64,000 nucleotides of DNA from an uncultured Acidimicrobiia bacterium (GTDB lineage: Bacteria > Acidobacteriota > Terriglobia > Versatilivoradales > Versatilivoraceae). The notes below the pieces were generated by a model. The model made no database searches. It was not told the DNA's origin and worked only from the letters and a program-made list of their open reading frames with translations. The stretch spans positions 1,568,001 to 1,632,000 of the forward strand of contig CAWBAT010000005.1 in NCBI GenBank assembly GCA_963786955.1, in the 5' to 3' direction. The position numbers and the translations under genes are program-made. Of this stretch, positions 1-64,000 are shown in pieces; the first letter of the stretch is position 1; every line of letters starts with the position of its first letter.

Positions 1-229
1 GCAGCAGAACTGGTTTGGCACTGCCGGCCTCGACGATGCAATTTTCCGAAGTGGCAAGTGGTTGGAGCCCGTTAGAGAGTTGACCGTTCATGAGCCTCAA
101 GCGCGACGAAATGCCGCAACTATATCATGAATCTCAGCGCCCCCCCCTTTCCGCCCCTCCTGCCCTAGTTTGACAATACCGTCGACTCGTAGCTAAACTG
201 TCCCTAAACCTTATCGGAGGAGTAAATCA

Positions 230-781
230 ATGATCTACTATGGATCGAAAGGACTATCTGACAGTTTTCGCACGGTGCGCAAGAACACGATCGTTATAGC
301 CGAAGAGATTCCCGAGCAGCACTATAACTTCCGGGCTGTACCCGAGACACGGACTGTGGCGCAAGTGCTGGTGCATCTCGCGGTGTTTCCGAGTTTGCCC
401 GAGCAAATTCACTTCATCGAAAAGCGAACTTCATTTGACGGGTTCGATTTCTTCGGATACGTAGGCAAGCTGATAGCCGAAGAACAAGTCGTCCGTTCAA
501 AGGCGGAGATCGTCGGCATGCTACGTGCAAATGGCGACAAGTTTGCTCATTTGCTGGAGGGAGCTTCGGAGGATTTCTTGAGCCAGAGCGTTGCTTATCC
601 CAAGGGGATGACGCCGCCTAGCAAATCCCGGTTTGAAATGTTGCTGAGCGCCAAAGAGCACGAGATGCACCACCGCGGGCAGCTCATGTTGATCGAGCGC
701 TTACTGGGCATTGTGCCGCACCTGACGCGCGACATGCAGGCAAGGATTGCCACCGTACAAGCCAATAAAAGCAGTGCATAG
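230..781 (+). CDS. DinB/YfiT-like family protein
   Basis: 183 aa; N-terminal H motif (VLVHLA) and C-terminal HEMHHRGQ motif typical of the DinB superfamily; GGAGGA RBS upstream. Confidence 0.85.
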   Translation: MIYYGSKGLSDSFRTVRKNTIVIAEEIPEQHYNFRAVPETRTVAQVLVHLAVFPSLPEQIHFIEKRTSFDGFDFFGYVGKLIAEEQVVRSKAEIVGMLRANGDKFAHLLEGASEDFLSQSVAYPKGMTPPSKSRFEMLLSAKEHEMHHRGQLMLIERLLGIVPHLTRDMQARIATVQANKSSA

Positions 782-963
782 GAATTTGAGGCCGATGTTC
801 GTAAACGTTCGTGTAGGCCGGGTCACCGCGACACCGGGGGAATTTTTTCATCATCTTCCCTTCGGCGGGGAGAATCAGACTCTGACCAGTTCGGATGCGA
901 ATTGGCATAGGAGGCTTCATCGTAGCATCGACATCGATCCAGTTCGTGGACTATACCTGAAGA

Positions 964-1536
964 CTATGACAGCGGCCGCCCGGCCGATTGCCATGCCTTG
1001 ATGGCGTCGATAGGATGAATGAGCATGATGAGATTGAGCGTCAGATTGTCGCGAACCCACACCAAACAACCCACTTCCAGAACCAGAACGGAGGCAATAC
1101 TGATCCATACTCGTGCATGATAGGCAAACCAGAATCCCAGTGCCATCATGAAAATATCGCTGCACGAGTTCAGGACGCTGTCACCCACGTACCCGAGAGA
1201 GATGGTTACTTCCCGATAGCGATTGATAATAACGGGAGAATTTTCCAGCACCTCCCAAAACGCTTCCAAGAAAACGGCGGTCAAGAACCGGTAACTCAAT
1301 GGAGCCTTTCGAGCCACGAGCCAGAGAATCGCGTAGAATAGAATGCCATGGACAATGTGTGAAAAGGAATAGGCGTCAGCAAAGCGCTGAGAATTTTCAC
1401 TACTCCAGATGTTGCCTTCCCACCACCCGAATTTACCGTCCGGGCCGAGAAGCGGCCTGCCCATCCAGAGTTCAATGCACGCAGCCAGCCCAACCATGGT
1501 GGTGAATCCTGCGATCATTGCTTTATTACCGTTCAT
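964..1536 (-). CDS. DUF2585 (UPF0314) family membrane protein
   Basis: WMGR, SSENSQRFADAYSFSHIVHG, WEVLENSP, YVGDSVLNS and RDNLTLN motifs; start placed at ATG 1536, overlapping the upstream stop. Confidence 0.85.
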   Translation of the reverse strand: MNGNKAMIAGFTTMVGLAACIELWMGRPLLGPDGKFGWWEGNIWSSENSQRFADAYSFSHIVHGILFYAILWLVARKAPLSYRFLTAVFLEAFWEVLENSPVIINRYREVTISLGYVGDSVLNSCSDIFMMALGFWFAYHARVWISIASVLVLEVGCLVWVRDNLTLNLIMLIHPIDAIKAWQSAGRPLS

Positions 1537-2527
1537 CGGTGAACACCTTTGGATTTGCAACGTACTCCGGTCTTCTCCCGTGCAGCACATCCAATAGGCC
1601 CTGCGCAGCCTCAAGCGACATACGGTCCAGAGATTCCTTCGTTGACGAAGAGATATGGGGAGTCAGCAGCGCGTTGGGTGCATGGCAGAGTAGATGGGTA
1701 GCCGGTAGGGGTTCTTCTTCGAAGACGTCCAAAGCCGCTCCTGCGATTCTCGACTCGTGCAATGCAAGCGCCAAAGCCGCCTCGTCAATTAAAGCCCCTC
1801 GAGAGGTATTCACGATCCGGCATTCGGGTTTGAGAAGTCTTAGGCTCCGGGAATTGATCAGGTGTTTTGTGTCGGGGGTCAAGGGGACGTGAAAGGTCAA
1901 GAAATCAGCCTTCCTGAAAAGTGCATCCAGCGAGCCTTCAATGATTGCAGGCCCGGAGTAATCGCTTTTTGGCAAAAAAGGGTCATAGGCAAACACGCTC
2001 ATCCCCAGACCCAGAGAGGCCATCCGAGCGACTCTGGAACCAATTCGCCCGAGCCCAACAACAACCAAAACTTTCCCGGCCAACTCAACTCCTTGGTAAA
2101 GATGGCGGTCGTTGAACCTACCCTCTTTCAACGCGATGCTCGCTGGCGCAATCTGCCGGGATAAGGCAAGCATCAGGGCAATGGTTTGTTCGGCAACTGC
2201 ATTGGCATTGGCGGTTGGCGTGTAAACGACTGGAATCTGCCTCGCAGTTGCGGCTTCGCAATCAATGTTGTCGATGCCGACCCCGTGTTTGGCAATAACC
2301 TTGAGGCGATTTGCTGTGGAGAGTGCTTGGCGGTCGATTTTGAACAACCGAACGAGTACCCCATCTGCTTCAGAAAGTCCTTGGTCACGCGGACCCCTGT
2401 CGTCGCCCAGGGATTGGGTGGACTGGGGAATACGATCTTCCCATGGGACTAGACAATGGCACTCTGCCCGGAGCAAGTCCAATCCACAAGGAGCGATGGG
2501 TTCTGGAATAAAAACTGTTGGCTTCAC
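1526..2527 (-). CDS. D-isomer-specific 2-hydroxyacid dehydrogenase (phosphoglycerate dehydrogenase-like)
   Basis: GVGIDNID, GLGRIG Rossmann motif, NTSRG, AALDVFEEEP, TPHISS. Confidence 0.9.
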   Translation of the reverse strand: MKPTVFIPEPIAPCGLDLLRAECHCLVPWEDRIPQSTQSLGDDRGPRDQGLSEADGVLVRLFKIDRQALSTANRLKVIAKHGVGIDNIDCEAATARQIPVVYTPTANANAVAEQTIALMLALSRQIAPASIALKEGRFNDRHLYQGVELAGKVLVVVGLGRIGSRVARMASLGLGMSVFAYDPFLPKSDYSGPAIIEGSLDALFRKADFLTFHVPLTPDTKHLINSRSLRLLKPECRIVNTSRGALIDEAALALALHESRIAGAALDVFEEEPLPATHLLCHAPNALLTPHISSSTKESLDRMSLEAAQGLLDVLHGRRPEYVANPKVFTDER

Positions 2528-3501
2528 GATTCCAATTCTCCGAAAGTCCTAGGTTTCCTCATCAGAAGCTTCTCCACAAAATTGAGTTGTCGAACAATAT
2601 GAAGGTCTCTTTCCTGAATGAAGTCATCAGCATTTCGGGATCGCCAATCGTAGAAACCCTGACCACTCTTAACGCCCAGCTGTCCTTCCTTTACCCTGTT
2701 CTTGATGGACTCTGACGGGCCAGAATTGCAAGCAAGATCGGCGAGAAGATAGCTGTGGATCTTTTCCACGAGGTCAGCGCCGACCAAGTCAATATTCTCC
2801 AAAGGGCCCACGGCTGACAGTCTTAGTCCTAAGGTCAATTTAGCAACCAGATCGACGTCCTCAGCGGTAGCGATGCCATTTTCAACCATATGGATAGCCT
2901 CCCGCCATAGTGCGTGAACGAGTCGATTCCCGATGAAGCCCGGAACATCCCGGTTTACCCTCACGGCCAACTTTCCAATCGATTCAACAAGCTGGCAGGT
3001 TCGATCGATTACTTCGGAAGGCGTGTTCTGGCCACGAATGACTTCGACCAAGGGCATCAGGTAAGGAGGGTTCCAGAAGTGCGTACCAGCGAGCAGTTGC
3101 TCACAGCCACTGCCTTGACCGATTTCCGTGATGCTCAACCCACTTGTCGTCGTCAGAAAAATAGCCCCGCGTTCTCTGGATCGGGCGAACCGTCGAAATA
3201 AGTTCACCTTCTCAGCCAAATCCTCAACGATGCACTCGATGACAACTTCCGCTTCCTCGTCCAACACACTCAGATTTTCGACGGATTGAATAGCTCCGCC
3301 TACTTTGGAAGGAGAGCCGATATTCTGGTCCAGCCAGGAATCCAGTTTGCTGACTCTTCGCTCTAGCGTGGAAAGTTTCTCCGGGTCGTGGTCCCATGCA
3401 AGAACTCGATACCCCGCCCTCTTGAAACAGCTCACCAACCCAGTGCCCATCTGGCCCACGCCACAAATCGCAATTTGTAATGAATGTTGCGGGATTTTCA
3501 T
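2524..3501 (-). CDS. 3-hydroxyacyl-CoA dehydrogenase family protein
   Basis: GVGQMG, ECIVEDL, HFWNPP, PGFIGNRL, GVKSGQGFYDW. Confidence 0.9.
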   Translation of the reverse strand: MKIPQHSLQIAICGVGQMGTGLVSCFKRAGYRVLAWDHDPEKLSTLERRVSKLDSWLDQNIGSPSKVGGAIQSVENLSVLDEEAEVVIECIVEDLAEKVNLFRRFARSRERGAIFLTTTSGLSITEIGQGSGCEQLLAGTHFWNPPYLMPLVEVIRGQNTPSEVIDRTCQLVESIGKLAVRVNRDVPGFIGNRLVHALWREAIHMVENGIATAEDVDLVAKLTLGLRLSAVGPLENIDLVGADLVEKIHSYLLADLACNSGPSESIKNRVKEGQLGVKSGQGFYDWRSRNADDFIQERDLHIVRQLNFVEKLLMRKPRTFGELES

Positions 3502-3645
3502 AATGAGAAAATCTTTATATGATGAAGGACTTCAAGAAGAAGTTCACGTCTGCGTGAATCTTTGATTCGATGCACCGCTACAAGACTATATATTGTTTGA
3601 CTGGCAAAAAGGGTTGAAGAGTGCTCAGTCACAGCCTTTCAGGCT

Positions 3646-3767
3646 GTAGCCGGCCTCGGTGAGGCCGGCCGGGGTCGACGCCCCCGGCTACAACATTGTA
3701 GGCCGCGTGACCCCACGCGGCGCCCATCCTAAGATAAGTCACCGAATATATGAAACACAGTACTTAG
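3646..3767. repeat. GTAG-type REP doublet/cluster ending in a MITE-like end
   Basis: GTAGCCGGCCTCGGTGAGGCCGGC...CCGGCTAC plus GTAGGCCGCGTGACCCCACGCGGCG; related copies at ~813, ~26870 and ~41200; terminal ATGAAACACAGTACTTAG matches the ends of the 25010-25160 element. Confidence 0.6.
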
Positions 3768-3769
3768 CA

Positions 3770-4603
3770 TTAACTTTTGCTGCGTTTGGGCGAGGCGGCA
3801 GACACGCCTTCCAAGCCTCCGCTGACCCTAAGAATTTCGCCTGTGATCCACGCGGCAGACGAACTGCAAAGAAATGCCACGGTGCTGGCGATATCGGTTG
3901 GCTTTCCCCATCGGCCTAAAGGGATCGATTTTCGAATACGCTCAATCATCTCATCCTCAGAGATATTCAGTCTCTGACAACGTTGAGCCATTACCGTTTT
4001 GTTGAACTGAGTATAGACCGGACCGGGACTCACGGCGTTCACTCGCACACCATAGGCGGCCAATTCCAGTGCCAGTGTTTTTGTCAGACTGATGACGCCC
4101 GCCTTCGCCACATTGTATGCCCCTGCCATGGCAGCGGGATTCTGTCCGTTGATCGACGCCAGATTTACAATGCAGCCCGACTCCTGACGCTCCATGATCT
4201 TGGCGGCGGCCCGGCAGCAATTAAAAGTTCCGGTCAATGTATTGCGCAGCACACGATCCCATTCAGCATCACTTAAATCGGTGATTGGAGCGATGGCTTG
4301 GCCGACTCCAGCGTTGTTCACTAAGATATCCAGACGACCGAATTCGTTCACTACTTGGTCAAAATACGCACGGACCCCAACACTATCAGAAATATCCAAA
4401 TGGGCCGGCTTCACGTTCAGTCCTTTCTTGCGCAAACGCGCAGTTGAAAGCTTTGCCTTCTCGAGTTGCACATCGGCCATCGATACGGTAGCGCCGTCTC
4501 CGGCTAATTGCTCGACGATTGCTAACCCTAAACCTTGGGCGCCACCAGTCACGACCGCTATTTGGCCTTGAAGGCCTTGCTGGGCTGTGGTTTTCTTCTT
4601 CAT
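3770..4603 (-). CDS. SDR family NAD(P)-dependent oxidoreductase
   Basis: TGGAQGLG, NNAG, YNVAK catalytic motif, VRVNAVSPG; start placed at MKKK (alternative 4642). Confidence 0.9.
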   Translation of the reverse strand: MKKKTTAQQGLQGQIAVVTGGAQGLGLAIVEQLAGDGATVSMADVQLEKAKLSTARLRKKGLNVKPAHLDISDSVGVRAYFDQVVNEFGRLDILVNNAGVGQAIAPITDLSDAEWDRVLRNTLTGTFNCCRAAAKIMERQESGCIVNLASINGQNPAAMAGAYNVAKAGVISLTKTLALELAAYGVRVNAVSPGPVYTQFNKTVMAQRCQRLNISEDEMIERIRKSIPLGRWGKPTDIASTVAFLCSSSAAWITGEILRVSGGLEGVSAASPKRSKS

Positions 4604-4824
4604 TTTTGCATCCCTTGATAAAAATACTGGAGCCTTAAACAATTGCTAAACCGGCGGCGAAGCTGTTTATGATCTGGTTTTCCCATGGCGTCATCCTTCT
4701 CGAAATGTTTGGCCTTGGCTGGCATTGTTCTCACGCCTACAGTGTCACGCAAGTGGAACCGTTGATGCAAGACTTGACTGCACGGAAAGGAAGGCATCAA
4801 CCAGCCCAAGCAAAGCCTCGTGGA

Positions 4825-6126
4825 TCAGCGAGCCCGAGCTATCTTCTTATCGAGTTTTTCGACACGATACAAATGGGTTCGGGATCTGAGAAAGAATGAC
4901 TTGTCGGCAATCGCGGGCGACGCCATGAAGCCATCACCCAGTTGGTTCTCCGTCAGAAGCTGAAACATCTTTCCCGGGGCGATGACAGAAGTTTTGCCTT
5001 CCTCGCTGAAAAGCCAGATTTTGCCATCGGCATAAGCTGGTGAGGCCGAAAATTCTCCCCCGATTCGTTCCTGCCACAGAACCTTTCCCGTATCGGCTTC
5101 AATACAGCTGGCGATCCCCGCATCGCTGATCATGTAGAGCCGCTCTCCAATCAGCAGAATGGAAGGCTTGTTTGACACCCCCCGTTTGACCTTCCAGGCG
5201 ACATGGGATTCCGTAATCACCCCTTGGCCCCCGCCGCGGACCGCAAACAGCTGGCCACTGCTAAATCCCGTGGGAAAAAAAATCTTCCCAAGGCCGACTA
5301 CCGGTCGTGTGCTGGCCGAATACTGGCCGCGTTCTTCGACACGCCACAGCTCCCGGCCATCATTAGGGTTGTAACTATAGGCTGCTTTCGAACCGAGGCT
5401 GATCAGCTCCAGCCTTCCGTTGATCATGGCAACGTGAGGTGTCGAAAAGGCCTTGCGAAAGTCACCTTCAGCGGTCGGCTTTCCATTGCTTTCCAGATCC
5501 TGAAAGTCAATGGATCTCTTAGTCATCCAAACGGTCTTTCCGCTCCGTTTATCCAACGCGATCACAAACTGATGATCGCTGCCATCGTAGTTCATGAAGA
5601 GGAAGTCTTGAAAGAGAATGGGAGAAGAGCCTGCCCCGCGAAAATGATTACATTCTATGTCACGCCGCTCCCAAAGGACTTGAAAGCTTCGCGTGTCAAT
5701 GCAGGCCGTGCCCGCTGAACCAAAGGTGATGTAAATCCGGCCGGGTTCAATGACGGGAGTTGGCGAGGCGTAGGTATTAAATGGGTGGCAGTACTGCGGT
5801 TGGGTCACGTCAAAGAGTTTCAGGTCTTTTAGTACTCTGCCCGTCTCACGATCCAGGCAGAGCGCGTAAAGCCGGCGGCCATCAGAAGTGGCCGTCGTCA
5901 GCCAAATTTGATTGCCCCAGATGACCGGAGACGACCAGCCACGATCGTGAATCAAGGTCTTCCAGACCACGTTTTCCGTCTCATTCCAGTGGAGCGGGAG
6001 ATCCCGAGCATCGGAGTGCCCATTGCCCTTCGGACCAAGGAACTGCGGCCAATCGTCGCTCATATGGGCTGGCGGAGCACCGATGACCAATAAGAACACA
6101 AGTATCGCCTTAAGCATCCTTCCCAT
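4825..6126 (-). CDS. PQQ-binding-like beta-propeller repeat protein (secreted)
   Basis: Signal peptide, DWPQFLGP, WSSPVIWG and repeated W-ending propeller blades. Confidence 0.85.
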   Translation of the reverse strand: MGRMLKAILVFLLVIGAPPAHMSDDWPQFLGPKGNGHSDARDLPLHWNETENVVWKTLIHDRGWSSPVIWGNQIWLTTATSDGRRLYALCLDRETGRVLKDLKLFDVTQPQYCHPFNTYASPTPVIEPGRIYITFGSAGTACIDTRSFQVLWERRDIECNHFRGAGSSPILFQDFLFMNYDGSDHQFVIALDKRSGKTVWMTKRSIDFQDLESNGKPTAEGDFRKAFSTPHVAMINGRLELISLGSKAAYSYNPNDGRELWRVEERGQYSASTRPVVGLGKIFFPTGFSSGQLFAVRGGGQGVITESHVAWKVKRGVSNKPSILLIGERLYMISDAGIASCIEADTGKVLWQERIGGEFSASPAYADGKIWLFSEEGKTSVIAPGKMFQLLTENQLGDGFMASPAIADKSFFLRSRTHLYRVEKLDKKIARAR

Positions 6127-6460
6127 GGTTTCTTTGCTCCGGCAGATCCCAATCCTCGCACAAACAAACTCAAGATCGATTTTGCACGATCTTTTTCCTG
6201 GCTTGAAATGCTAAGGCCTGAAAACTGCCGAGTCAAGGGACAAGAATTCCTAAGAACCTTGGCGTTTATCCGTGGATGATTTGTCTTGTACTCATCATTC
6301 AGGAAAGAGAAAATGCAGGTTCACAAGTAAAGGCAGAAGGAACTCTCCCTTTCCCCAAGGAGACGATTGTCCAGTTTGAAGCAATGAAATGCCAGGGCAT
6401 GAACCTCTCAAGAGATCTTTGGATCCCATCTCAATTCGGATCAGACACGAAAGGAAAACT

Positions 6461-7483
6461 ATGCGAAGAGGATTTGTATTCTTATGGATGTTGAATGCGG
6501 CACTCCTTCTGGCTCAATCATCACCCCAGCCCAGCGGCGATCCCGGCATTCTTCCCCCCGGATCTAAACTCGAAATGCTGTTTACGGGCGCTGTACTGAC
6601 CGAGGGACCTGCGGCGGCCTTGGACGGTCAAATTTATTTTAGTGACATTACCTTTACGGCGGTTTCCAAGATGCAAGCCGGCTACATCATGAAATTTGAC
6701 CCGAAGACGGGAAAAACGACGGTCTATCGCTCCCCCAGTGGGATGTCGAACGGAATCAAATTTGATGCACAAGGGCGAATGATCGTCGCCGAAGGAGCCG
6801 ACTTCGGAGGGCGTCGGATTACTCGAACGGACATGACTACAGGTAAGAGTGAGATTTTAGCGGCTCTATTTGAGGGAAAACCCTTAAACTCGCCCAACGA
6901 CATCACAATCGATCTCAAGGGGAGAATCTACTTTAGTGATCCCCGTTACGTGGGAGCCGAGCCGGTGGAACAACCCTTCCAGGCGGTTTATCGAATTGAT
7001 CCCGACCGCTCGCTGCACCGCATTATTACGGACGCCGGAAAGGCCAATGGTGTGGCCATTTCACCGGATCAGAAGACTCTTTACGTGGTTTCCAATGACA
7101 ATGGAACCACGGGCATGTTTCGCATTCCCGAGGGCACGCCTTTACTCAAAGGAAGAATGGCTCTCTTGGCCTATGATTTAAGCCCTGAAGGAACGACCAA
7201 GTTTAGGAAAGTATTTCAGGATTACTCCCCCGAAGACGGACCTGACGGGTTGGTGACCGATGCCGAAGGCAACCTCTACGTGGCGGTGCGTGCCGTGAGC
7301 CGGCCCGGAATCTATGTATACTCCCCGGATGGAAAAGAACTCGCCCGGATCCCCACTCCTGTGCTTCCCACCAATGTTGGCTGGGGACGAGGAGACGAGA
7401 GCAAGACTTTGTACGTTACGGCCGGCGGGAACCTTTACCGGATCCGGATGAATAAGGAAGGGTACCAACTCCCACCACAATAG
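6461..7483 (+). CDS. SMP-30/gluconolactonase/LRE family protein
   Basis: TEGP, YFSDI, NSPND, NGVAISPD, GPDG, PTN motifs; signal peptide after ATG 6461 with AGGA RBS. Confidence 0.9.
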   Translation: MRRGFVFLWMLNAALLLAQSSPQPSGDPGILPPGSKLEMLFTGAVLTEGPAAALDGQIYFSDITFTAVSKMQAGYIMKFDPKTGKTTVYRSPSGMSNGIKFDAQGRMIVAEGADFGGRRITRTDMTTGKSEILAALFEGKPLNSPNDITIDLKGRIYFSDPRYVGAEPVEQPFQAVYRIDPDRSLHRIITDAGKANGVAISPDQKTLYVVSNDNGTTGMFRIPEGTPLLKGRMALLAYDLSPEGTTKFRKVFQDYSPEDGPDGLVTDAEGNLYVAVRAVSRPGIYVYSPDGKELARIPTPVLPTNVGWGRGDESKTLYVTAGGNLYRIRMNKEGYQLPPQ

Positions 7484-7544
7484 AGCCCAATCTTACGGAG
7501 TACAGAAGGGTTCTGACTTTTGAATAGACCCTGCCAGTATACGT

Positions 7545-7800
7545 CTGCATGAGAAACCTCCAGGAAAAACCGCTCCGGTGAAGAAGTCGACGCAAGCCAA
7601 CGCCGATTCGTGATTGTTCCGAAGAGTTCATTGGGATTTGGGCTTTGGACCGGCATGATCCCCCAAGCGAATTGGCATTGCTTGTCGTAAGGATGAACTC
7701 TCTGATGCCGGGCGCTTGATCCGGTTGTCCCGGTCGGGGACTCTTCCACTTCCAACTAGACCATGAAAGCTTTCCGGTGCCACTGAATCACGGCCCCCAT
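7545..7800 (-). pseudogene. Possible decayed IS630-like transposase N-terminal fragment
   Basis: Short peptides in different frames (SPRPGQP, LRRLLHRSGFSWR) resemble IS630 HTH regions; no continuous ORF. Confidence 0.25.
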
Positions 7801-8446
7801 TCGAACTGACCAAAGGCATTTACGCACGTTTGCCTAGAAACGCGAAAACCAGGCCCATAAGAAACGATCCAATAATCCAAGGCGAGGGTGTGGTTCAGGT
7901 AACTCCCTTTAGATCCTTCGAACTGATGAATGAGCACCAGTATTTCCAGTTTCAGCGGGACCCGCGTGTTAGAGTTTCAGCCAAGGTGCCAATAACGAAG
8001 TCAACAGCGTGAGCGTGACACCCGAAGCTAGCAGCCTCTATCCTCCAACCTTAATCTTCGCAATCCAGTCCAAATTATCGGTGGGTATAGATCAAAAGTG
8101 AACATACCCATGAGCAAGAATGAACAGTCCTATCTTCCCCGCTTCCATTAAGCTGTCTTCAGTGAAGTCAACTTCCTTTGGGGCCTCGTTTCGAAATGAC
8201 GTTCCTGAAAACATTATTTGGCTTGCAGGATATCCAGCAGGGAGACACGGGAGGCATTCAAGAGTCTTGATGAAGCCTAGGTGAAGGGAATATATGACTG
8301 GCATTTACTATGGGAGTTTGAGCTTTTCTAACCAGAACACACGCCAAGCATGGGGACATCAACATAAATCTTTGGGAAGCATATGTAAAAATTTTAATAG
8401 TGTTCCTCAAATGGGGACAGTACAGCAAAAGGAACAAGTTGTGTGT

Positions 8447-11400
8447 ATGAAGCATAGAATCATAATGATCTTGAGCATCGTAATACTAACTACTTTCGGA
8501 TGGTTTGACACTGCATTCGCGCTTCCACTACCGACTAACGGACTGACAGGTTATTGGGCATTCGATGAAGGTTCCGGCGTGATGACTAACGATACTTCAG
8601 GGAACGGTAACAATGGAATGCTGGTCCGGAATCCGATCTGGACTATGGGTGTAAATGGCAAAGCCCTGCAGTTTAACGCCACCGACAATGGCAACGATAG
8701 TGATGACCCGCAAGTTGTCATTGGCAGGCAATTTGACGTCCCCCGTCTCCCCTTCACACTCACTGCATGGATCAATCCGGTGGATTTCACCGATTGGCGC
8801 GCCATCTTCAGTAAGAGGGACAGCGGCTCTACTGCCAATATGCGGTTTGACGTTGGTCTCAACCAGGGAACGGGCCAGATATACGTGTACACCGGCCAGT
8901 TCTTACAGTTTAGTTATGCTCCCGCCAAGGGAACTTGGACGCACATCGCTATCGTGGCCTCGACGACTGATACCAAGTTGTACATGAACGGAGTACTGAA
9001 GCAGACGCTGGGTGTGGTGAGTCTAGGAACCTCTGCCACGGCCAATACGGCTATCGGGGGCACGGGAGAAGGTGCGGGAGGCGACAACGATCCTTTCAAA
9101 GGGATGATTGACGAAGTGCGTGTCTATAACCGGGTACTTTCGGCCTCTGAGGTGCAACAATTCTGGTCTCCGTCGTCTTCTGGCTCCGCTCCGTTAGTGA
9201 GCATTGCCAGCCCGGCAAACGGTGCTTCCTATATCGCAATGGCGAACATCCCTATTTTAGCGAATGCATCCGATAGCGATGGAACCGTCGCGAAGGTCGA
9301 GTTTTTCCAGAATGGAACCAAGGTAGGAGAAGATCTTAACGGGAGTGATGGTTGGAGCTTCAATTGGACAGGCGTACTCGCCGCTAGCTACAGTCTCACC
9401 GCGCTGGCCACCGACAATAGTGGATTGGCAACGACTTCAACTGCGGTGGGTATCATTGTCACAAGCACCACACCACCGGTTAACTCTGCCCCGTCTGTGA
9501 GTATCACTAGCCCCACAAATGGTGCTGCATACACGGCAACGGCGAACATCCTTATTTCAGCGAATGCATCCGATAGCGATGGAACCGTGGCAAAGGTCGA
9601 GTTCTTCCAGAATGGAACCAAGGTAGGAGAAGATCTTAACGGGAGTGATGGTTGGAGCTTCAATTGGACAGGGGTACCCGCCGGAAGCTACAGCCTTAGC
9701 GCACGGGCTACCGACAATGGAGGTGCAATAACCACTTCGGTGGCAGTGAGCATCATCGTCTCGAATCCAGCAGATACTACACCACCGATAATCTCTGGCA
9801 TATCTCCGTCTGGAATCACAACTGTAGGAGCGACCATTATCTGGACGACGAACGAACCGTCCGATTCGCAGGTGGAGTATGGAGTGTCAACCGCGTATGG
9901 GGCTCAAACTGTTGTCGATAGCTCGCTCGTAACGTCTCATTCCCAGACCATTTCCAGCTTATCACCTGGGACTGTGTACAATTATCGAGTCAAATCTCGA
10001 GACGTCGCTGGGAACCTCAGTATCTCCAATAACTCCACGTTTACAACTGTCACGCAGTCATCTTCTACTACGGGCTTACTGGGTTATTGGGCATTCGATG
10101 AAGGTTCCGGCGTGATGACTAACGATACTTCAGGGAACGGTAACAATGGAATGCTGGTCCGGAATCCGATCTGGACTATGGGTGTAAATGGCAAAGCCCT
10201 GCAGTTTAACGCCACCGACAATGGCAACGATAGTGATGACCCGCAAGTTGTCATTGGCAGGCAATTTGACGTCCCCCGTCTCCCCTTCACACTCACTGCA
10301 TGGATCAATCCGGTGGATTTCACCGATTGGCGCGCCATCTTCAGTAAGAGGGACAGCGGCTCTACTGCCAATATGCGGTTTGACGTTGGTCTCAACCAGG
10401 GAACGGGCCAGATATACGTGTACACCGGCCAGTTCTTACAGTTTAGTTATGCTCCCGCCAAGGGAACTTGGACGCACATCGCTATCGTGGCCTCGACGAC
10501 TGATACCAAGTTGTACATGAACGGAGTACTGAAGCAGACGCTGGGTGTGGTGAGTCTAGGAACCTCTGCCACGGCCAATACGGCTATCGGGGGCACGGGA
10601 GAAGGTGCGGGGGGCGACAACGATCCTTTCAAAGGGATGATTGACGAAGTGCGTGTCTATAACCGGGTACTTTCGGCCTCTGAGGTGCAACAATTCTGGT
10701 CTCCGTCGTCAATCGCAATTTCTGCGGTCACCGCGACAAACATCACGACCTCTGGAGCTACCATAACATGGGTTACGGATGAAATATCAAATTCCCAAAT
10801 CCAGTATGGCTTAACCCAGACCTATGGTTCCCAAACCACGCTCGATCCTTCGCTTGTCACTGCTCATTCTCAAACGCTCTCTGGACTTCAGTCAAACACG
10901 ACTTACAACTACCGCGTCCTTTCTAAAGATGCAGCCGGTAATCTGGCAACTTCCCCTAACTTTACGTTTACAACTGGCAGCACAACCTCTTCAGTATCCT
11001 ACTTAACTAATTTCGACGGTACCGAAAACCCTCTCTCGGAAAGTGGCGTGTGGTCAAATAACGGCCTTGATTGGACAAACGTTGCGGAGAGCGGCGGACT
11101 CGCCTACGGCACTCAAACCAACGATCATGGTTACAATGATTCGTATGCCTTGCTTTCCGGATTTTCACCTAACCAAACGGTATCAGCAGTCGTGCATCTC
11201 AATCCCCAAATTGATCGAAGTTGTACCCACGAGGTTGAGATACTTTTGCGTTTTGCGGACTCAGCGCATATAGCAAGAGGATATGAAATCAATATCAGCT
11301 TCGACGGAAGCTCGCAGATTATGAGGTGGAATGGTCCAATCGGTGACTTTACACAGGTTGGCGGCGGTTCTTACTCAGGACTAAAGGATGGCGATACACT

Positions 11401-11572
11401 TGAAGCGTCCATCGTCGGCAATGTTATTACCGTCTACGTTAACAATAAGCAGGTAGCTCAGGCCACGGATAGCACCTTCAGTACTGGTAGCCCTGGAATT
11501 GGATTCTTTCGCGGAAATTGCGGGAGCGGTACTGATTTTGGATTCAGCAGTTTCTCGGCAGCGAACCCTTAA
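8447..11572 (+). CDS. Secreted multidomain protein: LamG-like jellyroll x2, bacterial Ig x2, FN3-like x2, C-terminal beta domain
   Basis: Signal peptide from MKHRII; GYWAFDEGSG...FKGMIDEVRVYNRVLS (LamG) twice; ASDSDGTVAKVEF (Ig) twice; WTTNEPSDSQVEYG...YNYRVKS (FN3-like) twice. Confidence 0.85.
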   Translation: MKHRIIMILSIVILTTFGWFDTAFALPLPTNGLTGYWAFDEGSGVMTNDTSGNGNNGMLVRNPIWTMGVNGKALQFNATDNGNDSDDPQVVIGRQFDVPRLPFTLTAWINPVDFTDWRAIFSKRDSGSTANMRFDVGLNQGTGQIYVYTGQFLQFSYAPAKGTWTHIAIVASTTDTKLYMNGVLKQTLGVVSLGTSATANTAIGGTGEGAGGDNDPFKGMIDEVRVYNRVLSASEVQQFWSPSSSGSAPLVSIASPANGASYIAMANIPILANASDSDGTVAKVEFFQNGTKVGEDLNGSDGWSFNWTGVLAASYSLTALATDNSGLATTSTAVGIIVTSTTPPVNSAPSVSITSPTNGAAYTATANILISANASDSDGTVAKVEFFQNGTKVGEDLNGSDGWSFNWTGVPAGSYSLSARATDNGGAITTSVAVSIIVSNPADTTPPIISGISPSGITTVGATIIWTTNEPSDSQVEYGVSTAYGAQTVVDSSLVTSHSQTISSLSPGTVYNYRVKSRDVAGNLSISNNSTFTTVTQSSSTTGLLGYWAFDEGSGVMTNDTSGNGNNGMLVRNPIWTMGVNGKALQFNATDNGNDSDDPQVVIGRQFDVPRLPFTLTAWINPVDFTDWRAIFSKRDSGSTANMRFDVGLNQGTGQIYVYTGQFLQFSYAPAKGTWTHIAIVASTTDTKLYMNGVLKQTLGVVSLGTSATANTAIGGTGEGAGGDNDPFKGMIDEVRVYNRVLSASEVQQFWSPSSIAISAVTATNITTSGATITWVTDEISNSQIQYGLTQTYGSQTTLDPSLVTAHSQTLSGLQSNTTYNYRVLSKDAAGNLATSPNFTFTTGSTTSSVSYLTNFDGTENPLSESGVWSNNGLDWTNVAESGGLAYGTQTNDHGYNDSYALLSGFSPNQTVSAVVHLNPQIDRSCTHEVEILLRFADSAHIARGYEINISFDGSSQIMRWNGPIGDFTQVGGGSYSGLKDGDTLEASIVGNVITVYVNNKQVAQATDSTFSTGSPGIGFFRGNCGSGTDFGFSSFSAANP
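8549..10710 (+). repeat. 629-bp near-identical direct repeat (8549-9177 and 10082-10710)
   Basis: Offset 1533 bp; read by eye with one synonymous difference seen (GGAG vs GGGG); identical shadow ORFs in both copies. Confidence 0.95.
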
Positions 11573-11846
11573 CTAAGTCGCCGGGTGCGATCTCGAAACT
11601 CCCGGCAAGGTTATCCCGCGGCCCGTTACAGAAAGATTCTGGCTTCTGACACGGGTGGAGCGGGCGCGTGGGACCGCTGTCCCTCCGCGCACGCTCAGCA
11701 AATGCGCTCACCTTGTCCGAGGAAATTCGAAATGTGAAAAAAATCCGAGCCGACCAGTAGCTCGAACGACTTAACACCGCAGCCGCGTTCAGCGTAGCGG
11801 CCGGGCTGGCTACCATCATTGATGATCACCGCGTGGCTGGCAAGCA

Positions 11847-14466
11847 CTACGGCGCACTGGAGATGAAGGCCCCGTCACCGCTGCGCTCGCCCGGCTGGGC
11901 ACCGTCATTGATGACGGCGTAAGCGATATACGGATTCGTGCCGGATACGAATTTGACGCGCGCGTATCCCTGGCTAGTGCCGGGCGCGTATTCAGCCAGG
12001 ATCGAGTCGAACTGCGTCCAGGCATGGGCTGCAAGGCTGATATCTGAAACGGTAGCAACCTTCGATCCGGTATCTCCATCGTAGAGTTCAATGTTGAAAG
12101 TGCTGGAGCTACTGTCCACACTTTCCATGTTCACGAGAGCCAGGTTCGTCCGGTTCTCGGCATTCTGTTGCAGGCCGTAGAGCCAGGCGCTGTCAGCCGA
12201 CTCCTCGCCGTCCCGCACCGCAGGGTAATAGACTCCCAGTTTTCCGGCTGCGCCTCTCGTAACAGCGCGGGCCGCCAGAGTGGGCCCCCCGAATCCAGAA
12301 GTCAAACGGGCACGGAGCGACCCCACAAAGGTAGGACCAGCAGGGCCAATACCGGGGATATTCAAGTTGCGCAGTTCCTGGACAAGATTTGGGATGATGC
12401 GCTGGTGACCGTTCTCTACGGTGAGAGAGAACCGGGCAGTATGGTCCGCGGTCTGGACCGCATCCGCTGTGTATTCGAATTCAATCGTTTGTGTGCTGTA
12501 ACTCATGTTTGCGACGGTGAGCTCGCTTACGAAGTTGCTACTCTCAACAATGACAGGGACGGTGGCTGCCACATCTTCCCACCTTATTGTCATTGGAGGA
12601 ACGAACGAGCCATCCGAAGTCGCCTGATCATTAATGACGCCGTACGCATAATAAGGAGCGCTCCCTTCGCTGCGGTAAATTTCAATGAAGCCTTGTTTGA
12701 TACCACCTGATGGAAATGAGGGGTAGAGCTTAGGGTCGAGATCGAGAATTCCCGAAATTTGCCGGAATTCACCTGGTTCGAGGGAGATCTGCTGCGGAAA
12801 GCTATAGCAAGTTTCCCCAATATCATCGCCATCGCAGACCGAAACTTGCAAAGTGATCGCTCCATCTGTCGGTCCGCCGGCGTTCTGGAGGGCCAGGTTG
12901 GAGCGCTCGGTGGTTGTTTGCCTGAGTCCGAGAAATATAGGCGTTATCTTTCAGAAGCCTGCTGTTGGGTACCCCTGCGTAAGCCAACCCGGCCCGCCCG
13001 CCTGCCGCTGCTGTCGTCGTTCTGGCTGTGATGGCCACATCTCCTTCAGACTCTGCTCCACTGACTTCTACCCTCAAGGTGCCCATGAGGCTTCCCGAAT
13101 CAGGAATATTGATTCCCAACTCCCGAAGATAGGAAATGGCATCCGGAAAAATCTCTTGCCTCCCCGCCGGCAGGGTGGTTGAAGCTGCCCCCCCGCCTCC
13201 GCCTGAAGCTGCCGTGTAGTTTAGTGTGAGAGTCGCGGAGCTAGATCCCCGGTTGGTAAGGGTTAACTCAGTGGCAAAGAAGGAATTGTTGAGGCCTGCC
13301 GAGGAAAGTACAACTGGCATGAAAAGGGAATAAGGCTGGCCCCCGAGGGTAATCTCGAACACGCCGTTATAGGTAGATGCAAGGAGGCGGTTTGGTTTCA
13401 GAAGATCAAAGTCCAGTTTTGCCACCCCCGTTACCTCTGTTAACCCATTAGTGGATGTGAAAACAGGCAGGCCATGGTTGATGGCTTGCCAAGTATGTCC
13501 AAAATCAGTGGAACAGAATACGCCGCCTCTTCCACCGGCATAAATTGTGGGATACTTCAGTGGATCGAAGACAACCGTATTTATCGGGCCTCCCGGAGGT
13601 AGAGCATACGGCCGTAAAACGTTGGTCCAGGTCGCTCCTCCATCCCTGCTTCGCATGAACCGCGACTTCTCCCCCAAGACATCGTAACCATAAGCGTAAG
13701 TGAAAATATTGTTCGGGTGCAGGGGATCCACAACAAGTTCCAATGCACTCATATAGCTGTCACCATAGGGATCGTTGGAGAGTATTTCCGGGTTTAGCAC
13801 CAGGGACCAGTTCTCCCCTCCATCCGTGCTCTCATAAATCGCGCCGCCCTGACCCCCAGCGAAGAGTATTTTGGGGTTCTGTGGATTTATGGCTAGCTTC
13901 GTGATGCCCCTTCCAAACCAGGACATGGCCCAGGTGTTCCCGCCATCCGTGCTTCTATACACCCCCTCTCCGGAATCGTTTCTTCCTGCCAGATAGATTG
14001 TCCGCGAGTCCTTTGGGTTGAAGACTAGGTCAACGAATAACTTAGGCTGTGAGACCCGTGGTTCAAAGCTGCCAACTAAGTTCTGCCAGTTTGCTCCGCC
14101 ATTCCCGCTCTTATAGAGAGTGGAAAAACATCCCGCAAACAGGATGTTCGGGTCATTGGGATCGATTTTCAGAAAAGCCTTGTCGTAATCGTAACATTCC
14201 ATGAAAGAGATTAGGCTTGTCCAGGTGTTTCCGCCATCGGTGCTCTTGGACACTCCATATTCCAGATGGTAAATCGTGTTTGGGTTTCGGGGATCTATCG
14301 CGATATTCCCTGAAATCGTTCCAACCCTAGTCCATTCATTTATTCCTGCCTGGGTGCTGAGTGTGGTGAGCGCCATTGCCGCCAAGATCAATGCCGCGAT
14401 TTTGAACACTGAAGTCAAAGTCTTGTGCAGAGTAATTGGCAAGGATAGTCTCGATCTGTTTTTCAT
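11847..14466 (-). CDS. Secreted BNR/Asp-box (VPS10/YCF48-like) propeller protein with duplicated C-terminal domain; frameshifted near 12935
   Basis: Repeated S-T-D-G-G-x-T-W boxes; ORFs 12823-14535 and 11847-12851 join if one base is removed (GLRQTTTERSNLAL parallels the later GLQQNAENRTNLAL). Confidence 0.75.
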
Positions 14467-14790
14467 ACTATTTCCCTCCGAAAATAAGAAAGTGGAATCG
14501 CAGTCGGTGTCCCCGTCGCGTAGTGAATGATCCAAAAAGAAAGCGACCTGGGTGTCGACGCGGCGGCTACTTTTACACTGTCGGTGTCGTGGGTCAATGC
14601 ACAGCGCATCTCCTCCTAATCAAATGTAGCTATCCTGATATCTTATTTAAAAACAATAGGTTACAACTTAGTCTCTCCAGCTCGTGCTATTGATATTTTT
14701 GGCTGTTTAGGGATATACTATGCGCCACTAATTCAAGACCAACAGGAATGCCAGCCAAAGTCCGGCGGGTTGCTGGAGAAAGTCATTCCA

Positions 14791-17118
14791 ATGCAGAAAT
14801 CCACTCAAGTTCCACGCGGCTATCGTTTTGGCATCTTTGAAGTGGATCTTCGCGCCGGCGAACTTCGCAAGCATGGTCTAAAGATCAAGCTCCAAAACCA
14901 GCCATTTCAAGTTCTCAGCATGCTGCTGGAGAATTCTCCGAAGATAGTGCTGCGGGAGGAATTGCGCGATAAGCTTTGGAACGCGGATACTTTCGTTGAC
15001 TTTGATCACAGCCTGAGTATCGCGATGAATAAGATCCGGGAGGCGTTGGGTGATTCGGCAGAAAACGCCCGTTTTATCGAGACCCTGCCGCGACGGGGTT
15101 ACCGTTTCGTTGCTTCTGTAGAAAAGATACATTCTCCCATCTTTTTGGCGGATTCGATCCCTGATGGAAATAGACAGACCAAGAGTGATCCCGTGCCAGT
15201 TGGCCCGGAGGCCACTGCGACACAGGACGTCAACTCCAAGTTTTTGAGCGTGATGGAAGAAGAGGCAAGCTCTGAGTCCGCCGATGCCGTCTCCCCAGAC
15301 TCTGCGCGAGCCGATGCCCATCTTGAGCCGTTAGAAACTCAGGCAACCCAGGCGTATGACCGGCATCGGAATCTTTGGTATGCCGCGTTGATTGCCTTAC
15401 TTGTCGGTGCGGGTTTCATTGCAGGACTTTGGGTCAAACCGTCGGCGAAGAAACCGTTGGACTATGTTCAGATTACAAACTTCACCGATGCAGCTACCGC
15501 GCCCGCTATTTCGCCGGACGGACGAATCGTCGCTTTTATTCGAGGCGGTACTTCCTGGCCAAGCGCAGGTCAGGTTTACATCAAATTGCTCCCGAACGGG
15601 GAGCCCGTTCAACTGACGAACGATCCTCGAATTAAATACGGACTCGCATTTTCGGCGGATGGGTCACGGATCTCCTATACGGTTACAGATCCAGCTCGAT
15701 GGGGGTGGGACACGGTCACAGTCTCAGCAGTTGGTGGAAATCCGAACTTGCTCTTCCTCAATGCAGCCGGACTCACCTGGCTTGATGCCCACCGGGTTTT
15801 GTTCTCAGAAGTCAAAAAGGGAATGCATATGGGGATTGTAAGGGCCACGGATACTCGAGCGGAGTTGCGAGATGTCTATCTGCCCAAGCATGAGCGCGCC
15901 ATGGCCCCGTTTTCCTATGCTTCGCCGGACCGCAAGTGGGTTGTGGTGGTTGAGAAGGATCAGGCTAACCGATGGCAGCCCTGCCGGCTTGTCCCAATGG
16001 ATGGCAATTCGGCAGGCTGGCAGGTCGGTCCTGACGGTCCATGCAATGGGGCAGCCTGGTCTCCCGATGGCGCGTGGTTGTACCTCGCCTCGGCAGTGAA
16101 GGGCCGTTACCACCTCTGGCGGCAGCGTTTCCCCAAGGGAGTTCCAGAACAAATTACGTTTGGTGCAACCGAGGAGCAGGGTGTCGTCGTGGCTCCCGAT
16201 GGCCGATCCCTGATCACATCCATCGGGACGAGCCAGAGTGCCATCTGGCTTCGTACATCTTCAGGAGATCGCCCCATCTCTTCCGAAGGCGATGCTTCCC
16301 GTCCCACGTTCTCGGCGGATGGCAAGTTTCTCTATTACTTATTGCGCCGTGAATCAGCCGAATCCGCCAATGAACTCTGGTCGACCGAGCTTGCGTCCGG
16401 CAAGAGCCAAACTGTATTACCAGAATTTTCGATCGACCGGTACGACGTTTCCAACGAGGGCAAGGAAGTTGTTTTTTCGACCCGGCCTGCCAATGGAAAG
16501 CCCCAGATCTGGCTAGCTTCGCTAGAGCACCGCTCTCCGCCGGTCCAGGTGACGTCTTCCGGAGAAGATATGCCTTTTTTTGGCCCAGATGGCCAGTTGC
16601 TCTTCCGCCAGTCAGAAAGCGGAAGGAATTACCTATTCCGAATGAATCGGGATGGTTCAGGACGCAGCAAGGTCATGCCCAATCCGATCAATCAAGTTCA
16701 AAGTATTTCTCCGGATCGTCGATGGCTCACTGCGGTCGTGCCGGGGGAAGGTGCAAACACGGCAGTCGTTGCCATTCAAAGCCAGGGCAGAGCCATGAGA
16801 CGTATCTGCCCCGGCATCTGCCTTGCCAGATGGGCGCCCGATGGCAAGCTGTTCTATTTTCAAATCCTGGATAATTCCGAGAAGTATCGCGACAAAGCAG
16901 TGGCTATCCCTGTGCCGCAGGGCGGGAGATTTCTCAACTTGCCCTTTTCAGGTCTCAGCTCGATGGCAGAGGGGATGGCTCAGATGGGAAGCATCTCGTT
17001 GGATGTTTCGGGGATCAATCTGATGGATTTAGGGTTTACCCCCGGACCCGATCCTACGATTCTGGCCTATGTGAAGAAAGCTGATCACAGGAACTTGTTC
17101 AGGATTCCCTTGGAATGA
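14791..17118 (+). CDS. CadC-like winged-helix membrane regulator with TolB-like PD40 propellers
   Basis: YRFGIFEVDL...IREALGDSAENARFIETLPRRGYRF (OmpR/PhoB-type wHTH), one TM helix, multiple SPDG repeats. Confidence 0.9.
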   Translation: MQKSTQVPRGYRFGIFEVDLRAGELRKHGLKIKLQNQPFQVLSMLLENSPKIVLREELRDKLWNADTFVDFDHSLSIAMNKIREALGDSAENARFIETLPRRGYRFVASVEKIHSPIFLADSIPDGNRQTKSDPVPVGPEATATQDVNSKFLSVMEEEASSESADAVSPDSARADAHLEPLETQATQAYDRHRNLWYAALIALLVGAGFIAGLWVKPSAKKPLDYVQITNFTDAATAPAISPDGRIVAFIRGGTSWPSAGQVYIKLLPNGEPVQLTNDPRIKYGLAFSADGSRISYTVTDPARWGWDTVTVSAVGGNPNLLFLNAAGLTWLDAHRVLFSEVKKGMHMGIVRATDTRAELRDVYLPKHERAMAPFSYASPDRKWVVVVEKDQANRWQPCRLVPMDGNSAGWQVGPDGPCNGAAWSPDGAWLYLASAVKGRYHLWRQRFPKGVPEQITFGATEEQGVVVAPDGRSLITSIGTSQSAIWLRTSSGDRPISSEGDASRPTFSADGKFLYYLLRRESAESANELWSTELASGKSQTVLPEFSIDRYDVSNEGKEVVFSTRPANGKPQIWLASLEHRSPPVQVTSSGEDMPFFGPDGQLLFRQSESGRNYLFRMNRDGSGRSKVMPNPINQVQSISPDRRWLTAVVPGEGANTAVVAIQSQGRAMRRICPGICLARWAPDGKLFYFQILDNSEKYRDKAVAIPVPQGGRFLNLPFSGLSSMAEGMAQMGSISLDVSGINLMDLGFTPGPDPTILAYVKKADHRNLFRIPLE

Positions 17119-17241
17119 GGGAATTGGATTCAGTGGCTACTGTAAATGCCCTCGCGGGCAAACTTTTTCGTAAAGATCAGCAATCCAGGGATGGGAGACA
17201 ATTACATCTCAAGAACCGCGTAGTCCATTTCAAATAGCAAG

Positions 17242-20200
17242 ATGACTTCTTTTCAAAAGTCAGTGGTACGGAAGACTGGTTTCTTGTTGGCGCTTTTTCT
17301 CTGGCCTACTTCGGCACAAAGTCAGACGACTGGCCAAATTTCGGGGTGTGTGAGAGATGCCATGGGTGGGGCATTGGCCGGAGCCGAAGTAGCGGTTGTG
17401 AGCAAAACATCTACTGAAACACGCCACTATACTACCGATTCCGCAGGAAACTATTTCGTGCCACTCTTACCGCCCGGCCACTATGAGGTGGGTATTTCCG
17501 CCCGGGGTTTCGAAGGAATTAAATTCAATGATGTGTCGGTTGCGCTTTCGAAAACCAGCCTGGTCAATGCCAACCTCCAGGTGGAGTCGGTGAGTTCGTC
17601 CATCACAGTCCAGGCTGCAAACCCCTCAGTTCAGTGGGAGGGGCCGCAGCGGGGCCTCTTGGTGGATTCTCGTTCGCTCGAGTCGCTTCCTCTGGCTACG
17701 CTTAATTTCACTCAAATTCTGGCCCTCTCGCCGGGGGCGTCTGTGCCGCTTCCAGACCAAACGACAGTGGGACGAAATTCCCAGGACATCTCAGTGAACG
17801 GTGGTCGGGTTACCCAAAACAATTATCAAATCAACGGAGTGGATGCCAATACCTGGGGAACGAACACAGCAGGTCGCATTGCCGTTCCTGCCCCTGAGTC
17901 CATTTCTGAGTTTAAGGTGAATACTTCAATTTACGATGCCACATTAGGCCGTTACGGCGGGGGCAATATTCAGTTGGTTACCAAAAGCGGTGGCAACGAA
18001 CTGCATGGGACTGCCTATGCATACCTTCAAAACGAGGCGCTGAATGCCAACAATCCATTTTTGAAAGCCGCTGGTGTCGCACAGCCTCTCCTGCGACGGG
18101 ATGTCTTGGGAGGAACACTCGGCGGACCGATCCGGAAGGATCGGGCGTTTTTCCTGATCTCTTATCAAGGGGTGCGCGAAAAGAACGGGGCAACGGCCAA
18201 CAGCCTTTCGTCCAACGTACTTGTCGCGCCCTGCTGGTCGGGAGGGTGCTTGACAGACGATCGTTCAGAGCGGACACTAGTGAGCACCTTTAAGCCTTCC
18301 CTCCCGAATGGACAGCCTTTAAACTCGATCAATCCGATCGCCCTTACCCTCCTGCAGACAAGACTTCCGGACGGTCACTTCCTCATTCCAACGCCCCAAG
18401 TGGACGGACACTACTCCGGATCGGCCCCCTCGCATTACCAGGAGGACCAGTTCAATACGAATTTTGACTATCTATTCAACGAAACGAATTCGCTGGCGGT
18501 AAAATTCTTTTTTTCCAATAGCAGTTCGAATCTCACCTTGTTTTCCGGACCCAATGTGCCGGGATTTGGACCCGATCAAGAGGTCAACAACCGCTTAGCG
18601 GCATTACGATATGTTCATCTATTCAACTCCCAGGTCATCAATGAAGTGCGTATGGGGGCCAATTTCATTCCATACAACTCAATCCCGCAGGAGCCGATCA
18701 ATGACTCCGATGTAGGCATTTACAGAGCCAATGCGGATGCCAAACCGGGCCTATCGTTGATCCGTATTGCCCCCGATGCCCAGGGGATAGCCTTCGGCAC
18801 GGCTGCTTCCAATATCGACTTCGAAGACAATGAACAGGCCATGACGCTGGCAGATATCCTCTCGATTATTCATGGTAAGCACAGTCTCCGGGTGGGCGCC
18901 GAGTTCCGTGAGTACAGGAACATATTAAGAACGAGCCTGAACACCCGCGGCCAGATTGATTTCAATAACTTCAATGATTTTCTAATAGGCAGACCACGTT
19001 TGTCGGTTTTCGGAGCAGGGATTGATGGACGGGACCTGCGTGCGGCGGACTACAATTTCTTTATCCAGGACGACTGGAAGGTTTCGCCCAAGCTCACTTT
19101 GAACCTCGGGTTGCGCTATGATTTGGACTTGCCGCCTTACGACACCCGTGGCCGGATTTCCACTTTTGACCCAACGCTCTACAAACCGCGGCCCCCACTG
19201 GGCAACACGGGTGCTCCGATCGGCCCACCTGTCGGCGGGTTCGTGCAAGCCGGAAATGTGATTTCGCAATATGATTTGTCGGAAGTTCCCAACGTTAGCG
19301 CGCGGATCTTACAAAGTAATGACCCGAACAATTTCGCACCGCGCCTGGGTATTGCCTACTTGCCGTCCAATTCGGGGCGCTTGGTGGTGCGGGCGGGCTA
19401 CGGTGTTTTTTACTCTCGTCTCTCGAATCTTTACTTGGGAAGCACCATCAGGACGCCGCCATACTATGCCATCGCCAGGAGGCCTTTCCCGTCGTTTTCC
19501 GATCCTTTTTTCCCTTTGCCGTCTCAAGCGGAGTTTCCAACCTTTGTGCCGGGCCTCGCTTTGGCGAACCAGGTTTTTGATCGTAATATTCGTACGCCTT
19601 ACCTTCACCAATATAGTTTGAGCATACAGTACGAACTCGGCGCAAATCTATTGGTCGAGGCAGCCTATGTCGGCACTCGAGCCCTTAACTTATTCCGCGT
19701 CGTCGGCATCAACCAATCCCGACTGGCCAGCCCGGATCACCCGATCCTCAATGAGGTAAATGGGCAGTCCATTACTACCAACACTCCGGCGAATGCGCAA
19801 CTCCGGGCACCATTTCAGGGTGTTTCGACCAACACCTTTGGCCAGAATGAGACCACCGCGCAATCAACCTATAATGGCCTGCAAATGAGCGTCACCAGGC
19901 GGTTTTCAAAAGAAATTCAATTCCTCGCCTCGTACACCTACGCCAAGTCCATCGATAACACTGCAAGCGCGACGACGAGCGAGAATGGCGTCGCGAATGA
20001 AGTGGCTTTCTCTCCCGGTAACCAGCTCGATAATCGAGCCAATCGCGGCCTGTCAGACTTCGACCACACCCAGCGATTTGTCGGTAGCTATTTGTGGGAT
20101 CTGCCAAATCCCGGTAATTCCGCAAAATCACAGGCTAGCCGGTGGTTGCTCTCTAATTGGCAAGTTGCCGGCATCGTCGTCGCAATGTCCGGGCTGCCAA

Positions 20201-20718
20201 TTGACATTGTGGACAGCGAAGCAGGTTCTTTCTACGGACTGTCTGGCGGCAACGCTCTCGCACGGCCCAATCTCGCGCCGGGGATTAACCCACACGGCAA
20301 TGGCTTGCCCGGGTACTACTTCAATCCTTTCGCATTTGTCAGGCCTGCCGTGCGGTCCGGCCAGCCCATTCCCAGTTCTGAAGGAACTGCAGTGGCAGCG
20401 GCACTAGGTACCGACATTGGTTTTATTGGCCGTAACATCTTGCGGGGCCCTCGACAAGCAAACATAGACTTGTCAGTTGCCAAGAGCTGTCCAGTCGGTG
20501 AATCCAAGAACCTTCAATTTCGAGTTGAGTTCTTTAACCTATTGAATCAAGTTAACCTTGCCAACCCGGTGAGCAATCTCAACGCAGTGGCCTCATCGGG
20601 AGGCGCGATCGATCCGAACACCGGGCAGATTGTCGGGAATGCGGGAGATTTCGGGCGCATCAATTCGACCAGCAATAACCCAAGACTGATTCAGTTTTCG
20701 CTCAGATTTACTTTCTGA
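17242..20718 (+). CDS. TonB-dependent receptor, Oar-like, with N-terminal carboxypeptidase-regulatory-like domain
   Basis: Signal peptide, GQISG-V-D, NNYQINGVD, TKSGGNELHG, FIQDDWKV, NNFAPRLG, C-terminal PRLIQFSLRFTF. Confidence 0.92.
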   Translation: MTSFQKSVVRKTGFLLALFLWPTSAQSQTTGQISGCVRDAMGGALAGAEVAVVSKTSTETRHYTTDSAGNYFVPLLPPGHYEVGISARGFEGIKFNDVSVALSKTSLVNANLQVESVSSSITVQAANPSVQWEGPQRGLLVDSRSLESLPLATLNFTQILALSPGASVPLPDQTTVGRNSQDISVNGGRVTQNNYQINGVDANTWGTNTAGRIAVPAPESISEFKVNTSIYDATLGRYGGGNIQLVTKSGGNELHGTAYAYLQNEALNANNPFLKAAGVAQPLLRRDVLGGTLGGPIRKDRAFFLISYQGVREKNGATANSLSSNVLVAPCWSGGCLTDDRSERTLVSTFKPSLPNGQPLNSINPIALTLLQTRLPDGHFLIPTPQVDGHYSGSAPSHYQEDQFNTNFDYLFNETNSLAVKFFFSNSSSNLTLFSGPNVPGFGPDQEVNNRLAALRYVHLFNSQVINEVRMGANFIPYNSIPQEPINDSDVGIYRANADAKPGLSLIRIAPDAQGIAFGTAASNIDFEDNEQAMTLADILSIIHGKHSLRVGAEFREYRNILRTSLNTRGQIDFNNFNDFLIGRPRLSVFGAGIDGRDLRAADYNFFIQDDWKVSPKLTLNLGLRYDLDLPPYDTRGRISTFDPTLYKPRPPLGNTGAPIGPPVGGFVQAGNVISQYDLSEVPNVSARILQSNDPNNFAPRLGIAYLPSNSGRLVVRAGYGVFYSRLSNLYLGSTIRTPPYYAIARRPFPSFSDPFFPLPSQAEFPTFVPGLALANQVFDRNIRTPYLHQYSLSIQYELGANLLVEAAYVGTRALNLFRVVGINQSRLASPDHPILNEVNGQSITTNTPANAQLRAPFQGVSTNTFGQNETTAQSTYNGLQMSVTRRFSKEIQFLASYTYAKSIDNTASATTSENGVANEVAFSPGNQLDNRANRGLSDFDHTQRFVGSYLWDLPNPGNSAKSQASRWLLSNWQVAGIVVAMSGLPIDIVDSEAGSFYGLSGGNALARPNLAPGINPHGNGLPGYYFNPFAFVRPAVRSGQPIPSSEGTAVAAALGTDIGFIGRNILRGPRQANIDLSVAKSCPVGESKNLQFRVEFFNLLNQVNLANPVSNLNAVASSGGAIDPNTGQIVGNAGDFGRINSTSNNPRLIQFSLRFTF

Positions 20719-20757
20719 AAATTCTCGCAAAAATCGTCTTTAGTTGAGACTTTTGAT

Positions 20758-21387
20758 TTATTGTGACGGCGTCGGATGGGTAGGCAGGTGGGTTGAAAAA
20801 TACTGATCCAAGCTCGCCATGAATTCGTTCACGCCCCGCAGCACATTCCGGTCCAGAGCATCAACCACGGCCGGCACCTCTTTGCCGTTCACCGGTTCGT
20901 CATGGGTGTAGAAGTGCGTCCAGACCGTCGAACCGGTTTTGTTGTCGCGCAACTCCAGTTCCATCGTGACGCGGCCCACTAAGGTGCTGCCCGAAACCTC
21001 TTTGAAGTCGTAAAGCTTTCCACGGAGGCGATAGTCTCCACGAGCATTACTGCTCCAAGCATGGACTGCCCGATAGCGACCCGAACTGCGAAGTTCGCGA
21101 CCGAGAACATCCTGGATCATCTCAGTGGGGGGGCCTGCCCAGCGTTGGTATTCATAAGTGCCCATGCCATGACCATCGGAACTGTAAACGATGCGGTCTC
21201 CGCGATAGAGATCGGAGGAGGTGATGGGGCCGAGCAACAGCGTTACAGGATAGGGATGGGAATCCGCCACTGGTGTCGGGTTGCCAGGGATCGTCAGTTG
21301 ATAGTACTTGCTGGGTTTACCGGCGCCACAGCCACAGGTGAAACCGAGATACACTCCCAAGATCGAAATAGCAATTCTGTGTTTCAT
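20758..21387 (-). CDS. ABC-type transport auxiliary lipoprotein (PqiC-like)
   Basis: Lipobox-like Cys, KYYQL, YEYQRWAGPP; last gene of the MCE operon. Confidence 0.8.
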   Translation of the reverse strand: MKHRIAISILGVYLGFTCGCGAGKPSKYYQLTIPGNPTPVADSHPYPVTLLLGPITSSDLYRGDRIVYSSDGHGMGTYEYQRWAGPPTEMIQDVLGRELRSSGRYRAVHAWSSNARGDYRLRGKLYDFKEVSGSTLVGRVTMELELRDNKTGSTVWTHFYTHDEPVNGKEVPAVVDALDRNVLRGVNEFMASLDQYFSTHLPTHPTPSQ

Positions 21388-22373
21388 GGTTTCTCACCTG
21401 GCTTATGTTCATGGGAATTGGTCGCACGAATGAGCGCGTTCGGTTGAGTTTTGATCGTTGCGGTAAAATCCTTTAGATTCTCCGTAATACGCTGCATGTT
21501 GACGAGGATTTCATCGATCTTTTCAGCGTTAACATCCAGGGTCTGATCGAGCCGTGCTGTAACGTCCGTCATGTTGCTTAAGGCGCGGCGAAGCTCCAAC
21601 ACGGCCTGGCGGATGTCGGCCCGGTTTTCTCCAATCATGGAGTCGAGGTGATTCAAGGTTTGCTTCGCCTCATCGGAGGTCTTGCGAAAATCCTCGAGAA
21701 GCGGGCCTAGTCTTTGGCTAACGGCGTTGATGTTTTGAAGCGTAGACTTCACCTGAGGACGATTTTCTTCGATCATTCCACGGGTTTCTTCGATCATTCC
21801 ACGGGTGTTTGAGAGCGTGGCAGACAGGTTTGCGCGGTTTTGAGCACTCAGTAGATCGTTCACGCGCACGATCGTTTCTTTCAGTTCGGTCGCGCGACTA
21901 TTCAGAGAATGCAAGAGTTCTTGAGCTTGGGGAGCAATGGTGTTGATTTGCGAGACAAGGGCGTTGAAATCCAGGTAGTTCTCGGACGGGAGAAGAGAAT
22001 CATTGGTGGCGAGAGCGGCCTCGGAAGATCCGGGCAGAATCTCCAAATGGTTGTCTCCGAGCGGGCTCATGCTCATAATTTTCACGCGGCTATCGGTCTT
22101 GATCGGTAAATCGGATTGTACGCTGAAGGTGATGTCGAGGCGCGATGAATCCTGGGCATCGAGTCGCACTTTGTCGACGTGACCGACCTTTGGCCCGCCG
22201 GCATAACGAACCGCTGTGCCGGGCTCGATCCCGCCCGCAAAATTAAAGTAAGCATGGTAGCTGCGGGTCGTATGACCGAACAGTCCACTCATGGCGAAGA
22301 TCGTTGCAATCAACATTGCCCCGGCAATCACTACAAAGAGGCCCACCAAGGCCTGTTCACGTTTGGGTTCCAT
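21384..22373 (-). CDS. mlaD: MlaD/MCE family protein with long helical extension
   Basis: VGLFV TM anchor, AGGIEPGTAVRYAGG.KVG.V MCE domain, coiled-coil tail. Confidence 0.88.
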   Translation of the reverse strand: MEPKREQALVGLFVVIAGAMLIATIFAMSGLFGHTTRSYHAYFNFAGGIEPGTAVRYAGGPKVGHVDKVRLDAQDSSRLDITFSVQSDLPIKTDSRVKIMSMSPLGDNHLEILPGSSEAALATNDSLLPSENYLDFNALVSQINTIAPQAQELLHSLNSRATELKETIVRVNDLLSAQNRANLSATLSNTRGMIEETRGMIEENRPQVKSTLQNINAVSQRLGPLLEDFRKTSDEAKQTLNHLDSMIGENRADIRQAVLELRRALSNMTDVTARLDQTLDVNAEKIDEILVNMQRITENLKDFTATIKTQPNALIRATNSHEHKPGEKP

Positions 22374-22393
22374 CGTGCTCCCTTCTTGGCTGC

Positions 22394-23227
22394 CTATGTC
22401 TTGCCAGAACGACGTTCCTCGGTGAGCATCTGGAGATAGTCCAATTCCCTTGAAACCTCCGGCTCAGCCACCCGATCCAGAAATTGCCGCACCCGCGGCT
22501 GTGTGCTTGACCGCATCTCCGCGGTCGTGCCGATCGCTACAATATTCCCCTTATCAATGAGGACCATTCGGTCTGCAACCAAGAACGCGCTTGCCAACTC
22601 GTGGGTCACCACCAGGATGGTCATCCGAAAGGCCTGCTTTAGCTCCAGAATGAGCTGATCAATGCCAGCTGCGATGATTGGATCTAATCCGGCAGAGGGT
22701 TCGTCAAACAACAAGATCTCGGGGTCCATGGCCAGAGCCCGAGCCACTGCCGCACGTTTCTTCATACCCCCGCTGAGTTCTGAAGGGAGGTAGTATTCAA
22801 AACCCTCGAGCCCGACCTGCTCCAGCTTGAGCCGCACCATGATTTCAATGGTTGATTCTTCCAGTTTCGTATGTTCCTGGAGTGGAAGAGCGACGTTTTC
22901 CCCCACGGTCATGGAACCAAAAAGCGCTCCCCCCTGAAACGATACCCCCATTTTCTTGCGGATTTCGTCCATCTCGGCCTGCGATATGGTGGCAATATTC
23001 TTGCCTTTAATCCAAATCTCCCCCGAGCTCGGTTTTGCCAGACCCATAATCGTTCTTAACAGCGTGCTCTTCCCCGATCCTGAACCGCCTAAGATCACAA
23101 GGACCTCGCCGCGCTGGACCTCAAAGCTGACGCCGTGCAGAATTTCTCTGTCTCCGTAGCTCGCGCGGACCTCTCGCAGAGAAATCATGGAGCTTGATTC
23201 GAACGAGATGGGATCATTCTGTTCCAT
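22394..23227 (-). CDS. mlaF: MlaF/Mkl-type ABC transporter ATP-binding protein
   Basis: [33 protein letters not shown]. Confidence 0.92.
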
Positions 23228-23248
23228 CGACGATGTCCCAATGCTTTA

Positions 23249-24043
23249 TTAATCACTGACAAAATAAAATAGTGCAGTAAAGATGACATCGACCAAAATC
23301 ACAAGAAAAATGGACATGACCACAGCTCGGGTTGTCGAGCGGCCGACCTGTTCTGCACCCGCCCCCGTGGATAGCCCCTCCAAACAGCCTACTGCGGTAA
23401 TCGTAATACCAAACATCACGCTCTTGATCAAGCCGGTTGTGATGTCGCGGAGGAAGAGGGAATCGATGGAAGCTTTGATATACTGCATAAAACCGAATCC
23501 CGCTTGAGAGACGCCAAACAGTGACCCTCCCAAGATTCCCATGGAATTTGCCCAGATGGTGAGGCAGGGCAGCATGACAATCATAGCGAGGAACTTCGGG
23601 GTGACAAGGAAACGGATGGGGCTGATCGCCATCGTTTCTAAGGCATCGATTTCCTCGGTCACTTTCATGGTCCCGATCTCAGCCGCAAACGCCGAGCCGG
23701 AGCGTCCGATCACGACAATGGCGGTCACCAAAGGGCCCAGTTCTCTGGAAATGGAGACTGCGACAGCCGTCGCGACGTAACTGATCGCCCCAAATTTCCG
23801 AAGTTCGTAGGCACTCTGGAGCGCCATAATCAGTCCGATGAAAAAAGTAATCAGGGAAACGATGGGGAGTGCACGAACCCCCACATCCAGGGCTTGTGAT
23901 ACCGTGCGCTGGAAATGCAAAGGTTTCCCTTGAAACGGAGCAACCACCGTGTAGTAGGCTGCGCGTCCTCCGAGCGACGCCAGAGAGCCAATGTACGCAA
24001 GACCACTCGTTACACTTCCGCCGATTTGAGAGACCATCTGCAT
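23249..24043 (-). CDS. mlaE: MlaE family ABC permease
   Basis: RELGP, GSAFAAEIGTMKVTEEIDALETM, VGRSTTRAVV. Confidence 0.92.
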   Translation of the reverse strand: MQMVSQIGGSVTSGLAYIGSLASLGGRAAYYTVVAPFQGKPLHFQRTVSQALDVGVRALPIVSLITFFIGLIMALQSAYELRKFGAISYVATAVAVSISRELGPLVTAIVVIGRSGSAFAAEIGTMKVTEEIDALETMAISPIRFLVTPKFLAMIVMLPCLTIWANSMGILGGSLFGVSQAGFGFMQYIKASIDSLFLRDITTGLIKSVMFGITITAVGCLEGLSTGAGAEQVGRSTTRAVVMSIFLVILVDVIFTALFYFVSD

Positions 24044-24085
24044 GATGATTTTTGCCAGCTCACAACGTGCGTCACCTTGAAAATG

Positions 24086-24418
24086 TCAGGGTGCTAATGC
24101 CTGCTCTTCATTGTCGTAAACTTCGAAAATCTTCAGCAGCCGAGAAAGTTGCAAAACTTCGCGGGCAGAGGTACTCAATCCGAATAGGATGAAGCGCGTC
24201 CCGAGATCCCGAGACGCCTTAAGACCCTCGATTAAAGAGGCCACGCCGGAGCTGTCGATGTATCTTACCTTGATCAGGTTCATGACCACACGAGGCCTTC
24301 GCATTTCGCGGATTTCACGCATTAGCGCCTTCCGTAACTCCGGGGAGTTCGCTAGATCGATGTCTCCCACCACGTCTAAAATCGTGGCTTGCCCGACTTG
24401 CCGATCGGAAATCTGCAT
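24086..24418 (-). CDS. STAS domain protein (RsbV/SpoIIAA-like anti-anti-sigma factor, or MlaB-like)
   Basis: 110 aa; GDID, YIDSSGVASL with the phosphorylatable Ser; GGAG RBS. Confidence 0.88.
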   Translation of the reverse strand: MQISDRQVGQATILDVVGDIDLANSPELRKALMREIREMRRPRVVMNLIKVRYIDSSGVASLIEGLKASRDLGTRFILFGLSTSAREVLQLSRLLKIFEVYDNEEQALAP

Positions 24419-24431
24419 AGTGTCTTCTCCT

Positions 24432-25007
24432 CTAAGAATTGGGATCGAGCTTCGCGGGCTGCAGGTATTTGACCAATCGCAGCTGGTTCGTACGACCCAC
24501 ACGCGTAAACTCGACGGTGTCCATCGCTTGCCGGATGAAGTGCAACCCTAGTCCGCCAGGCCGTATTTCGTCCAATTGACGGCCACAAAGTTTGGCCGTA
24601 TCAATCGCTGGGCCCCGGTCCCACAAGAGAACCTCAAGTCCCTCGTTGAGCAGGCCATTGGAGCGGCGTTGAACCCGCCGAAAATAGAGCGCGATGGGTT
24701 TGTTCAAGTGGCCGCAATAAGCATGTCGCATCACGTTGCAAACCGCTTCGTCAACCGCTCGAGTCACCGACCGGCGCTCTGGAGCAGAGAATCCGAAGAC
24801 TTCTGTCAGACGTTCCACTGCTCCCCGGATGACGCAGAGCAAATTCGGATTGCTGCGCAGTTCGAGTTTCAGCAATAAACCGCGGTTCAGCTCGAAGTCC
24901 CGTTTCTCAGCATCACGTTCCCCTTTGGGAAATAAGTTTTCATGAACCGCCCTGGCCAAGTTTTTCTCCTGATTGTTGGAGCTTGCCGGTGATCTTCTCG
25001 GCTGCAT
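24432..25007 (-). CDS. RsbW/SpoIIAB-like Ser kinase (HATPase_c_2)
   Basis: AVDEAVCNVMRHAY, DRG, GGLGLHFIRQAMD; true start uncertain. Confidence 0.85.
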   Translation of the reverse strand: MQPRRSPASSNNQEKNLARAVHENLFPKGERDAEKRDFELNRGLLLKLELRSNPNLLCVIRGAVERLTEVFGFSAPERRSVTRAVDEAVCNVMRHAYCGHLNKPIALYFRRVQRRSNGLLNEGLEVLLWDRGPAIDTAKLCGRQLDEIRPGGLGLHFIRQAMDTVEFTRVGRTNQLRLVKYLQPAKLDPNS

Positions 25008-25009
25008 GC

Positions 25010-25160
25010 CTAAGTACTGCGTTTCATAAATATGGCCACGTATTTTGGATGGTGGAACGCGCGCTCCCGCGCGCGTTCAGCGTGCGACGGAGCGCCCGCT
25101 CCACCCCGTTTGCTGGCAGCTTGTCAATACGTCAGTGTATTCATGAAACACAGCACTCAG
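25010..25160. mobile_element. MITE/REPIN-like element with ~23-bp terminal inverted repeats and internal GTGG-type palindromes
   Basis: Left CTAAGTACTGCGTTTCATAAATA vs reverse complement of right end CTGAGTGCTGTGTTTCATGAATA; internal GGTGGAACGCGCG..CGCGCGTTC. Confidence 0.6.
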
Positions 25161-25287
25161 TGCCGCCATGCGCCAACCTTTCTGAAGTCCACGACGAACT
25201 GTGCAGACAACCCGGCTCATCGGTGCGGATTTTTTCCACTTCGTAAAGCCTCTCATTCCGGTGTGGAAGTACCGCCCACCCTTGTGT

Positions 25288-26439
25288 CTAGCAAACTTCA
25301 ACCAAAACGAGAGACACATCATCCGCGGGTAGTCCGCCGCCCCAGGCGACTACTCGATCGAGAATGCCGCACTTCATTTCGTTGAACGGCAAGAGCGCGG
25401 TCTCACGAACAAAATTCTGAACCCCTTCGACACCGAGCATTTTGCCACGAGAATCGAACACGTCAGTAATGCCGTCCGTATAAAGGACAATGCGGTCCTG
25501 TGGACGCAACTCTACATCAAGAGTCGCATCCATGTCCACCGAGTCAGTAAACGCGCCGAGGACCGCGCTGCAAGACTCGAGCAGCCGCGGCTCTTGACCC
25601 CGACGGGCTACCATCACAGGGGGATGGCCTGCTCCGGCAAAGGCCATGCGGCGCCCATCACGATCGATCCGCACCGCCGAGAGAGTGAACAGGAATCCCG
25701 TGCTGCCAATCGTATCGATCACGAAACGGTTCAACTGCTGGAGCATGTCGGCGAGCTGCAAGCCACTTCGCAAATGGGTCACGGTTTCGGTGTAGATGCG
25801 GTTGGCAACAAGCGCCGAACTGATGCCGTGGCCGGAGACATCGCACACGAGCAGATTGAGATGCTCCCCATTCCTCGGGCTCACAAGGGCAAAGTCGCCC
25901 CCGATTGCGCGCGCCGGGTGATAGAAGGTGTCGACGCGCATGCCCTCCCATACAAGCGACCTTGGTAAAAGGCTTTGTTGAACACGCGCGGCCAGGGCAA
26001 GATCTTGTTCGATTTCCATCTGGCGTTTTTCCAGCTGCGCGTTCAACGACCGCAGCTGATCTTCGGCCCGTTTTTGCTCCGAAATATCTGTGAATGTCGC
26101 CACTCCGTACTTCCGCCCGTTGAGGTCTTCGATCCTCCGCGAGCTGATGATGACAGGCAAACGGCTGCCGTCCTTTCGCGGGAGGACGAATCCATATCGG
26201 TTGTGTCCCACGCGGATCGCGATTTCGATCTGCTCCGAGAGATATCTCCATTCCTCGCAAGAATAAAATCGGGACGACTTGATCCCGATCAGGTCCTCGC
26301 GCGACATCCCCGTCATTTCGACAAACACGGAGTTGGCGAAGAGGATGTGATTGGAGTCGTCGGCAATGATGACCCCTTCGTTAAGCGCCTCCAAAACATT
26401 TCCCATCTGGCTTAGCCATTCCGGCTTTTCCATGTCCAT
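25288..26439 (-). CDS. PAS-domain PP2C/SpoIIE Ser phosphatase (RsbU/RsbP-like)
   Basis: PAS (NEGVII..N..F..MTG..RKDG), coiled coil, AARVQQSLLP, GGDF, DVSGHG, AGHPP, YTDG, DDVS. Confidence 0.9.
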   Translation of the reverse strand: MDMEKPEWLSQMGNVLEALNEGVIIADDSNHILFANSVFVEMTGMSREDLIGIKSSRFYSCEEWRYLSEQIEIAIRVGHNRYGFVLPRKDGSRLPVIISSRRIEDLNGRKYGVATFTDISEQKRAEDQLRSLNAQLEKRQMEIEQDLALAARVQQSLLPRSLVWEGMRVDTFYHPARAIGGDFALVSPRNGEHLNLLVCDVSGHGISSALVANRIYTETVTHLRSGLQLADMLQQLNRFVIDTIGSTGFLFTLSAVRIDRDGRRMAFAGAGHPPVMVARRGQEPRLLESCSAVLGAFTDSVDMDATLDVELRPQDRIVLYTDGITDVFDSRGKMLGVEGVQNFVRETALLPFNEMKCGILDRVVAWGGGLPADDVSLVLVEVC

Positions 26440-26979
26440 GTAGGTTCTCTTGGGGGATTTTTGCGCTTCCAACGTTTCAGATCCGAAGGCGTTCTTTAGC
26501 GAGCGCTCGCGAAGAAAGCCGGGAAGCAGACACAGCGACACCTTCAATGTAGAGTCATGACAACTTCTCCAGGGAGTATAGCGACACAACCCGGGGGGAA
26601 TCAACAGACATTAGAAAGATGTTCACCCAAAATCGAAATGTCCGGTTTGTAGCTTTCAGGTTTCATTGGGTTTTCCAAGGAAAGTCGATTGGGTCAGGGA
26701 ATTCCGGAATAGGGAGAAAACAATTCTGCTTCACTTGAATCGGAGGATTAGTGGCGAGGATGGCGGAACTTTCGGGAAGTAATGGGACAGATCGAAACCT
26801 TCCCAGGGGGGCCTCTAACCCGGATTTCTCACCACCAGCGCCGCATGAGGGCATGTGGCCTACAACCTCTGTAGGCCGGGTGACCCCCCCCGGCGTACTG
26901 GATTCTTCAAAATATAAGGTGTCTGTTTCCCCCCGGTGGTGAGAAATCCGGGCTAGAACGCTGCGAGAATTTCGCTGGA

Positions 26980-28380
26980 CTAGAGCGGCAGGCGCACTTG
27001 AAACACCGTGCGGCCAGGAGCTGACTCAACGCGGATCGATCCTTTATGGTTCCGGATGATGCGTTGCACGATATCGAGTCCAAGTCCGGTGCCTTCGCCC
27101 ACGGGCTTGGTAGTGAAAAACGGATCGAAAATACGGCTCTGCACGTCGGCCGCAATACCCGTTCCATTATCCACGATTTCGACCAAAATTCCGTCAGGCT
27201 CAACACAGGTTCTGATGCGGAGCAGTTTAGGCTGGCCCGGTGGCAGGTTTCCCATCGCATGGATCGCATTGTCGATGAGATTGGTCCAAATCTGGTTCAG
27301 GGCACTGCCATTGGCACGGACACGGGGCAGGTTTTGAGCAAATTGACGCGATACCTCTATGCCATGCTTGAGCTGGTGTTGAAACATGCGCAGCGTCACA
27401 TCGATACCCTGTTCGATATCCACTTCGGCGACAGGGCTCTGGTCCATATAGGAGTAAGATTTAACGGCTTGCACCAGATCGGACATGCGGCGCGAGGCCT
27501 CTTCCAACTCGCGCGTGAGGCAGAGGATCTCGAAGTCGGCAACCAGGAGGCGGAGTCCCAGCGTGAGGACTTCAGTGGAGATAAGTGAAGTAAGGGGTTG
27601 GATCTTCTCGGCAGTAACCTGGGCATCTACAAGTCCGGAGGCTAGTTCGCCCGGGAGACCTTTGGCTTGGAGCCAGTCGGCCAAGTCGGATTCGAGATCA
27701 GCCCGCTCGAGGGCGTCGATTTTTCCGGGCGTGGTGGCGCATTCGGTCAAGTTTTGAGTGACCTCAGACATGATCTCGCGGGCCCGATCGGGAAGAACAT
27801 TGCCAAGCATGGCGATGGCGTATTTGCGGCGCTCGGTGAGCACTTCACGCAAGCGGGCCGACGAACGAACGGCAGCCGAGGCAGGGTTGTTGAGTTCGTG
27901 CGCAAGACCGGCGGCGAGTTTACCTAAGGAGAGAAGTCGGTTCGAGCTTTCTTCCATGCGGGTGAACACACGCGTGCGTTCCGTCATCTCAGATACGAGC
28001 CTTTGGGCGAGAATGGGCGCCCGATAGACGAGTTCGCGAAGAAGAGAGGCGTCCATGGTGCCAACTTTGGTCGGCTGCACGGCCCATCCGCGGACGCTCG
28101 ATGTTTTCATGCGAGAGAAAGGCAGGACTCCCGTGGCCCGGCCGGCGGTGACCACGATAATCTCGTCAAGCCCAGTGGGCCGGAAATGCATCTCCCCCTC
28201 AAGAACGATAATGAAATCCCTGACCGGGTCACCTTCCCGCAACATGACGTCGCCGGATTCGTAGCGGCGTACTTCCAATTGGCTGGCGATCCACTCAACC
28301 GCCTCCAAGCTCTCGTCGTTGAAGAGTGGAAATTGGAGCAGTTCTTCAGCAGTGACCCTTTCGGGAGCAGATTGCGGCAT
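26980..28380 (-). CDS. Histidine kinase with N-terminal cNMP-binding-like domain
   Basis: FPLF..REGDP..F.IVLEG cNMP-like fold; LAHELNNP H-box, NLIDNA, DNGTG, FDPFFTTK, GTGLGL. Confidence 0.9.
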   Translation of the reverse strand: MPQSAPERVTAEELLQFPLFNDESLEAVEWIASQLEVRRYESGDVMLREGDPVRDFIIVLEGEMHFRPTGLDEIIVVTAGRATGVLPFSRMKTSSVRGWAVQPTKVGTMDASLLRELVYRAPILAQRLVSEMTERTRVFTRMEESSNRLLSLGKLAAGLAHELNNPASAAVRSSARLREVLTERRKYAIAMLGNVLPDRAREIMSEVTQNLTECATTPGKIDALERADLESDLADWLQAKGLPGELASGLVDAQVTAEKIQPLTSLISTEVLTLGLRLLVADFEILCLTRELEEASRRMSDLVQAVKSYSYMDQSPVAEVDIEQGIDVTLRMFQHQLKHGIEVSRQFAQNLPRVRANGSALNQIWTNLIDNAIHAMGNLPPGQPKLLRIRTCVEPDGILVEIVDNGTGIAADVQSRIFDPFFTTKPVGEGTGLGLDIVQRIIRNHKGSIRVESAPGRTVFQVRLPL

Positions 28381-28390
28381 GAGATTCTCT

Positions 28391-30049
28391 CTATCGATTG
28401 CGCATGTATTGGCGGACAAAGTAAAGCACGATGGAGCCTTCCCCCACGCTATTGGCGACGCGGCGAATGGCTCCATCCCGGACGTCACCAACGGCGAAGA
28501 CGCCGGGCACGCTGGTTTCCAGCAGATAGGGATCGCGAGCGAGGTTCCAACCAGCCGGGCGCTTGCCGCCATTCAATAGATTGGGACCGGTTACAAGGAA
28601 GCCCTTGCTGTCACGGCATACGATGCCATCCAACCATTGCGTATGCGGTTCGGCTCCAATAAAAATAAAGAGTGCCGACGCGGGCAGCTTTTCCGTAGTT
28701 TGGCTGTCATGGTGGTGGACAGTGATTTCTTCGAGACGATCGCCACCGCTCACTTCAATGACTTCGGAGTTGGGGATGACCGAGATTTTCGGAAGGGTGT
28801 GGATCCGCTCGACGAGGTAGTGAGACATCGATTTCGACAAGGATTCGCCACGAACGATCATTTTGATGGAGCGCGCGACTTCGGAGAAATGGACCGCGGA
28901 CTGGCCGGCGGAATTGGCTCCTCCGACGATGTAGACGTCCTCGTCTTTACAGGACGAGTATTCGGTGATCGCCGCTCCATAGTAAACACCCGCGCCGGTA
29001 AGCCGTTCCATGCCGGGGACGTCGAGCCGCCGCCACTGGACTCCGGCGGCGATGACGACGCTGTGCGCCGCCAGTTCCTGACCGTTGGATAGCTTGATGA
29101 CGCGATACTCGCCTTCGATGAGGAGACCCACGGCATCGGCGGGTGCGAGGACTTCGGTCCCGAACCGGCGCACTTGGGCGACACCGCGGCGGGCGAGATC
29201 CGCGCCGCTCAGACCGGAGGGAAACCCGAGATAATTTTCGATGCGTGAACTGAGGCCGGCCTGACCCCCCGCGGCTTCTCGCTCCACGAGAACCGTCTTC
29301 AGACCCTCGGTGCTGCAATACAGAGCGCATGCGAGTCCGGCGGGTCCAGCTCCGACCACAATGACATCATAGAAACGGCGGCTAGGGGTCGAGACGAGCC
29401 CCAATTTTTCGGCTACCTGCGATAGCTCGGGGCGTTCCAGGATAGACCCATCCGGGAAAATGACGACCGGCATCACCATTGTCTTCTCGCCGAGAGCTGC
29501 CTGGACCCGCGGAACGGAAATACCATCGGGTTCGATCCAGCGATAGGGAACCTGGCTTTTGGCGAGAAAATCCTTGAGGCGGTGTGTTTCAGGCGCCCAA
29601 CGGGTGCCGACAACGTAAACTCCGTCGAATGATTCCTGTTGGCCGGCTTGCCAGTCTTCGAGTTGGTCGGAGAGTACCGGATAGAGATTTTGTTCCGGCG
29701 GTTCCCAAGGCTTCAGCAGGTAGTGATTGAGTTTGACTTTGTTGATCGCGTCGATGGCCGCAGCGGAGTCTGCATAGGCGGTGAGCAACACGCGGCGGGC
29801 TTCCGGCTGCAATGTGATGACCGCTTGAAGAAACTCGGTGCCATTCATCTGCGGCATTCGCTGATCCACGAGGAAGAGCGCAACCCGGTCGCCGCGCGCT
29901 GTCAACTGACGGACGATGCCGATTCCCTTCTGCGCCGAATCGACCGCAAGGATGCGATAGTTCGGAGCGAACTTTATTTTAAGATCGCGCTCCACGGCAT
30001 GCAGCACGGAATCATCGTCGTCAATCGCTAGGATGTAGGGCTTCTTCAT
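28391..30049 (-). CDS. Response-regulator receiver fused to thioredoxin reductase-like FAD oxidoreductase
   Basis: ILAIDDD, DQRMP, KPW receiver; GAGPAG, IENYLGFP, GGANSAGQ, FAVGD; CxxC absent (GVYYGAAITE). Confidence 0.9.
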   Translation of the reverse strand: MKKPYILAIDDDDSVLHAVERDLKIKFAPNYRILAVDSAQKGIGIVRQLTARGDRVALFLVDQRMPQMNGTEFLQAVITLQPEARRVLLTAYADSAAAIDAINKVKLNHYLLKPWEPPEQNLYPVLSDQLEDWQAGQQESFDGVYVVGTRWAPETHRLKDFLAKSQVPYRWIEPDGISVPRVQAALGEKTMVMPVVIFPDGSILERPELSQVAEKLGLVSTPSRRFYDVIVVGAGPAGLACALYCSTEGLKTVLVEREAAGGQAGLSSRIENYLGFPSGLSGADLARRGVAQVRRFGTEVLAPADAVGLLIEGEYRVIKLSNGQELAAHSVVIAAGVQWRRLDVPGMERLTGAGVYYGAAITEYSSCKDEDVYIVGGANSAGQSAVHFSEVARSIKMIVRGESLSKSMSHYLVERIHTLPKISVIPNSEVIEVSGGDRLEEITVHHHDSQTTEKLPASALFIFIGAEPHTQWLDGIVCRDSKGFLVTGPNLLNGGKRPAGWNLARDPYLLETSVPGVFAVGDVRDGAIRRVANSVGEGSIVLYFVRQYMRNR

Positions 30050-30430
30050 TGTTTCATTCGCGTTGCTTGCTCACTCAACCTCTGCAACTCGGTAGGTTCC
30101 GGGTCTACATTCGGACCAAAGCGGCGCATGACTTTGCCTTTTCCCTCTCCGAGGATCTTGGTAAATCTCCACTGGATGTCACGCTCGGTCTGGCCAGTCA
30201 AATGGCAGTAGAGCCGCGTGATGTCCGCGCCTTTCACGCTGACCTTAGCCAGCAATGGGGCGGCCTCACTAAAATTCCGCTTTCAGAATGTCTGGATATT
30301 TGCGGTGGTGCCCGGTTCATTGCCACCATGAGTGTCGGCGGGCACCCGCACATCGACGAATCTTATCTTACCATTGTCCTTACCGAAAATCCCCTCCTGC
30401 TCCTTAAATCTTGCAGTGGCTCAACTCCTT
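30046..30430 (-). pseudogene. Decayed glutathione peroxidase family gene
   Basis: Frame reads FVDVRVPADTHGGNEPGTTANIQTF*KRNF...AKVSVKGADI..LY..LT...DIQWRFTKIL...GKV..RF.P, matching GPx motifs (QEPG, FC, WNFTKFL); in-frame TGA at 30283-30285. Confidence 0.7.
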
Positions 30431-31056
30431 CCCATTCTGAGCCGGATTTGGCGATGGTGCATTCTCCATTCTTTCAAAATCCTTGGCAGATGAATCTCAC
30501 GAATGGAAATCAGAACATCGAGGCAATCTCGGCGTAGACCTCCAACCGGCGGTACCATTAGAGGAACTTCCGCCCTGGTTTACAATTTGTTCCCCATGAA
30601 GAACTCGTCAGTAGAATTCAACTGTGGAAGGATGGTTAGAATTCGCCTCCTTTGTTTCCTAAGATGCGCAATCCAACTGTCGATGTCAGCGGTAGGCAGG
30701 GCCAGAAGTGCTCTTGGTTTTATATGGGGACCCAATTTTTCGATACAGCGGTGCGATTCCTTTACATTCTCATACCAAGTTGCAAACAAATAGGTACATA
30801 GAGTTGAGCTAACTTCTCCAGCGGAGGCGGTTCGAAACAAGTCCCCTCTATGGAAGGGGGAAAGGGCTTTAGCCCTCAGGGGTGGGTATGATTAATACTG
30901 GGAGCATGAGCAACCTGTCTGCTGAAGAAAGCAGCCGTAAGCATTCCTCACCTCGAACTGCTTTTTCCACACCCGCTCCAGCACCTCCAACTTATCGCCA
31001 CCCCGAGAGCTTTCCAGTCGGCGAATCCAAAAACTTTCAATTTCGGGTCGAGTTCT

Positions 31057-31701
31057 TTAGCGATAAGAAATATCAACGATCTGTCGGATATAGAAAGGTC
31101 CGACCGAATGTCGATAAGTCCAGGGCGAACCCTCCAAGGCGCGACGAACCAGCGACTCGAGTTCCGCCGGTGTGTAAGAACGCCGGATTGAGGTAACTCC
31201 ATCCGCCGCGTTGATCCAATAAATAAAAGGCGCTACAAAACAGCGGAAAAGTAGGAGGGGGAGCGGATGTCGCACCAAATCCAGGATGAGAAAACGCTTG
31301 CACGAGCGGCCAACGTTCCGGATTAACTCCACTAGGCACTCATCCGGCAGGTGATGGGCCACGCAAACGGCCAAGGCTACATCGCAAGAGGGCAGTGTAT
31401 CGCGCACAGCATCAGCCTGTATGATCGGAACCGCAGGGTGGAATTTGCCGGGCTCTCTCAATTCGATGCCGATCGTCTCAACTCCCATCTTCCGTTGAAT
31501 CTCAAGCAGTAACTCGCCACCGCCACATCCGATATCGAGAACGCGGCGTAACGGAGTCTGATGCCGTCCTAACTCCAATATCAGAGCCCTGATGTTTCCA
31601 ATGAACTTATGGGTCCAAGTGAGATCCTTGTATACGAGTGCCAATGTTTCCTCGGGCAAGTTAGGATCGTCAATGATTTCGGAATCAAACGAACGCTTCA
31701 T
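31057..31701 (-). CDS. Class I SAM-dependent methyltransferase
   Basis: EIIDD, VLDIGCGGG, HHL, DL.RH, DG..SIRRSYT; family often found beside type III PKS genes. Confidence 0.85.
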   Translation of the reverse strand: MKRSFDSEIIDDPNLPEETLALVYKDLTWTHKFIGNIRALILELGRHQTPLRRVLDIGCGGGELLLEIQRKMGVETIGIELREPGKFHPAVPIIQADAVRDTLPSCDVALAVCVAHHLPDECLVELIRNVGRSCKRFLILDLVRHPLPLLLFRCFVAPFIYWINAADGVTSIRRSYTPAELESLVRRALEGSPWTYRHSVGPFYIRQIVDISYR

Positions 31702-31715
31702 ATACCTCGCTCATT

Positions 31716-32738
31716 CTATATCGTAAGGGTGCCGGGCCGGGTCATCCGAAAGAGGGTGCGGGCAGGAATCAGCGAACTCAGACCCCGGGCCAACCCCGCT
31801 TCTAGAATAGCTCGGAAGAGAGTGGCCACATAGAAGGGTCTTCGGATTGCACGGCGACATTTGGACAAATAATCATCCACCGAAATCCCTCGAGAAGCAG
31901 CCAATCCTGCCAGGCGACCGGTACCGACCGCGTTCACCAAGCCCGTTCCTGTGAACGGATCTATGAAACCTAAAGCATCCCCTGCCGGATAAATATCCCT
32001 TCCAGCAAATTGCTGCCACCGGCCGCCAAATACCAATGGGCCCACGGTGAACCAAGGAGACATCCGAGAGAGCGGGCTTACCCGGCACGCTAGGGGTGGC
32101 CACCCATTGAGCAGATCGTCTATCTGGAATTCATATGCACGGAGGATGTGCTCCGGCGCGATCCCACAGATGTTCGTCATCCCGTTCTCGACAGCACTCA
32201 CGCCAACATAACATCCACGAAAAAAGAACAGTTCGACCGCATCGTTGATAGGTCCTTCGAAATGTGCCTTGAATCCAAATACCCGACGGCCTGCAGGGGC
32301 AATCGATTTCCGTCCAATAGCGATTATTTGGCATTGGCGGCCGTCTGAGCCGGCTCCAGTAGTGATTGCGGTCGTTACGCGCTCCCGTGTGGTTGTTGCT
32401 CCGAGTGCAATTGCCTTATCAAAAAGCAGGCGATCAAACTCAAAGCGGCTCAATCCGAATGCGCCATCGGGCAATTTGCTGTGGGTTGAGCGAATACCAA
32501 AATGCAGAATCGTTCTTCTAAGTGGTACCGGTTGTAGACGAAGAAAGTCTTGCCAGATCCCCAGCGACTGCAAAAGGGGAACAATCTCAGGCGAAAGGAA
32601 CTCACCACACACCTTATGGCGGGGGAAGCCAGACTTTTCGAATATATGGACAGACCGGGCTTCCGATAGCGCCGCGATCGCTGCTGCCGAGCCTGCGGGT
32701 CCACCACCCACGATACCAATCGATTTTGACAAACCCAA
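31716..32738 (-). CDS. NAD(P)/FAD-dependent oxidoreductase (geranylgeranyl-reductase/monooxygenase-like)
   Basis: GGGPAG, FPRHKVCGEFLS, SRFEFD, GDALGFIDPFTGTG. Confidence 0.85.
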   Translation of the reverse strand: MGLSKSIGIVGGGPAGSAAAIAALSEARSVHIFEKSGFPRHKVCGEFLSPEIVPLLQSLGIWQDFLRLQPVPLRRTILHFGIRSTHSKLPDGAFGLSRFEFDRLLFDKAIALGATTTRERVTTAITTGAGSDGRQCQIIAIGRKSIAPAGRRVFGFKAHFEGPINDAVELFFFRGCYVGVSAVENGMTNICGIAPEHILRAYEFQIDDLLNGWPPLACRVSPLSRMSPWFTVGPLVFGGRWQQFAGRDIYPAGDALGFIDPFTGTGLVNAVGTGRLAGLAASRGISVDDYLSKCRRAIRRPFYVATLFRAILEAGLARGLSSLIPARTLFRMTRPGTLTI

Positions 32739-32927
32739 GTTTAGTACCTCAAGCGGCAGGAATGGCCAGCCGCACCGTGTTTTCGATCGCTTGCAAATTG
32801 AAAAAGATCGGCAATTCGCGCTGAGCTGTAAGCTGTGCTTGGCGGGAAACTATCCAGCAACGGCAGCTTGGCCGTCTGCGATTCTATGAATTGCATTATT
32901 GCAGCCCGAAAAATTTCGGCACCACTT

Positions 32928-33635
32928 TTATTTGCGAGCTTCTTTCTTCAGTGAATATCGATTCAATTCCGTCCTCAGTTGGGCTGCCGCCGCAGGCGGC
33001 TTTGTGTTGCCCATAACGATTTCCTTATTCGTTAGCTTGGTGTGATATAGCTCAGCATTCGCGTCATCGTCGGGCCGCAGTGTGGCCCCGTCCAGCGAAA
33101 CACCCGCAAACACCCCACGCGCGCGGGAATAGGTCAAGATCTCAGCGTGCATCTTAAGATCCGTATCGGCCGATGTGGTGCGGCCCACTGGGCCTGCTGC
33201 CACCGAAGCATCGGCACCCAGAGTGAACTTGCTCGAGAGGAGCTTTTCAGCGCCTCGTTTGTTCATCACAAGCATGATGACATCCGTCTCCGAGCCTCCG
33301 ATCTGGAAACCGACGCTACCGCCTTCCACCTTCACGCCGGCTGGTGCGGACCACCCGCTACCAGAAGCTTGGCGGCACAACATGAAACCCCTGCCGTAGT
33401 TGCCTCCGACGATAAACGCGGCTTTCTTCATTCCCTCAACAATCACGATACACTCTGAGTTCTCAAGCAGTTCCTGAGGGATGCCTTTATCGGGCGTCGC
33501 CATGATCTCCGTCAAAACCTCTGCGGACACCTTTAATCGCTTTGTCGCACTATCGCTTGCATAGAGCAGTCCCCCGGACAACACCATCGCGCTGAGGCAG
33601 CCAATTCCAATTCTCATGAGTCTTTTTAGCTTCAT
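32928..33635 (-). CDS. Lipid-binding SYLF (Ysc84-like) domain protein
   Basis: Signal peptide; PDKGIP, GGS.GFQIG, ASVAAGPVGR, YSRARGVFAGVSLDG. Confidence 0.92.
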   Translation of the reverse strand: MKLKRLMRIGIGCLSAMVLSGGLLYASDSATKRLKVSAEVLTEIMATPDKGIPQELLENSECIVIVEGMKKAAFIVGGNYGRGFMLCRQASGSGWSAPAGVKVEGGSVGFQIGGSETDVIMLVMNKRGAEKLLSSKFTLGADASVAAGPVGRTTSADTDLKMHAEILTYSRARGVFAGVSLDGATLRPDDDANAELYHTKLTNKEIVMGNTKPPAAAAQLRTELNRYSLKKEARK

Positions 33636-33757
33636 AAATCTCTCCTTAGTGTACTTGTATGAATCTCTTCTTACCCATCACAATACGGATGTAATGTGAT
33701 GCTATACCCTCAGTCCAACCGGTGGCGTCACGTGCTACACCTCCGCTCTTGATTCCA

Positions 33758-33822
33758 TTTATACTCTGGTGCGTTTCGAGTGTCAGTTCAGTACAGCTCA
33801 CCCGGTTGGTCAGAATTGCTCA
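33758..33822 (-). promoter_or_regulatory. Tandem Crp/Fnr-like sites with sigma70-type promoter (SYLF gene)
   Basis: + strand GTTCA-GTAC-AGCTC and GGTCA-GAAT-TGCTC 22 bp apart; minus strand CTGACA-17-TATAAA. Confidence 0.75.
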
Positions 33823-33872
33823 CTCAGTTGATGAAGGAAACACCCTTTCTGAAAGGTTGCGTGGGAACCGGT

Positions 33873-34673
33873 TCACGGCGAGGCTGGAGGCTCCTGGTCT
33901 GTCGGGATTCCGGACAGGTAACGGTAAAAAGCCACTGCCCGGTTGATGGAGGAGGCATCGTGCCCAGTGGTCAACAGGTTCGCGTTCTTGCCCGTGCGCA
34001 CAATGCTGTAATAACGCCAGATCTCAGGGGACTCGCGCTCGAGGAAGTAGATCGACTGCAACTCACCCGCTTGAAAAAGGGGCAGCTGCCAGTACCGAAT
34101 GGTGCTGATGTTTTCGGTATCGAAAACTGCCAGATCGGGTGAGGCGCTTCGAATGTGCATGCGGTAAATCGCCTTGCCCGCTAAGTTGTCCTCCTGATGA
34201 AAGTATAGGCTCTTGCCTTCGGCGATCTCATCCGGTGAGAAGTCATTGCGGCGTCGTTCATCGGTTGGTCCAGGCAAAGCATAGGCTTCGGTGATCAGTG
34301 CCTGCCATCGCTTGTGGGAGGTCGACCAATAGCGCATCCCCGCGAGTTCGGAAATCGCCATAATCCGGTGGAGCAAGACCTCGCCTCCGGAAGTATGGTG
34401 AAAGCGGGCAACTGTAACCACCAGTGTGGTAAAGCCAGGCGCAGTCCAACCCGTGCAGGCTGGAGGGATCCAGTCGCGGCCTAGGTCGGAGCGGTCCCAG
34501 ACTCTTACAGTGGGCGGTTGATCCAGGGCAGGATAGGCGGGGAACACTGCGTCTCCGCAGGGAGGATGTGGCCCAAGATCGGCACGGCTCGTAAATTCAA
34601 AGCACCAAAGCGTCGGTATCAATGCCAGGAGGAATACTCCGGGCCAGCTTCGATAAAGCGGCTTATGAGACAA
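33873..34673 (-). CDS. Hypothetical secreted protein (possibly DUF6675-like)
   Basis: 266-aa ORF with N-terminal hydrophobic segment; ISEL.GMRYWS motif. Confidence 0.6.
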   Translation of the reverse strand: MSHKPLYRSWPGVFLLALIPTLWCFEFTSRADLGPHPPCGDAVFPAYPALDQPPTVRVWDRSDLGRDWIPPACTGWTAPGFTTLVVTVARFHHTSGGEVLLHRIMAISELAGMRYWSTSHKRWQALITEAYALPGPTDERRRNDFSPDEIAEGKSLYFHQEDNLAGKAIYRMHIRSASPDLAVFDTENISTIRYWQLPLFQAGELQSIYFLERESPEIWRYYSIVRTGKNANLLTTGHDASSINRAVAFYRYLSGIPTDQEPPASP

Positions 34674-34756
34674 TTACTGCCAACTTTCATTTCCGAGGAT
34701 TTTTTCATTCAACGCTGCCGGGAGCGCGCAGCCCACGACTAGCGCCGCTGTTGACG

Positions 34757-36112
34757 TCACTTTGCAGGACTGGCCGCGACAATCCGAACTGGAGTCACCG
34801 ACTTCAGTTGATCCAGCGCTGTCAACACGCTCTGCCAGCCAACCTTGTCCTTTTTCGTCTCGATTGGAACAGAGAGGTCGGAATAGAAGCGCAGGATGTT
34901 GTCTCGCAGCTCCGTCGTGGTCAGATCGAATTTCCGCTTTGACAGTCTGGCCAGCAACGCTGCATACGTGTCGTCTGTCAGCGAGTATTCCCCTGCCTTG
35001 GTCCTATTGCCATCATCCAAATCACAATTGGGGGGCCGGAGTGAATCAGCGCGCACTTCTTTAAGAAAGGTCCGGTATTGATCGACGGTCGTATTGATGC
35101 TCTTGAAGTAAAGCTCCTCCGTCTGCGCGGTCGGGTTATTAAACGCGAGCGCCTTAAAAGGGCCAGTTTTGGGCATGTATCGCAAGAGCGTTGACAACAC
35201 CCGGGTGCCGGCTCCAGGCTCACTGTAGTCTTTTCCCCACTCCCTTTCATAATCAGAGCGCGAGAGACGGTACAGAAACTTTTGTTTCGCAAAAGAGGGC
35301 GTCTCGCGCATCAGGTCCTTCTTATGGGTTTGCAACGCAACCTGGGTCATCTCCGGAATCAGCCGGCTGATACTGAATCGATACGAGCCGATCGCGAGGT
35401 CCGCGCTGGGAAGCATTTCTTTCAACTCCACTCCGTAGACGATTGGAAAGACCCGCTCCAGCAGGGACTTGGACACTTTAAACCCGATGAAATCGTGATA
35501 CTGCTCTGACGCATAACGATTCTTTGCCACCTGCACCATATCGAACCCGAACTCTGTTTTCAGATGGGCCGTCTTGTCCTCCGCATATTTGACCGATTTG
35601 CCATACTTGGCCCGCAGCTTCGGATAGTAGACTGAGACGGCCTGGTTAACGGCCGGGTGGCCGGCAATGTCCGACGCATAGTGTGAAAGAGCGCCCAGCG
35701 CAAAGGCGTACTCGTTAGCATCCTGACTCTCTAGCCGCAGTTCGCGAACGAAGTCTCCGCTGCGAACATAATGCATCAGATTGCTGAATTCCGCCTTGCC
35801 GAACGGGTAATAGCCGAGATCCTGGATGACGGCGCCACCATAGGCGTACGCATGCGCTTCCTTGAGCTGGTCTTCCGACAATCCTGGATATCGCTCGAGC
35901 AGGAGAGGCCGAATCCCATCAGTCCAGAGCAAGTCTACGATTTCCTCGTGCGTGAGAACGGAGTATGCAAATGTGCCACTAGTGCCCATCAGCACGAAAA
36001 GGAGAAACATCAACACGCGGGTGCACAGGGGGCGCCGCCCCTCGCCTATGTGCCATAGCGCTAAGACTATGTAACGGGATCTCGTTAAATAAAAGGCCGA
36101 AGATTCTGCCAT
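34757..36112 (-). CDS. Zinc-dependent phospholipase C family protein
   Basis: AYSVLTHEEIVD, YGGAVIQDLGYYPFG, GALSHYASD, HLKTEFGFD; start may lie further downstream. Confidence 0.85.
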   Translation of the reverse strand: MAESSAFYLTRSRYIVLALWHIGEGRRPLCTRVLMFLLFVLMGTSGTFAYSVLTHEEIVDLLWTDGIRPLLLERYPGLSEDQLKEAHAYAYGGAVIQDLGYYPFGKAEFSNLMHYVRSGDFVRELRLESQDANEYAFALGALSHYASDIAGHPAVNQAVSVYYPKLRAKYGKSVKYAEDKTAHLKTEFGFDMVQVAKNRYASEQYHDFIGFKVSKSLLERVFPIVYGVELKEMLPSADLAIGSYRFSISRLIPEMTQVALQTHKKDLMRETPSFAKQKFLYRLSRSDYEREWGKDYSEPGAGTRVLSTLLRYMPKTGPFKALAFNNPTAQTEELYFKSINTTVDQYRTFLKEVRADSLRPPNCDLDDGNRTKAGEYSLTDDTYAALLARLSKRKFDLTTTELRDNILRFYSDLSVPIETKKDKVGWQSVLTALDQLKSVTPVRIVAASPAK

Positions 36113-36136
36113 AGATTTCTTGACCCATTTTCAAAT

Positions 36137-36478
36137 TTAAGGCGCCAACAGATTTTCGGGTCCCGCAGCTAACTTGGGAAAACGCTGCATGATTTCACTC
36201 TTGATTTCACATGAAAGTTTAACAATTGAATTCTCTAGGAACTTTTTGCCCCGACGCAAAAACACTTTAAGATTGGCCTTGTGCCCGTTGATTTGCTTAA
36301 CAACGACCCACTGGGTTCGGGCGCCAGGTTCAATTTCGTAAAGCTCAACTTGAGTTTGACCTATGGGAATCGGTATCGACTTCACATACCTGATGCGACA
36401 GGGGGCGTCGGCAAATAGGGTAAAATTCATACTACTTCCTGCGTAGCAGAACTTGTACTGTTGCAGTTCCATATTCAT
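36137..36478 (-). CDS. Hypothetical protein
   Basis: 113-aa ORF with AAGGAGG RBS; no family recognised. Confidence 0.55.
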   Translation of the reverse strand: MNMELQQYKFCYAGSSMNFTLFADAPCRIRYVKSIPIPIGQTQVELYEIEPGARTQWVVVKQINGHKANLKVFLRRGKKFLENSIVKLSCEIKSEIMQRFPKLAAGPENLLAP

Positions 36479-36687
36479 TCCTCCTTTTGATCAGATTCAT
36501 GTATTTGGTCTCTGCAGTTCAGCCACTGATTTTCCCGCTTGCAGGGCCTTAATCATTATGAGGGCGAGATCCGCAAGCCAGTAACTGCCGATCTCCGTGT
36601 GTATCAAATGGCTTAGCTCTGTCCGCACCAGTTAGCCACGAATTCAAATGTTCTCTTTCTTGTGAAAGCCTAAACTTTTCACTGGGG

Positions 36688-36879
36688 TCACCTTCCAACG
36701 TGGATATTGGCGAAGGAACTGAAAAGTCCAAAAATGTTTAGGAGCCACAAAACCACGGCAATAACCACGACTCCGTTGAGTATGCTCTTAATCTTACCGT
36801 CCATTGGAATGTAAGAATTGACGAGCCAGAGAAGAACGCCAATCACGATCAGGACCATCACTAATTGAATTAAAGGCAT
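36688..36879 (-). CDS. Thivi_2564 family small membrane protein
   Basis: LIVIGVLLWLVNSYIPMDGKIKSILNGVVVIAVVLWLL. Confidence 0.85.
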   Translation of the reverse strand: MPLIQLVMVLIVIGVLLWLVNSYIPMDGKIKSILNGVVVIAVVLWLLNIFGLFSSFANIHVGR

Positions 36880-36993
36880 GACACACCTTCCTTTCTTTCC
36901 GAGTCAGACGCTTAAAAGTCTGCTCGCAGTTATGTTCTATACGAGAAGAGCCGACCGATCTGAAATTCAAGTCCGCCGCTCGGGCGCGGACAC

Positions 36994-37149
36994 CTAGATC
37001 TGACCTAACAGCAGCAGGATGACCAAAATCAGCAAGATTAGGCCCAGTCCGCCGCTCGGGTAGTAACCCCACTGCCGGCTGTGAGGCCAAGTGGGGAGTA
37101 CACCTAACAGCATCAATACCACAATGACGATCAAGACAGTTCCAAGCAT
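36994..37149 (-). CDS. DUF3309 family protein
   Basis: LPTWPHSRQWGYYPSGGLG signature; GGAGG RBS. Confidence 0.9.
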   Translation of the reverse strand: MLGTVLIVIVVLMLLGVLPTWPHSRQWGYYPSGGLGLILLILVILLLLGQI

Positions 37150-37222
37150 ATTGTTCCTCCTTTGCACATAACATCCCGTTAGCCAAGGCCTGCAAACACT
37201 GGAATTCCTCGTTCGGAGGCTG

Positions 37223-37741
37223 TTACTTCTTTTCCCGGTCTCCTCGGTCACTTTCGGGACTAACAGCTTCTTTGACACCCTCGCCCACTTTCTGGCCGGC
37301 GCGCCCTACACTTTTACCCATTTCTTTGCCCGCCGCGACGGGTTTGCCTTTCTTCATCTCGTGGCCGACTTCTTCACCACCCTTCCCGACCTCTTGGCCC
37401 GCGCTCTTAAAACTGCCGCCTACCGACTCCGGTCCAACTCCGAGTTTGCCGGAGGTTTCGGCATCAAGGTGTCCCGTGACGGGAAGTTTCTCTGACTTTT
37501 GATATTGGCGAATCCCTGCTCGGGTTTCCGGACCTGAGATGCCATCGATCTTCCCGTTGTAATAGCCTTTGTCGTGCAGGGTTTCTTGCACCTTCTTGAT
37601 ATCCTGATGATGCGAAACTGCCGGCTGCTCTTCGCTGGGCTTAGCCGCGGAAGCCAGAGGAATCAGGATTAGTCCCAACATCCCAGTCGTCAGAAAGCTG
37701 AAGACGACCCTGGTCCACACTACTTTGCTTGTTCGATACAT
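37223..37741 (-). CDS. Peptidoglycan-binding domain (PG_binding_1) protein
   Basis: Signal peptide; VQETL..KGYY.GKIDGI.GPETRAGIRQYQ...LPVTG.LD. Confidence 0.85.
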   Translation of the reverse strand: MYRTSKVVWTRVVFSFLTTGMLGLILIPLASAAKPSEEQPAVSHHQDIKKVQETLHDKGYYNGKIDGISGPETRAGIRQYQKSEKLPVTGHLDAETSGKLGVGPESVGGSFKSAGQEVGKGGEEVGHEMKKGKPVAAGKEMGKSVGRAGQKVGEGVKEAVSPESDRGDREKK

Positions 37742-37893
37742 TTTCTCCTCCGAATCCATATTTGCTAGTTGTGAGTATGAAGAGTTCAACCTAGATCGAT
37801 CTGTTAGTGCCCCAAATGATTAACCCGTCGGCGTTTACTATGGGATCTCTCGTGGCTTCTGTCCCCACTAGGCTCAGGTGGAAGCTGGGGATT

Positions 37894-37958
37894 ATGTTAC
37901 CCTTCGGGTCATTCAGTGTCAGTTCACTATTGCTCACATGTCTGATCAATAGTGCTCT
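37894..37958 (-). promoter_or_regulatory. Tandem Crp/Fnr-like sites with promoter (PG-binding/DUF3309/Thivi genes)
   Basis: GTTCA-CTAT-TGCTC and GATCA-ATAG-TGCTC 22 bp apart; CTGACA-17-TAACAT. Confidence 0.7.
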
Positions 37959-38049
37959 CCCAGTTAATGTGCGAATCTCCACTGAGTTAGAACACGGCAG
38001 GGCCGAACGTCAACGGTTTGGAATTGCTCTCCCCATCAACGGGAGATTT

Positions 38050-40479
38050 TCAAGGGAGCAACTGGCTCTGCGGAAAGAAAAAACTCGGTGGCCATTCAAC
38101 ATTTAGAAAACTCGATCGTCCCGGCCATGGATCGAATGCCCTGATCGCTGAAATGTTCAACTGGGGCATGTCTTCACCTTCCAGTGAATCGCCTTTCAGG
38201 TAAGCATTTATGCTCAGTTCCATTCGAGCTGGAAACTCCGGCGCAAGCCCTAAAAGCTTTGCGCGGTATACTCTGAGCATGATTTCTTTGAACACCGGAA
38301 GCGCAACTCTACCACCGGTTTCCTTGGGTCCGAGGGAGCGATTGTCGTCAAAGCCGATCCGGACGCCAACGGTGATTCCTTCGGGGCCATAAGTGCAGCC
38401 CACGAAGAGGGCATCCCTGAAGTCATTGGTTGTTCCAGTCTTTCCGATCACGGCGATCGGAAAACCGCTGGAATCCAGGGCATGAGCCGTGCCGGAAGGA
38501 ATTCGCACGACACCGCGCAGTCCTTCCTGAATGAGCGACAACGCGGAGTCGTCGACAGAGACCGGGGACCCGCCATGTTTGTCCTGGGCAGCTACCTCGC
38601 CCGAACCGCGGATGATCTTCGAGATCAGATACGGCTGGGTGAGAATGCCCGATGCCATCGTGCGGTACGCATTGGCCAGCTCCAGTAAATTCACTTCAGA
38701 AGCGCCCAACGCCGTTGTGGCGTATGGCTGCAGCGGCGTCTGGATTCCAAGAATCTGAGATGTCCGCAGGATGCTGGCGATTCCAATCCGCTTTGTGATC
38801 CAAATCGCGACGGCATTTCTGGATTCCGCGAGCGCCTGCCGGAGGGGGATCATACCCTTGAATTGACCATCGTAGTTTGAAATCCATTTCGCACTCTGTT
38901 TCCCTCCATCGGGAACGCTGATGGGTTTGTCGGGAACCATGGTGTCCAGGTCAAAGGGTCCTTGCCGAAACGCAGCGAGATAGACAATGGGCTTCATTGC
39001 GGACCCAGGTTGCCGCAGAGACTCCGTGACGCGATTGAAGTCGCTGTATGACGCGGAGCGGTCTTTGTAGAACTGGCGGCCACCGGTCTCGGCGAGGACG
39101 CTCGCATCACGATTTCTCAGCACCACAACAGAGCCCTGAATCAGCCCTTTGGAGGCCGGGCGGCGCCTCTCATACATCACAAGGCCGTTCTCCAGTGCCT
39201 CATTCACAATTTGCTGCACCCGCGCATCTACCGTCGAGTAAACCTGAATATGTCCCTGCAGGAGGTCATTGACACTGGGAGCATTGTCGAGGCCTTTAAG
39301 CTCTTCAAGGACACTCTTAACGACCGCAGCCGTCTGGAATATCTTGCCCTTGTTTCGGGGGGCTACCGGAATCGGCCTTTGCGCTGCTCGCTTCTCTTCG
39401 TCCACGGAAATAAAACCGTTCGCCGCCATGAGCGCGAGAGTTTGATTTCTACGGCGTAAGACCCTTTCGCTATCGTTCGCACAGGGCGCGTAGTAGCGGG
39501 GCGACTTTGCGATGCCTGCCAGCAGCGCTGCTTTGTCAGCATCCTCTACGGTTAATGTGGCGAGAGGCCGGCCAAAATAGTATTCGGCCGCCGTCGCAAA
39601 ACCGTACTGACCGTTTCCCATGTAAATAAAACTCGCATATCGGGCCAGAATTTCTTCCTTAGCGCGGCGCTTCGAACCGTACCGTTCCTGCATCGCTCTT
39701 TCGACCCACAACGACAATCGCATCTCTTCCATCTTCCGAACGAACATGTTGGCGTTTCGCGCGCCAATCAGGTAAGAAAGCGCGCGGGGTAAGAGGACGC
39801 CGTGACGGAGCTGGTCGCTGTTTTCTTGAGCTGTCAGGTTTTGGAAAACTGTCAGGTCGTGGAGAAAATAACCCCGCACGAGCTGTTGGGTGACAGTCGA
39901 TCCTCCTTGCGGGAAGATCGTTGGACTATTCCTGCCGTCTTCGGGCCCTAACCCTATCAGGCGAACCAACAAAGTTCCAATCCTGACTTTGCCCAGAACG
40001 CGAGGGATTCTGCAATAATCCATTCCGCTATGGGTGAAGAAGTTCTTGTCCTCGGTGGCAAGGATCGCATCACGAACGATGGGCGGGATATCCTTATACT
40101 TGATGATCCGCCGGTACTCTCTTGCCAATTCCATGAGCGGCTGGCCGTTGGCATCGTAGACATGGCCGATGCAAGGAAACTCAAAACGGGTGAATGGTCC
40201 TATGTCAGGCAGGTTGGTTCGGTCAAAATAGACGTGATGGAATCCGACTATAATGAGAGCGCTCGCAATCACTGTAGGGCCAACTACAAGGTAAACAAGC
40301 CAACGCAATCGGCCTAAGCGCGAACTGCGGATTCTCCGAACAACTCCTAAGCCAACCACCCGCAGAACTCTGAACCAAGTGAGCACAAAACTCGTCGAGC
40401 TCATTGCGCGTGTGGGTAAGGCTCCTCCGCGCTGGTTCCGCCTTCTCTTCTTTGCAGGGAAGATAACTTCGAACTTCAT
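38050..40479 (-). CDS. Class A penicillin-binding protein (transglycosylase/transpeptidase)
   Basis: EDKNF, GGSTVTQQ; SxxK (GSAMKP), SRN, KTGT. Confidence 0.9.
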   Translation of the reverse strand: MKFEVIFPAKKRRRNQRGGALPTRAMSSTSFVLTWFRVLRVVGLGVVRRIRSSRLGRLRWLVYLVVGPTVIASALIIVGFHHVYFDRTNLPDIGPFTRFEFPCIGHVYDANGQPLMELAREYRRIIKYKDIPPIVRDAILATEDKNFFTHSGMDYCRIPRVLGKVRIGTLLVRLIGLGPEDGRNSPTIFPQGGSTVTQQLVRGYFLHDLTVFQNLTAQENSDQLRHGVLLPRALSYLIGARNANMFVRKMEEMRLSLWVERAMQERYGSKRRAKEEILARYASFIYMGNGQYGFATAAEYYFGRPLATLTVEDADKAALLAGIAKSPRYYAPCANDSERVLRRRNQTLALMAANGFISVDEEKRAAQRPIPVAPRNKGKIFQTAAVVKSVLEELKGLDNAPSVNDLLQGHIQVYSTVDARVQQIVNEALENGLVMYERRRPASKGLIQGSVVVLRNRDASVLAETGGRQFYKDRSASYSDFNRVTESLRQPGSAMKPIVYLAAFRQGPFDLDTMVPDKPISVPDGGKQSAKWISNYDGQFKGMIPLRQALAESRNAVAIWITKRIGIASILRTSQILGIQTPLQPYATTALGASEVNLLELANAYRTMASGILTQPYLISKIIRGSGEVAAQDKHGGSPVSVDDSALSLIQEGLRGVVRIPSGTAHALDSSGFPIAVIGKTGTTNDFRDALFVGCTYGPEGITVGVRIGFDDNRSLGPKETGGRVALPVFKEIMLRVYRAKLLGLAPEFPARMELSINAYLKGDSLEGEDMPQLNISAIRAFDPWPGRSSFLNVEWPPSFFFPQSQLLP

Positions 40480-40800
40480 TGTGCCGCCCTGTCCGCCTGG
40501 ATTGCCTGGTATCGGGGATCTTGAATGATCAACTGCCGCACCTGGTCACGCAACTCCTGCCACTCATGGATGCAATAGCCGGCGTGATCTTCGGCCGTCA
40601 CTATGGGCCCACTTCTCTTCGAGGATTGCGATCACGGACAAAGTCTTCATTCGCTTTTGATGGGTCTGCTTGCCCACCTCCGACTCGGGCGCTTTTGCCA
40701 CGCGATCGAACTCTCCACAAGCCCGTGTCTTGATTGGGTTTCCCCATTCAGCTTGACTTACCTTGCCAATCATCTTTTCCCCCACAGCGACTGGGCTCCT
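40476..40800 (-). pseudogene. Frameshifted hypothetical gene coupled to the PBP start
   Basis: MKTLSVIAILEEKW then shifted frame IVTAEDHAGYCIHEWQELRDQVRQLIIQDPRYQAI; its TGA overlaps the PBP ATG; 5' end uncertain. Confidence 0.45.
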
Positions 40801-40936
40801 CCTCTGATCCCCCAGAGTGTCCAAGTGTGCTAGATACGAACCCGCCGACAATTTCATTAGCATTAGTCTTTGGTGAGCCACAAATTTGTATGTCCCGCTA
40901 GGCCCTCCTCGCGGGCAGCTGGAAACAGGTTTTCTA

Positions 40937-41002
40937 ATATTGCCCGTGTGGGGATTTGCGCGTCAGTTCAGTACTGCTCACGCGTCTGGTCAAAACTGCT
41001 CA
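40937..41002 (-). promoter_or_regulatory. Tandem Crp/Fnr-like sites with promoter (PBP unit)
   Basis: GTTCA-GTAC-TGCTC and GGTCA-AAAC-TGCTC 22 bp apart; CTGACG-18-CAATAT (weaker -10). Confidence 0.65.
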
Positions 41003-41323
41003 TCGCAGTTCATGAGGAGGGAACTACAGTGGGGGCCGGTGGAAATTACCTATGGTTGGACATGGAAACTTTATTGCGCTGGATTGTCCTCATCACCCCC
41101 CCATGGTGGGGAAGGTGTGAAAAGATTCCGCCGGGTCGGGGATGAAGCGTTGAGAATGCTTCATGCCTACAACATAATAGTAAGCCCTTTGAAATCATTG
41201 TAGGCCGCGTGACCTCACGCGGCGTTTTCCAATTCTTTCACACCTCCGGGGGGGAGTGGTGAAGTCTTGATACACCTTCACGGCGGAGTGGCAGGAAACT
41301 GCCGCACACGGCAGAACTTAATG

Positions 41324-41996
41324 TTACTCCGCACCGTCGCTCAGGACCACGCTGAGGAGGCCACTATGGACCTTCAGCCCGCCGTTGTCGCTGTAGTCGA
41401 TAAAGCCCAGCTTCCTGAACTTATTCATGAAATGACTGACCCGCGACCGGGTGGTGCCGACCATTTGCGCCAAGTGGTCCTGATTGACGCTGGGAAGTAC
41501 TGTTTCTGCTCTGCTTTCCTTGCCAAAATGTGCCAGCAGTAAGAGCATCCGAGCCAGACGCTTCTCACTGGAGTTGAAAAGCTGGTCGACGAGATCCGCT
41601 TCGAATCGGATGTTGCGCGAGAGCAGATGGATGACGAACAATTCCGAGAATGTCGTGCTGTTCGTGCAGCATGCGCGCCATCAGCGGCTTTTCAATCCTG
41701 GCCAGAGTGCAATCGGTCATGGCGGTGGCCGTCGCGATGCGCAACGGCTGGCCTGCCAGGCAGCCCTCGCCGAAGAAGTCACCGTCGCCCAGAATGGCGA
41801 CGATCGCTTCCTTGCCTTGTTGGGATGTCACCGCGAGCTTCACCTTGCCTCGTCGGAGGTAAAACACGGAATCCGCAGGTTCTCCTTGCCAGAAGATGGT
41901 GCGGTTCGCGCCATATTCTAAAACGGTTTTTCCGCGGGAGATTCCAGCTAGGAAAGGTTCCCAATCGACAGGCTTAATCTTCTTATTATTTGCCAT
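41324..41996 (-). pseudogene. Crp/Fnr family regulator with a 1-bp frameshift near 41650 (possible sequencing error)
   Basis: ORFs 41565-41996 and 41324-41641 together align colinearly with the intact paralog at 58772-59455. Confidence 0.85.
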
Positions 41997-42321
41997 AAGG
42001 CCCTTTGTCTACACTATACCTGCGGCAACTTCATTCTTCAAGCGCTATCGAGTGAAACTCTCCAGAAATGAGGCACGAATCCTTGGAAAGGTCTGAAAGG
42101 TGCCGAGTCCGAATGCTCGCTTCCGAAATGCTGCAATAATCAGGTGAAACGATCACAATTTTGAGTTGTGGGTATTTTTTGTAGTAGGTGACTTCGTTTT
42201 AGGAGGGTTCACCTAAATTTCCATAGGAAATTTGCCTCTTTGCATGAGGCAAGCCGTAAACTGATAATACGATTTCCCGTAAATACTCCAAGCGGTTAGC
42301 TAGCAGAATTGGAAAACGGGA

Positions 42322-42801
42322 CTAAGCGCTTCTGTACCGTTCCAGTGCGTTATTTACAATTCTCCGAAGTTCTTTTTTATCCAGAGGCTTGGCTAAGTAA
42401 TCATAGGCACCGCGTTGGAGGAACTCTATCCACAAATCCACATCGGCTAACCAGGAAATGCATATGACCTGCGTTTTAGGCGAGTTGTACTTAACAAATG
42501 CGATCAGTTCAAAGAATCTTTCAACAGGGCGAAAGACGTCAATCAAGGCAGCCGCAATTGGAGATTTCTCAACAAAGACTCTTTCAAGCTGATCTGGGGA
42601 ATCTTCAAACAACAGGTAGTGAGATTTCACGTTCAAAATTTCAGAGACGGCTTCTCGAACCTGGGGCTCTGCGTCGACGACTAAAACACTGGATAGACAC
42701 TGCGTCTCAACGAAATTCAACATGGTCTTGGCACTCATTAAAGCCTCTAAGATTGTTATTGATGTTGAGGGCCGCAGACAAACTAGAGTTGAATGATTCA
42801 A
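42322..42801 (-). CDS. Single-domain response regulator (receiver)
   Basis: VLVVDAE, ALIDV, GAYDYLAKP; start uncertain. Confidence 0.75.
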   Translation of the reverse strand: MNHSTLVCLRPSTSITILEALMSAKTMLNFVETQCLSSVLVVDAEPQVREAVSEILNVKSHYLLFEDSPDQLERVFVEKSPIAAALIDVFRPVERFFELIAFVKYNSPKTQVICISWLADVDLWIEFLQRGAYDYLAKPLDKKELRRIVNNALERYRSA

Positions 42802-42822
42802 CTAATGACAAACGTGCCTTGT

Positions 42823-43299
42823 TTATTGAGAACCCCGTGATATCAAGCCTTGGTTGGCCACGGCAGTGGTCAGGTTAATTTGGTGCTGCAGTTCATCGAG
42901 CAGAATCTCACCGATTTGCTCGGCCACGGCGTGCTGTCCTAATGCTTCACACTGACGAATACGTTCCTTGTACTGGCAAATGTTTTCATTCACGCTTTCA
43001 AGCATGAGACGTAGCATTTCCTCGAAGTTGTCGGATGTCCCCACCAGTTGAGATTGGATCTCTGACATTCCCCCCAGGGAATGGATCTCGTTGGCCATCA
43101 TGAGCGCATGCCGGAGCTCTTCTCGCACCTTTCTCCCAAGAACTTTAGCAATGTCTCTTTGGCCGGCTCCCTTGACCATCTGGGAGTAAGTTGCATAAAT
43201 CTTGATTGCCAGATACTGGCGAGAGAGATCCTCGTTCAACAGGTCAATTAACTTGCTCAGAGAGATTTCCGGTGCAGCAGGCTGTTGTTTGTTTCCCAT
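42823..43299 (-). CDS. Ferritin-like/bacterioferritin-like protein
   Basis: LIDLLNEDLSRQYLAI, EELRHA, Y.ERIRQCE, ILLDELQH. Confidence 0.8.
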   Translation of the reverse strand: MGNKQQPAAPEISLSKLIDLLNEDLSRQYLAIKIYATYSQMVKGAGQRDIAKVLGRKVREELRHALMMANEIHSLGGMSEIQSQLVGTSDNFEEMLRLMLESVNENICQYKERIRQCEALGQHAVAEQIGEILLDELQHQINLTTAVANQGLISRGSQ

Positions 43300-43375
43300 T
43301 TATCCTCTTGAACTTTTTCATCAGAAAGTCGATCGATTAATTACTGGACGCCAAAGTATTTCGCGACGCCATTCT

Positions 43376-43678
43376 TCAGCCCAAGGGAAGAAACTTTTCG
43401 TGAGTCTCTCTTTCTCGTTGTTTGAGGTCTTCTCCCGGTTTGACATAATCGTAGTATGTTGAGCCCCAACCTTGATGTTGCACATCCTTCCGAGTCCTGC
43501 ACAGGTCCAACGATAACTGACTTCTGGAATTTCTCTTTTCATCATTTCTCGAACACAAAGCACAACACATAAAGCAAAAGGCCCCATTAGCTAATTCTAA
43601 GACTGCCAAGATTGTCGCTCCTTCGCGTAGCCATTGATTCCGGGTCTTCTTATCGAGGCTTCCAATTTGTTCAAACAT
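43376..43678 (-). CDS. Hypothetical protein
   Basis: 100-aa ORF with AGGAG RBS directly downstream of the conserved promoter; may be degraded. Confidence 0.35.
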   Translation of the reverse strand: MFEQIGSLDKKTRNQWLREGATILAVLELANGAFCFMCCALCSRNDEKRNSRSQLSLDLCRTRKDVQHQGWGSTYYDYVKPGEDLKQRERETHEKFLPLG

Positions 43679-43736
43679 TTGGCCAATCTCCTCTTAGTCA
43701 ATCGCAAGATCTCCTCCTGCGATCGTAACAGACGGG

Positions 43737-43800
43737 ATTATCACTTCGACGAATGCGCGTGTCAGTTCAATATTGAACACAAGGCCGATCAATATTGCTC
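43737..43800 (-). promoter_or_regulatory. Tandem Crp/Fnr-like sites with promoter (ferritin-like/receiver unit)
   Basis: Perfect palindrome GTTCAATATTGAAC plus GATCA-ATAT-TGCTC 22 bp away; CTGACA-17-GATAAT. Confidence 0.75.
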
Positions 43801-44155
43801 TTCATAGATTAAGAGGGAGAAGCTCATGGAGGAGTGAGGGGCCTCGGGCGTAAACCGGAGGCCCGGTGGGACAATTTAGGTGGGATTATTGGAGGATCGA
43901 TACTTGTAGCGGGGTCGCCCTGCGCCGAGCGCAGGCGATTTTTGAGGAAGGTTTCCGGCGCAAATCCGAAACGCAGCGCTTACGATGAACTCATGCTTGT
44001 TGTCCGAACACTTTTAACATTCAATGATGTAGAGCTCGCGGACGAGTTGAAGGTGTCCTCTATATGAATCCACTCTCCGCCGAGCCATCCTCTGGCTGGA
44101 CGGAAAATAAAGAAACCCCAGAGTCGTGGCGGTCCGTGATCGCCACGACGGAGGA

Positions 44156-45762
44156 CTACCGCAGAAGCTTCGCTCCGACCCTCAAACCGGCGGCCCGAGT
44201 TCCGATCACATCCCCCGATACGACCAACTCCACTCGACGATTCTGCTGCCGGCCGGCCGCTGTATCATTGGTGGCCACCGCTTGGCTTTCTCCGAATCCA
44301 CGAGAGGCAATAGAAGAGCTATCAATGCCTTCGTGAACGAGGAAATCGCGAACTGCATTGGCGCGGTCTTCGGACAAGTGCTGGTTATAGTCGTCAGCTC
44401 CGACGCTGTCCGTATGGCCTTCGACTTCAAGTTTCAAGCTGGGATACGCCAGAACGATCCCAGAGAGCTTGGCCAACTTTTCACGAGCCACTGGCCTGAG
44501 AGTGTACTTCCCCGTGTCGAAGAGGACGTCGGACAAATTGACGATAAGGCCGCGAGTGGTGTCACGGGTTTCCAGAACGTTGTTGAGCTGTTCCGCCAGT
44601 TTGTTGCGCAACTCCTGTTTCTCCCTTTCGGATTGCTCGGCGGCGGCCTTGCGTGCCTGCTCGGATTGTGCCAGCGCTGCTTGCTTATCCCGCTCCGATT
44701 GCGCTAGCGCGGTCTCCTTCTCGCGTGCGGCACGCAGGGCCGCAAGCTCTGCCTCCATCTTGGTGCGTTCGGCGAGTGCTTTTGAGCCGCGTTGTCTGCG
44801 TTGGCCCGGTCGGTCGCCGCATTGGCGCGGTCGGTGGCCGCGTTAGCCTGTGATTCGCGGTCCGCTGCAGCCGAGCGTTCCTGCGCAAGGCGGTCTTCTT
44901 CCTCGTGTTTGAGTGTAATCAGGCGGGCATCTTCAGCTGTCTGGACGGCCTCGCGAGCAGCCATGGCAATCGCTTTGGATCCTGCTTTTCTCGTCTTGTG
45001 GTTCTCCGCTTGTTCGAGAAGCTGGCTGGCTTTCTGGAAGGTTTCGGCAGCAGAAACGTCGGCGCCCGTCCATTGCGCGATTCGCACCGCGTTTCGTGCT
45101 TCGTAAAGATCCAGCGGCGTTTTCTTGTCCAATATCATCGGCCGCAGATCAGCCGGCAGGACATTGATGGTGTACTGACCTCGTTGCAAGAGTTCGTATT
45201 TCGCATCAATCTCTTCAACTTTTCCGACCGTGTCTTTTCTGATGAAGTTTTCCATCACAACAGCGTCGCTAGGCTGGCTGACTGCAAAATAGGGTTCAGC
45301 AGTCACAATGAGCCCGAATGCCTGAAGCTCGGTTGTGACATTGAGCTTGCTCTTCGTTCCGTTCAAGATGATCTCACCCAGATTGGTCGCTCGACCCTCA
45401 GGAGTAATGGCCCACATGACGTAGGTGAGAAACTCAGGGCCGAACCGAGTTGCAGATTGCAGGTCGTCGAATTCGACCTCAATTTCAATATATCCCTGCT
45501 TGCTCTCCACTTTAGCTTCGCCTCGGGCTGCCGGCATTAAGGGCGTGCCGCGAAAGTCGATTTTCGTCGCTCCGCTTCGATGTCGATAATTGATGGCTGT
45601 TGCCTTCCGCTCTACCACATTAATGGTGATTTTGTAGATCGGATTCTGACCGCCCTGTTGGACTTGCAGCTGGCTTGCCGTGTTCGGGTTCTGTGCCGCG
45701 TTTACCGGAATAACAACAGCCAGTAATGATGCGATCGCAAAAATCATCTTAACTTTTCTCAT
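44156..45762 (-). CDS. OmpA family protein with long coiled coil; frameshifted near 44780
   Basis: N part ([18 protein letters not shown]) and C part ([29 protein letters not shown]) join by adding one base to an A run. Confidence 0.85.
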
Positions 45763-46155
45763 TTTTGACCTCTCAGTCTTATAATTACCTTAATCGTGCT
45801 GATATTTCCCGCTACTTGCCGACGCGCGTTCATTGTCATCGCAGCGTCTGATTCGCCTTGATCGATTGGTGCTGGGAATCTCGAACCATCCTCTGCCGCA
45901 CCCGGTCAAGCATCTCCAGTTACTCACGGATGGAATGGTTGGCTTAATCTTTTGCCAGTACTTCGACCCACTTCACATTGGATGATTGCGCTCAACAGAC
46001 AGAATCTTTAATCGTTTCTGTCCGCCTGCTTGTTGCTGGCTCGTGCTCTCTTCGCGCGATTGAACTCTGCACTCACCCATTTGCTTTAATCTATTTTGTC
46101 CACTCGACTAAATTGCACTTGGGCACCCTATTTGCTCCAATGGAAACCACGCCCG

Positions 46156-46392
46156 CTACTTAAGGCTTTCAGCGCGGATCTCTCGCTCGGTTTCCTTCAG
46201 AGCACGAGACCACTCCTCGGCCTGCCTTTCAGCTTCTGCCTTCGCTATTCCGTATCGCTCCTGAATCCGCCCGACGAGTTGATCCTTTTTCCCGGCTACC
46301 TTCTGCCAGTCATCATCAGTGAGTTTCCCCCAGCGCTCCCGGGCAGAGCCAGTAAACTGTTTCCATTTGCCTTCGATTTGATCCCAATTCAT
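46156..46392 (-). CDS. CsbD family stress protein
   Basis: MNWDQIEGKWKQF.G...E.WGKLTDDD..AGKKDQLVGRIQERYG. Confidence 0.93.
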   Translation of the reverse strand: MNWDQIEGKWKQFTGSARERWGKLTDDDWQKVAGKKDQLVGRIQERYGIAKAEAERQAEEWSRALKETEREIRAESLK

Positions 46393-46477
46393 GGCTTATC
46401 TCCTTTCAAGAATGTGTTACTCGGAAAAATCCAATTTATTCCTCAGAAATGCGAAGTGAAGATTGGGAATGAGATTC

Positions 46478-48628
46478 TCATTTCCAGTCCACTTGGATCT
46501 CGTAATCGTCAGCACCGCCTTTGTCATCCAAGATTTTGATAATGGCTATGAAATTGTTGGATTGGTTGGGTTGCTCAATGACAGACACTTCACCACGGCC
46601 ATTGAGTTTATTCACAGACACTCTGACTTCCGCTCGCGGCAGCGGGTTGGAAAAATTGACTTGCTCGTTGACAGTCGGCGCCCCGTCCCTCTCGATCGAT
46701 CTCACTCGGTTGCCTTGAATGGTCAGTTCGACGTAGGCGTCCACTCGACCTCTCCAGGTCATCCTGCCAGGACCACGGGTAGTAGATTGGTTAGCCCCTA
46801 ATCTGCTGTAAGAAGAGGTGTTCCCTGACTGCACACTGAACTGAGTACAGCATCTGCTGGAACGCACTGTCGTAGCTCTGGAAATCGCGCTCCGGGGCGG
46901 TGAACACGAGGAACAGCAGGCCTTCAGGACGCTGCAGGGTGACCAGCCAATCGGTCTCGCGACCTCCCAGCGGCGAGTCGTTTGAGAAGTAGGTGGACAG
47001 AGCGGGCTGTCCATCGACTTGGATGCCCTCACGGTTGCGAATGATTCGCATCTTTTGATTGGAGAGGCGGAGCTCTTGAACCAGCCGGTCGGTGGCTGCT
47101 TGCAGGGACATTCCGGAAGTCTGCCCGTAGCCTTCGGGCTGCAAACGCTGCTGGTTAGGATTGTCAACCTGAGGCTCATAAATATTCACGAGGGCCCCGG
47201 TAGCCAGGGCTTGATTGCCGTTCCCGTCGTCCACCAGGCCACCGCGCGGCGCGATAGTAACCGCGTCGCCCTGCCCGTAGGTCTGCCAGTTGTCGGGGTA
47301 CTCGATGCGCAAAACGGAGTTCTTAAAAGACTTCACACTGGTTGGATGGCGACTCGGCTGGTGTGCTGCTGCCCGCCGCGGTTTCCGTCTGCTGTTGGGC
47401 GGTGGGAATGGAAATCCGCTGACTCCTCTTGGACAACGGCGTCGTGGGTTCTGCCAGCCCATTGATAGCGGATTCGAAGCGTCTTGTCCTCATTTACGAT
47501 GGGGTCGCCACCCATCGAGGTGTTAGTCACCTGCAAGTTTAGCCGGTCGTTCTGCACGCGTGATTGAAGCAACTGGCGGACATCGACGAATCGGTCTTTG
47601 GCGCCGTAGCTCGCGGCCAGGATCTGTAATCCAGTGGTGCTGCTCCCCGTGCGAGTGCCGCTGCCAGTGTTCGCTTGCACACTTTGCGCACTACCTTTAG
47701 CCGGAGGCGCCGGACGTGACAGAACGTACCGTTTGATGTCCTGGAACTGCTGGGGAATCCGTCTTGGCACCGCGCTGGCGAACCGCCGAGATTCTCTATT
47801 TCCTGGTCCACGCGCTCAAGGCGATTGTCCGGGTTGGGGTGGTCGCTGAAGAATTCTACTGGGTTCTTGCCCTTGCTTAGCTGCCTGGAGTTTTTCAAAG
47901 AACTGAGCCATGGCCCGCGGGTCGTAGCCGGAATCGTACAGGATTTGCGTGCCCATGATGTCGGCCTGGGTTTCATCCGTGCGCGAATACTTCAGCAGGA
48001 TGGAATTCACCGTGAAGCCCGCGCCGAGCTGTGCCAGGGCGGCCCCCGTGGAGTTGCTGCCCAGCAAGCCGCCCAGGATCGACAACGGCAACTGCGCGGC
48101 CGAGGCTTTGCTCGCTTGGTTGGTGCCGTGGCGCAGCGCCACGTGAGAGGTTTCATGCGCTATCACGCCAGCCAGTTGCGCTTCATCGTCGGCAGCTTCA
48201 ATCAAGCCGCGGTTGATGTAGACGGGCCCGCCGGGCAGTGCGAAAGCATTGATCGCCCGGTCGTTGACGGCCTTGTACGTGTATGGGAATTTATAGCCGG
48301 GCGCATGCGCCGAAAGCCGTTGGCCCAGGTCATTTAAATAGTTGTCCACCCGCGATCGTTCATCATGAGGATTTGCTTCTCGGCGTCGCACTGATACCTG
48401 CTGGCCCACTTCGACGTCCTGCTGCGGCGAAAACATGTTCCAGCCAGGTTTCAGCGCCGTGCGATCATCGGCCCAGGCCAGCGGCGAAAATACCAAGGTG
48501 TAACCAGCACCCCTGCCTGTAGCAGGCCTTGAGCGACCATGGCCGACCCTACCGTCAAAGCGAACCACTCGATTTTTCTTGTCCATTTCTGCCTCCCTCA
48601 AACTTAAAGTGATTTTGAAACGTTTCAA
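46478..48628 (-). pseudogene. M48 family Zn metallopeptidase with C-terminal accessory domains; multiply frameshifted
   Basis: NAFALPGG, HETSH (HExxH), YSR..E.QAD, FFSDHPNP spread over five overlapping ORFs. Confidence 0.8.
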
Positions 48629-48703
48629 TGATGAGAGACTCCATCTGACGACCCGTCGTGTTACAACGTTCTCTCAAACAGATCCCCATACAGTGATTCC
48701 TGG

Positions 48704-48929
48704 CTATGATTTTTGCCTCGCGCCAGAGACCAGCAAAGCAACCCCTCCAACCAACACTAGTCCTCCGAGTACTGGAGGAAGGGGAATTCGCTCGTGAGTC
48801 TCTGCCGTGGCATGAATGGGTCCGACTATCAAATACCTTTTCTTCACGGGTGTAGTTGATCCCTTGATAGGCAAGAGCCAACGTACCCAGTACAACCAAC
48901 AGGATTCCAACCAAAATGATAGGTTTCAT
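48704..48929 (-). CDS. DUF3185-like small membrane protein; frameshifted near 48828
   Basis: MKPIILVGILLVVLGTLALAYQGINYTREEKV joined to GPIHATAETHERIPLPPVLGGLVLVGGVALLV. Confidence 0.75.
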
Positions 48930-49017
48930 GCTCTTTCGTCTCCGCTTTTAATGATGGGTTGATCTTCTTTAACTTCTGCCTCTCACCAGATCTGGCTGGC
49001 ATCTCAAGGCTTGTTCC

Positions 49018-49082
49018 TTTATACCCGGAAGGAATTTGCGTGTCAGTTCAGTACGGCTCACACGTTTGGTCAAAATTGCTCA
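49018..49082 (-). promoter_or_regulatory. Tandem Crp/Fnr-like sites with promoter (DUF3185-M48-CsbD unit)
   Basis: GTTCA-GTAC-GGCTC and GGTCA-AAAT-TGCTC 22 bp apart; CTGACA-17-TATAAA. Confidence 0.78.
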
Positions 49083-49087
49083 CCCAG

Positions 49088-49176
49088 TCTGAATGAACCA
49101 TGTATTGACTGATGGCAGTTAGTTCATCCGCCAGGAGTTCGTTCAACACCGTCAACAGCTTTTCGTTGCCTTTCAT
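49088..49176 (-). pseudogene. bfr: Truncated bacterioferritin (first ~29 codons)
   Basis: MKGNEKLLTVLNELLADELTAISQYMVHS with RBS; similarity ends abruptly. Confidence 0.8.
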
Positions 49177-50430
49177 TTCTTTTCCCTTTCACGTCGAATG
49201 CACCACAAAAGTTAATAGCAGGATTGCGTGGCCCTACTGGAAGCAAACCGAACAAGGAATATAAGTTGTGCCTAAACCAGGTACTCCTCTAGACAGGAGC
49301 GACGAAAAGAACCTCTTGTTCACGCGCAGGTTCAATCCGAGGAGCAGGTTTTTGAGGGCTTGCTGCTCCAGCGCTGCGCTGCCTTCCACCATGCATTCGT
49401 CGCGGGCTGTTATGTAAGCCTGATTGAAAAAGGCTCGCGAATCGGCGAGCATGGTTGAAAAACCGGCCGGAGTGTTAATACGTTTCGCGTCGCCTAATGG
49501 CGACGAAGTTTTAGACTCGATCAGCGGTGAAAACCCGCTTATCCCGTTCTTGTTCGTCACGTCATTAAACTGGAATATGGCTACCGTGCGTGGGTTGGCT
49601 GAGAATCGGTCATTTCGTATCTGAGGGTCGATCAACTTGTCAGCTCGATTCCGCAGTGAGAGGTGAAAATGCTGTCTGTTTGACTTTCGGTGCGAGTCGC
49701 CAGCCCGGTAAGTCGAGGGTAAAAGACGCCCCCCGCTCCCGGCACTCCCATGTCCTTGAAGAGCGGGGGTGCCACATACTCATCATTCATGCGAAACTTG
49801 TCGGTCTGGTTTTCTTGCTTCTGCCCTACGACTACCGAAGCAATGTTGTTTTGTGGCGATTGTTGGCCATAGGCGGGAAGCCCCCATGTGGCCGACACAA
49901 TAAAACAAGCTAGGGACATTCCACCGAGCTTTCGCGTAATGCTCAAAAAGTCTCTCATCGAATCTCCTTTCTTTTGTATTGCTCGCAATCCCTGAGATCA
50001 AGCCAACGAAAATCCTTTACACAGAAAAACACCCATGATTTATGCCAGCACATTTGCTCCTAAAAAATGCGATGTAAGGATTCGCATTTCTCAACGGTAA
50101 TCGGGTAGTCCACACGGGTGGTCCCGAACTCTACCTTTCGTGAGGGAAGGTCATACTCACCTAACCCCTCTTCAAAACCTGGACGCCCTTTCGACACTCC
50201 TGGTCCAGAAATCGGCACAACTTCAATAATCCCGGGACCTCTACCCGAACCGTTCATCGAAGAAACTCTGTGAGCACTTTCCTGACGATATTTGTTAATT
50301 CTGATTCGCGGATGATTTGAACTCGCCTAAGCCATTAGGCGACCTGTGACTCTTCTTCCAAATCCAGTAACCTTGAGGATCCTTAATTATCTTCGCCCAA
50401 AGGCGATCTTCATCGAGACGAAGATCTGTA

Positions 50431-50583
50431 TCAGTGAGTTTCACCTCTTACCTCCCCAAGGACGGGACTTTTAGCGTTCGCATCGTCTTCCATCAGGGCC
50501 AGCGGAGTCAGCCACAACAAGACCCATAGCGCAATCAGTAGGAGCAGAAAGCCTGCGAGAAAATCTAGCATTTTGCCTTTCAT
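50431..50583 (-). CDS. Small membrane protein
   Basis: MKGKMLDFLAGFLLLLIALWVLLWLTPL, single TM helix. Confidence 0.45.
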   Translation of the reverse strand: MKGKMLDFLAGFLLLLIALWVLLWLTPLALMEDDANAKSPVLGEVRGETH

Positions 50584-50690
50584 TTGAGTTCTCTTCTTGC
50601 AGCGTCCTTGAATGACCCTAGTCAAAACTATGGCGGCCGTTACAAGCAATCAAATGGCTCAGCTCTGTCAGCGGCCGTTAGCCCACGAAT

Positions 50691-51233
50691 TCAAATGTTC
50701 TCCTTCTTGTGGCATCCTAAACATTTTATTGGAGGCACCTTCCCCTTTGCAGATTCAGCCTTGTGGCAGTCGATGCAAGTGCCGGCAGTTGCAGTGGGAT
50801 TATGAAACGCGGCCTGGAGCTTGGTCTTCATGGGCGATATTGCTACCTTGGTGTGGCAGTCCGAGCAGGCCTGTTGCAGTGCAGTGGCAGGCTTTTCCGG
50901 CCTGGACGGGTGGTGGCAAGTTTCGCACTTGACGCTGCGCGCCTCGGAGTGAAGCTTGTGTTCAAATTTCACGGCGCCCAAAGGTGATCCCTTTAGGATG
51001 ACAACATCTTTGGGGAGCGCTTTCGTCGTCTCGGCGGCATCATTTTTCACGGTCGAGGCTTGAAGCACACCAACTGGCGCAGGTTCTTGAAAAGTTGCTT
51101 GCTGCTGCGCAGGTATAGTCTGAGTCGCAGAGTTCTCACTCTTGGTGCTATCCTCAAAGCGCGTTCTGCCGCAGCCAGCCAGCATCTGGCACAAAACAAA
51201 CAGTACGATCGTTGACCGAGATATAATTCTCAT
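50691..51233 (-). CDS. Tetraheme class III (c3-type) cytochrome c lipoprotein
   Basis: LAGC lipobox; V.F.H..H; CETCHH, CSDCH, CIDCH, CLGCH. Confidence 0.88.
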   Translation of the reverse strand: MRIISRSTIVLFVLCQMLAGCGRTRFEDSTKSENSATQTIPAQQQATFQEPAPVGVLQASTVKNDAAETTKALPKDVVILKGSPLGAVKFEHKLHSEARSVKCETCHHPSRPEKPATALQQACSDCHTKVAISPMKTKLQAAFHNPTATAGTCIDCHKAESAKGKVPPIKCLGCHKKENI

Positions 51234-51469
51234 GGCTTTCTCCTCACAACGATTGAAGTGAATCGCTGCTGCTTTGATTGAAACTCACTGAGTGGCCCAA
51301 TCCGCAAGGCGTTGAGCGCGTCGTATTTGCCGCCGGTCTGCCCATTGTCCTGGTAATCGAAAAAACGGAGTTCGCAAAAGGTTTTGCACAGTTTGACAGC
51401 CCCCGGAGGGTGTGCTGCTCCTTCTGGCGGTTTCCGCGGGCCGGGATCGCTACCAGGATGTGTTTACAC

Positions 51470-51670
51470 TTAATTGCCGGGCTCAACATCCAAAACCAGT
51501 TCCTTGGGGACATCCACCTCCCAGCGTCCTTCCAGGCGAAAACGAACGGCATGGCTCGATTCTCTAACCACTTGTCCTCGAAGGGGGATCCGCGACCCCC
51601 CGGTGTCGATCTGCAAAATAACCGAGCGCCCCAACCAAACAGAATAAACATGCGACATGGTTTTCGTCAC
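51470..51670 (-). CDS. Small hypothetical protein
   Basis: 66 aa (WLGRSVILQ..RIPLRG...ES..AVRFR..WEVDVPKELVL.VE); GAGG before the GTG start. Confidence 0.55.
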   Translation of the reverse strand: MTKTMSHVYSVWLGRSVILQIDTGGSRIPLRGQVVRESSHAVRFRLEGRWEVDVPKELVLDVEPGN

Positions 51671-51780
51671 CCTCAGTTGAAGTGTGAAGCCAAAGTAATT
51701 AGTTCCTTACGAATAGAAATCTATGCCCCCGTCCCTTCTTCCCCAATGGAGGCGAGAGGAACAGTAATTTTATTTTTTAC

Positions 51781-51840
51781 TCCCTCTTCTGGGGAGAGGG
51801 GTGAACGCTTGAGAAGCCTTCACAAGGGCGGGTGAGGGGA
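51781..51840. repeat. CCCTCT-GAGAGGG type intergenic repeat
   Basis: CCCTCTTCTGGGGAGAGGGGTGAACGCTTGAGAAGCCTTCACAAG, similar to 58603-58655 and partly to ~41140. Confidence 0.5.
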
Positions 51841-51985
51841 AACGCTGATTAATCAAAAATCTTCAGATGCAGCTTTTACTTTCATGAATAGTTCAGGCTA
51901 GGAGGCGCCTGCCAGGAATGCACTAGCCCATGGCCGCTTGGCCCCGCACACACTTGCAAAACGCAGGTTCAAGGGTCAGCGGGCG

Positions 51986-52072
51986 CTAGCCGCGCCAGCG
52001 TGAGTATCCCCAACCACCACCACCGAGTAAAAACAACACCACGACAATGATAATTAAAGTTTCCGTTGACAT
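51986..52072 (-). CDS. 28-aa membrane micro-protein
   Basis: MSTETLIIIVVVLFLLGGGGWGYSRWRG with GAGGTG RBS; absent from the ORF track. Confidence 0.7.
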   Translation of the reverse strand: MSTETLIIIVVVLFLLGGGGWGYSRWRG

Positions 52073-52165
52073 ATCTCACCTCACTCCTATGTAGAAGGAT
52101 TAACCTACCCGTAAACGTGGAATGATCCAACCTGAAAGCCACCCGTCAATCGCTGGGTTCAGAAG

Positions 52166-52315
52166 CTAAGCCATCGAGCGACGGCCGCTGAGTAGATTGA
52201 AAAGAAACACAACGACCGCGATGACTAGCAGGGCATGAATGAAACCGCCCCCCACATGCATGGAAAAACCCAGCAGCCATAACACAAGTAAAATTCCAAG
52301 GATGGTATACAACAT
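52166..52315 (-). CDS. lmo0937 family small membrane protein
   Basis: MLYTILGILLVLWLLGFSMHVGGGFIHALLVIAVVVFLFNLLSGRRSMA; AAGGAG RBS. Confidence 0.85.
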   Translation of the reverse strand: MLYTILGILLVLWLLGFSMHVGGGFIHALLVIAVVVFLFNLLSGRRSMA

Positions 52316-52372
52316 GATGATTCTCCTTATTCTTATAGTTCTGAATGCGAGAGTGTTGATTTGCCGCGCTTC

Positions 52373-53056
52373 TTACTCTGAAGCCGGCCGGTCCGTTAAT
52401 TCGAGTTTGCTGTCTTCTTTCCTTCTTCGATGGGCCGAATCAGGAGATGGAAGCACTGAACTCTCCCGGACTGGGACGTCGCTCCCACCGCCCGTAGCCG
52501 CGCGAGCCATTGGCCTATCGCTTTTGGCGTAGTCGGCGCTCGCCTCTGTGCTGGACGTGATATCCTGCGCTCCTGTCCGCTCCAGGATCTCCTTGGCGCG
52601 TTTCGTCCAGTCCAGATTGTCCGAATGCACTGAAAGGAGAATTCCACCTTCCTTTACCCGGCCCTCATAACGCTTGGCGACATATTCGGGAATCCCCATG
52701 CCAATCAGCGCACCTGTGATCCCGCCGACTGCCCCGCCCACGCCCATCCCCGCCAGGGCAGCCATGATTGGGCCAGCAACGATAAAGGGGCCTAATCCGG
52801 GGATAGCCAGAGCGCCGATGCCCGCCAACCACCCCAAGGCACCGCCCAATATTGCACCTGTTCCGGCGCCTGTCGCAGCACCCTCTGGAGATTTGCTGCC
52901 CTTCTCATGGCCGAAGTCTTTTGAGCCTACGTTCTGCGGAAACAGGACCGAGATGTCTGTGTTGCGAAATCCAGCCTCCTTCAAGGTATCGACCCCACGC
53001 TCCGCGCTGGAGTGATTGGGGTAGAGACCGAACACTGCAGTGTTTTTTCCTGACAT
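52373..53056 (-). CDS. General stress protein (YflT/DUF3341-like, glycine zipper)
   Basis: TAVFGLY, GFRNTDISVL, GALAIPGLGPFIVAGP, GIPEY.AKRYEGRVKEGGILLSVH. Confidence 0.85.
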   Translation of the reverse strand: MSGKNTAVFGLYPNHSSAERGVDTLKEAGFRNTDISVLFPQNVGSKDFGHEKGSKSPEGAATGAGTGAILGGALGWLAGIGALAIPGLGPFIVAGPIMAALAGMGVGGAVGGITGALIGMGIPEYVAKRYEGRVKEGGILLSVHSDNLDWTKRAKEILERTGAQDITSSTEASADYAKSDRPMARAATGGGSDVPVRESSVLPSPDSAHRRRKEDSKLELTDRPASE

Positions 53057-53240
53057 ACTGTCGTCTCCTTTTGGCCCTTAAGCCTGTTCTTTCTGCGTAA
53101 CTCCTGATTTTTGATTAGCTTTTGTAAGCTCTGCCTCTCAACCAGACTTGACCATGATGAAAACCGCTACTGCGAACATCTCGCTCCCGTCTGGGATCCG
53201 CCTCCCACTCTGTATAGATGGCTCCTTGAGGCACGGGTCC

Positions 53241-53305
53241 TTTATACCTTGAAGCATTGGGCGTGTCAGTTCAGTATGGCTCACTCGTTTGGTCAATTTT
53301 GCTCA
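53241..53305 (-). promoter_or_regulatory. Tandem Crp/Fnr-like sites with promoter (general stress protein unit)
   Basis: GTTCA-GTAT-GGCTC and GGTCA-ATTT-TGCTC 22 bp apart; CTGACA-17-TATAAA. Confidence 0.78.
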
Positions 53306-54020
53306 TCTCAGCTCAGGAGGAGGGAGACAGTTGGCTGGGACCCGTGGAAATTGGAGCCTGGGATCCAGAGGCTTCTTTTGCATCTGCCGATATATGATCC
53401 GGAGGATCGCCACGACCGGCACCGACAAAAAGCAGCCGGTGATCCCTGCGATCTGTCCGCCCGCCAGAAACCCGAAGATCACGACCAGGGCGTGGAACTC
53501 TGTGCCCGCACTCAACAGCTGGGGGGATAAAACATAATCCTGAAAACGCGGAACACGGCTAAGAAAAAGAAAATCCAAAGCTGCATTGGGTAGGAGTGAG
53601 AGAATGTCTCGCGAGTGATCAACGAGCTGCTTTCGCATGGTCGAGATTACCGTCTCCTTTATCGACTGAACAGACGGTGAAGCAATCGGTTTGTCCACTT
53701 GCTCGAGTTTGGAAAGAATTTCTGGAACCCTGGTCGCCAGTGCATTTGCCTGCGACACGACTCGAGAACCAATTTCAATACCAATGACAAACAGCAAAAT
53801 GACCAATGATAAATAGACGATGGCGAGAGCTGGTACCCTGGAACGTCCCGGCAGCCATTGATCAAGATAGTTCGCCAACGGCCAAAGCAGTCAGGCGAAC
53901 AGCAACGCCACTACAAAGATGAAGAGAGTTTCTCGAATGAGATAGACCATTATCCAGCAGTAAAAGAATGAACACTCCTGTCCAGGTCAAGCGTGCAGCA
54001 CGATGATCAAGACCAAGCAC
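53303..54020 (-). pseudogene. AI-2E family transporter remnant
   Basis: QDYVLSPQL..G.E.H.LVVIFG.LAGGQIAG..G.FLSVPVVAILRI; 5' part has stops and the central part is missing. Confidence 0.7.
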
Positions 54021-54133
54021 GAGGGTAATAGACCTTTCCTGAGAATTTAGGTCTGTACAGGGCTCGCTTGGTTACTGGTTTGCCTCTATGACTCTACTTC
54101 CGGCAGGTAATTGACACGTCTGATACCAGCCAC

Positions 54134-54550
54134 TTATTTTGCTTTGGCTTCAAGAGCAGTTTTCTCATTTTCGCTCTTGACGACCTCCTCATCGTCCGAA
54201 CCTTCGCGCAAGCGTTGAAACTCCTGTTGGAGACGCGCCAGTTCCTGATCCGAGAGGTCTTCGAGGTCCACGAGATGATTGCGTGCCCCCTCGACAGAGC
54301 GAATCAGTTCATCCAGCTTGAGGTGGATTGCCTTAGCGTCCCGATTTTGCGTATTCTGAATAAGGAAGACCATCAGAAAGGTTACGATGGTAGTGGCTGT
54401 GTTAATGACAAGCTGCCAGGTGTCGGAATATTGGAAGTAGGGCCCCAACAAAACCCAGGCGACAATTGCAGCCAGTGCAACGATGAATGCCCCTGGTGAG
54501 CCCACCGCCTGAGAGGTTGTATGGGAGAACTTACGAAAGACTTCATTCAA
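54134..54550 (-). CDS. Low-affinity iron permease family protein
   Basis: YSDTWQLVINTATTIVTFLMVFLIQNTQNRD.KAIHLKLDELIR. Confidence 0.92.
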   Translation of the reverse strand: MNEVFRKFSHTTSQAVGSPGAFIVALAAIVAWVLLGPYFQYSDTWQLVINTATTIVTFLMVFLIQNTQNRDAKAIHLKLDELIRSVEGARNHLVDLEDLSDQELARLQQEFQRLREGSDDEEVVKSENEKTALEAKAK

Positions 54551-54627
54551 AGTCAGCTCCTCCTTTACCTTTACACCCGTACAGCTTCTCGTCCCCGATA
54601 ATGGGTCTTAGGCACTCCCCAATTGCA

Positions 54628-54909
54628 CTATCCCCTGGTTCGTTTCGTGAAAAAACCTAGTAGGAGACCGGTGCCAAGAGCGATCAACAAAGCATTGAAT
54701 GGTTCATTTCGGGTATATTCAGTCATCTTTCCTATCATCCCCTTCCACCCTTCTTGGCGCACCTGGCCTAGAGTTTGTTTCGCGCTTTGCTTGGTACTTT
54801 CTACATAATCAACCACAGCGTCTAGCTTCTGGCCGGCTGCCTCGGCAGCTTCGGCAATTTTTTCTGCCGCGCGCTTACCGATCCCTTCACCTGCATTGAA
54901 ATTATCCAT
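54628..54909 (-). CDS. DUF883/ElaB/YqjD-like tail-anchored protein
   Basis: Helical N-terminus; YTRNEP..ALLIALGTGLLLG..KR C-terminal anchor. Confidence 0.7.
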   Translation of the reverse strand: MDNFNAGEGIGKRAAEKIAEAAEAAGQKLDAVVDYVESTKQSAKQTLGQVRQEGWKGMIGKMTEYTRNEPFNALLIALGTGLLLGFFTKRTRG

Positions 54910-55000
54910 ATCGTTTCCTTTCTTAAGATTGATGAATCAGATTATCCAGACAAGAAGACACTGGACTCTCAACTAAACACGACTGACAACTATAATTCTT

Positions 55001-55116
55001 ATACTACCCGTGAGCCAATTCGAGTGTCAGTTCAGTATGGCTCACCCGTTTGGTCAAAATTGCTCAAACAGATGAGCCATACTGAACTGACGAGCCGACA
55101 CCTCCTAGGTTATAAG
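55001..55116. promoter_or_regulatory. Divergent promoter pair with three Crp/Fnr-like sites at 22-bp spacing
   Basis: Sites start at 55030, 55052 and 55074; leftward CTGACA-18-TAGTAT, rightward CTGACG-18-TATAAG. Confidence 0.8.
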
Positions 55117-55197
55117 GACCCAACGCTCCGGACTCGAAAGCCTTTCTCAACCGAGACGAGTTACAATTAAGGAATAACAAAGAAAAGGACAAAACTT

Positions 55198-55935
55198 ATG
55201 TTAATCAAAAAAAATGGACTCCTGCTCATTGCTCCCACGTTACTTCTGGCTCTGTCTTTTCAGACGGGCTGCGCGACGAAAAAGTATGTTAAGCAGCAGA
55301 TCGACCCGGTCAGTGGGCGGGTGGATGAACTGTCAGAACTCAGTAAGGGGAACGAGAATGCCATTAAGGAAGTAGACAGTAGAGCACAGGCCGGCATTCA
55401 GACTGTCCAGGCTGCTGCCAACGAGGCGGACCAGAAAGCCATGGTGGCGACTCAAAAGGGAGAAGACGCTCAAAAGCTGGCCCAGAAGAATGAGACAGAG
55501 ATTGTCAGTGTGGAAAATAATTTCAACCAAAAGCTGAGCAACCTGGATACTTACAAGTCGGTGGACACTTCGAGCATCAATTTCAAACTCAACAGCGCCG
55601 AACTAAACGACGAAGCCAAGGCCACTTTGGATCAGCTAGCCTCCAAAGTAAAAGATAGCAAAGGCTATATGCTAGAGATCCAGGGGTTTACGGACAAAAC
55701 AGGAAATGACAGTCTCAACTTCGAGTTGAGCCAGGAACGGTCCCAAAGTGTCGTTCGTTACTTGTCTCAACAGCATCAAATCCCATTGTTCCGAATGTTC
55801 ATTCTTGGTTTGGGCTCCAGCAAAGAAGTGGAGAACAATAAGACGAGTAAAGGCCGTGCAGCCAATCGCCGGGTGGAGATCACGCTGCTCAAGAACGAGT
55901 TGGAGAGCACTCCCAGCGGCTCTGCTCAAAAGTAG
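55198..55935 (+). CDS. OmpA family lipoprotein
   Basis: TGCATKKYV lipobox, coiled coil, F..NSAEL, IQGFTD, LSQERS, NRRVE. Confidence 0.9.
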   Translation: MLIKKNGLLLIAPTLLLALSFQTGCATKKYVKQQIDPVSGRVDELSELSKGNENAIKEVDSRAQAGIQTVQAAANEADQKAMVATQKGEDAQKLAQKNETEIVSVENNFNQKLSNLDTYKSVDTSSINFKLNSAELNDEAKATLDQLASKVKDSKGYMLEIQGFTDKTGNDSLNFELSQERSQSVVRYLSQQHQIPLFRMFILGLGSSKEVENNKTSKGRAANRRVEITLLKNELESTPSGSAQK

Positions 55936-55964
55936 GATCACTCAAAAGATTTTTTTTTAGAAGC

Positions 55965-56720
55965 TCAATCCAGGGCAAGATCCTGTGTTCCACTGATGAA
56001 CGCCTGGGCGGTGGTGTGGCTACAAGGGACTAGGGACGCGGAGTGTCTACTCGACAACTCCGACATTCCTTGACCTAGACTGGCTGTGCGAGAGACTGGC
56101 TCGACTCGCGAGCCCTGTTTGTCGGCATAGACGCAGGTGATTTCTGCGCCTAAAAGAAGAATCTGTGCAGAGTAATAAAGCCAAGCCAGCAGAATGACAA
56201 GGGCATCCGTTGCTCCGTATGCTGGAGCCACCGTGGATCGGACTAGTTCAATCAGCGCTTTCCCGATCGTAAAGAGTAGCGATGCAACTGTCGCGCACCG
56301 ATCCACACGTCGCCCCAGGCAATTTCCGTGTTTGGCAGAAACTTGAAGATCACCGCGATCAGCATCGTAATGGCCCCAACGTGGGGAGAAAATTAACCGA
56401 CTCCAGCAAAAACATGGGCTTAGGAAGTAGATGCTTCATTAACTTTTCCACGACCCTTAACGCGGCGTTCGAAACGAGTGACACCATTGACAGAAAGCCC
56501 GTGCAGAGCACTAGCAGGTTGCTGAAGAACTCGTTGTAGCGGCGCTCTGTGAGCGTCGCCTCTCTGCAAGTTGTTGAGTTTCGGCGGTCACAGTCAGTCG
56601 CTACAGCATTAGCCACATGGCCTGCTGAGTTTTTCAGCAACCTGCTAGACTTGAAGAGCCTGCCCAGGAATCGGATGAAGTCCAAATTGAGGTGGTAAAG
56701 TGTCGAACAGGTGTGTGAAA
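55965..56720 (-). pseudogene. YihY/BrkB family remnant interrupted by a MITE
   Basis: LLFTIGK, AYGA...LVILL.WLYYSAQILLLGAE and GFL.MVSLV in broken frames. Confidence 0.7.
56511..56648. mobile_element. 130-bp MITE with 18-bp TIRs flanked by CTAG
   Basis: CTAG-CAGGTTGCTGAAGAACTC ... GAGTTTTTCAGCAACCTG-CTAG (1 mismatch); internal GTAGCG...CGCTAC REP-like pair. Confidence 0.8.
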
Positions 56721-56925
56721 AGGATGCCTGTAGAATGAAGCCAGAGTCCAACGCGGGCGCTTGAAAATCAACGATTTAGCTGTTACGGATTTTTTGCGGT
56801 GCACACCCATTTCGGGAAGCTTCTTCCACTTGTTGCTACACAGCAGTACTGGATGAATGTGGCTGTTCCAACGTCAGTAGCCAATTTAAAGGCGCGTGCG
56901 CATGAAAGATAATGAAAATAATACT

Positions 56926-57246
56926 CTATTGCACGCTCCTGATATCTACATCGAATAGCTCGTACCAGCTTTTCGCCCCCACTGTCAGCAGGTAAGAGGA
57001 GTTGTGTGGCTTGTATCGTGGCGACGTAACATTCGTAATAGGATATTCAATGATTTTCTGTTCCCTATCTAAACAGTTGGGGCAGAGAACGTTTCGTTGC
57101 CGCAGCCAGTAAGTTGACTGTGGCCTGTGGACTACAGCCACCGCCTGAACAATCTGCTCTGCGCTATTCATCCAGCCGCTCAGTTCCTCAGTTTCGTCTT
57201 CGTGAAGAATTCGGACCTGATATTCACTACCGTGGTTATGCGCCAT
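56926..57246 (-). CDS. Hypothetical protein
   Basis: ORF with GGAGG RBS before MAHNHG; contains CPNC. Confidence 0.55.
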   Translation of the reverse strand: MAHNHGSEYQVRILHEDETEELSGWMNSAEQIVQAVAVVHRPQSTYWLRQRNVLCPNCLDREQKIIEYPITNVTSPRYKPHNSSYLLTVGAKSWYELFDVDIRSVQ

Positions 57247-57645
57247 GTGCTTTCCTCCTAGACAGCTCATTTATCAGTCCTCGTAACGAAGGTGGGGTAG
57301 ATTTGCAGCTGTTGTAGTGTTTGAGCTTGAGCCGAAACCGGCTAGCAAATGATCCGATACCAGTGGGAGAGAGAAACCAAAAATTCAGTCTCAAAAGACC
57401 ATCTTGGGGTCACTTACAATCAGGATGTCCAGTAACGAACGTTTTTTCAGGACGATGAAAATCACCAGACCAAGCCCACCCTGCCACTCCGATATAGTCA
57501 GCTTACCAGCCGCCGGTCAGTCGGTTTCCGCTCACCGCGCTCTGTCGAAGGTTACTTATTACGGGTGGTGGGATCATAAACCAGTCTTGCAATGCCTCCG
57601 GGGCCGCCCCAATGCCGGATTTGTAACATTTTGGTTGCGTTTGTA

Positions 57646-58305
57646 TTAGTCGTACAGGACCACGTTGAACAGGGCATTATGGACTGTTAACCAGCCGTTA
57701 TCGCTGTAATCGATAAAGCCAAGTTTTCTGAACTTAGTCAAGAAATGACTGATTCGCGACCGGGTGGTGCCAACCATTTGTGCCAAGTTGATCTGCTTGA
57801 CTCTGGAAATTACAGTTTTAGCTGTATATTCCTTGTCAAAGTGAGCCAGTAGCAAGAGCGTCCGGGCCAGACGCTTCTCGCTAGAGTCGAAAAACTGGTC
57901 GATCAGATCCGCTTCGTATCGGATGTTGCGGGAAAGCAGATGTATGACAAACATCTCCGAGGCGTCGTGCTGTTCGTGCAGCATGCGCACGATCAGCGGC
58001 TTCTCAATCCTGACCAGAGTACATTTCGTTATCGCGGTAGCCGTTGCTATGCGCACTGGCTGACCTGCCAGGCATCCCTCGCCGAAGAACTCACCTTTGC
58101 CCAGAACGGCGACGATCGCTTCCTTCCGTTGTTGGGATGTCACGACGAGATTCACCTTGCCTCTTCGCAGGTAGAACACGGAATCTGCAGGGTCTCCTTG
58201 CGTGAAGATATTACGGTTCGCGTGGCATTCTAGAGCGGTTTTCCCGCTGAAGGTTCCAGCCAAGAAGAATTCCCAATCGACAGGTTGGGCTTTCTTAGGT
58301 GCCAT
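57646..58305 (-). CDS. Crp/Fnr family transcriptional regulator
   Basis: IFTQGDPAD, FFGEGCL, SEKRLAR, LAQMVGTTRSRISHF. Confidence 0.92.
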   Translation of the reverse strand: MAPKKAQPVDWEFFLAGTFSGKTALECHANRNIFTQGDPADSVFYLRRGKVNLVVTSQQRKEAIVAVLGKGEFFGEGCLAGQPVRIATATAITKCTLVRIEKPLIVRMLHEQHDASEMFVIHLLSRNIRYEADLIDQFFDSSEKRLARTLLLLAHFDKEYTAKTVISRVKQINLAQMVGTTRSRISHFLTKFRKLGFIDYSDNGWLTVHNALFNVVLYD

Positions 58306-58471
58306 TACAACCTCCCTCTGTTTGTTGAGGACAAGTCCAAGAGATTAAGAGAAATCAATTTTTGGCGGCATCCTGGGATCGCAGCAATAGAGCTCGTAGG
58401 GACATATCGCTCCGACCCCCTGAGGCCCGCCTCCCATCAGATCCTGGCTGGCAGCTCCAGTTACAATTCTT

Positions 58472-58537
58472 ATACTACCTGTGGAGGAATTCGCGCGTCA
58501 GTTCAATATGAAACACATGGCTGTTCAAAATTGCTCA
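58472..58537 (-). promoter_or_regulatory. Tandem Crp/Fnr-like sites with promoter upstream of a Crp/Fnr gene
   Basis: GTTCA-ATAT-GAAAC and GTTCA-AAAT-TGCTC 22 bp apart; CTGACG-18-TAGTAT. Confidence 0.72.
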
Positions 58538-58771
58538 TCGCAGTTCATGAGGAGGGGGATTAAAGTGGAGGCGCAGGGAGAATATTTCTTCTTGATAAAC
58601 TTCCTCTCCTATCGGGAGAGGGGCGAAAGCTTGAGAAGCGTTCACAAGTGTGGGGAGAGCTGAGGCCCGCGGAGCAAGCGTCTTGCTGGAATCGCTTTCT
58701 CGGTCATGCAGAATCTGGGTATTAAGGCTGCACACAACGGAGTGGCCGGAAACGGCTGCACACGGCTCAAC

Positions 58772-59455
58772 TCAATGTTGATTTCCACCGTTGTTCAGGA
58801 CCACGCTGAGGAGGCCACTATGGACCTTCACCCCGCCTTTTTCGCTGTAATCGATAAAGCCCAGCGCCCTGAACTTATTCATGAAATGACTGATTCGCGA
58901 CCGGGTGGTGCCGACCATTTGGGCCAAGTTTTCCTGACTGACACCGGGAATGACGGTTTCTGACCGGTTTTCTTTGCCGAAATGTGCCAGCAGTAAGAGC
59001 ATCCGAGCCAGCCGCTTCTCACTGGAGTTGAATAGCTGATCGACCAGATCCGCTTCGTAGCGGATGTTTCGCGAAAGCAGATGCGTAACGAACAATTCTG
59101 AGAACTCGTGCTGTTCGTGCAGGATGCGGGCCATCAGCGGTTTCTCAATCCTGACCAAACTGCAATCGGAAATGGCGGTAGCCGTGGCGATGCGCAACAG
59201 CTGGCCTGCCAGGCATCCCTCACCGAAGAAGTCACCTTCGCCCAGAAGGGCGACGATCGCTTCCTTGCCTTGTTGGGATGTGACCGACAGCTTTACCTTG
59301 CCATGTCGCAGGTAGAACACAGAATCTGCAGGTTCTCCTTGCCAGAAGATGGTCCGGTTCGCGCCGTATTCTAACTCGGCCTTCCCACGAGAGATTCCGG
59401 CCAGGAAGGGTTCCCAATCGACAGGCTGATTTTTCTTAGTGTCTCGCATTGCCAT
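58772..59455 (-). CDS. Crp/Fnr family transcriptional regulator
   Basis: IFWQGEPAD, FFGEGCL, DLVDQLFNSSEKRLAR, SQENLAQMVGTTRSRISHFMNKFR. Confidence 0.93.
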   Translation of the reverse strand: MAMRDTKKNQPVDWEPFLAGISRGKAELEYGANRTIFWQGEPADSVFYLRHGKVKLSVTSQQGKEAIVALLGEGDFFGEGCLAGQLLRIATATAISDCSLVRIEKPLMARILHEQHEFSELFVTHLLSRNIRYEADLVDQLFNSSEKRLARMLLLLAHFGKENRSETVIPGVSQENLAQMVGTTRSRISHFMNKFRALGFIDYSEKGGVKVHSGLLSVVLNNGGNQH

Positions 59456-60060
59456 AACAACCTCTTTTTGCCTGCTGAAGGCGCGTCCGTCATACCAAAA
59501 GTAATCAGTTTTCTTGACGCACTGGAACCCCGCCACCAAGATCCAGTTCCAGCCCGGACTTTTAGTTTAATCCACGCCCATGAAACCTACAATACGGCAA
59601 ACTCAGCATTCTGGGATGTGATGAACCCGTAAGAACCCTTAAGGGGTTTCCCCTATTTAATTTACCGCTTGACTTCATTTCCAGCAGGAACAAAAATAGT
59701 GGCTAAGCATCGGACCGACGAAGGTTTTCCTTTGAAGAGGGAATGTTTCTTTGTACGGTTTCATGCTGCAAAGTTTCATTCCTTCTCAACCCTAGAACCC
59801 TAACCTCAGAGGAATCCTAGGAAGTAAATGCCCGAAGGAACACTTCGTTCCGGCACGACAACAAGGTTCTCAATTCAGGAGAGTTGGGCCAACGACGGAG
59901 GTCTGGACTCGCGCCCCAGACTCCAAGAAGGCGCTGGGTCTGGCAAGAGAGATTGTAAGGGCGCACGGTACGACATTGCTTCGTATCCTGTTCTGTCGCA
60001 TCAGGCCGCCGATTCTGTCTGGTGCGTCGGCGGTGAATTTCAAACGACTGAGGTGAAGGA

Positions 60061-61788
60061 ATGACCAAGACTGGGAAAAAATTCAAGCGATCCAACCTCA
60101 GCCTGGCCAAATCTCCCACCGGCATTCGGGGTTTTGATGAAGTCACAGGCGGTGGACTGCCTCTCGGAAGGCCAACCCTCCTCTGCGGCGGCCCGGGATG
60201 CGGCAAGACTGTGCTGGCAACCGAATTCCTGGTACGCGGAGCAATGCAGTACAACGAACCGGGAGTCTTCATGTGTTTCGAGGAGACCGCTGAAGAGTTG
60301 ATCAAGAATGTGGCTTCACTAGGCTTCGACCTGAACCGGCTGGTAGCTAAGAAAAGACTCGCCCTGGATTACGTCTTTGTCGAACGGAGTGAAATTGAAG
60401 AAACGGGTGAATACGACCTGGAAGGTTTGTTCATCCGATTGAATCACGCGATTGATTCCATCGGCGCCAAGCGCGTGGTGCTGGATACTATCGAAGCTCT
60501 CTTTGCAGGTCTGTCGAACGTCGCCGTCCTACGCTCCGAACTGCGCCGCCTTTTTCGTTGGCTGAAAGAGAAGGGTGTTACGGCAATCATAACCGGAGAG
60601 CGCGGTGATGGAACACTCACTCGCAACGGTTTGGAAGAGTATGTCTCCGACTGTGTCATCGTGCTCGATCATCGGGTGACGGAACACGTAGCCACGCGGC
60701 GTTTGCGCATCGTCAAATATCGCGGGTCCTTTCATGGCACCAATGAGTATCCATTCCTGATTGAGGAGCATGGCGTCTCTGTGGTGCCCATCACGTCGAT
60801 CAAATTGGAGAGCACGGCCTCCGCCGAACGGATCTCGACCGGTATTCTCCAACTCGATGCCATGATGAGCGGCAAGGGCTATTTCCGCGGCAGCACGGTT
60901 CTGGTCTCGGGGCCAGCCGGGACAGGCAAGACCAGCGTCGCGGCTCAGTTTGTTGAGGCCGCCTGCCGTCGGCGTGAGCGCTGCCTCTTCTTCGCTACGG
61001 AGGAATCCAGCAGCCAGGTCCTGCGTAACATGCGCTCGGTGGGTATCGATCTGGAGATGTGGGTGAGTAAAGGTCTACTGCAATTCCATTGCTCACGCCC
61101 TACCACCTTAGGCCTCGAAATGTATCTCGTGACGATGCAAAAGTTGGTCACCGAATTTAAACCTCACGTCGTGGTCGTGGATCCCATCAGCGATTTTGAG
61201 GCAGCAGGAACTCAGATGGAAGCGAAGGGTATGCTGATGCGCGTGGTGGATTTCTTGAAAATGCACCAGACAACCGCGCTGCTTACCAGCTTGACTTCGG
61301 GCAGTGGTAGCCCCGAATTCACCGAAGCACGCATCTCCTCGTTGATCGATACTTGGTTGCTGTTGCGTAATCTGGAAGCGTCGGGGGAGCGTAACCGCGG
61401 GCTTTACATTCTGAAGTCGCGCGGCATGCCGCACTCCAACCAGATCCGCGAGTTTGTTCTCACGGATCATCGCATCGAACTGGCGGATGTGCATCTCGGC
61501 CCAAGCGGTGTAGTGATTGGTTCGGCGCGGGCAACGCAAGAAGCGCAAGAGAAAGCCGTAGCACTGGACCGCCGGAACGAGATTGAGCGCAAGCAAAGCA
61601 TCCTGGAGCACAAGCGGAAGGCGTTCGAGGCCAGGATTGCTGCTCTACAGGCGGAGTTCGCCGCGGAGGCTCAGGAGTTGGAAGCCGCGATTTTACTCGA
61701 AGAAGGACAGGAGAAAGGCCGGCTGCACGCCCGCACTGAAATGGCCAGACGTAGGGGGGCAAATTCAACAAAGGAAACGCAAGAATGA
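60061..61788 (+). CDS. kaiC: KaiC (two ATPase domains, KaiC2-like C-terminal coiled coil)
   Basis: Walker A GGPGCGKT and [46 protein letters not shown]. Confidence 0.95.
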
Positions 61789-62096
61789 AAGCGTCCACCC
61801 GCAACTCAAAAAATGCCACCGAGTTGGTTGAACTGCGGCTCTATTTGGCCGGGCAAACTCCCCGGTCTATGGCCGCGTTGGCCAATCTCAAGAAGCTGTG
61901 CAAAGAGCATTTGGCAGGCAAGTACCGGATCGAGGTCATTGACTTGTTGAAGAACCCGCAGCTCGCCCGCGGCGACCAGATTATAGCTATTCCTACCTTG
62001 GTACGCCGTCTTCCGCAGCCGATAAGGAAAATTATTGGCGATCTTTCAAACACCGAGCGTGTATTAGTGGGCTTGCAACTGCGCCCCATGGAGTGA
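61785..62096 (+). CDS. kaiB: KaiB
   Basis: [47 protein letters not shown]; ATGA overlap with kaiC. Confidence 0.95.
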
Positions 62097-62122
62097 TGAG
62101 AATAGGCTCAGGAGTTGGACTT

Positions 62123-62449
62123 ATGAGACAGGCAAAAAATGTGAAAGCCTTAACGGTGTCACAATCGCCCGGAGAAAGATATGTCCTCCGTCTTTACGTG
62201 ACCGGACTGACGCCCAATTCCACGCGAGCCATCGCCAATATCAAGGCCCTATGCGAAACGTACCTTGAGGGTCGCTATGACTTGCGGATCATTGACATTT
62301 ACCAAAAGCCGGCGCTGGCAAAGGGCGAGCAGATTATTGCGGCGCCGACGCTGATCAAGAAGTTACCTCTCCCGCTGCGCCGGCTCGTGGGCAACCTCTC
62401 GAAGGAAGACCGCGTTCTCTTCGGCTTGGACCTGCGTCCCAAATCCTAA
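62123..62449 (+). CDS. kaiB: Second KaiB-family protein
   Basis: YVLRLYVTG.TPNS.RAI.N, IDIYQKP.LA..EQIIAAPTLIKKLP.PLRR; start 62093 or 62123. Confidence 0.92.
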   Translation: MRQAKNVKALTVSQSPGERYVLRLYVTGLTPNSTRAIANIKALCETYLEGRYDLRIIDIYQKPALAKGEQIIAAPTLIKKLPLPLRRLVGNLSKEDRVLFGLDLRPKS

Positions 62450-62506
62450 TCAGACCCCTGACGCCGCGACTCGCACGGGCTCGCGGCTGAGCAGACGAAT
62501 GGCGCG

Positions 62507-64000
62507 ATGCGAGAAAAGTCCAAATCCAAAAAGGAACTGCTGCGGGAAATTGAAGAACTTCGCCTGCGCTTGGATGAGGCCGAGCAGGTGTTACGAGGCA
62601 TTCAGAGCGGGGAAGTGGATGCCTTGATTCTTGCGGGGCCCGAACGGGAAAGGGTTTATACGCTCGAGGGCGCGAACCAGCCCTATCAGGTTCTGGTCGA
62701 GACAATGAACGAAGGCGCTCTCACCCTGGCGGCTGATGGAACAATCCTCTACTGCAATGCTCGCTTTGCGAAAATGATTAAGATCCCGATCGAAAGAATC
62801 ATTGGCAGGTCGATTGGCCGGTTCGTGGCGCGGGCCGATAAGCAAAAACTTGCAAGCCTGATCGAGGAAAGCCGGAAAGACCGCCTAACGGCGGAAATCA
62901 GCCTCAAAACCACAAAGGGAACATTTGTCCCATCACATTTCTCCCTCGTTCCCCTGGGACTGGACGGTTTGCAAAGCATCTGTGGGGTGGTCACGGATTT
63001 GACCGGAGTCATCGCCGCCCGGGAGGCAAGTCGGCGGCTTGAGGACACTCTGATGGAGCGCGAAAGGCTTCTCTCCCTGATCAATACCAATGTCTCTGAT
63101 TTGATCTGGCTGATGGTCGTCGAGCCCAAGAATCGTTACCGCTGCGTCGCAGTGAGTGGGTCGTATATGACCGTTACGGGACTGCGCGAGGACCAAGTCG
63201 TTGGCAAACGGCTCGAGGAAATCTTGCCGGCAGCCCCTTTTCACATCGCTTTGGCCAAGTATCAAGAGGCAATTCGAGCAGGAGAAACCATTGTATACGA
63301 AGAAAGCGCTGACGTTCCGGCAGGACACATCGTTCTTGAAACAAGACTTACGCCGGTTTTCGATCCAAGAGAAAATTGCACGTATTTGCTCGGAGTCTCA
63401 CGTGACGTCACTGAACGCAAGCGGACAGAGGGGGAACTGCGTCAGCTTTCTGCCTCTTTGCTCGAGGCGCAGGACCAAGAACGCCGGCGAATTGCCAGAG
63501 AGTTGCATGACAGCACGGCCCATGATCTGGCCGCGATAGCCATCAATCTGAGCCTGCTGGAAGAATGCGCGGGGCTGGATGAGGACGCTCGGAAGTGCCT
63601 TGCTGACACTGTTTCCCTGGCAAAGCAATCTTCGGGTGAGATCCGTAACCTTTCTTACCTGCTCCATCCTCCCTTGCTCGACGAGCGGGGTTTGGACTCC
63701 GCGCTACGCTGGTACATCGAAGGGTTTGCACAGCGAAGCGGGATTGGAGTCGAACTGGACATGCCTGCCGAAATCGGCCGGCTTCCGCAGGAGATAGAGA
63801 CGGCGTTGTTCCGCATTGTGCAGGAAGGCCTCACGAACATCCATCGTCACTCCAGTAGCCCAACGGCTCGGATAAGCCTCATTCGGAGTTCAGCCGGGCT
63901 CGCGCTGGAAGTTCAAGACGAAGGGCACGGGATGCCCGGGCATACCTTTAAAGAAACCCGCGGAACCATTGAGGGGATGGGGGTGGGCATTGCGGGGATG
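62507..64000 (+). CDS. PAS-PAS sensor histidine kinase (HisKA_3/NarX-UhpB type), truncated by the window end
   Basis: My translation: MREKSKSKKELLREIEELRLRLDEAEQVLRGIQSGEVDAL..., ETMNEGA (PAS), ERRRIARELHDS, LHPPLLDERGL, QEGLTNIHRHS, DEGHG. Confidence 0.9.
   Translation, partial: MREKSKSKKELLREIEELRLRLDEAEQVLRGIQSGEVDALILAGPERERVYTLEGANQPYQVLVETMNEGALTLAADGTILYCNARFAKMIKIPIERIIGRSIGRFVARADKQKLASLIEESRKDRLTAEISLKTTKGTFVPSHFSLVPLGLDGLQSICGVVTDLTGVIAAREASRRLEDTLMERERLLSLINTNVSDLIWLMVVEPKNRYRCVAVSGSYMTVTGLREDQVVGKRLEEILPAAPFHIALAKYQEAIRAGETIVYEESADVPAGHIVLETRLTPVFDPRENCTYLLGVSRDVTERKRTEGELRQLSASLLEAQDQERRRIARELHDSTAHDLAAIAINLSLLEECAGLDEDARKCLADTVSLAKQSSGEIRNLSYLLHPPLLDERGLDSALRWYIEGFAQRSGIGVELDMPAEIGRLPQEIETALFRIVQEGLTNIHRHSSSPTARISLIRSSAGLALEVQDEGHGMPGHTFKETRGTIEGMGVGIAGM

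Follow-up and report, generated by a model that had tools for sequence, protein, structure and literature searches.

What does a partner-switching module control when it is encoded directly ahead of a lipid transporter? The question arises from seven genes within a 64-kb window (the whole stretch of DNA analysed, C5:1568001-1632000), which an earlier note had placed at 20758..26439 and which we confirm at these coordinates, all on the minus strand (Table 1). Their order is PAS-PP2C phosphatase, 280-bp gap, RsbW-like kinase, STAS protein with a DSSG motif, MlaE, MlaF, long MlaD and PqiC-like lipoprotein. The co-orientation, the spacing of at most 45 bp from the kinase to the pqiC-like gene and the DSSG motif, all claimed in that note, are borne out: the intergenic distances are 13 bp (kinase/STAS), 42 bp (STAS/MlaE), 21 bp (MlaE/MlaF), 20 bp (MlaF/MlaD) and -4 bp (MlaD/lipoprotein), and the motif reads D55-S56-S57-G58. 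ATG 26439, the start already assigned to PAS-PP2C, is its likely one; for the kinase, the TTG at 24959, preceded by AGGAGA, is likelier. The gene arrangement is far beyond chance, and the same order recurs among relatives. With a probability of about 0.6, the genes from the kinase to the lipoprotein form one operon in which the STAS protein, judged from its sequence and setting, would be a phosphorylation-switched MlaB equivalent on an Mla-type transporter.

Table 1. Coordinates of the features within the window and the domain or sequence evidence for each
Feature	Position	Strand	Evidence
PAS-PP2C serine phosphatase	25288..26439 (ORF open to 26604)	-	Pfam SpoIIE/PP2C 7.4e-36, PAS_9 7.5e-13
PP2C-kinase gap, 280 bp	25008..25287	.	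GC-rich hairpin ~25055..25078 inside dispersed REP-like repeat ~25051..25106
RsbW/SpoIIAB-like serine kinase	24432..25007 (alternative start TTG 24959)	-	HATPase_c_2 (PF13581) 4.4e-19
STAS protein, 110 aa, SpoIIAA-type fold	24086..24418	-	PF01740 1.3e-17
Ser56 codon, predicted phospho-acceptor in D55-S56-S57-G58	24251..24253	-	N-terminus of helix α2
MlaE-family ABC permease	23249..24043	-	PF02405 1.2e-77
MlaF-family ABC ATPase, C-terminal extension	22394..23227	-	ABC_tran 7.9e-35
Long MlaD with a transmembrane helix, a single MCE domain and ~180 predicted helical residues	21384..22373	-	PF02470 3.9e-15
PqiC-like outer-membrane lipoprotein (ABC_trans_aux)	20758..21387	-	PF03886 7e-17; 4-bp overlap with mlaD

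The transporter has the architecture of the Brucella Mpc system. MlaE, MlaF, an MlaD of 329 aa with a helical extension and a terminal PqiC-like lipoprotein are encoded in one operon, and MlaC and MlaA were not found in the 93.3% complete genome, with 0 matches of PF05494 and PF04333. MlaF matches its solved counterparts from Acinetobacter baumannii (7d06_B, 5.9e-65, with the alignment reaching query residue 271) and Escherichia coli (6xbd_I, 9e-61), and Tyr264 in its tail is invariant among 29 MlaF sequences from such kinase-STAS-Mla cassettes. In the AF2 monomer of MlaD, residues 3-28 (helix) and 36-128 (MCE barrel) are confident; helices 136-314 have a pLDDT below 50, so only secondary structure was taken from the model. 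The lipoprotein starts with MKHRIAISILGVYLGFTCGC, which includes a lipobox-like Cys. In the MlaE tree the permease joins the cassette MlaE of all phyla in a group with a support of 100, and the genome's own second MlaE falls outside. The accessible text on Brucella abortus Mpc (Lannoy et al. 2025, PMC12436622) describes an MlaE-like permease, an MlaF-like ATPase, a PqiC-like lipoprotein in last place, no MlaC, a long-helical MlaD of ~330 aa (331 versus 329 aa) and an MlaB-like STAS immediately N-terminal of MlaE, a likeness in the parts list (the trees included no Hyphomicrobiales sequence). The two systems differ in that the STAS domain is fused to the permease in MpcE but is here a separate gene, ending in a stop codon before the gap to mlaE; the same text mentions no kinase or phosphatase for Mpc. 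Both the Brucella fusion and two fused STAS-MlaE gene calls (346-355 aa) among 13 longer close relatives favour a STAS that acts on the transporter.

With the MlaFEDB systems of E. coli, A. baumannii and Pseudomonas aeruginosa the locus shares homologous MlaE, MlaF and MlaD (MlaF at 9e-61 to 6e-65), a small STAS protein encoded in the operon and a hydroxyl residue at the position of MlaB Thr52, which the accessible part of the MlaFB structural study places in the MlaF interface. It differs in its longer, SpoIIAA-type STAS with β5 and α4 (against 94-95 residues in the solved chains of E. coli MlaB), in DSSG instead of D-T, in a co-encoded dedicated kinase, in the long MlaD and in that no MlaC or MlaA was found.

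The STAS model (AF2, pLDDT 95.1) displays the full topology β1-β2-α1-β3-α2-β4-α3-β5-α4, with α2 spanning residues 56-72, β5 99-101 and α4 104-108. Its nearest folds are TM1442, SpoIIAA and RsbV (TMq 0.84-0.90), and the sequence matches to TM1442 (6e-14) and SpoIIAA (3e-7) count against a function as MlaB equivalent; source databases label close relatives 'anti-sigma B factor antagonist'. E. coli MlaB reaches a TMq of 0.54-0.62 (ranks 38 and 43 in the fold comparison), and the MlaB-type chain 7ch8_K of the P. aeruginosa Mla complex is matched at 3.9e-4. We rejected orthology with E. coli MlaB, because β5 and α4 are kept and the protein is closer to the anti-anti-sigma type by sequence and by fold, with TMq values of 0.54-0.62 against 0.84-0.90. 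The minimal MlaB fold without the fifth strand and the last helix, as described in the accessible text of Kolich et al., is likewise not that of the STAS protein, for which the model predicts both elements. As expected of MlaB, it is encoded together with mlaF, mlaE and mlaD in one operon, 42 bp upstream of mlaE.

In this single-domain STAS, the predicted acceptor serine lies in the D-S-x-G loop preceding helix α2; Ser56 aligns with Ser of the SpoIIAA chain 1th8_B and with Ala of the variant chain 1tid_B. The adjoining gene encodes a serine kinase of the GHKL type (HATPase_c_2) that has the N, G1 and G2 boxes and whose closest solved relative is Bacillus subtilis RsbW (6m36_A, 2e-5). Its residues Asp70, Glu71 and Asn75 (N-box), Asp114 (G1) and Gly135, Gly136 and Gly138 (G2) are invariant in 31 cassette kinases, in support of a working switch. 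The genome holds only two RsbW-like kinases, one of which adjoins the STAS gene at 13 bp. Compared with the RsbU-RsbV-RsbW and SpoIIE-SpoIIAA-SpoIIAB modules of B. subtilis, the PP2C phosphatase, the DSSG-type STAS and the GHKL kinase have the same motifs and folds, but there is no sigma gene at the locus, the module forms part of a transporter operon and the STAS is proposed to act on an ABC ATPase.

Synteny across phyla was the test proposed in the earlier note, and the kinase-STAS-MlaE order proved strongly conserved. Among the best 80 of 557 confirmed kinase relatives from 185,579 species genomes, 50 display the kinase-STAS-MlaE tandem, which favours a phosphorylation switch; three have rearranged but adjacent Mla genes, two are cut after the STAS gene, and 25 lack any Mla gene within 5 kb, which argues against it. 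Record titles name 10 phyla, and the tandem persists in many phyla, at kinase identities of 29-42%. Such persistence suggests a transporter that is switched by phosphorylation, as does the presence of the kinase with two different MlaE subfamilies (a split supported at 100 in the tree). In metagenomic STAS relatives, which were retrieved with a DSSG pattern and carry the motif by construction, the kinase is directly upstream in 64/74 evaluable loci and MlaE directly downstream in 68/70; in 10/74 close relatives the kinase is lost while DSSG and transporter are kept, an observation against the switch. The acceptor loop itself covaries with the kinase: DSSG is invariant in 49/49 kinase-linked STAS proteins found through the kinase search, whereas STAS proteins directly upstream of MlaE without a kinase have D-T-x-x in 6/6 loci (5/5 leaving out the unpublished G152), and this difference supports a kinase-controlled STAS. 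Further support comes from the three rearranged loci (L065, L085 and L086), in all of which the STAS stays in the Mla operon and the kinase is apart. L065 (mlaF-mlaE-mlaD-STAS-mlaC) and L085 (mlaF-mlaE-mlaD-STAS-mlaA-mlaC), each with a divergent kinase, are canonical Mla operons with the STAS in the position of MlaB.

The membership of PAS-PP2C in the module, also asserted in the earlier note, stands only in part. The gene is adjacent, and its product has the motifs GGDF, DVSGHG, TDG and a C-terminal DD; the PP2C metal-binding motifs count in favour of a switch. On the other side are the gap with its dispersed repeat, the confinement to a sub-lineage and the fact that the usual cassette phosphatase is a GAF-PP2C (12/12 sampled), from which the catalytic domain of PAS-PP2C groups apart, a point against the switch as drawn here. 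A PAS-PP2C orthologue (57-66% identity) precedes the cassette in 16/80 metagenomic loci and is missing from 28/35 of those with at least 3 kb of upstream sequence; tblastn found none in L035-L040, and none is beside the cassette in L036, the sole close genome relative with annotated flanks. Searched against the genome (blastn-short), the 280-bp gap gave 35 matches including itself, most at query positions 44-99; in a DNA metagenome it is covered at extra depth and has an insertion, a deletion and a 190-base joint, and relatives have a gene for a secreted protein of ~320 aa at its position. PAS-PP2C is best described as a lineage-specific neighbour and a candidate phosphatase of the STAS. The genome also encodes a GAF-GAF-PP2C at C5:1223103, ~370 kb from the cassette. 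In seven gammaproteobacterial loci, GAF-PP2C and kinase are fused in one polypeptide of ~727 aa, so that the STAS alone remains as a free output component, which favours its role as the switched element.

The statement that no sigma factor lies nearby holds for the window but fails for the lineage as a whole. All 18 Sigma70_r2 matches of the genome are outside the window, the nearest on the contig at 1039786, and a home-made r2 profile, which found 2/2 positive controls, detected no region 2 in the 64 kb. Nor did such a profile detect a sigma-70 region 2 in 82 cassette or kinase loci; a sigma factor for the kinase to sequester is thus found neither in the window nor in these related loci, in favour of a different partner. 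An ECF sigma gene does lie directly upstream of PAS-PP2C in 7/7 relatives with enough upstream sequence, which counts against a switched transporter. These relatives lend some weight to an explanation that we nonetheless regard as unlikely, namely an ordinary partner-switching module in which the kinase is the anti-sigma factor for a sigma factor encoded elsewhere (in relatives perhaps the upstream ECF sigma), the STAS is its antagonist only, and the transporter genes are cargo, co-transcribed or co-regulated in an envelope-stress response. It agrees with the sequences and folds of STAS and kinase, which are nearest to those of SpoIIAA/RsbV and RsbW, with the database label and with the presence of 18 sigma matches in the genome; it is at odds with the 82 cross-phylum loci and the window, which are devoid of region 2. 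Moreover, the relatives' ECF sigma goes with the PP2C and not with the kinase and has no orthologue in this genome (best 32% identity), and the known partners of RsbW-type kinases are group-3 sigmas, not ECF sigmas. The STAS, in turn, remains with the Mla genes in 3/3 rearranged loci and takes the place of MlaB in canonical operons. A STAS upstream of MlaE is also retained by transporters of this subfamily that lack the kinase, and covalent PP2C-kinase fusions exist.

The case for a switched MlaB equivalent is built on which genes are present and how closely they are spaced, on catalytic and acceptor motifs that are intact, on a deeply conserved linkage and on the architecture of the transporter; from these we infer that the STAS binds MlaF and is phosphorylated at Ser56, with the active state assigned from the T52E data on E. 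coli MlaB. According to the accessible text of Kolich et al., E. coli MlaB binds MlaF directly, its Thr52 is at the centre of the interface and T52E weakens binding; that part of the study names phosphoregulation as an open question and offers no kinase for MlaB. The operon would encode a lipid ABC transporter that spans the envelope, belongs to the Mla-Pqi chimeric (Mpc) type and carries a post-translational switch of its own, with the STAS as the cytoplasmic MlaB-equivalent subunit. Unphosphorylated STAS may bind MlaF via the surface around helix α2 and support assembly or activity of the ATPase. The kinase would bind the same surface and phosphorylate Ser56, thereby releasing the STAS from MlaF and lowering transport, until a sensor-PP2C, once its sensor domain is triggered, strips the phosphate. 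This phosphatase would be a GAF-PP2C in most lineages and here the neighbouring PAS-PP2C, the GAF-GAF-PP2C at C5:1223103 or both; the partner in the switch would be an ABC ATPase and not a sigma factor. In the Vibrio fischeri SypE-SypA pair, as the accessible text presents it, unphosphorylated STAS is likewise the active output, acting on a target other than a sigma factor, and SypE illustrates that kinase and phosphatase can be one polypeptide, as in the GAF-PP2C-kinase fusions. SypA differs in that its system controls biofilm genes, whereas here the genomic context names MlaF as candidate target. Our literature search found no description of a phosphorylation-switched MlaB equivalent of this kind.

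The roles of kinase and STAS might also be inverted, which we consider improbable. The kinase would then bind and inhibit MlaF or the transporter as an 'anti-ATPase', and unphosphorylated STAS would sequester the kinase and lift the block. Such a scheme retains the canonical RsbW/SpoIIAB logic with MlaF in place of sigma, and the linkage evidence fits it equally well. It conflicts with the retention of the STAS beside MlaE in kinase-less members of the subfamily, with the fusion of STAS and not kinase to MlaE in Brucella (accessible text of PMC12436622), with the direct contact of E. coli MlaB to MlaF (Kolich et al., in part) and with the gammaproteobacterial kinase that is fused to its own phosphatase. 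Very improbable is a STAS that serves as a constitutive structural MlaB-like subunit, with kinase and PP2C acting on other substrates and adjacency due to shared transcription or chance: the 10/74 relatives without kinase and the sub-lineage restriction of PAS-PP2C are in line with it, but the tandem kept at 29-42% kinase identity over many phyla, the change from DSSG to D-T-x-x where the kinase is absent and the placement of one of just two RsbW-like kinases 13 bp from the STAS gene argue otherwise.

A phosphorylation-switched STAS would bear on the post-translational regulation of MCE/Mla lipid transporters in general. In the natural systems that the cassette represents, an MlaB-position STAS with a canonical acceptor serine has a kinase, and in most cases a phosphatase, hard-wired beside it; these systems span many phyla and two transporter subfamilies. 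As they pair kinase and STAS in this way, the phosphoregulation hypothesis becomes directly testable with few purified proteins. The chances are about even that these loci, spread over at least 10 phyla, represent a widespread, hitherto undescribed class of gated envelope lipid transporters, in which kinase and GAF- or PAS-PP2C toggle the Ser phosphorylation of an MlaB-equivalent STAS whose partner is MlaF. If true, this would settle how the activity of MlaB is controlled, a question so far open, would let bacteria adjust the lipid traffic between inner and outer membrane within seconds in response to signals and would carry partner switching beyond transcription into membrane transport. The understanding of outer-membrane homeostasis and envelope-stress responses outside the model Proteobacteria would be affected as well.

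The seven genes lie on the minus strand in the transcription order PAS-PP2C, RsbW-like kinase, STAS, MlaE, MlaF, MlaD and PqiC-like lipoprotein, with intergenic gaps of 280, 13, 42, 21, 20 and -4 bp. Coordinates, gaps and Sigma70_r2 searches confirm the locus that the earlier note had described, with respect to gene set, order, strand and the lack of a sigma gene in the window. The six genes from kinase to lipoprotein are referred to here as the cassette.

Features of the window locus and of related loci (window coordinates unless a locus, L, or contig, C, is named; G000 is the window's own genome)
Feature	Coordinates	Strand	Remarks
PAS-PP2C	25288..26439	minus	frame open to 26604
PP2C/kinase gap	25008..25287		280 bp; repeat segment 25051..25106, GC-rich hairpin about 25055..25078
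RsbW-like kinase	24432..25007	minus	likelier start TTG 24959 behind AGGAGA
STAS	24086..24418	minus	110 aa; D55-S56-S57-G58
MlaE	23249..24043	minus	
MlaF	22394..23227	minus	
MlaD	21384..22373	minus	329 aa
PqiC-like lipoprotein	20758..21387	minus	
Histidine kinase with cyclic-nucleotide-binding domain, and receiver fused to thioredoxin-reductase-like flavoprotein	26980..28572, 28391..30049	minus	upstream of PP2C
Outer-membrane beta-barrel protein	17242..20718	plus	1158 aa; converges on cassette end
Other RsbW-like kinase of own genome	G000:C5:1425083 (L002:6072-6920)		receiver-fused (Response_reg + HATPase_c_2)
GAF-GAF-PP2C of own genome	C5:1223103		
ECF-type sigma gene of relatives	L156:518-1318		also L142, L152, L159, L164, L180, L181
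Secreted-protein gene of relatives	L156:2561-3529		about 320 aa
PP2C-kinase fusions	L093:3234-5414, L113:1299-3479		about 727 aa
Reduced kinase ORF	L157:2550-2804		N-terminal leader

A sequence scan for promoter-like sites (6 versus 3.8 expected) and terminator-like sites (9 versus 8.4 expected) was uninformative on the operon limits. In three metatranscriptome libraries, which come from two studies, contigs 90-99% similar to the window span the kinase/STAS, STAS/MlaE, MlaE/MlaF and MlaF/MlaD junctions; they are only compatible with co-transcription of the cassette, because such contigs cannot prove a single transcript and the libraries may contain DNA. In the same libraries the PP2C-kinase gap has almost no RNA-contig cover, which proves nothing. 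The hairpin in this gap is part of a dispersed REP-like repeat with about 30 further copies in the genome: as a blastn-short query the gap returned 35 matches including itself, most of them on the 55-60-bp repeat segment, and one 108-bp copy of 96% identity lies on contig C6. At the repeat spot, a DNA metagenome has elevated depth, one single-base insertion, one single-base deletion and a joint of 190 bases. The two ORFs upstream of PAS-PP2C, which as listed share a 182-bp overlap, have no homologues beside the cassette in its close genome relatives (L035-L040, L058 and L079). The convergent beta-barrel protein matches OMP_b-brl_4 (1.3e-186) with a CarboxypepD_reg N-domain; its gene is not kept beside the cassette in close genome relatives, and one weak match (25%) was seen at L172.

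Within a phylum sample of 201 genomes, tallies of which include the unpublished G024, G049 and G152, relatives of the kinase are all distant (38% identity at best). Kinase, STAS, MlaE and MlaF occur together in 3 of the 30 best loci, the window's own included; the other two loci, in G022 and G003 of a single family, have all six cassette genes, the lipoprotein included. Three kinases were aligned (A1) and scanned against one genome per GTDB species, yielding 557 confirmed relatives, and the flanks of the best 80 were typed by tblastn with the window's seven proteins. Among these best 80, kinase, STAS and MlaE form a same-strand tandem at 50 loci; three further loci are rearranged with Mla genes still adjacent, two contigs end just past the STAS, and 25 loci lack an Mla gene in their flanks. 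By record title, which is lacking for 7 of the 50 and may carry wrong MAG labels, the tandem loci belong to Nitrospirota (9), Thermodesulfobacteriota (8), Planctomycetota (7), Pseudomonadota (7), Acidobacteriota (4), Bacteroidota, Myxococcota and Verrucomicrobiota (2 each), and Omnitrophota and Methylomirabilota (1 each); rows titled 'Verrucomicrobiia' or 'Methylomirabilota' whose kinase shares 57-58% identity with that of the window probably come from Acidobacteriota. A quick kinase tree was built from 80 rows, namely 77 of the loci together with the window, G022 and G003, after removal of L073, L079 and L101, whose sequences contain stops or frameshifts. On it the Mla label requires three changes, with 18 non-Mla kinases in one starred clade (98*) and five in a verrucomicrobial group. 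The 18-kinase sister clade (L087-L114; Calditrichota, Ignavibacteriota and Bacteroidota) has between one and four PP2C genes in its flanks and no Mla genes.

An independent second survey started from the STAS (alignment A3) and covered 80 loci on metagenome contigs at 66-83% identity. The kinase lies directly upstream of the STAS in 64/74 evaluable loci and MlaE directly downstream in 68/70; at the 10 evaluable exceptions a kinase-profile search found no kinase. The linkage is thus kept across relatives, and on these conservation counts an adjacency of kinase, STAS and Mla genes by chance is rejected.

The ATP-binding boxes of the kinase (D70, E71, N75, D114, G135, G136 and G138) are invariant in 31 cassette members, and its nearest solved relative is RsbW. 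The confident STAS model (pLDDT 95.1) has the complete SpoIIAA topology, with Ser56, the predicted phospho-acceptor, starting helix a2. In structure it comes closest to TM1442, to SpoIIAA in complex with SpoIIAB and to RsbV in complex with RsbW (TMq 0.84-0.90), whereas E. coli MlaB comes in at ranks 38 and 43 (TMq 0.54-0.62). Sequence matches follow the order TM1442 (6e-14), SpoIIAA (3e-7) and the MlaB-type chain of the P. aeruginosa complex (3.9e-4). Ranked by fold and by sequence, the STAS is predicted to be of the kinase-substrate type; it occupies the genomic position of MlaB without being orthologous to the E. coli protein. Source databases label its close relatives 'anti-sigma B factor antagonist'.

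The ATPase is a genuine MlaF (6e-65 against that of A. baumannii, 9e-61 against that of E. coli), and Y264 in its C-terminal extension does not vary across 29 cassette members. MlaD combines a transmembrane helix with an MCE barrel that is modelled confidently and a stretch of about 180 residues predicted to be helical; past residue 135 the monomer model is of low confidence, as expected for a monomer, and only secondary structure was used there. According to PMC12436622, Brucella Mpc has the same parts list (MpcF, a 331-aa MpcD needle and the PqiC-like MpcA) and, like the own genome, no MlaC, and its MpcE carries an N-terminal MlaB-like STAS. The own genome (5.65 Mb, 9 contigs) holds two MlaE loci, the second of which, on contig C8, is mlaE-mlaF-mlaD without STAS or kinase; MlaC and MlaA were not found in this 93.3% complete assembly.

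At all three rearranged loci the STAS remains inside the Mla operon and the kinase stands apart. Two of them, L065 (mlaF-mlaE-mlaD(145 aa)-STAS-mlaC) and L085 (mlaF-mlaE-mlaD-STAS-mlaA-mlaC), are canonical Mla operons with the STAS in place of E. coli mlaB and a divergently transcribed kinase of the cassette family. A quick MlaE tree of 62 rows, from which 12 near-duplicate cassette rows were omitted, splits (100*) into 39 cassette MlaE of all phyla plus three similar systems on one side, and 18 plain acidobacterial MlaE, among them the own genome's paralogue, together with the MlaE of the two canonical operons on the other. Cassette and canonical MlaE fall on opposite sides, and therefore the kinase has become attached to two Mla subfamilies.

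The acceptor motif varies with the kinase. Six phylum-sample loci, the three similar systems among them, have a STAS directly upstream of MlaE but lack a kinase within 1.5-3 kb; here the acceptor loop is D-T-x-x in 6/6 (5/5 without L222 of the unpublished G152), as against DSSG in 49/49 kinase-linked STAS proteins reached via the kinase. The presence of DSSG in 80/80 metagenomic STAS is not evidence, as this motif was part of the scan pattern; 10 loci of that set retain DSSG without a kinase, which indicates that the kinase can go while the motif persists. Kinase-less variants of the cassette include L142, L159, L170 and L180, with a PP2C-STAS spacing of at most 182 bp, and at L157 the kinase ORF is reduced to its leader; STAS (DSSG) and transporter genes are intact at all of these. 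Gene calls among 13 longer STAS relatives join kinase and STAS in seven cases and STAS and MlaE in two, some of which may be calling artefacts, since most are singletons.

A PP2C gene lies directly upstream of the kinase in 34/50 tandem loci, and all 12 cassette PP2C genes sampled (out of 36) encode GAF-PP2C. At gammaproteobacterial loci the PP2C ORF continues into the kinase (seven loci by ORF, with two full 727-aa examples confirmed by Pfam). The fusion ORFs of about 727 aa, at L093, L113, L081, L084, L095, L098 and L109, lie immediately ahead of STAS-MlaE and join GAF, PP2C and the RsbW-like kinase behind an N-terminal region. A catalytic-domain tree of 46 PP2C rows (12 own, 19 of the 36 cassette enzymes and 15 from non-Mla loci) has a starred group with the cassette GAF-PP2Cs, to which the own GAF-GAF-PP2C belongs and the window's PAS-PP2C does not. 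The window enzyme is thus rejected as the ancestral cassette phosphatase. L036, one of the closest genome relatives, has the cassette without an adjoining PP2C, between a GH15 hydrolase and an AcrB gene, and tblastn found no homologue of the window PP2C in L035-L040. PAS-PP2C orthologues (57-66% identity) do lie upstream of the cassette at 16/80 metagenomic loci, or at 7 of the 35 whose upstream flank reaches 3 kb or more; given about 14 PP2C genes in the 5.65-Mb genome, a chance adjacency is unlikely. We read the PAS-PP2C as a lineage-specific second or replacement phosphatase. It is a candidate phosphatase of the module described in the earlier note; the usual cassette phosphatase is a GAF-PP2C.

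At L156 and some 20 further metagenomic loci (L152, L157, L165 and L181 among them) a gene for a secreted protein with a signal-peptide-like N-terminus lies between PAS-PP2C and kinase, as is usual in the relatives that have the PAS-PP2C, or directly upstream of the kinase. The own genome has no homologue (tblastn, 1e-5), and its repeat-bearing gap stands where relatives carry this gene.

The main rival explanation is that the kinase, as an RsbW relative, has a hidden sigma partner. It is weakened by the absence of sigma genes at 82 loci, by the STAS staying with the transporter and by the fusion of PP2C and kinase. Sigma70_r2 gave 18 matches in the own genome and none in the window; a profile built from these 18 likewise found none in the 64 kb, with controls found 2/2. 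An ECF-type sigma gene does precede PAS-PP2C on the same strand in 7/7 relatives with enough upstream sequence. As a kinase partner it is rejected, being missing from the cross-phylum cassette and from the own genome, where the best match (32% identity) is located elsewhere. Of 12 HATPase_c_2 matches in the own genome only two are RsbW-like, the others being parts of long histidine kinases; no STAS occurs among the Pfam-scanned neighbours of the second, receiver-fused kinase. Besides the cassette STAS, the own genome encodes three small STAS proteins.

The best-supported reading from these sequence comparisons is in line with the earlier note: the STAS may be an MlaB equivalent whose attachment to MlaF would be controlled through phosphorylation of Ser56. 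The kinase of the same operon would add the phosphate and a sensor-PP2C would remove it; by analogy to E. coli, the unphosphorylated STAS would be the MlaF-bound, active form. According to PMC7367683, Thr52 of E. coli MlaB lies at the heart of its interface with MlaF, the T52E change makes binding weaker, and MlaB is needed for MlaF to remain on the complex; its authors regard MlaB phosphoregulation as an open question, with no kinase known. A precedent for an unphosphorylated STAS as output under combined kinase/phosphatase control is SypE-SypA, as presented in a review of STAS-only proteins.

Our searches of non-subscription literature found no work joining partner switching with MlaE or an Mla ABC transporter. 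Among the matches listed, those for RsbW and Mla were unrelated, none combined MlaF with RsbW or PP2C, and only PMC7367683 contained MlaE in the STAS/MlaE search. Partner switching, MCE, STAS and lipid together returned, by title and abstract, only a general sigma-factor review; MlaB, STAS, phosphorylation and kinase returned two relevant eLife papers on Mla; and a 2021 review of STAS-only proteins contains neither 'Mla' nor 'ABC transporter'. We rate the cassette as a variant of two things already known, partner switching whose output is not a sigma factor and the regulation of MlaF by MlaB.

Follow-up and report, generated by a model that had tools for sequence, protein, structure and literature searches.

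FNR and FixK sites are 14-bp inverted repeats of the 5-N4-5 type, usually centered at -41.5, and FNR has an N-terminal Cys cluster. Genes for CsbD, lmo0937-family, DUF3309, Dps/ferritin, OmpA-like and YtxH proteins are typical members of the SigB, RpoS and EcfG regulons. DevR/DosR of M. tuberculosis binds cooperatively to adjacent tandem palindromic boxes, an arrangement essential for induction of stress and dormancy genes (PMC3177182). Here, we describe a two-site promoter element in a stretch of 64,000 nucleotides (the window) from an uncultured acidobacterium of the Terriglobia, for which a preliminary description had proposed a Crp/Fnr regulon of nine promoters at eight intergenic loci. 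We consider it probable that the tandem sites are putative operators of a dedicated regulon under a new Crp/Fnr subfamily, defined by the recognition helix GTTRSR(V/I)SHF, that activates stress-type genes. A literature search found no description of this regulon.

All nine promoters are present where they had been placed. In each, the distal 14-mer reads GAGCA-N4-TGA(C/T/A)C and the proximal 14-mer reads GAGC(A/C/T)- or GTT(C/T)(A/C)-N4-TGAAC, and the two start exactly 22 bp apart. CTGAC(A/G) begins on the final C of the proximal TGAAC and is followed, 17-18 nt later, by a -10-like hexamer (TATAAA three times, GATAAT, TAACAT, TAGTAT twice, TATAAG and CAATAT); the hexamers are exactly those reported previously. 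The positions given there (33758, 37894, 40937, 43737, 49018, 53241, 55001 and 58472) mark the lower coordinate of each -10 hexamer, and the ninth promoter, on the plus strand, has its -10 at 55111. CTGACA, TATAAG/A and a 17-nt spacer are near consensus, which is unusual for activator-dependent promoters and would fit a repressor equally well.

The promoters, on the minus strand except for P8, are as follows. P1 (33758..33821; distal 33808-33821, proximal 33786-33799, -35 CTGACA 33781-33786, -10 TATAAA 33758-33763) precedes a Ysc84/SYLF gene (32928-33635). P2 (37894..37957; distal 37944-37957, proximal 37922-37935, -35 37917-37922, -10 TAACAT 37894-37899) precedes genes for PG_binding_1 (37223-37741), DUF3309 (36994-37149) and Thivi_2564-family membrane (36688-36879) proteins, and its predicted operon would continue through same-strand genes to about 33873. 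P3 (40936..41001; distal 40988-41001, proximal 40966-40979, -35 CTGACG 40961-40966, -10 CAATAT 40937-40942) serves a 73-aa ORF (40564-40785) and a class A PBP (38050-40479). P4 (43737..43800; distal 43787-43800, proximal 43765-43778, -35 43760-43765, -10 GATAAT 43737-43742), whose proximal site is the one perfect palindrome that had been claimed, GTTCAATATTGAAC, serves a 100-aa ORF (43376-43678), a ferritin/Dps-like protein (42823-43299), a receiver-only protein (42322-42738) and a frameshifted crp copy. P5 (49018..49081; distal 49068-49081, proximal 49046-49059, -35 49041-49046, -10 TATAAA 49018-49023) precedes a 124-aa ORF (48555-48929) and an M48 peptidase gene (47816-48586), with an operon that may extend through same-strand genes to CsbD (46156-46392). 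P6 (53241..53304; distal 53291-53304, proximal 53269-53282, -35 53264-53269, -10 TATAAA 53241-53246) precedes genes for a 227-aa protein (52373-53056) and an lmo0937/DUF5670 membrane protein (52166-52315). P7 (55001..55065; proximal 55030-55043, -35 55025-55030, -10 TAGTAT 55001-55006) serves a 93-aa ORF (54628-54909) and a low-affinity iron permease (54134-54550); it shares its distal site, 55052-55065, with the divergent plus-strand P8 (55052..55116; proximal 55074-55087, -35 CTGACG 55087-55092, -10 TATAAG 55111-55116), which precedes an OmpA-domain protein gene (55198-55935). P9 (58472..58536; distal 58523-58536, proximal 58501-58514, -35 CTGACG 58496-58501, -10 TAGTAT 58472-58477) precedes the gene for Crp paralog A.

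A 40-nt pattern allowing up to 3 mismatches gave 10 matches in the window, where 0.01 ± 0.10 were expected from 100 shuffles; the tenth, at 8090, is weak and has no -35 or -10. With a single-site matrix, which does not assume any spacing, the previously noted 22-bp distance recurred in 22/22 same-strand neighbor pairs of the island in this genome and in 79/81 such pairs from islands in 12 further genomes. Of 122 sites, 113 are accompanied by a -10 with at least 4/6 matches at a spacer of 16-19 nt (17 nt at 76, 18 nt at 28), and 115 have the start of a same-strand ORF within 330 nt. The distance between the proximal site and the -35 was constant over the 90 distinct sites tabulated (one per sequence); because the site sets were chosen with the matrix, the conservation reported for the sites is partly circular. 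The left half-site alternates between GAGCA/C and its exact complement GTTCA, and the shared middle site of P7 and P8 is used in both orientations, which together suggest a dimer-type site. A symmetric homodimer would not lead one to expect the regular inequality of the half-sites, with GAGCA as the left half and TGACC/TGAAC as the right; an alternative parsing of the conserved positions is as direct TGAnC repeats at 10/12/10 bp. With a transcription start 7 nt past the -10, the sites would be centered near -41.5 and -63.5, values that depend on the predicted -10 boxes; the distal center would lie 2 bp from -61.5, the usual class I position (PMC5957442).

A 46-nt matrix derived from the nine sites of the window finds 15 two-site promoters in the genome that score above 42 (the next match scores 15.8), all within about 58 kb of contig C5 (1601824-1659796). 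Six of them are outside the window, so that the nine promoters first described stand as part of a larger regulon in a single island that reaches 28 kb beyond the window. Of the stress gene set that had been listed, Pfam or NCBIfam confirmed eight families (CsbD, DUF3309, lmo0937/DUF5670, OmpA, Ysc84/SYLF, ferritin-like, PBP and M48), while DUF883 had no match at E <= 0.01 in the ORFs scanned. The targets proposed for the 15 promoters are genes of stress type, among them envelope, small-membrane-protein and iron-storage genes, as well as much of this dispensable 58-kb island, which is absent from the syntenic place in two congeners. The plus-strand genes kaiC (60061-61788), kaiB (61785-62096) and a second kaiB (62123-62449), followed by a PAS/HisKA_3 kinase gene that starts at 62507 and extends beyond the window, up to a NarL-type response regulator gene (L001:99-755), are context rather than a required part. 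No DNA-binding family besides Crp recurs in the islands examined.

The genome encodes four Crp copies, all in the island. The three paralogs with a TTRSR(I/V)S helix that had been recognized in the window are all there; one of them (41321..41996, minus strand, helix TTRSRVSHF) is broken, its frames changing at residue 116 (1-116, 116-225), near 41650. Paralog A (57646..58305, minus strand, 219 aa) has cNMP_binding and HTH_Crp_2 domains and the helix GTTRSRISHF, is 70% identical to the copy just beyond the window, and its gene is itself a target of the two-site motif. Paralog B (58772..59536, minus strand) matches the other copies from 59449, with an uncertain upstream start codon, and shares 89% identity with the fourth paralog (L001:798-1472, minus strand), which lies outside the window after the NarL-type response regulator. 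Paralog B, a candidate master regulator, lacks a motif of its own; its end is about 235 bp upstream of P9. By sequence, the best PDB match is M. tuberculosis CRP (Rv3676; E 2e-19, residues 25-203, both domains).

Across the 401 genomes of the class, the two-site pattern matched 470 times in 81 genomes, vs. 9 times for the reversed control, which makes it class-wide rather than genome-specific; at least 2 matches occur in 51 genomes and at least 5 in 34, grouped in islands and representing at least five families. The best E-values for the Crp query are bimodally distributed, and 54 of the 401 genomes have an ortholog (E <= 1e-90). The motif is found in 49 of these 54 vs. 32 of the 347 others, and at least two matches in 43/54 vs. 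8/347; related genomes are not independent, so Fisher values overstate this co-occurrence. In family f6, the 5 genomes with the motif at up to 2 mismatches are 5 of the 6 that carry the ortholog, and in 4 of the 5 the motif begins 67-68 bp past the end of the Crp match, with only 1-2 pattern matches per genome. Crp copies of 65-85% identity are present in the fetched islands of 9/12 genomes, and in 6 loci the first gene downstream of the motif is a Crp paralog. All 29 loci with a Crp of at least 67% identity have a helix ending in SHF (one NHF), and 20 of them have a motif within 2.5 kb; in the sister group (58-63% identity, SFF or, once, SLF), a motif lies within 2.5 kb in 0/50 loci. When aligned to M. 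tuberculosis CRP, this H/F position falls on one residue, which we take to be the base-contacting R185. This co-occurrence, the adjacency to crp, the six paralog loci and the sister group support the Crp/Fnr reading of the preliminary description. Four genomes (G011, G265, G301, G381) have 2-5 motifs and no Crp ortholog; these are fragmented assemblies, most of whose motifs are carried by short contigs or lie close to a contig end. G233 and G345 have a Crp of only 60% identity, two motif promoters remain in the congener G002, whose Crp is only 43% identical, and G157, G188, G297, G305 and G333 have the ortholog and no motif match. Since motif and Crp are both island-borne, linkage could yield co-occurrence without binding.

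The sites, their fixed geometry and conservation, and their co-occurrence and adjacency with the Crp subfamily are observed; Crp binding, transcription starts, activation rather than repression, cooperativity and any signal or nucleotide effector are inferred. One Crp dimer would occupy each 14-16-bp pseudo-palindrome (TGnnCA-N4-TGnnCA), so that two dimers would sit side by side, 22 bp apart, with the proximal dimer abutting the -35 hexamer. By analogy with class II/III CRP promoters, the dimers most likely act by recruiting or activating the housekeeping RNA polymerase, and, with at least one paralog being a target itself, the circuit may act as a feed-forward or self-amplifying switch.

The same proteins might instead be repressors that cover -70 to -35, block sigma region 4 and the alpha C-terminal domains, and are relieved by stress. 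The proximal site touches the -35, by E. coli rules a CTGACA -35, a 17-nt spacer and a TATAAG/A -10 near consensus would need no activator, and control of one's own paralog is equally common among repressors and activators. We nevertheless regard repression as unlikely: the core promoter is overlapped by one base at most, and the constant -35 distance and fixed site spacing are needed for contact-dependent activation, not for steric repression. Moreover, -41.5 and about -62 are the classical activating positions (PMC5957442). It is also quite improbable that another protein binds the sites, the likeliest being the NarL-type response regulator of the kaiC-kaiB-kaiB-kinase operon in a DevR/DosR-like role, with the Crp genes as cargo or targets. 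This regulator and its kinase do lie between two Crp genes here, orthologs of 63-66% identity occur in the islands of 3 other genomes (Kai genes in 2), the conserved bases are readable as direct repeats, and tandem boxes are the hallmark of the DevR regulon (PMC3177182). Yet the fetched islands of 9/12 genomes contain no ortholog of at least 63% identity, the best response-regulator match is 34-36% identical in 3/5 f6 genomes with motif and Crp ortholog, KaiC is found in 33/401 genomes and in 7/51 of those with at least two motifs, and the motif stands directly behind Crp in genomes with 1-2 pattern matches.

Alternatively, a promoter cassette of ~200 bp may have been copied from gene to gene and moved between genomes with the island, in which case the repeats need not be protein sites. 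Conservation does reach ~65 nt upstream (the crp 3' flank where crp is upstream) and into a ~45-nt leader, the island's absence in the two congeners fits such transfer, and the Crp is as similar to its counterparts in other families (76-80% identity) as to some within its own family. Common descent is nonetheless a highly improbable account, as the site positions are near invariant while neighboring cassette positions vary freely, the spacing is fixed while -35/-10 spacer and leader lengths vary, many promoters keep the sites without the flanks, and the sequence is kept across at least five families. Similarly, TGAAC-TGACA plus TATAAG could be an extended promoter read by an alternative sigma factor, the upstream repeat having some other role. 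The stretch around the -35 is indeed the most conserved part of the element, the gene set is like that under SigB, RpoS or EcfG in other phyla, and, in another genome, the first gene behind one motif (L057:8039-8677) resembles a sigma factor by eye, a resemblance that Pfam did not confirm. This, too, is very doubtful: the islands contain no recurring sigma factor gene, the hexamers and the 17-nt spacer are as expected of housekeeping promoters, and the second identical site 22 bp upstream and the Crp co-occurrence would be left unexplained. Under the favored reading of a Crp-activated regulon, the promoters offer a testable handle on the control of stress-protection genes in the Terriglobia, an abundant soil group.

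Compared with known systems, the island Crp proteins share with E. coli CRP the superfamily domains (cNMP_binding and HTH_Crp_2), the 16-bp TG-N12-CA core and, in their predicted -41.5 center, the class II position (PMC5957442); as at class III promoters, a second upstream site lies on about the same helix face. On the other hand, TGAGC/TGGTC/GTTCA takes the place of TGTGA as the half-site, the dimers would be direct neighbors (22 bp), the distal one being centered at -63.5 and not -61.5 or -93.5, the -35 is near consensus, and the predicted targets are stress genes of one island instead of catabolic genes. The paralogs score 53-57 bits against the NCBIfam CRP cut-off of 266, and Ile replaces Ser/Thr in the Arg-Ser/Thr pair that binds the cAMP phosphate. 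M. tuberculosis CRP (Rv3676) is a distant relative with another recognition helix (R-E-T-V-N-K vs. R-S-R-(I/V)-S-H here), not an ortholog. The 14-bp 5-N4-5 inverted repeat and its predicted center at -41.5 also resemble FNR/FixK sites, but the half-site differs from TTGAT, the helix lacks the E--SR motif, an N-terminal Cys cluster of the FNR kind is missing, and the NCBIfam FNR score is 24-25 bits vs. a cut-off of 228. The tandem adjacent palindromic boxes are shared with M. tuberculosis DevR/DosR (PMC3177182); however, the box sequence is unrelated, and DevR is a NarL-type response regulator, whereas here the NarL-type neighbor is dispensable and the cognate family would be Crp/Fnr. Finally, the gene content (CsbD, lmo0937-family and DUF3309 small membrane proteins, Dps/ferritin, OmpA-like, YtxH) is like that of SigB, RpoS and EcfG regulons, with the difference that here a transcription factor is proposed to act at housekeeping-type promoters and that all targets lie in one island.

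The nine promoters that the preliminary description attributed to the window are all present at the places it gave, and the positions by which it designated them (for instance, 49018 and 53241, both on the minus strand, and 58472) are the low ends of the -10-like hexamers. On the coding strand, each promoter carries (i) a distal 14-mer, GAGCA-N4-TGA(C/T/A)C; (ii) a gap of 8 nt; (iii) a proximal 14-mer, GAGC(A/C/T)-N4-TGAAC, or GTTCA/GTTTC-N4-TGAAC in two cases; (iv) a -35 element, CTGAC(A/G), the first C of which is common to the proximal site; and (v) a -10-like hexamer, which follows the -35 element after a spacer of 17-18 nt at all nine promoters, as had been described. The conserved bases of the site are TGnnCA-N4-TGnnCA, i.e., TG-N12-CA, in keeping with the CRP-family geometry proposed for it. 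A 40-nt pattern allowing up to three mismatches matches the window 10 times, vs. 0.01 matches expected from shuffles. The tenth match (8090-8129, plus strand) has three mismatches and lies 25 kb to the left of the island, 165 bp upstream of a 1092-aa open reading frame. It has neither CTGACA nor a clear -10 and is therefore not counted among the promoters; it is probably a chance match or a relic.

A 46-nt matrix built from the nine window sites was scanned over the 5.65-Mb assembly. Fifteen matches score above 42, the next best scores 15.8, and all 15 lie on the contig that holds the window, between positions 1601824 and 1659796. The proposed regulon of nine promoters thus stands for the window, but its total is 15, as six more lie past the window's right end. 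The matrix scan that had been suggested for this genome reveals no genome-wide scatter of the promoter element, which is confined to this one island. When a matrix of the single 16-bp site is used, the 22-bp step is seen in all 22 same-strand neighbor pairs of the island and in 79 of 81 pairs in 12 other genomes, so that the spacing originally noted holds well beyond the window. Elsewhere in the genome, single sites number 348, about twice the 154 of a reversed-genome control; none of the best 13 outside the island has the promoter architecture, and 12 of these 13 fall within long open frames.

On its left, the island is bordered by a stretch (window 22394-30049) that is syntenic in two congeners, with 74-96% protein identity, and in neither is this stretch followed by the island genes. 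These data indicate that the island starts near 30.05 kb of the window and is dispensable within the genus. A GH94 query from the right flank found no match in the two congeners. Neither tRNA nor integration marks were found in the island, the Pfam scans contain no integrase, and window positions 30000-64000 hold no known RNA family at E <= 1. Several island genes appear split or truncated: a transketolase is in three pieces, a PLD-like gene is in two, one crp gene is frameshifted, and ferritin, AI-2E transporter, and BrkB fragments are also present (L001:5461-7270 and L001:14079-15155, in the DNA directly right of the window; window 49048-49176, 53303-53878, 55965-56306, and 41321-41996). The split genes may reflect either decay of the island or assembly errors.

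The element is conserved across the class. In a sample of 401 genomes, the two-site pattern has 470 matches in 81 genomes, vs. 9 matches in 8 genomes for the backwards pattern; at least two matches occur in 51 genomes and at least five in 34. The matches are clustered: a single G035 contig carries 13, and a stretch of 18 kb in G003 carries 8. Islands from the 12 other genomes, which represent five families, retain both sites, CTGACA, the 17-nt spacer, and a TATAAG-type -10. The island studied here, 20 stretches from the 12 genomes, and 29 loci from named records were pooled, and a score cut-off of at least 34 yielded 122 sites. A -10 with at least four of six matches at a spacer of 16-19 nt is found at 113 of these, and 115 have a same-strand open reading frame starting within 330 nt downstream; the predicted leaders are long (median 129 nt). 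The related loci (n = 79) belong to Terriglobia and Acidobacteriota, metagenome-assembled genomes among them.

The proposed regulators, Crp/Fnr paralogs encoded in the island, are present, as had been noted, and number four: 41321-41996 (frameshifted), 57646-58305, and 58772-59536 in the window, and L001:798-1472 beyond it. They are the sole homologs in the genome at E <= 1e-8. The three intact copies have a cNMP_binding domain (E 1e-19 to 1e-22) and an HTH_Crp_2 domain (E 2e-9 to 6e-11). The paralogs are members of the Crp/Fnr superfamily outside CRP, FNR, and NtcA, as their scores lie below the NCBIfam cut-offs for CRP (PRK11753; 57.5 and 53.1 bits vs. 266), FNR (25.3 and 24.2 bits vs. 228), and NtcA (49.8 and 62.8 bits vs. 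244.95). FNR has a close N-terminal group of cysteines for its iron-sulfur center; the three intact copies have no N-terminal cysteine cluster, and only scattered single cysteines occur. In the cAMP phosphate-binding cassette, FGE and the arginine are kept in most copies (one has FGV), and isoleucine replaces Ser/Thr. The closest solved structure is Mycobacterium tuberculosis CRP (E 2e-19), in which R-E-T-V-N-K aligns to R-S-R-I-S-H of the recognition helix, which is not of the R-E-x-x-x-R type. Likewise, the half-sites are TGAGC/TGGTC/GTTCA and not the TGTGA of CRP.

The suggested co-occurrence test was carried out by searching the 401 genomes with the Crp copy at L001:798-1472. The best E-values form two modes with an empty interval from 1e-86 to 1e-90, and an ortholog is present in 54 genomes. 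The motif tracks this subfamily, being present in 49 of the 54 ortholog genomes vs. 32 of the 347 others, and at least two matches occur in 43 of 54 vs. 8 of 347. No weight is placed on P-values here, since related genomes are not independent, and part of the co-occurrence could come from linkage alone, because motif and Crp ride the same island. Six genomes in the Crp and KaiC tallies carry a flag as unpublished (G293, G117, G090, G253, G327, and G109); none of the conclusions depends on a single one of these. Where an ortholog is lacking, most motif matches are single ones with three mismatches, near the control rate; five of the 54 ortholog genomes have no motif match. A contrast within one family of 74 genomes, f6, is more telling than the overall co-occurrence: the five genomes with the motif at no more than two mismatches are five of the six with the ortholog. 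In four of these five, the motif starts 67-68 bp past the end of the Crp match, and two fetched f6 loci have the same order of crp, motif, and target as the window. Of the 12 other genomes, 9 have Crp copies in their fetched islands, and at six loci the gene that directly follows the motif encodes a Crp paralog. Four genomes have two to five motifs and no ortholog (best E 1e-7 to 1e-16). These are assemblies of 290-900 contigs, with the motifs mostly on short contigs or near contig ends; G233 and G345 have only a 60% identical Crp, which in G345 lies within the island. The congener G002 retains a homologous segment (PLD, a 304-aa protein, and an ABC transporter) with two motif promoters on its contig C18 (L068:9051, minus strand, and about 10559, plus strand), one with a site spacing of 23 bp and the other with weak -35 and -10 hexamers. 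The closest Crp of G002, at 43% identity, is not an ortholog, and the two promoters may be a natural case of orphaned operators.

The recognition helix was compared over 79 loci from named records. All 29 loci whose Crp is at least 67% identical have the helix GTTRSR(V/I)SHF (one ...NHF), and the motif lies within 2.5 kb in 20 of them, scoring at least 35 in 18. The 50 loci with a Crp of 58-63% identity (L119-L168) have GTTRSRVSFF (one ...SLF), and in none is the motif found near the gene. By sequence comparison, it is a single residue of the predicted recognition helix, His vs. Phe, that tracks the presence of the site. According to the helix alignment to M. tuberculosis CRP, this position would correspond to R185 of E. 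coli CRP, a base contact. A subset of the sister genes is followed, after the Crp stop codon, by a different conserved non-coding block about 170 nt long (e.g., L121, L125, and L135), which is possibly their own operator region, though no site could be made out in it.

Other binders were considered as well. A direct-repeat, OmpR/PhoB-like arrangement gave no match at the spacing first assumed. The half-sites are unequal, and this inequality is conserved, contrary to what would be predicted for a symmetric homodimer. However, the left half-site alternates between GAGCA/C and GTTCA, the latter being the exact complement of the right half TGAAC, and the divergent promoters at 55001-55116 contain three sites at 22-bp steps, of which the middle one is common to both promoters in both orientations. 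A two-fold symmetric dimer fits these two features, and the direct-repeat reading is set aside because of them. A NarL-type response regulator is also encoded nearby: a KaiA-less kaiC-kaiB-kaiB cluster followed by a PAS/HisKA_3 kinase and this regulator lies between two Crp paralogs (window 60061-64000 and L001:99-1472). An ortholog of the regulator was not found in three of five genomes with both the motif and the Crp ortholog, which argues against it as the binder. In G035, G063, and G347 and at locus L058, no more than a few kb separate KaiC from a Crp of the same clade, and in G062 KaiC lies beside motif sites (L065), with no Crp in the fetched part. KaiC is present in only 33 of the 401 genomes, which argues against an obligatory role. 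The KaiBC hourglass is reportedly the subject of an existing paper (PMC10076222).

With a Crp paralog as the predicted binder, two dimers would sit side by side, 22 bp apart, the proximal one abutting the -35. Given a transcription start 7 nt behind the predicted -10, the site centers would be at -41.5 (or -42.5) and -63.5. According to one study (PMC5957442), the preferred positions of CRP motif sites in E. coli are -41.5, -61.5, and -93.5. The core promoter is already near consensus, which is the main argument for the paralogs acting as repressors. On the other side, the distance from the site to the -35 and the 22-bp step are constant, whereas the -35/-10 spacer and the leader vary in length, which favors contact-dependent activation and cooperative loading. 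Judged from the promoter sequences, activation is the probable sign of control and repression considerably less likely.

Conservation extends beyond the two sites and the promoter hexamers. Among 90 distinct motif promoters, 33, from different families, have a conserved leader of about 45 nt directly behind the -10 (e.g., window 58418-58469 and 48963-49014, L001:13887-13938, and L066:3446-3497, all on the minus strand). The leader contains a Shine-Dalgarno-like run, located well before the actual start, as well as a short inverted repeat around GGATC. Folding analysis does not support a hairpin: RNAalifold gives no consensus structure, and a hand-drawn helix has 66.7% paired cells vs. 67.2% in shuffles, with no support from covariation. 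The leader has no match in Rfam, and CsrA, a candidate reader of its GGA, was not found in this genome (93% complete). On the upstream side of the distal site, a stretch of about 65 nt is likewise conserved at the nucleotide level in many copies (e.g., window 41002-41070 and 53305-53370, upstream of the third and sixth promoters; also L061, L059, and L066) and, where crp lies upstream, is its 3′ flank. A divergent small open reading frame behind the distal site was rejected: no conserved peptide follows its Shine-Dalgarno-like run, and in the alignments the conserved stretch varies at all codon positions. Because leader and upstream flank are both conserved, they seem to have been duplicated as whole promoter cassettes, and both may hold further signals.

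Of the gene set proposed to lie behind the promoters, the identities of CsbD, DUF3309, lmo0937, OmpA, SYLF, ferritin-like, PBP, and M48 are confirmed by Pfam or NCBIfam, whereas DUF883 was not found at E <= 0.01 in the open reading frames scanned. Predicted targets in the window are Ysc84/SYLF, a class A PBP, an iron permease, an OmpA-domain protein, and a Crp paralog; a peptidoglycan-binding protein with DUF3309 and a Thivi_2564-family membrane protein; a Dps/ferritin with a receiver protein; an M48 peptidase operon seemingly running to CsbD; and an lmo0937/DUF5670 membrane protein. Outside the window, they are PRC-barrel proteins, an AI-2E-type transporter fragment, a metallophosphatase operon, a GGDEF cyclase, and several proteins without a family. 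Behind the promoter at contig position 1659796, no gene with a Pfam annotation precedes the diguanylate cyclase (L002:6648-7247, minus strand), and as a target the cyclase would tie the regulon to c-di-GMP output. In the cross-genome comparison, the genes that recur in first position encode lmo0937-family proteins (9 sites), a 227-278-aa protein (7), Crp (6), a peptidoglycan-binding protein (5), and several exported proteins without assigned function. Encapsulated-ferritin-like, YtxH, and receiver proteins and a sigma-54 activator occur at one or two promoters only, and most first genes have no Pfam family. Elsewhere, such genes belong to SigB, RpoS, or EcfG regulons.

Taken as a whole, the following picture is tentative and rather unlikely to hold in every part: a Crp-family activator, binding as an adjacent-dimer pair and amplifying its own paralog, would be the master switch of a self-contained, dispensable general-stress/dormancy island of uncultured Terriglobia, in place of SigB, RpoS, or EcfG, and would in some lineages be fed by a KaiA-less KaiC-KaiB timer and a kinase encoded next to the Crp genes. 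In soil and peat, Terriglobia (Acidobacteriota) rank with the most abundant bacteria. The analysis yields a concrete cis-element with a candidate regulator, a potential new DNA specificity for the Crp/Fnr family, and a ready-made regulon list consisting mostly of uncharacterized small proteins. It becomes possible to annotate hundreds of metagenome-assembled genomes at the level of promoters, and metatranscriptomes could be read for an on or off state of the stress island. Our search found no literature on a Crp regulon in Acidobacteriota or on stress-gene control in Terriglobia, and PMC8510549 mentions neither Acidobacteria, nor tandem sites, nor a consensus.

Two known systems invite comparison. 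The DevR/DosR dormancy regulon is alike in architecture and physiology, and tandem boxes are its hallmark (PMC3177182); at least two adjacent palindromic boxes lie beside the -35 here as well, a likeness purely of architecture. In contrast, DevR/DosR has a cognate NarL-type regulator, a feature that the island promoters do not share. CRP/FNR class II promoters would work alike, and to their arrangement the island promoters are predicted to add a second, upstream dimer.
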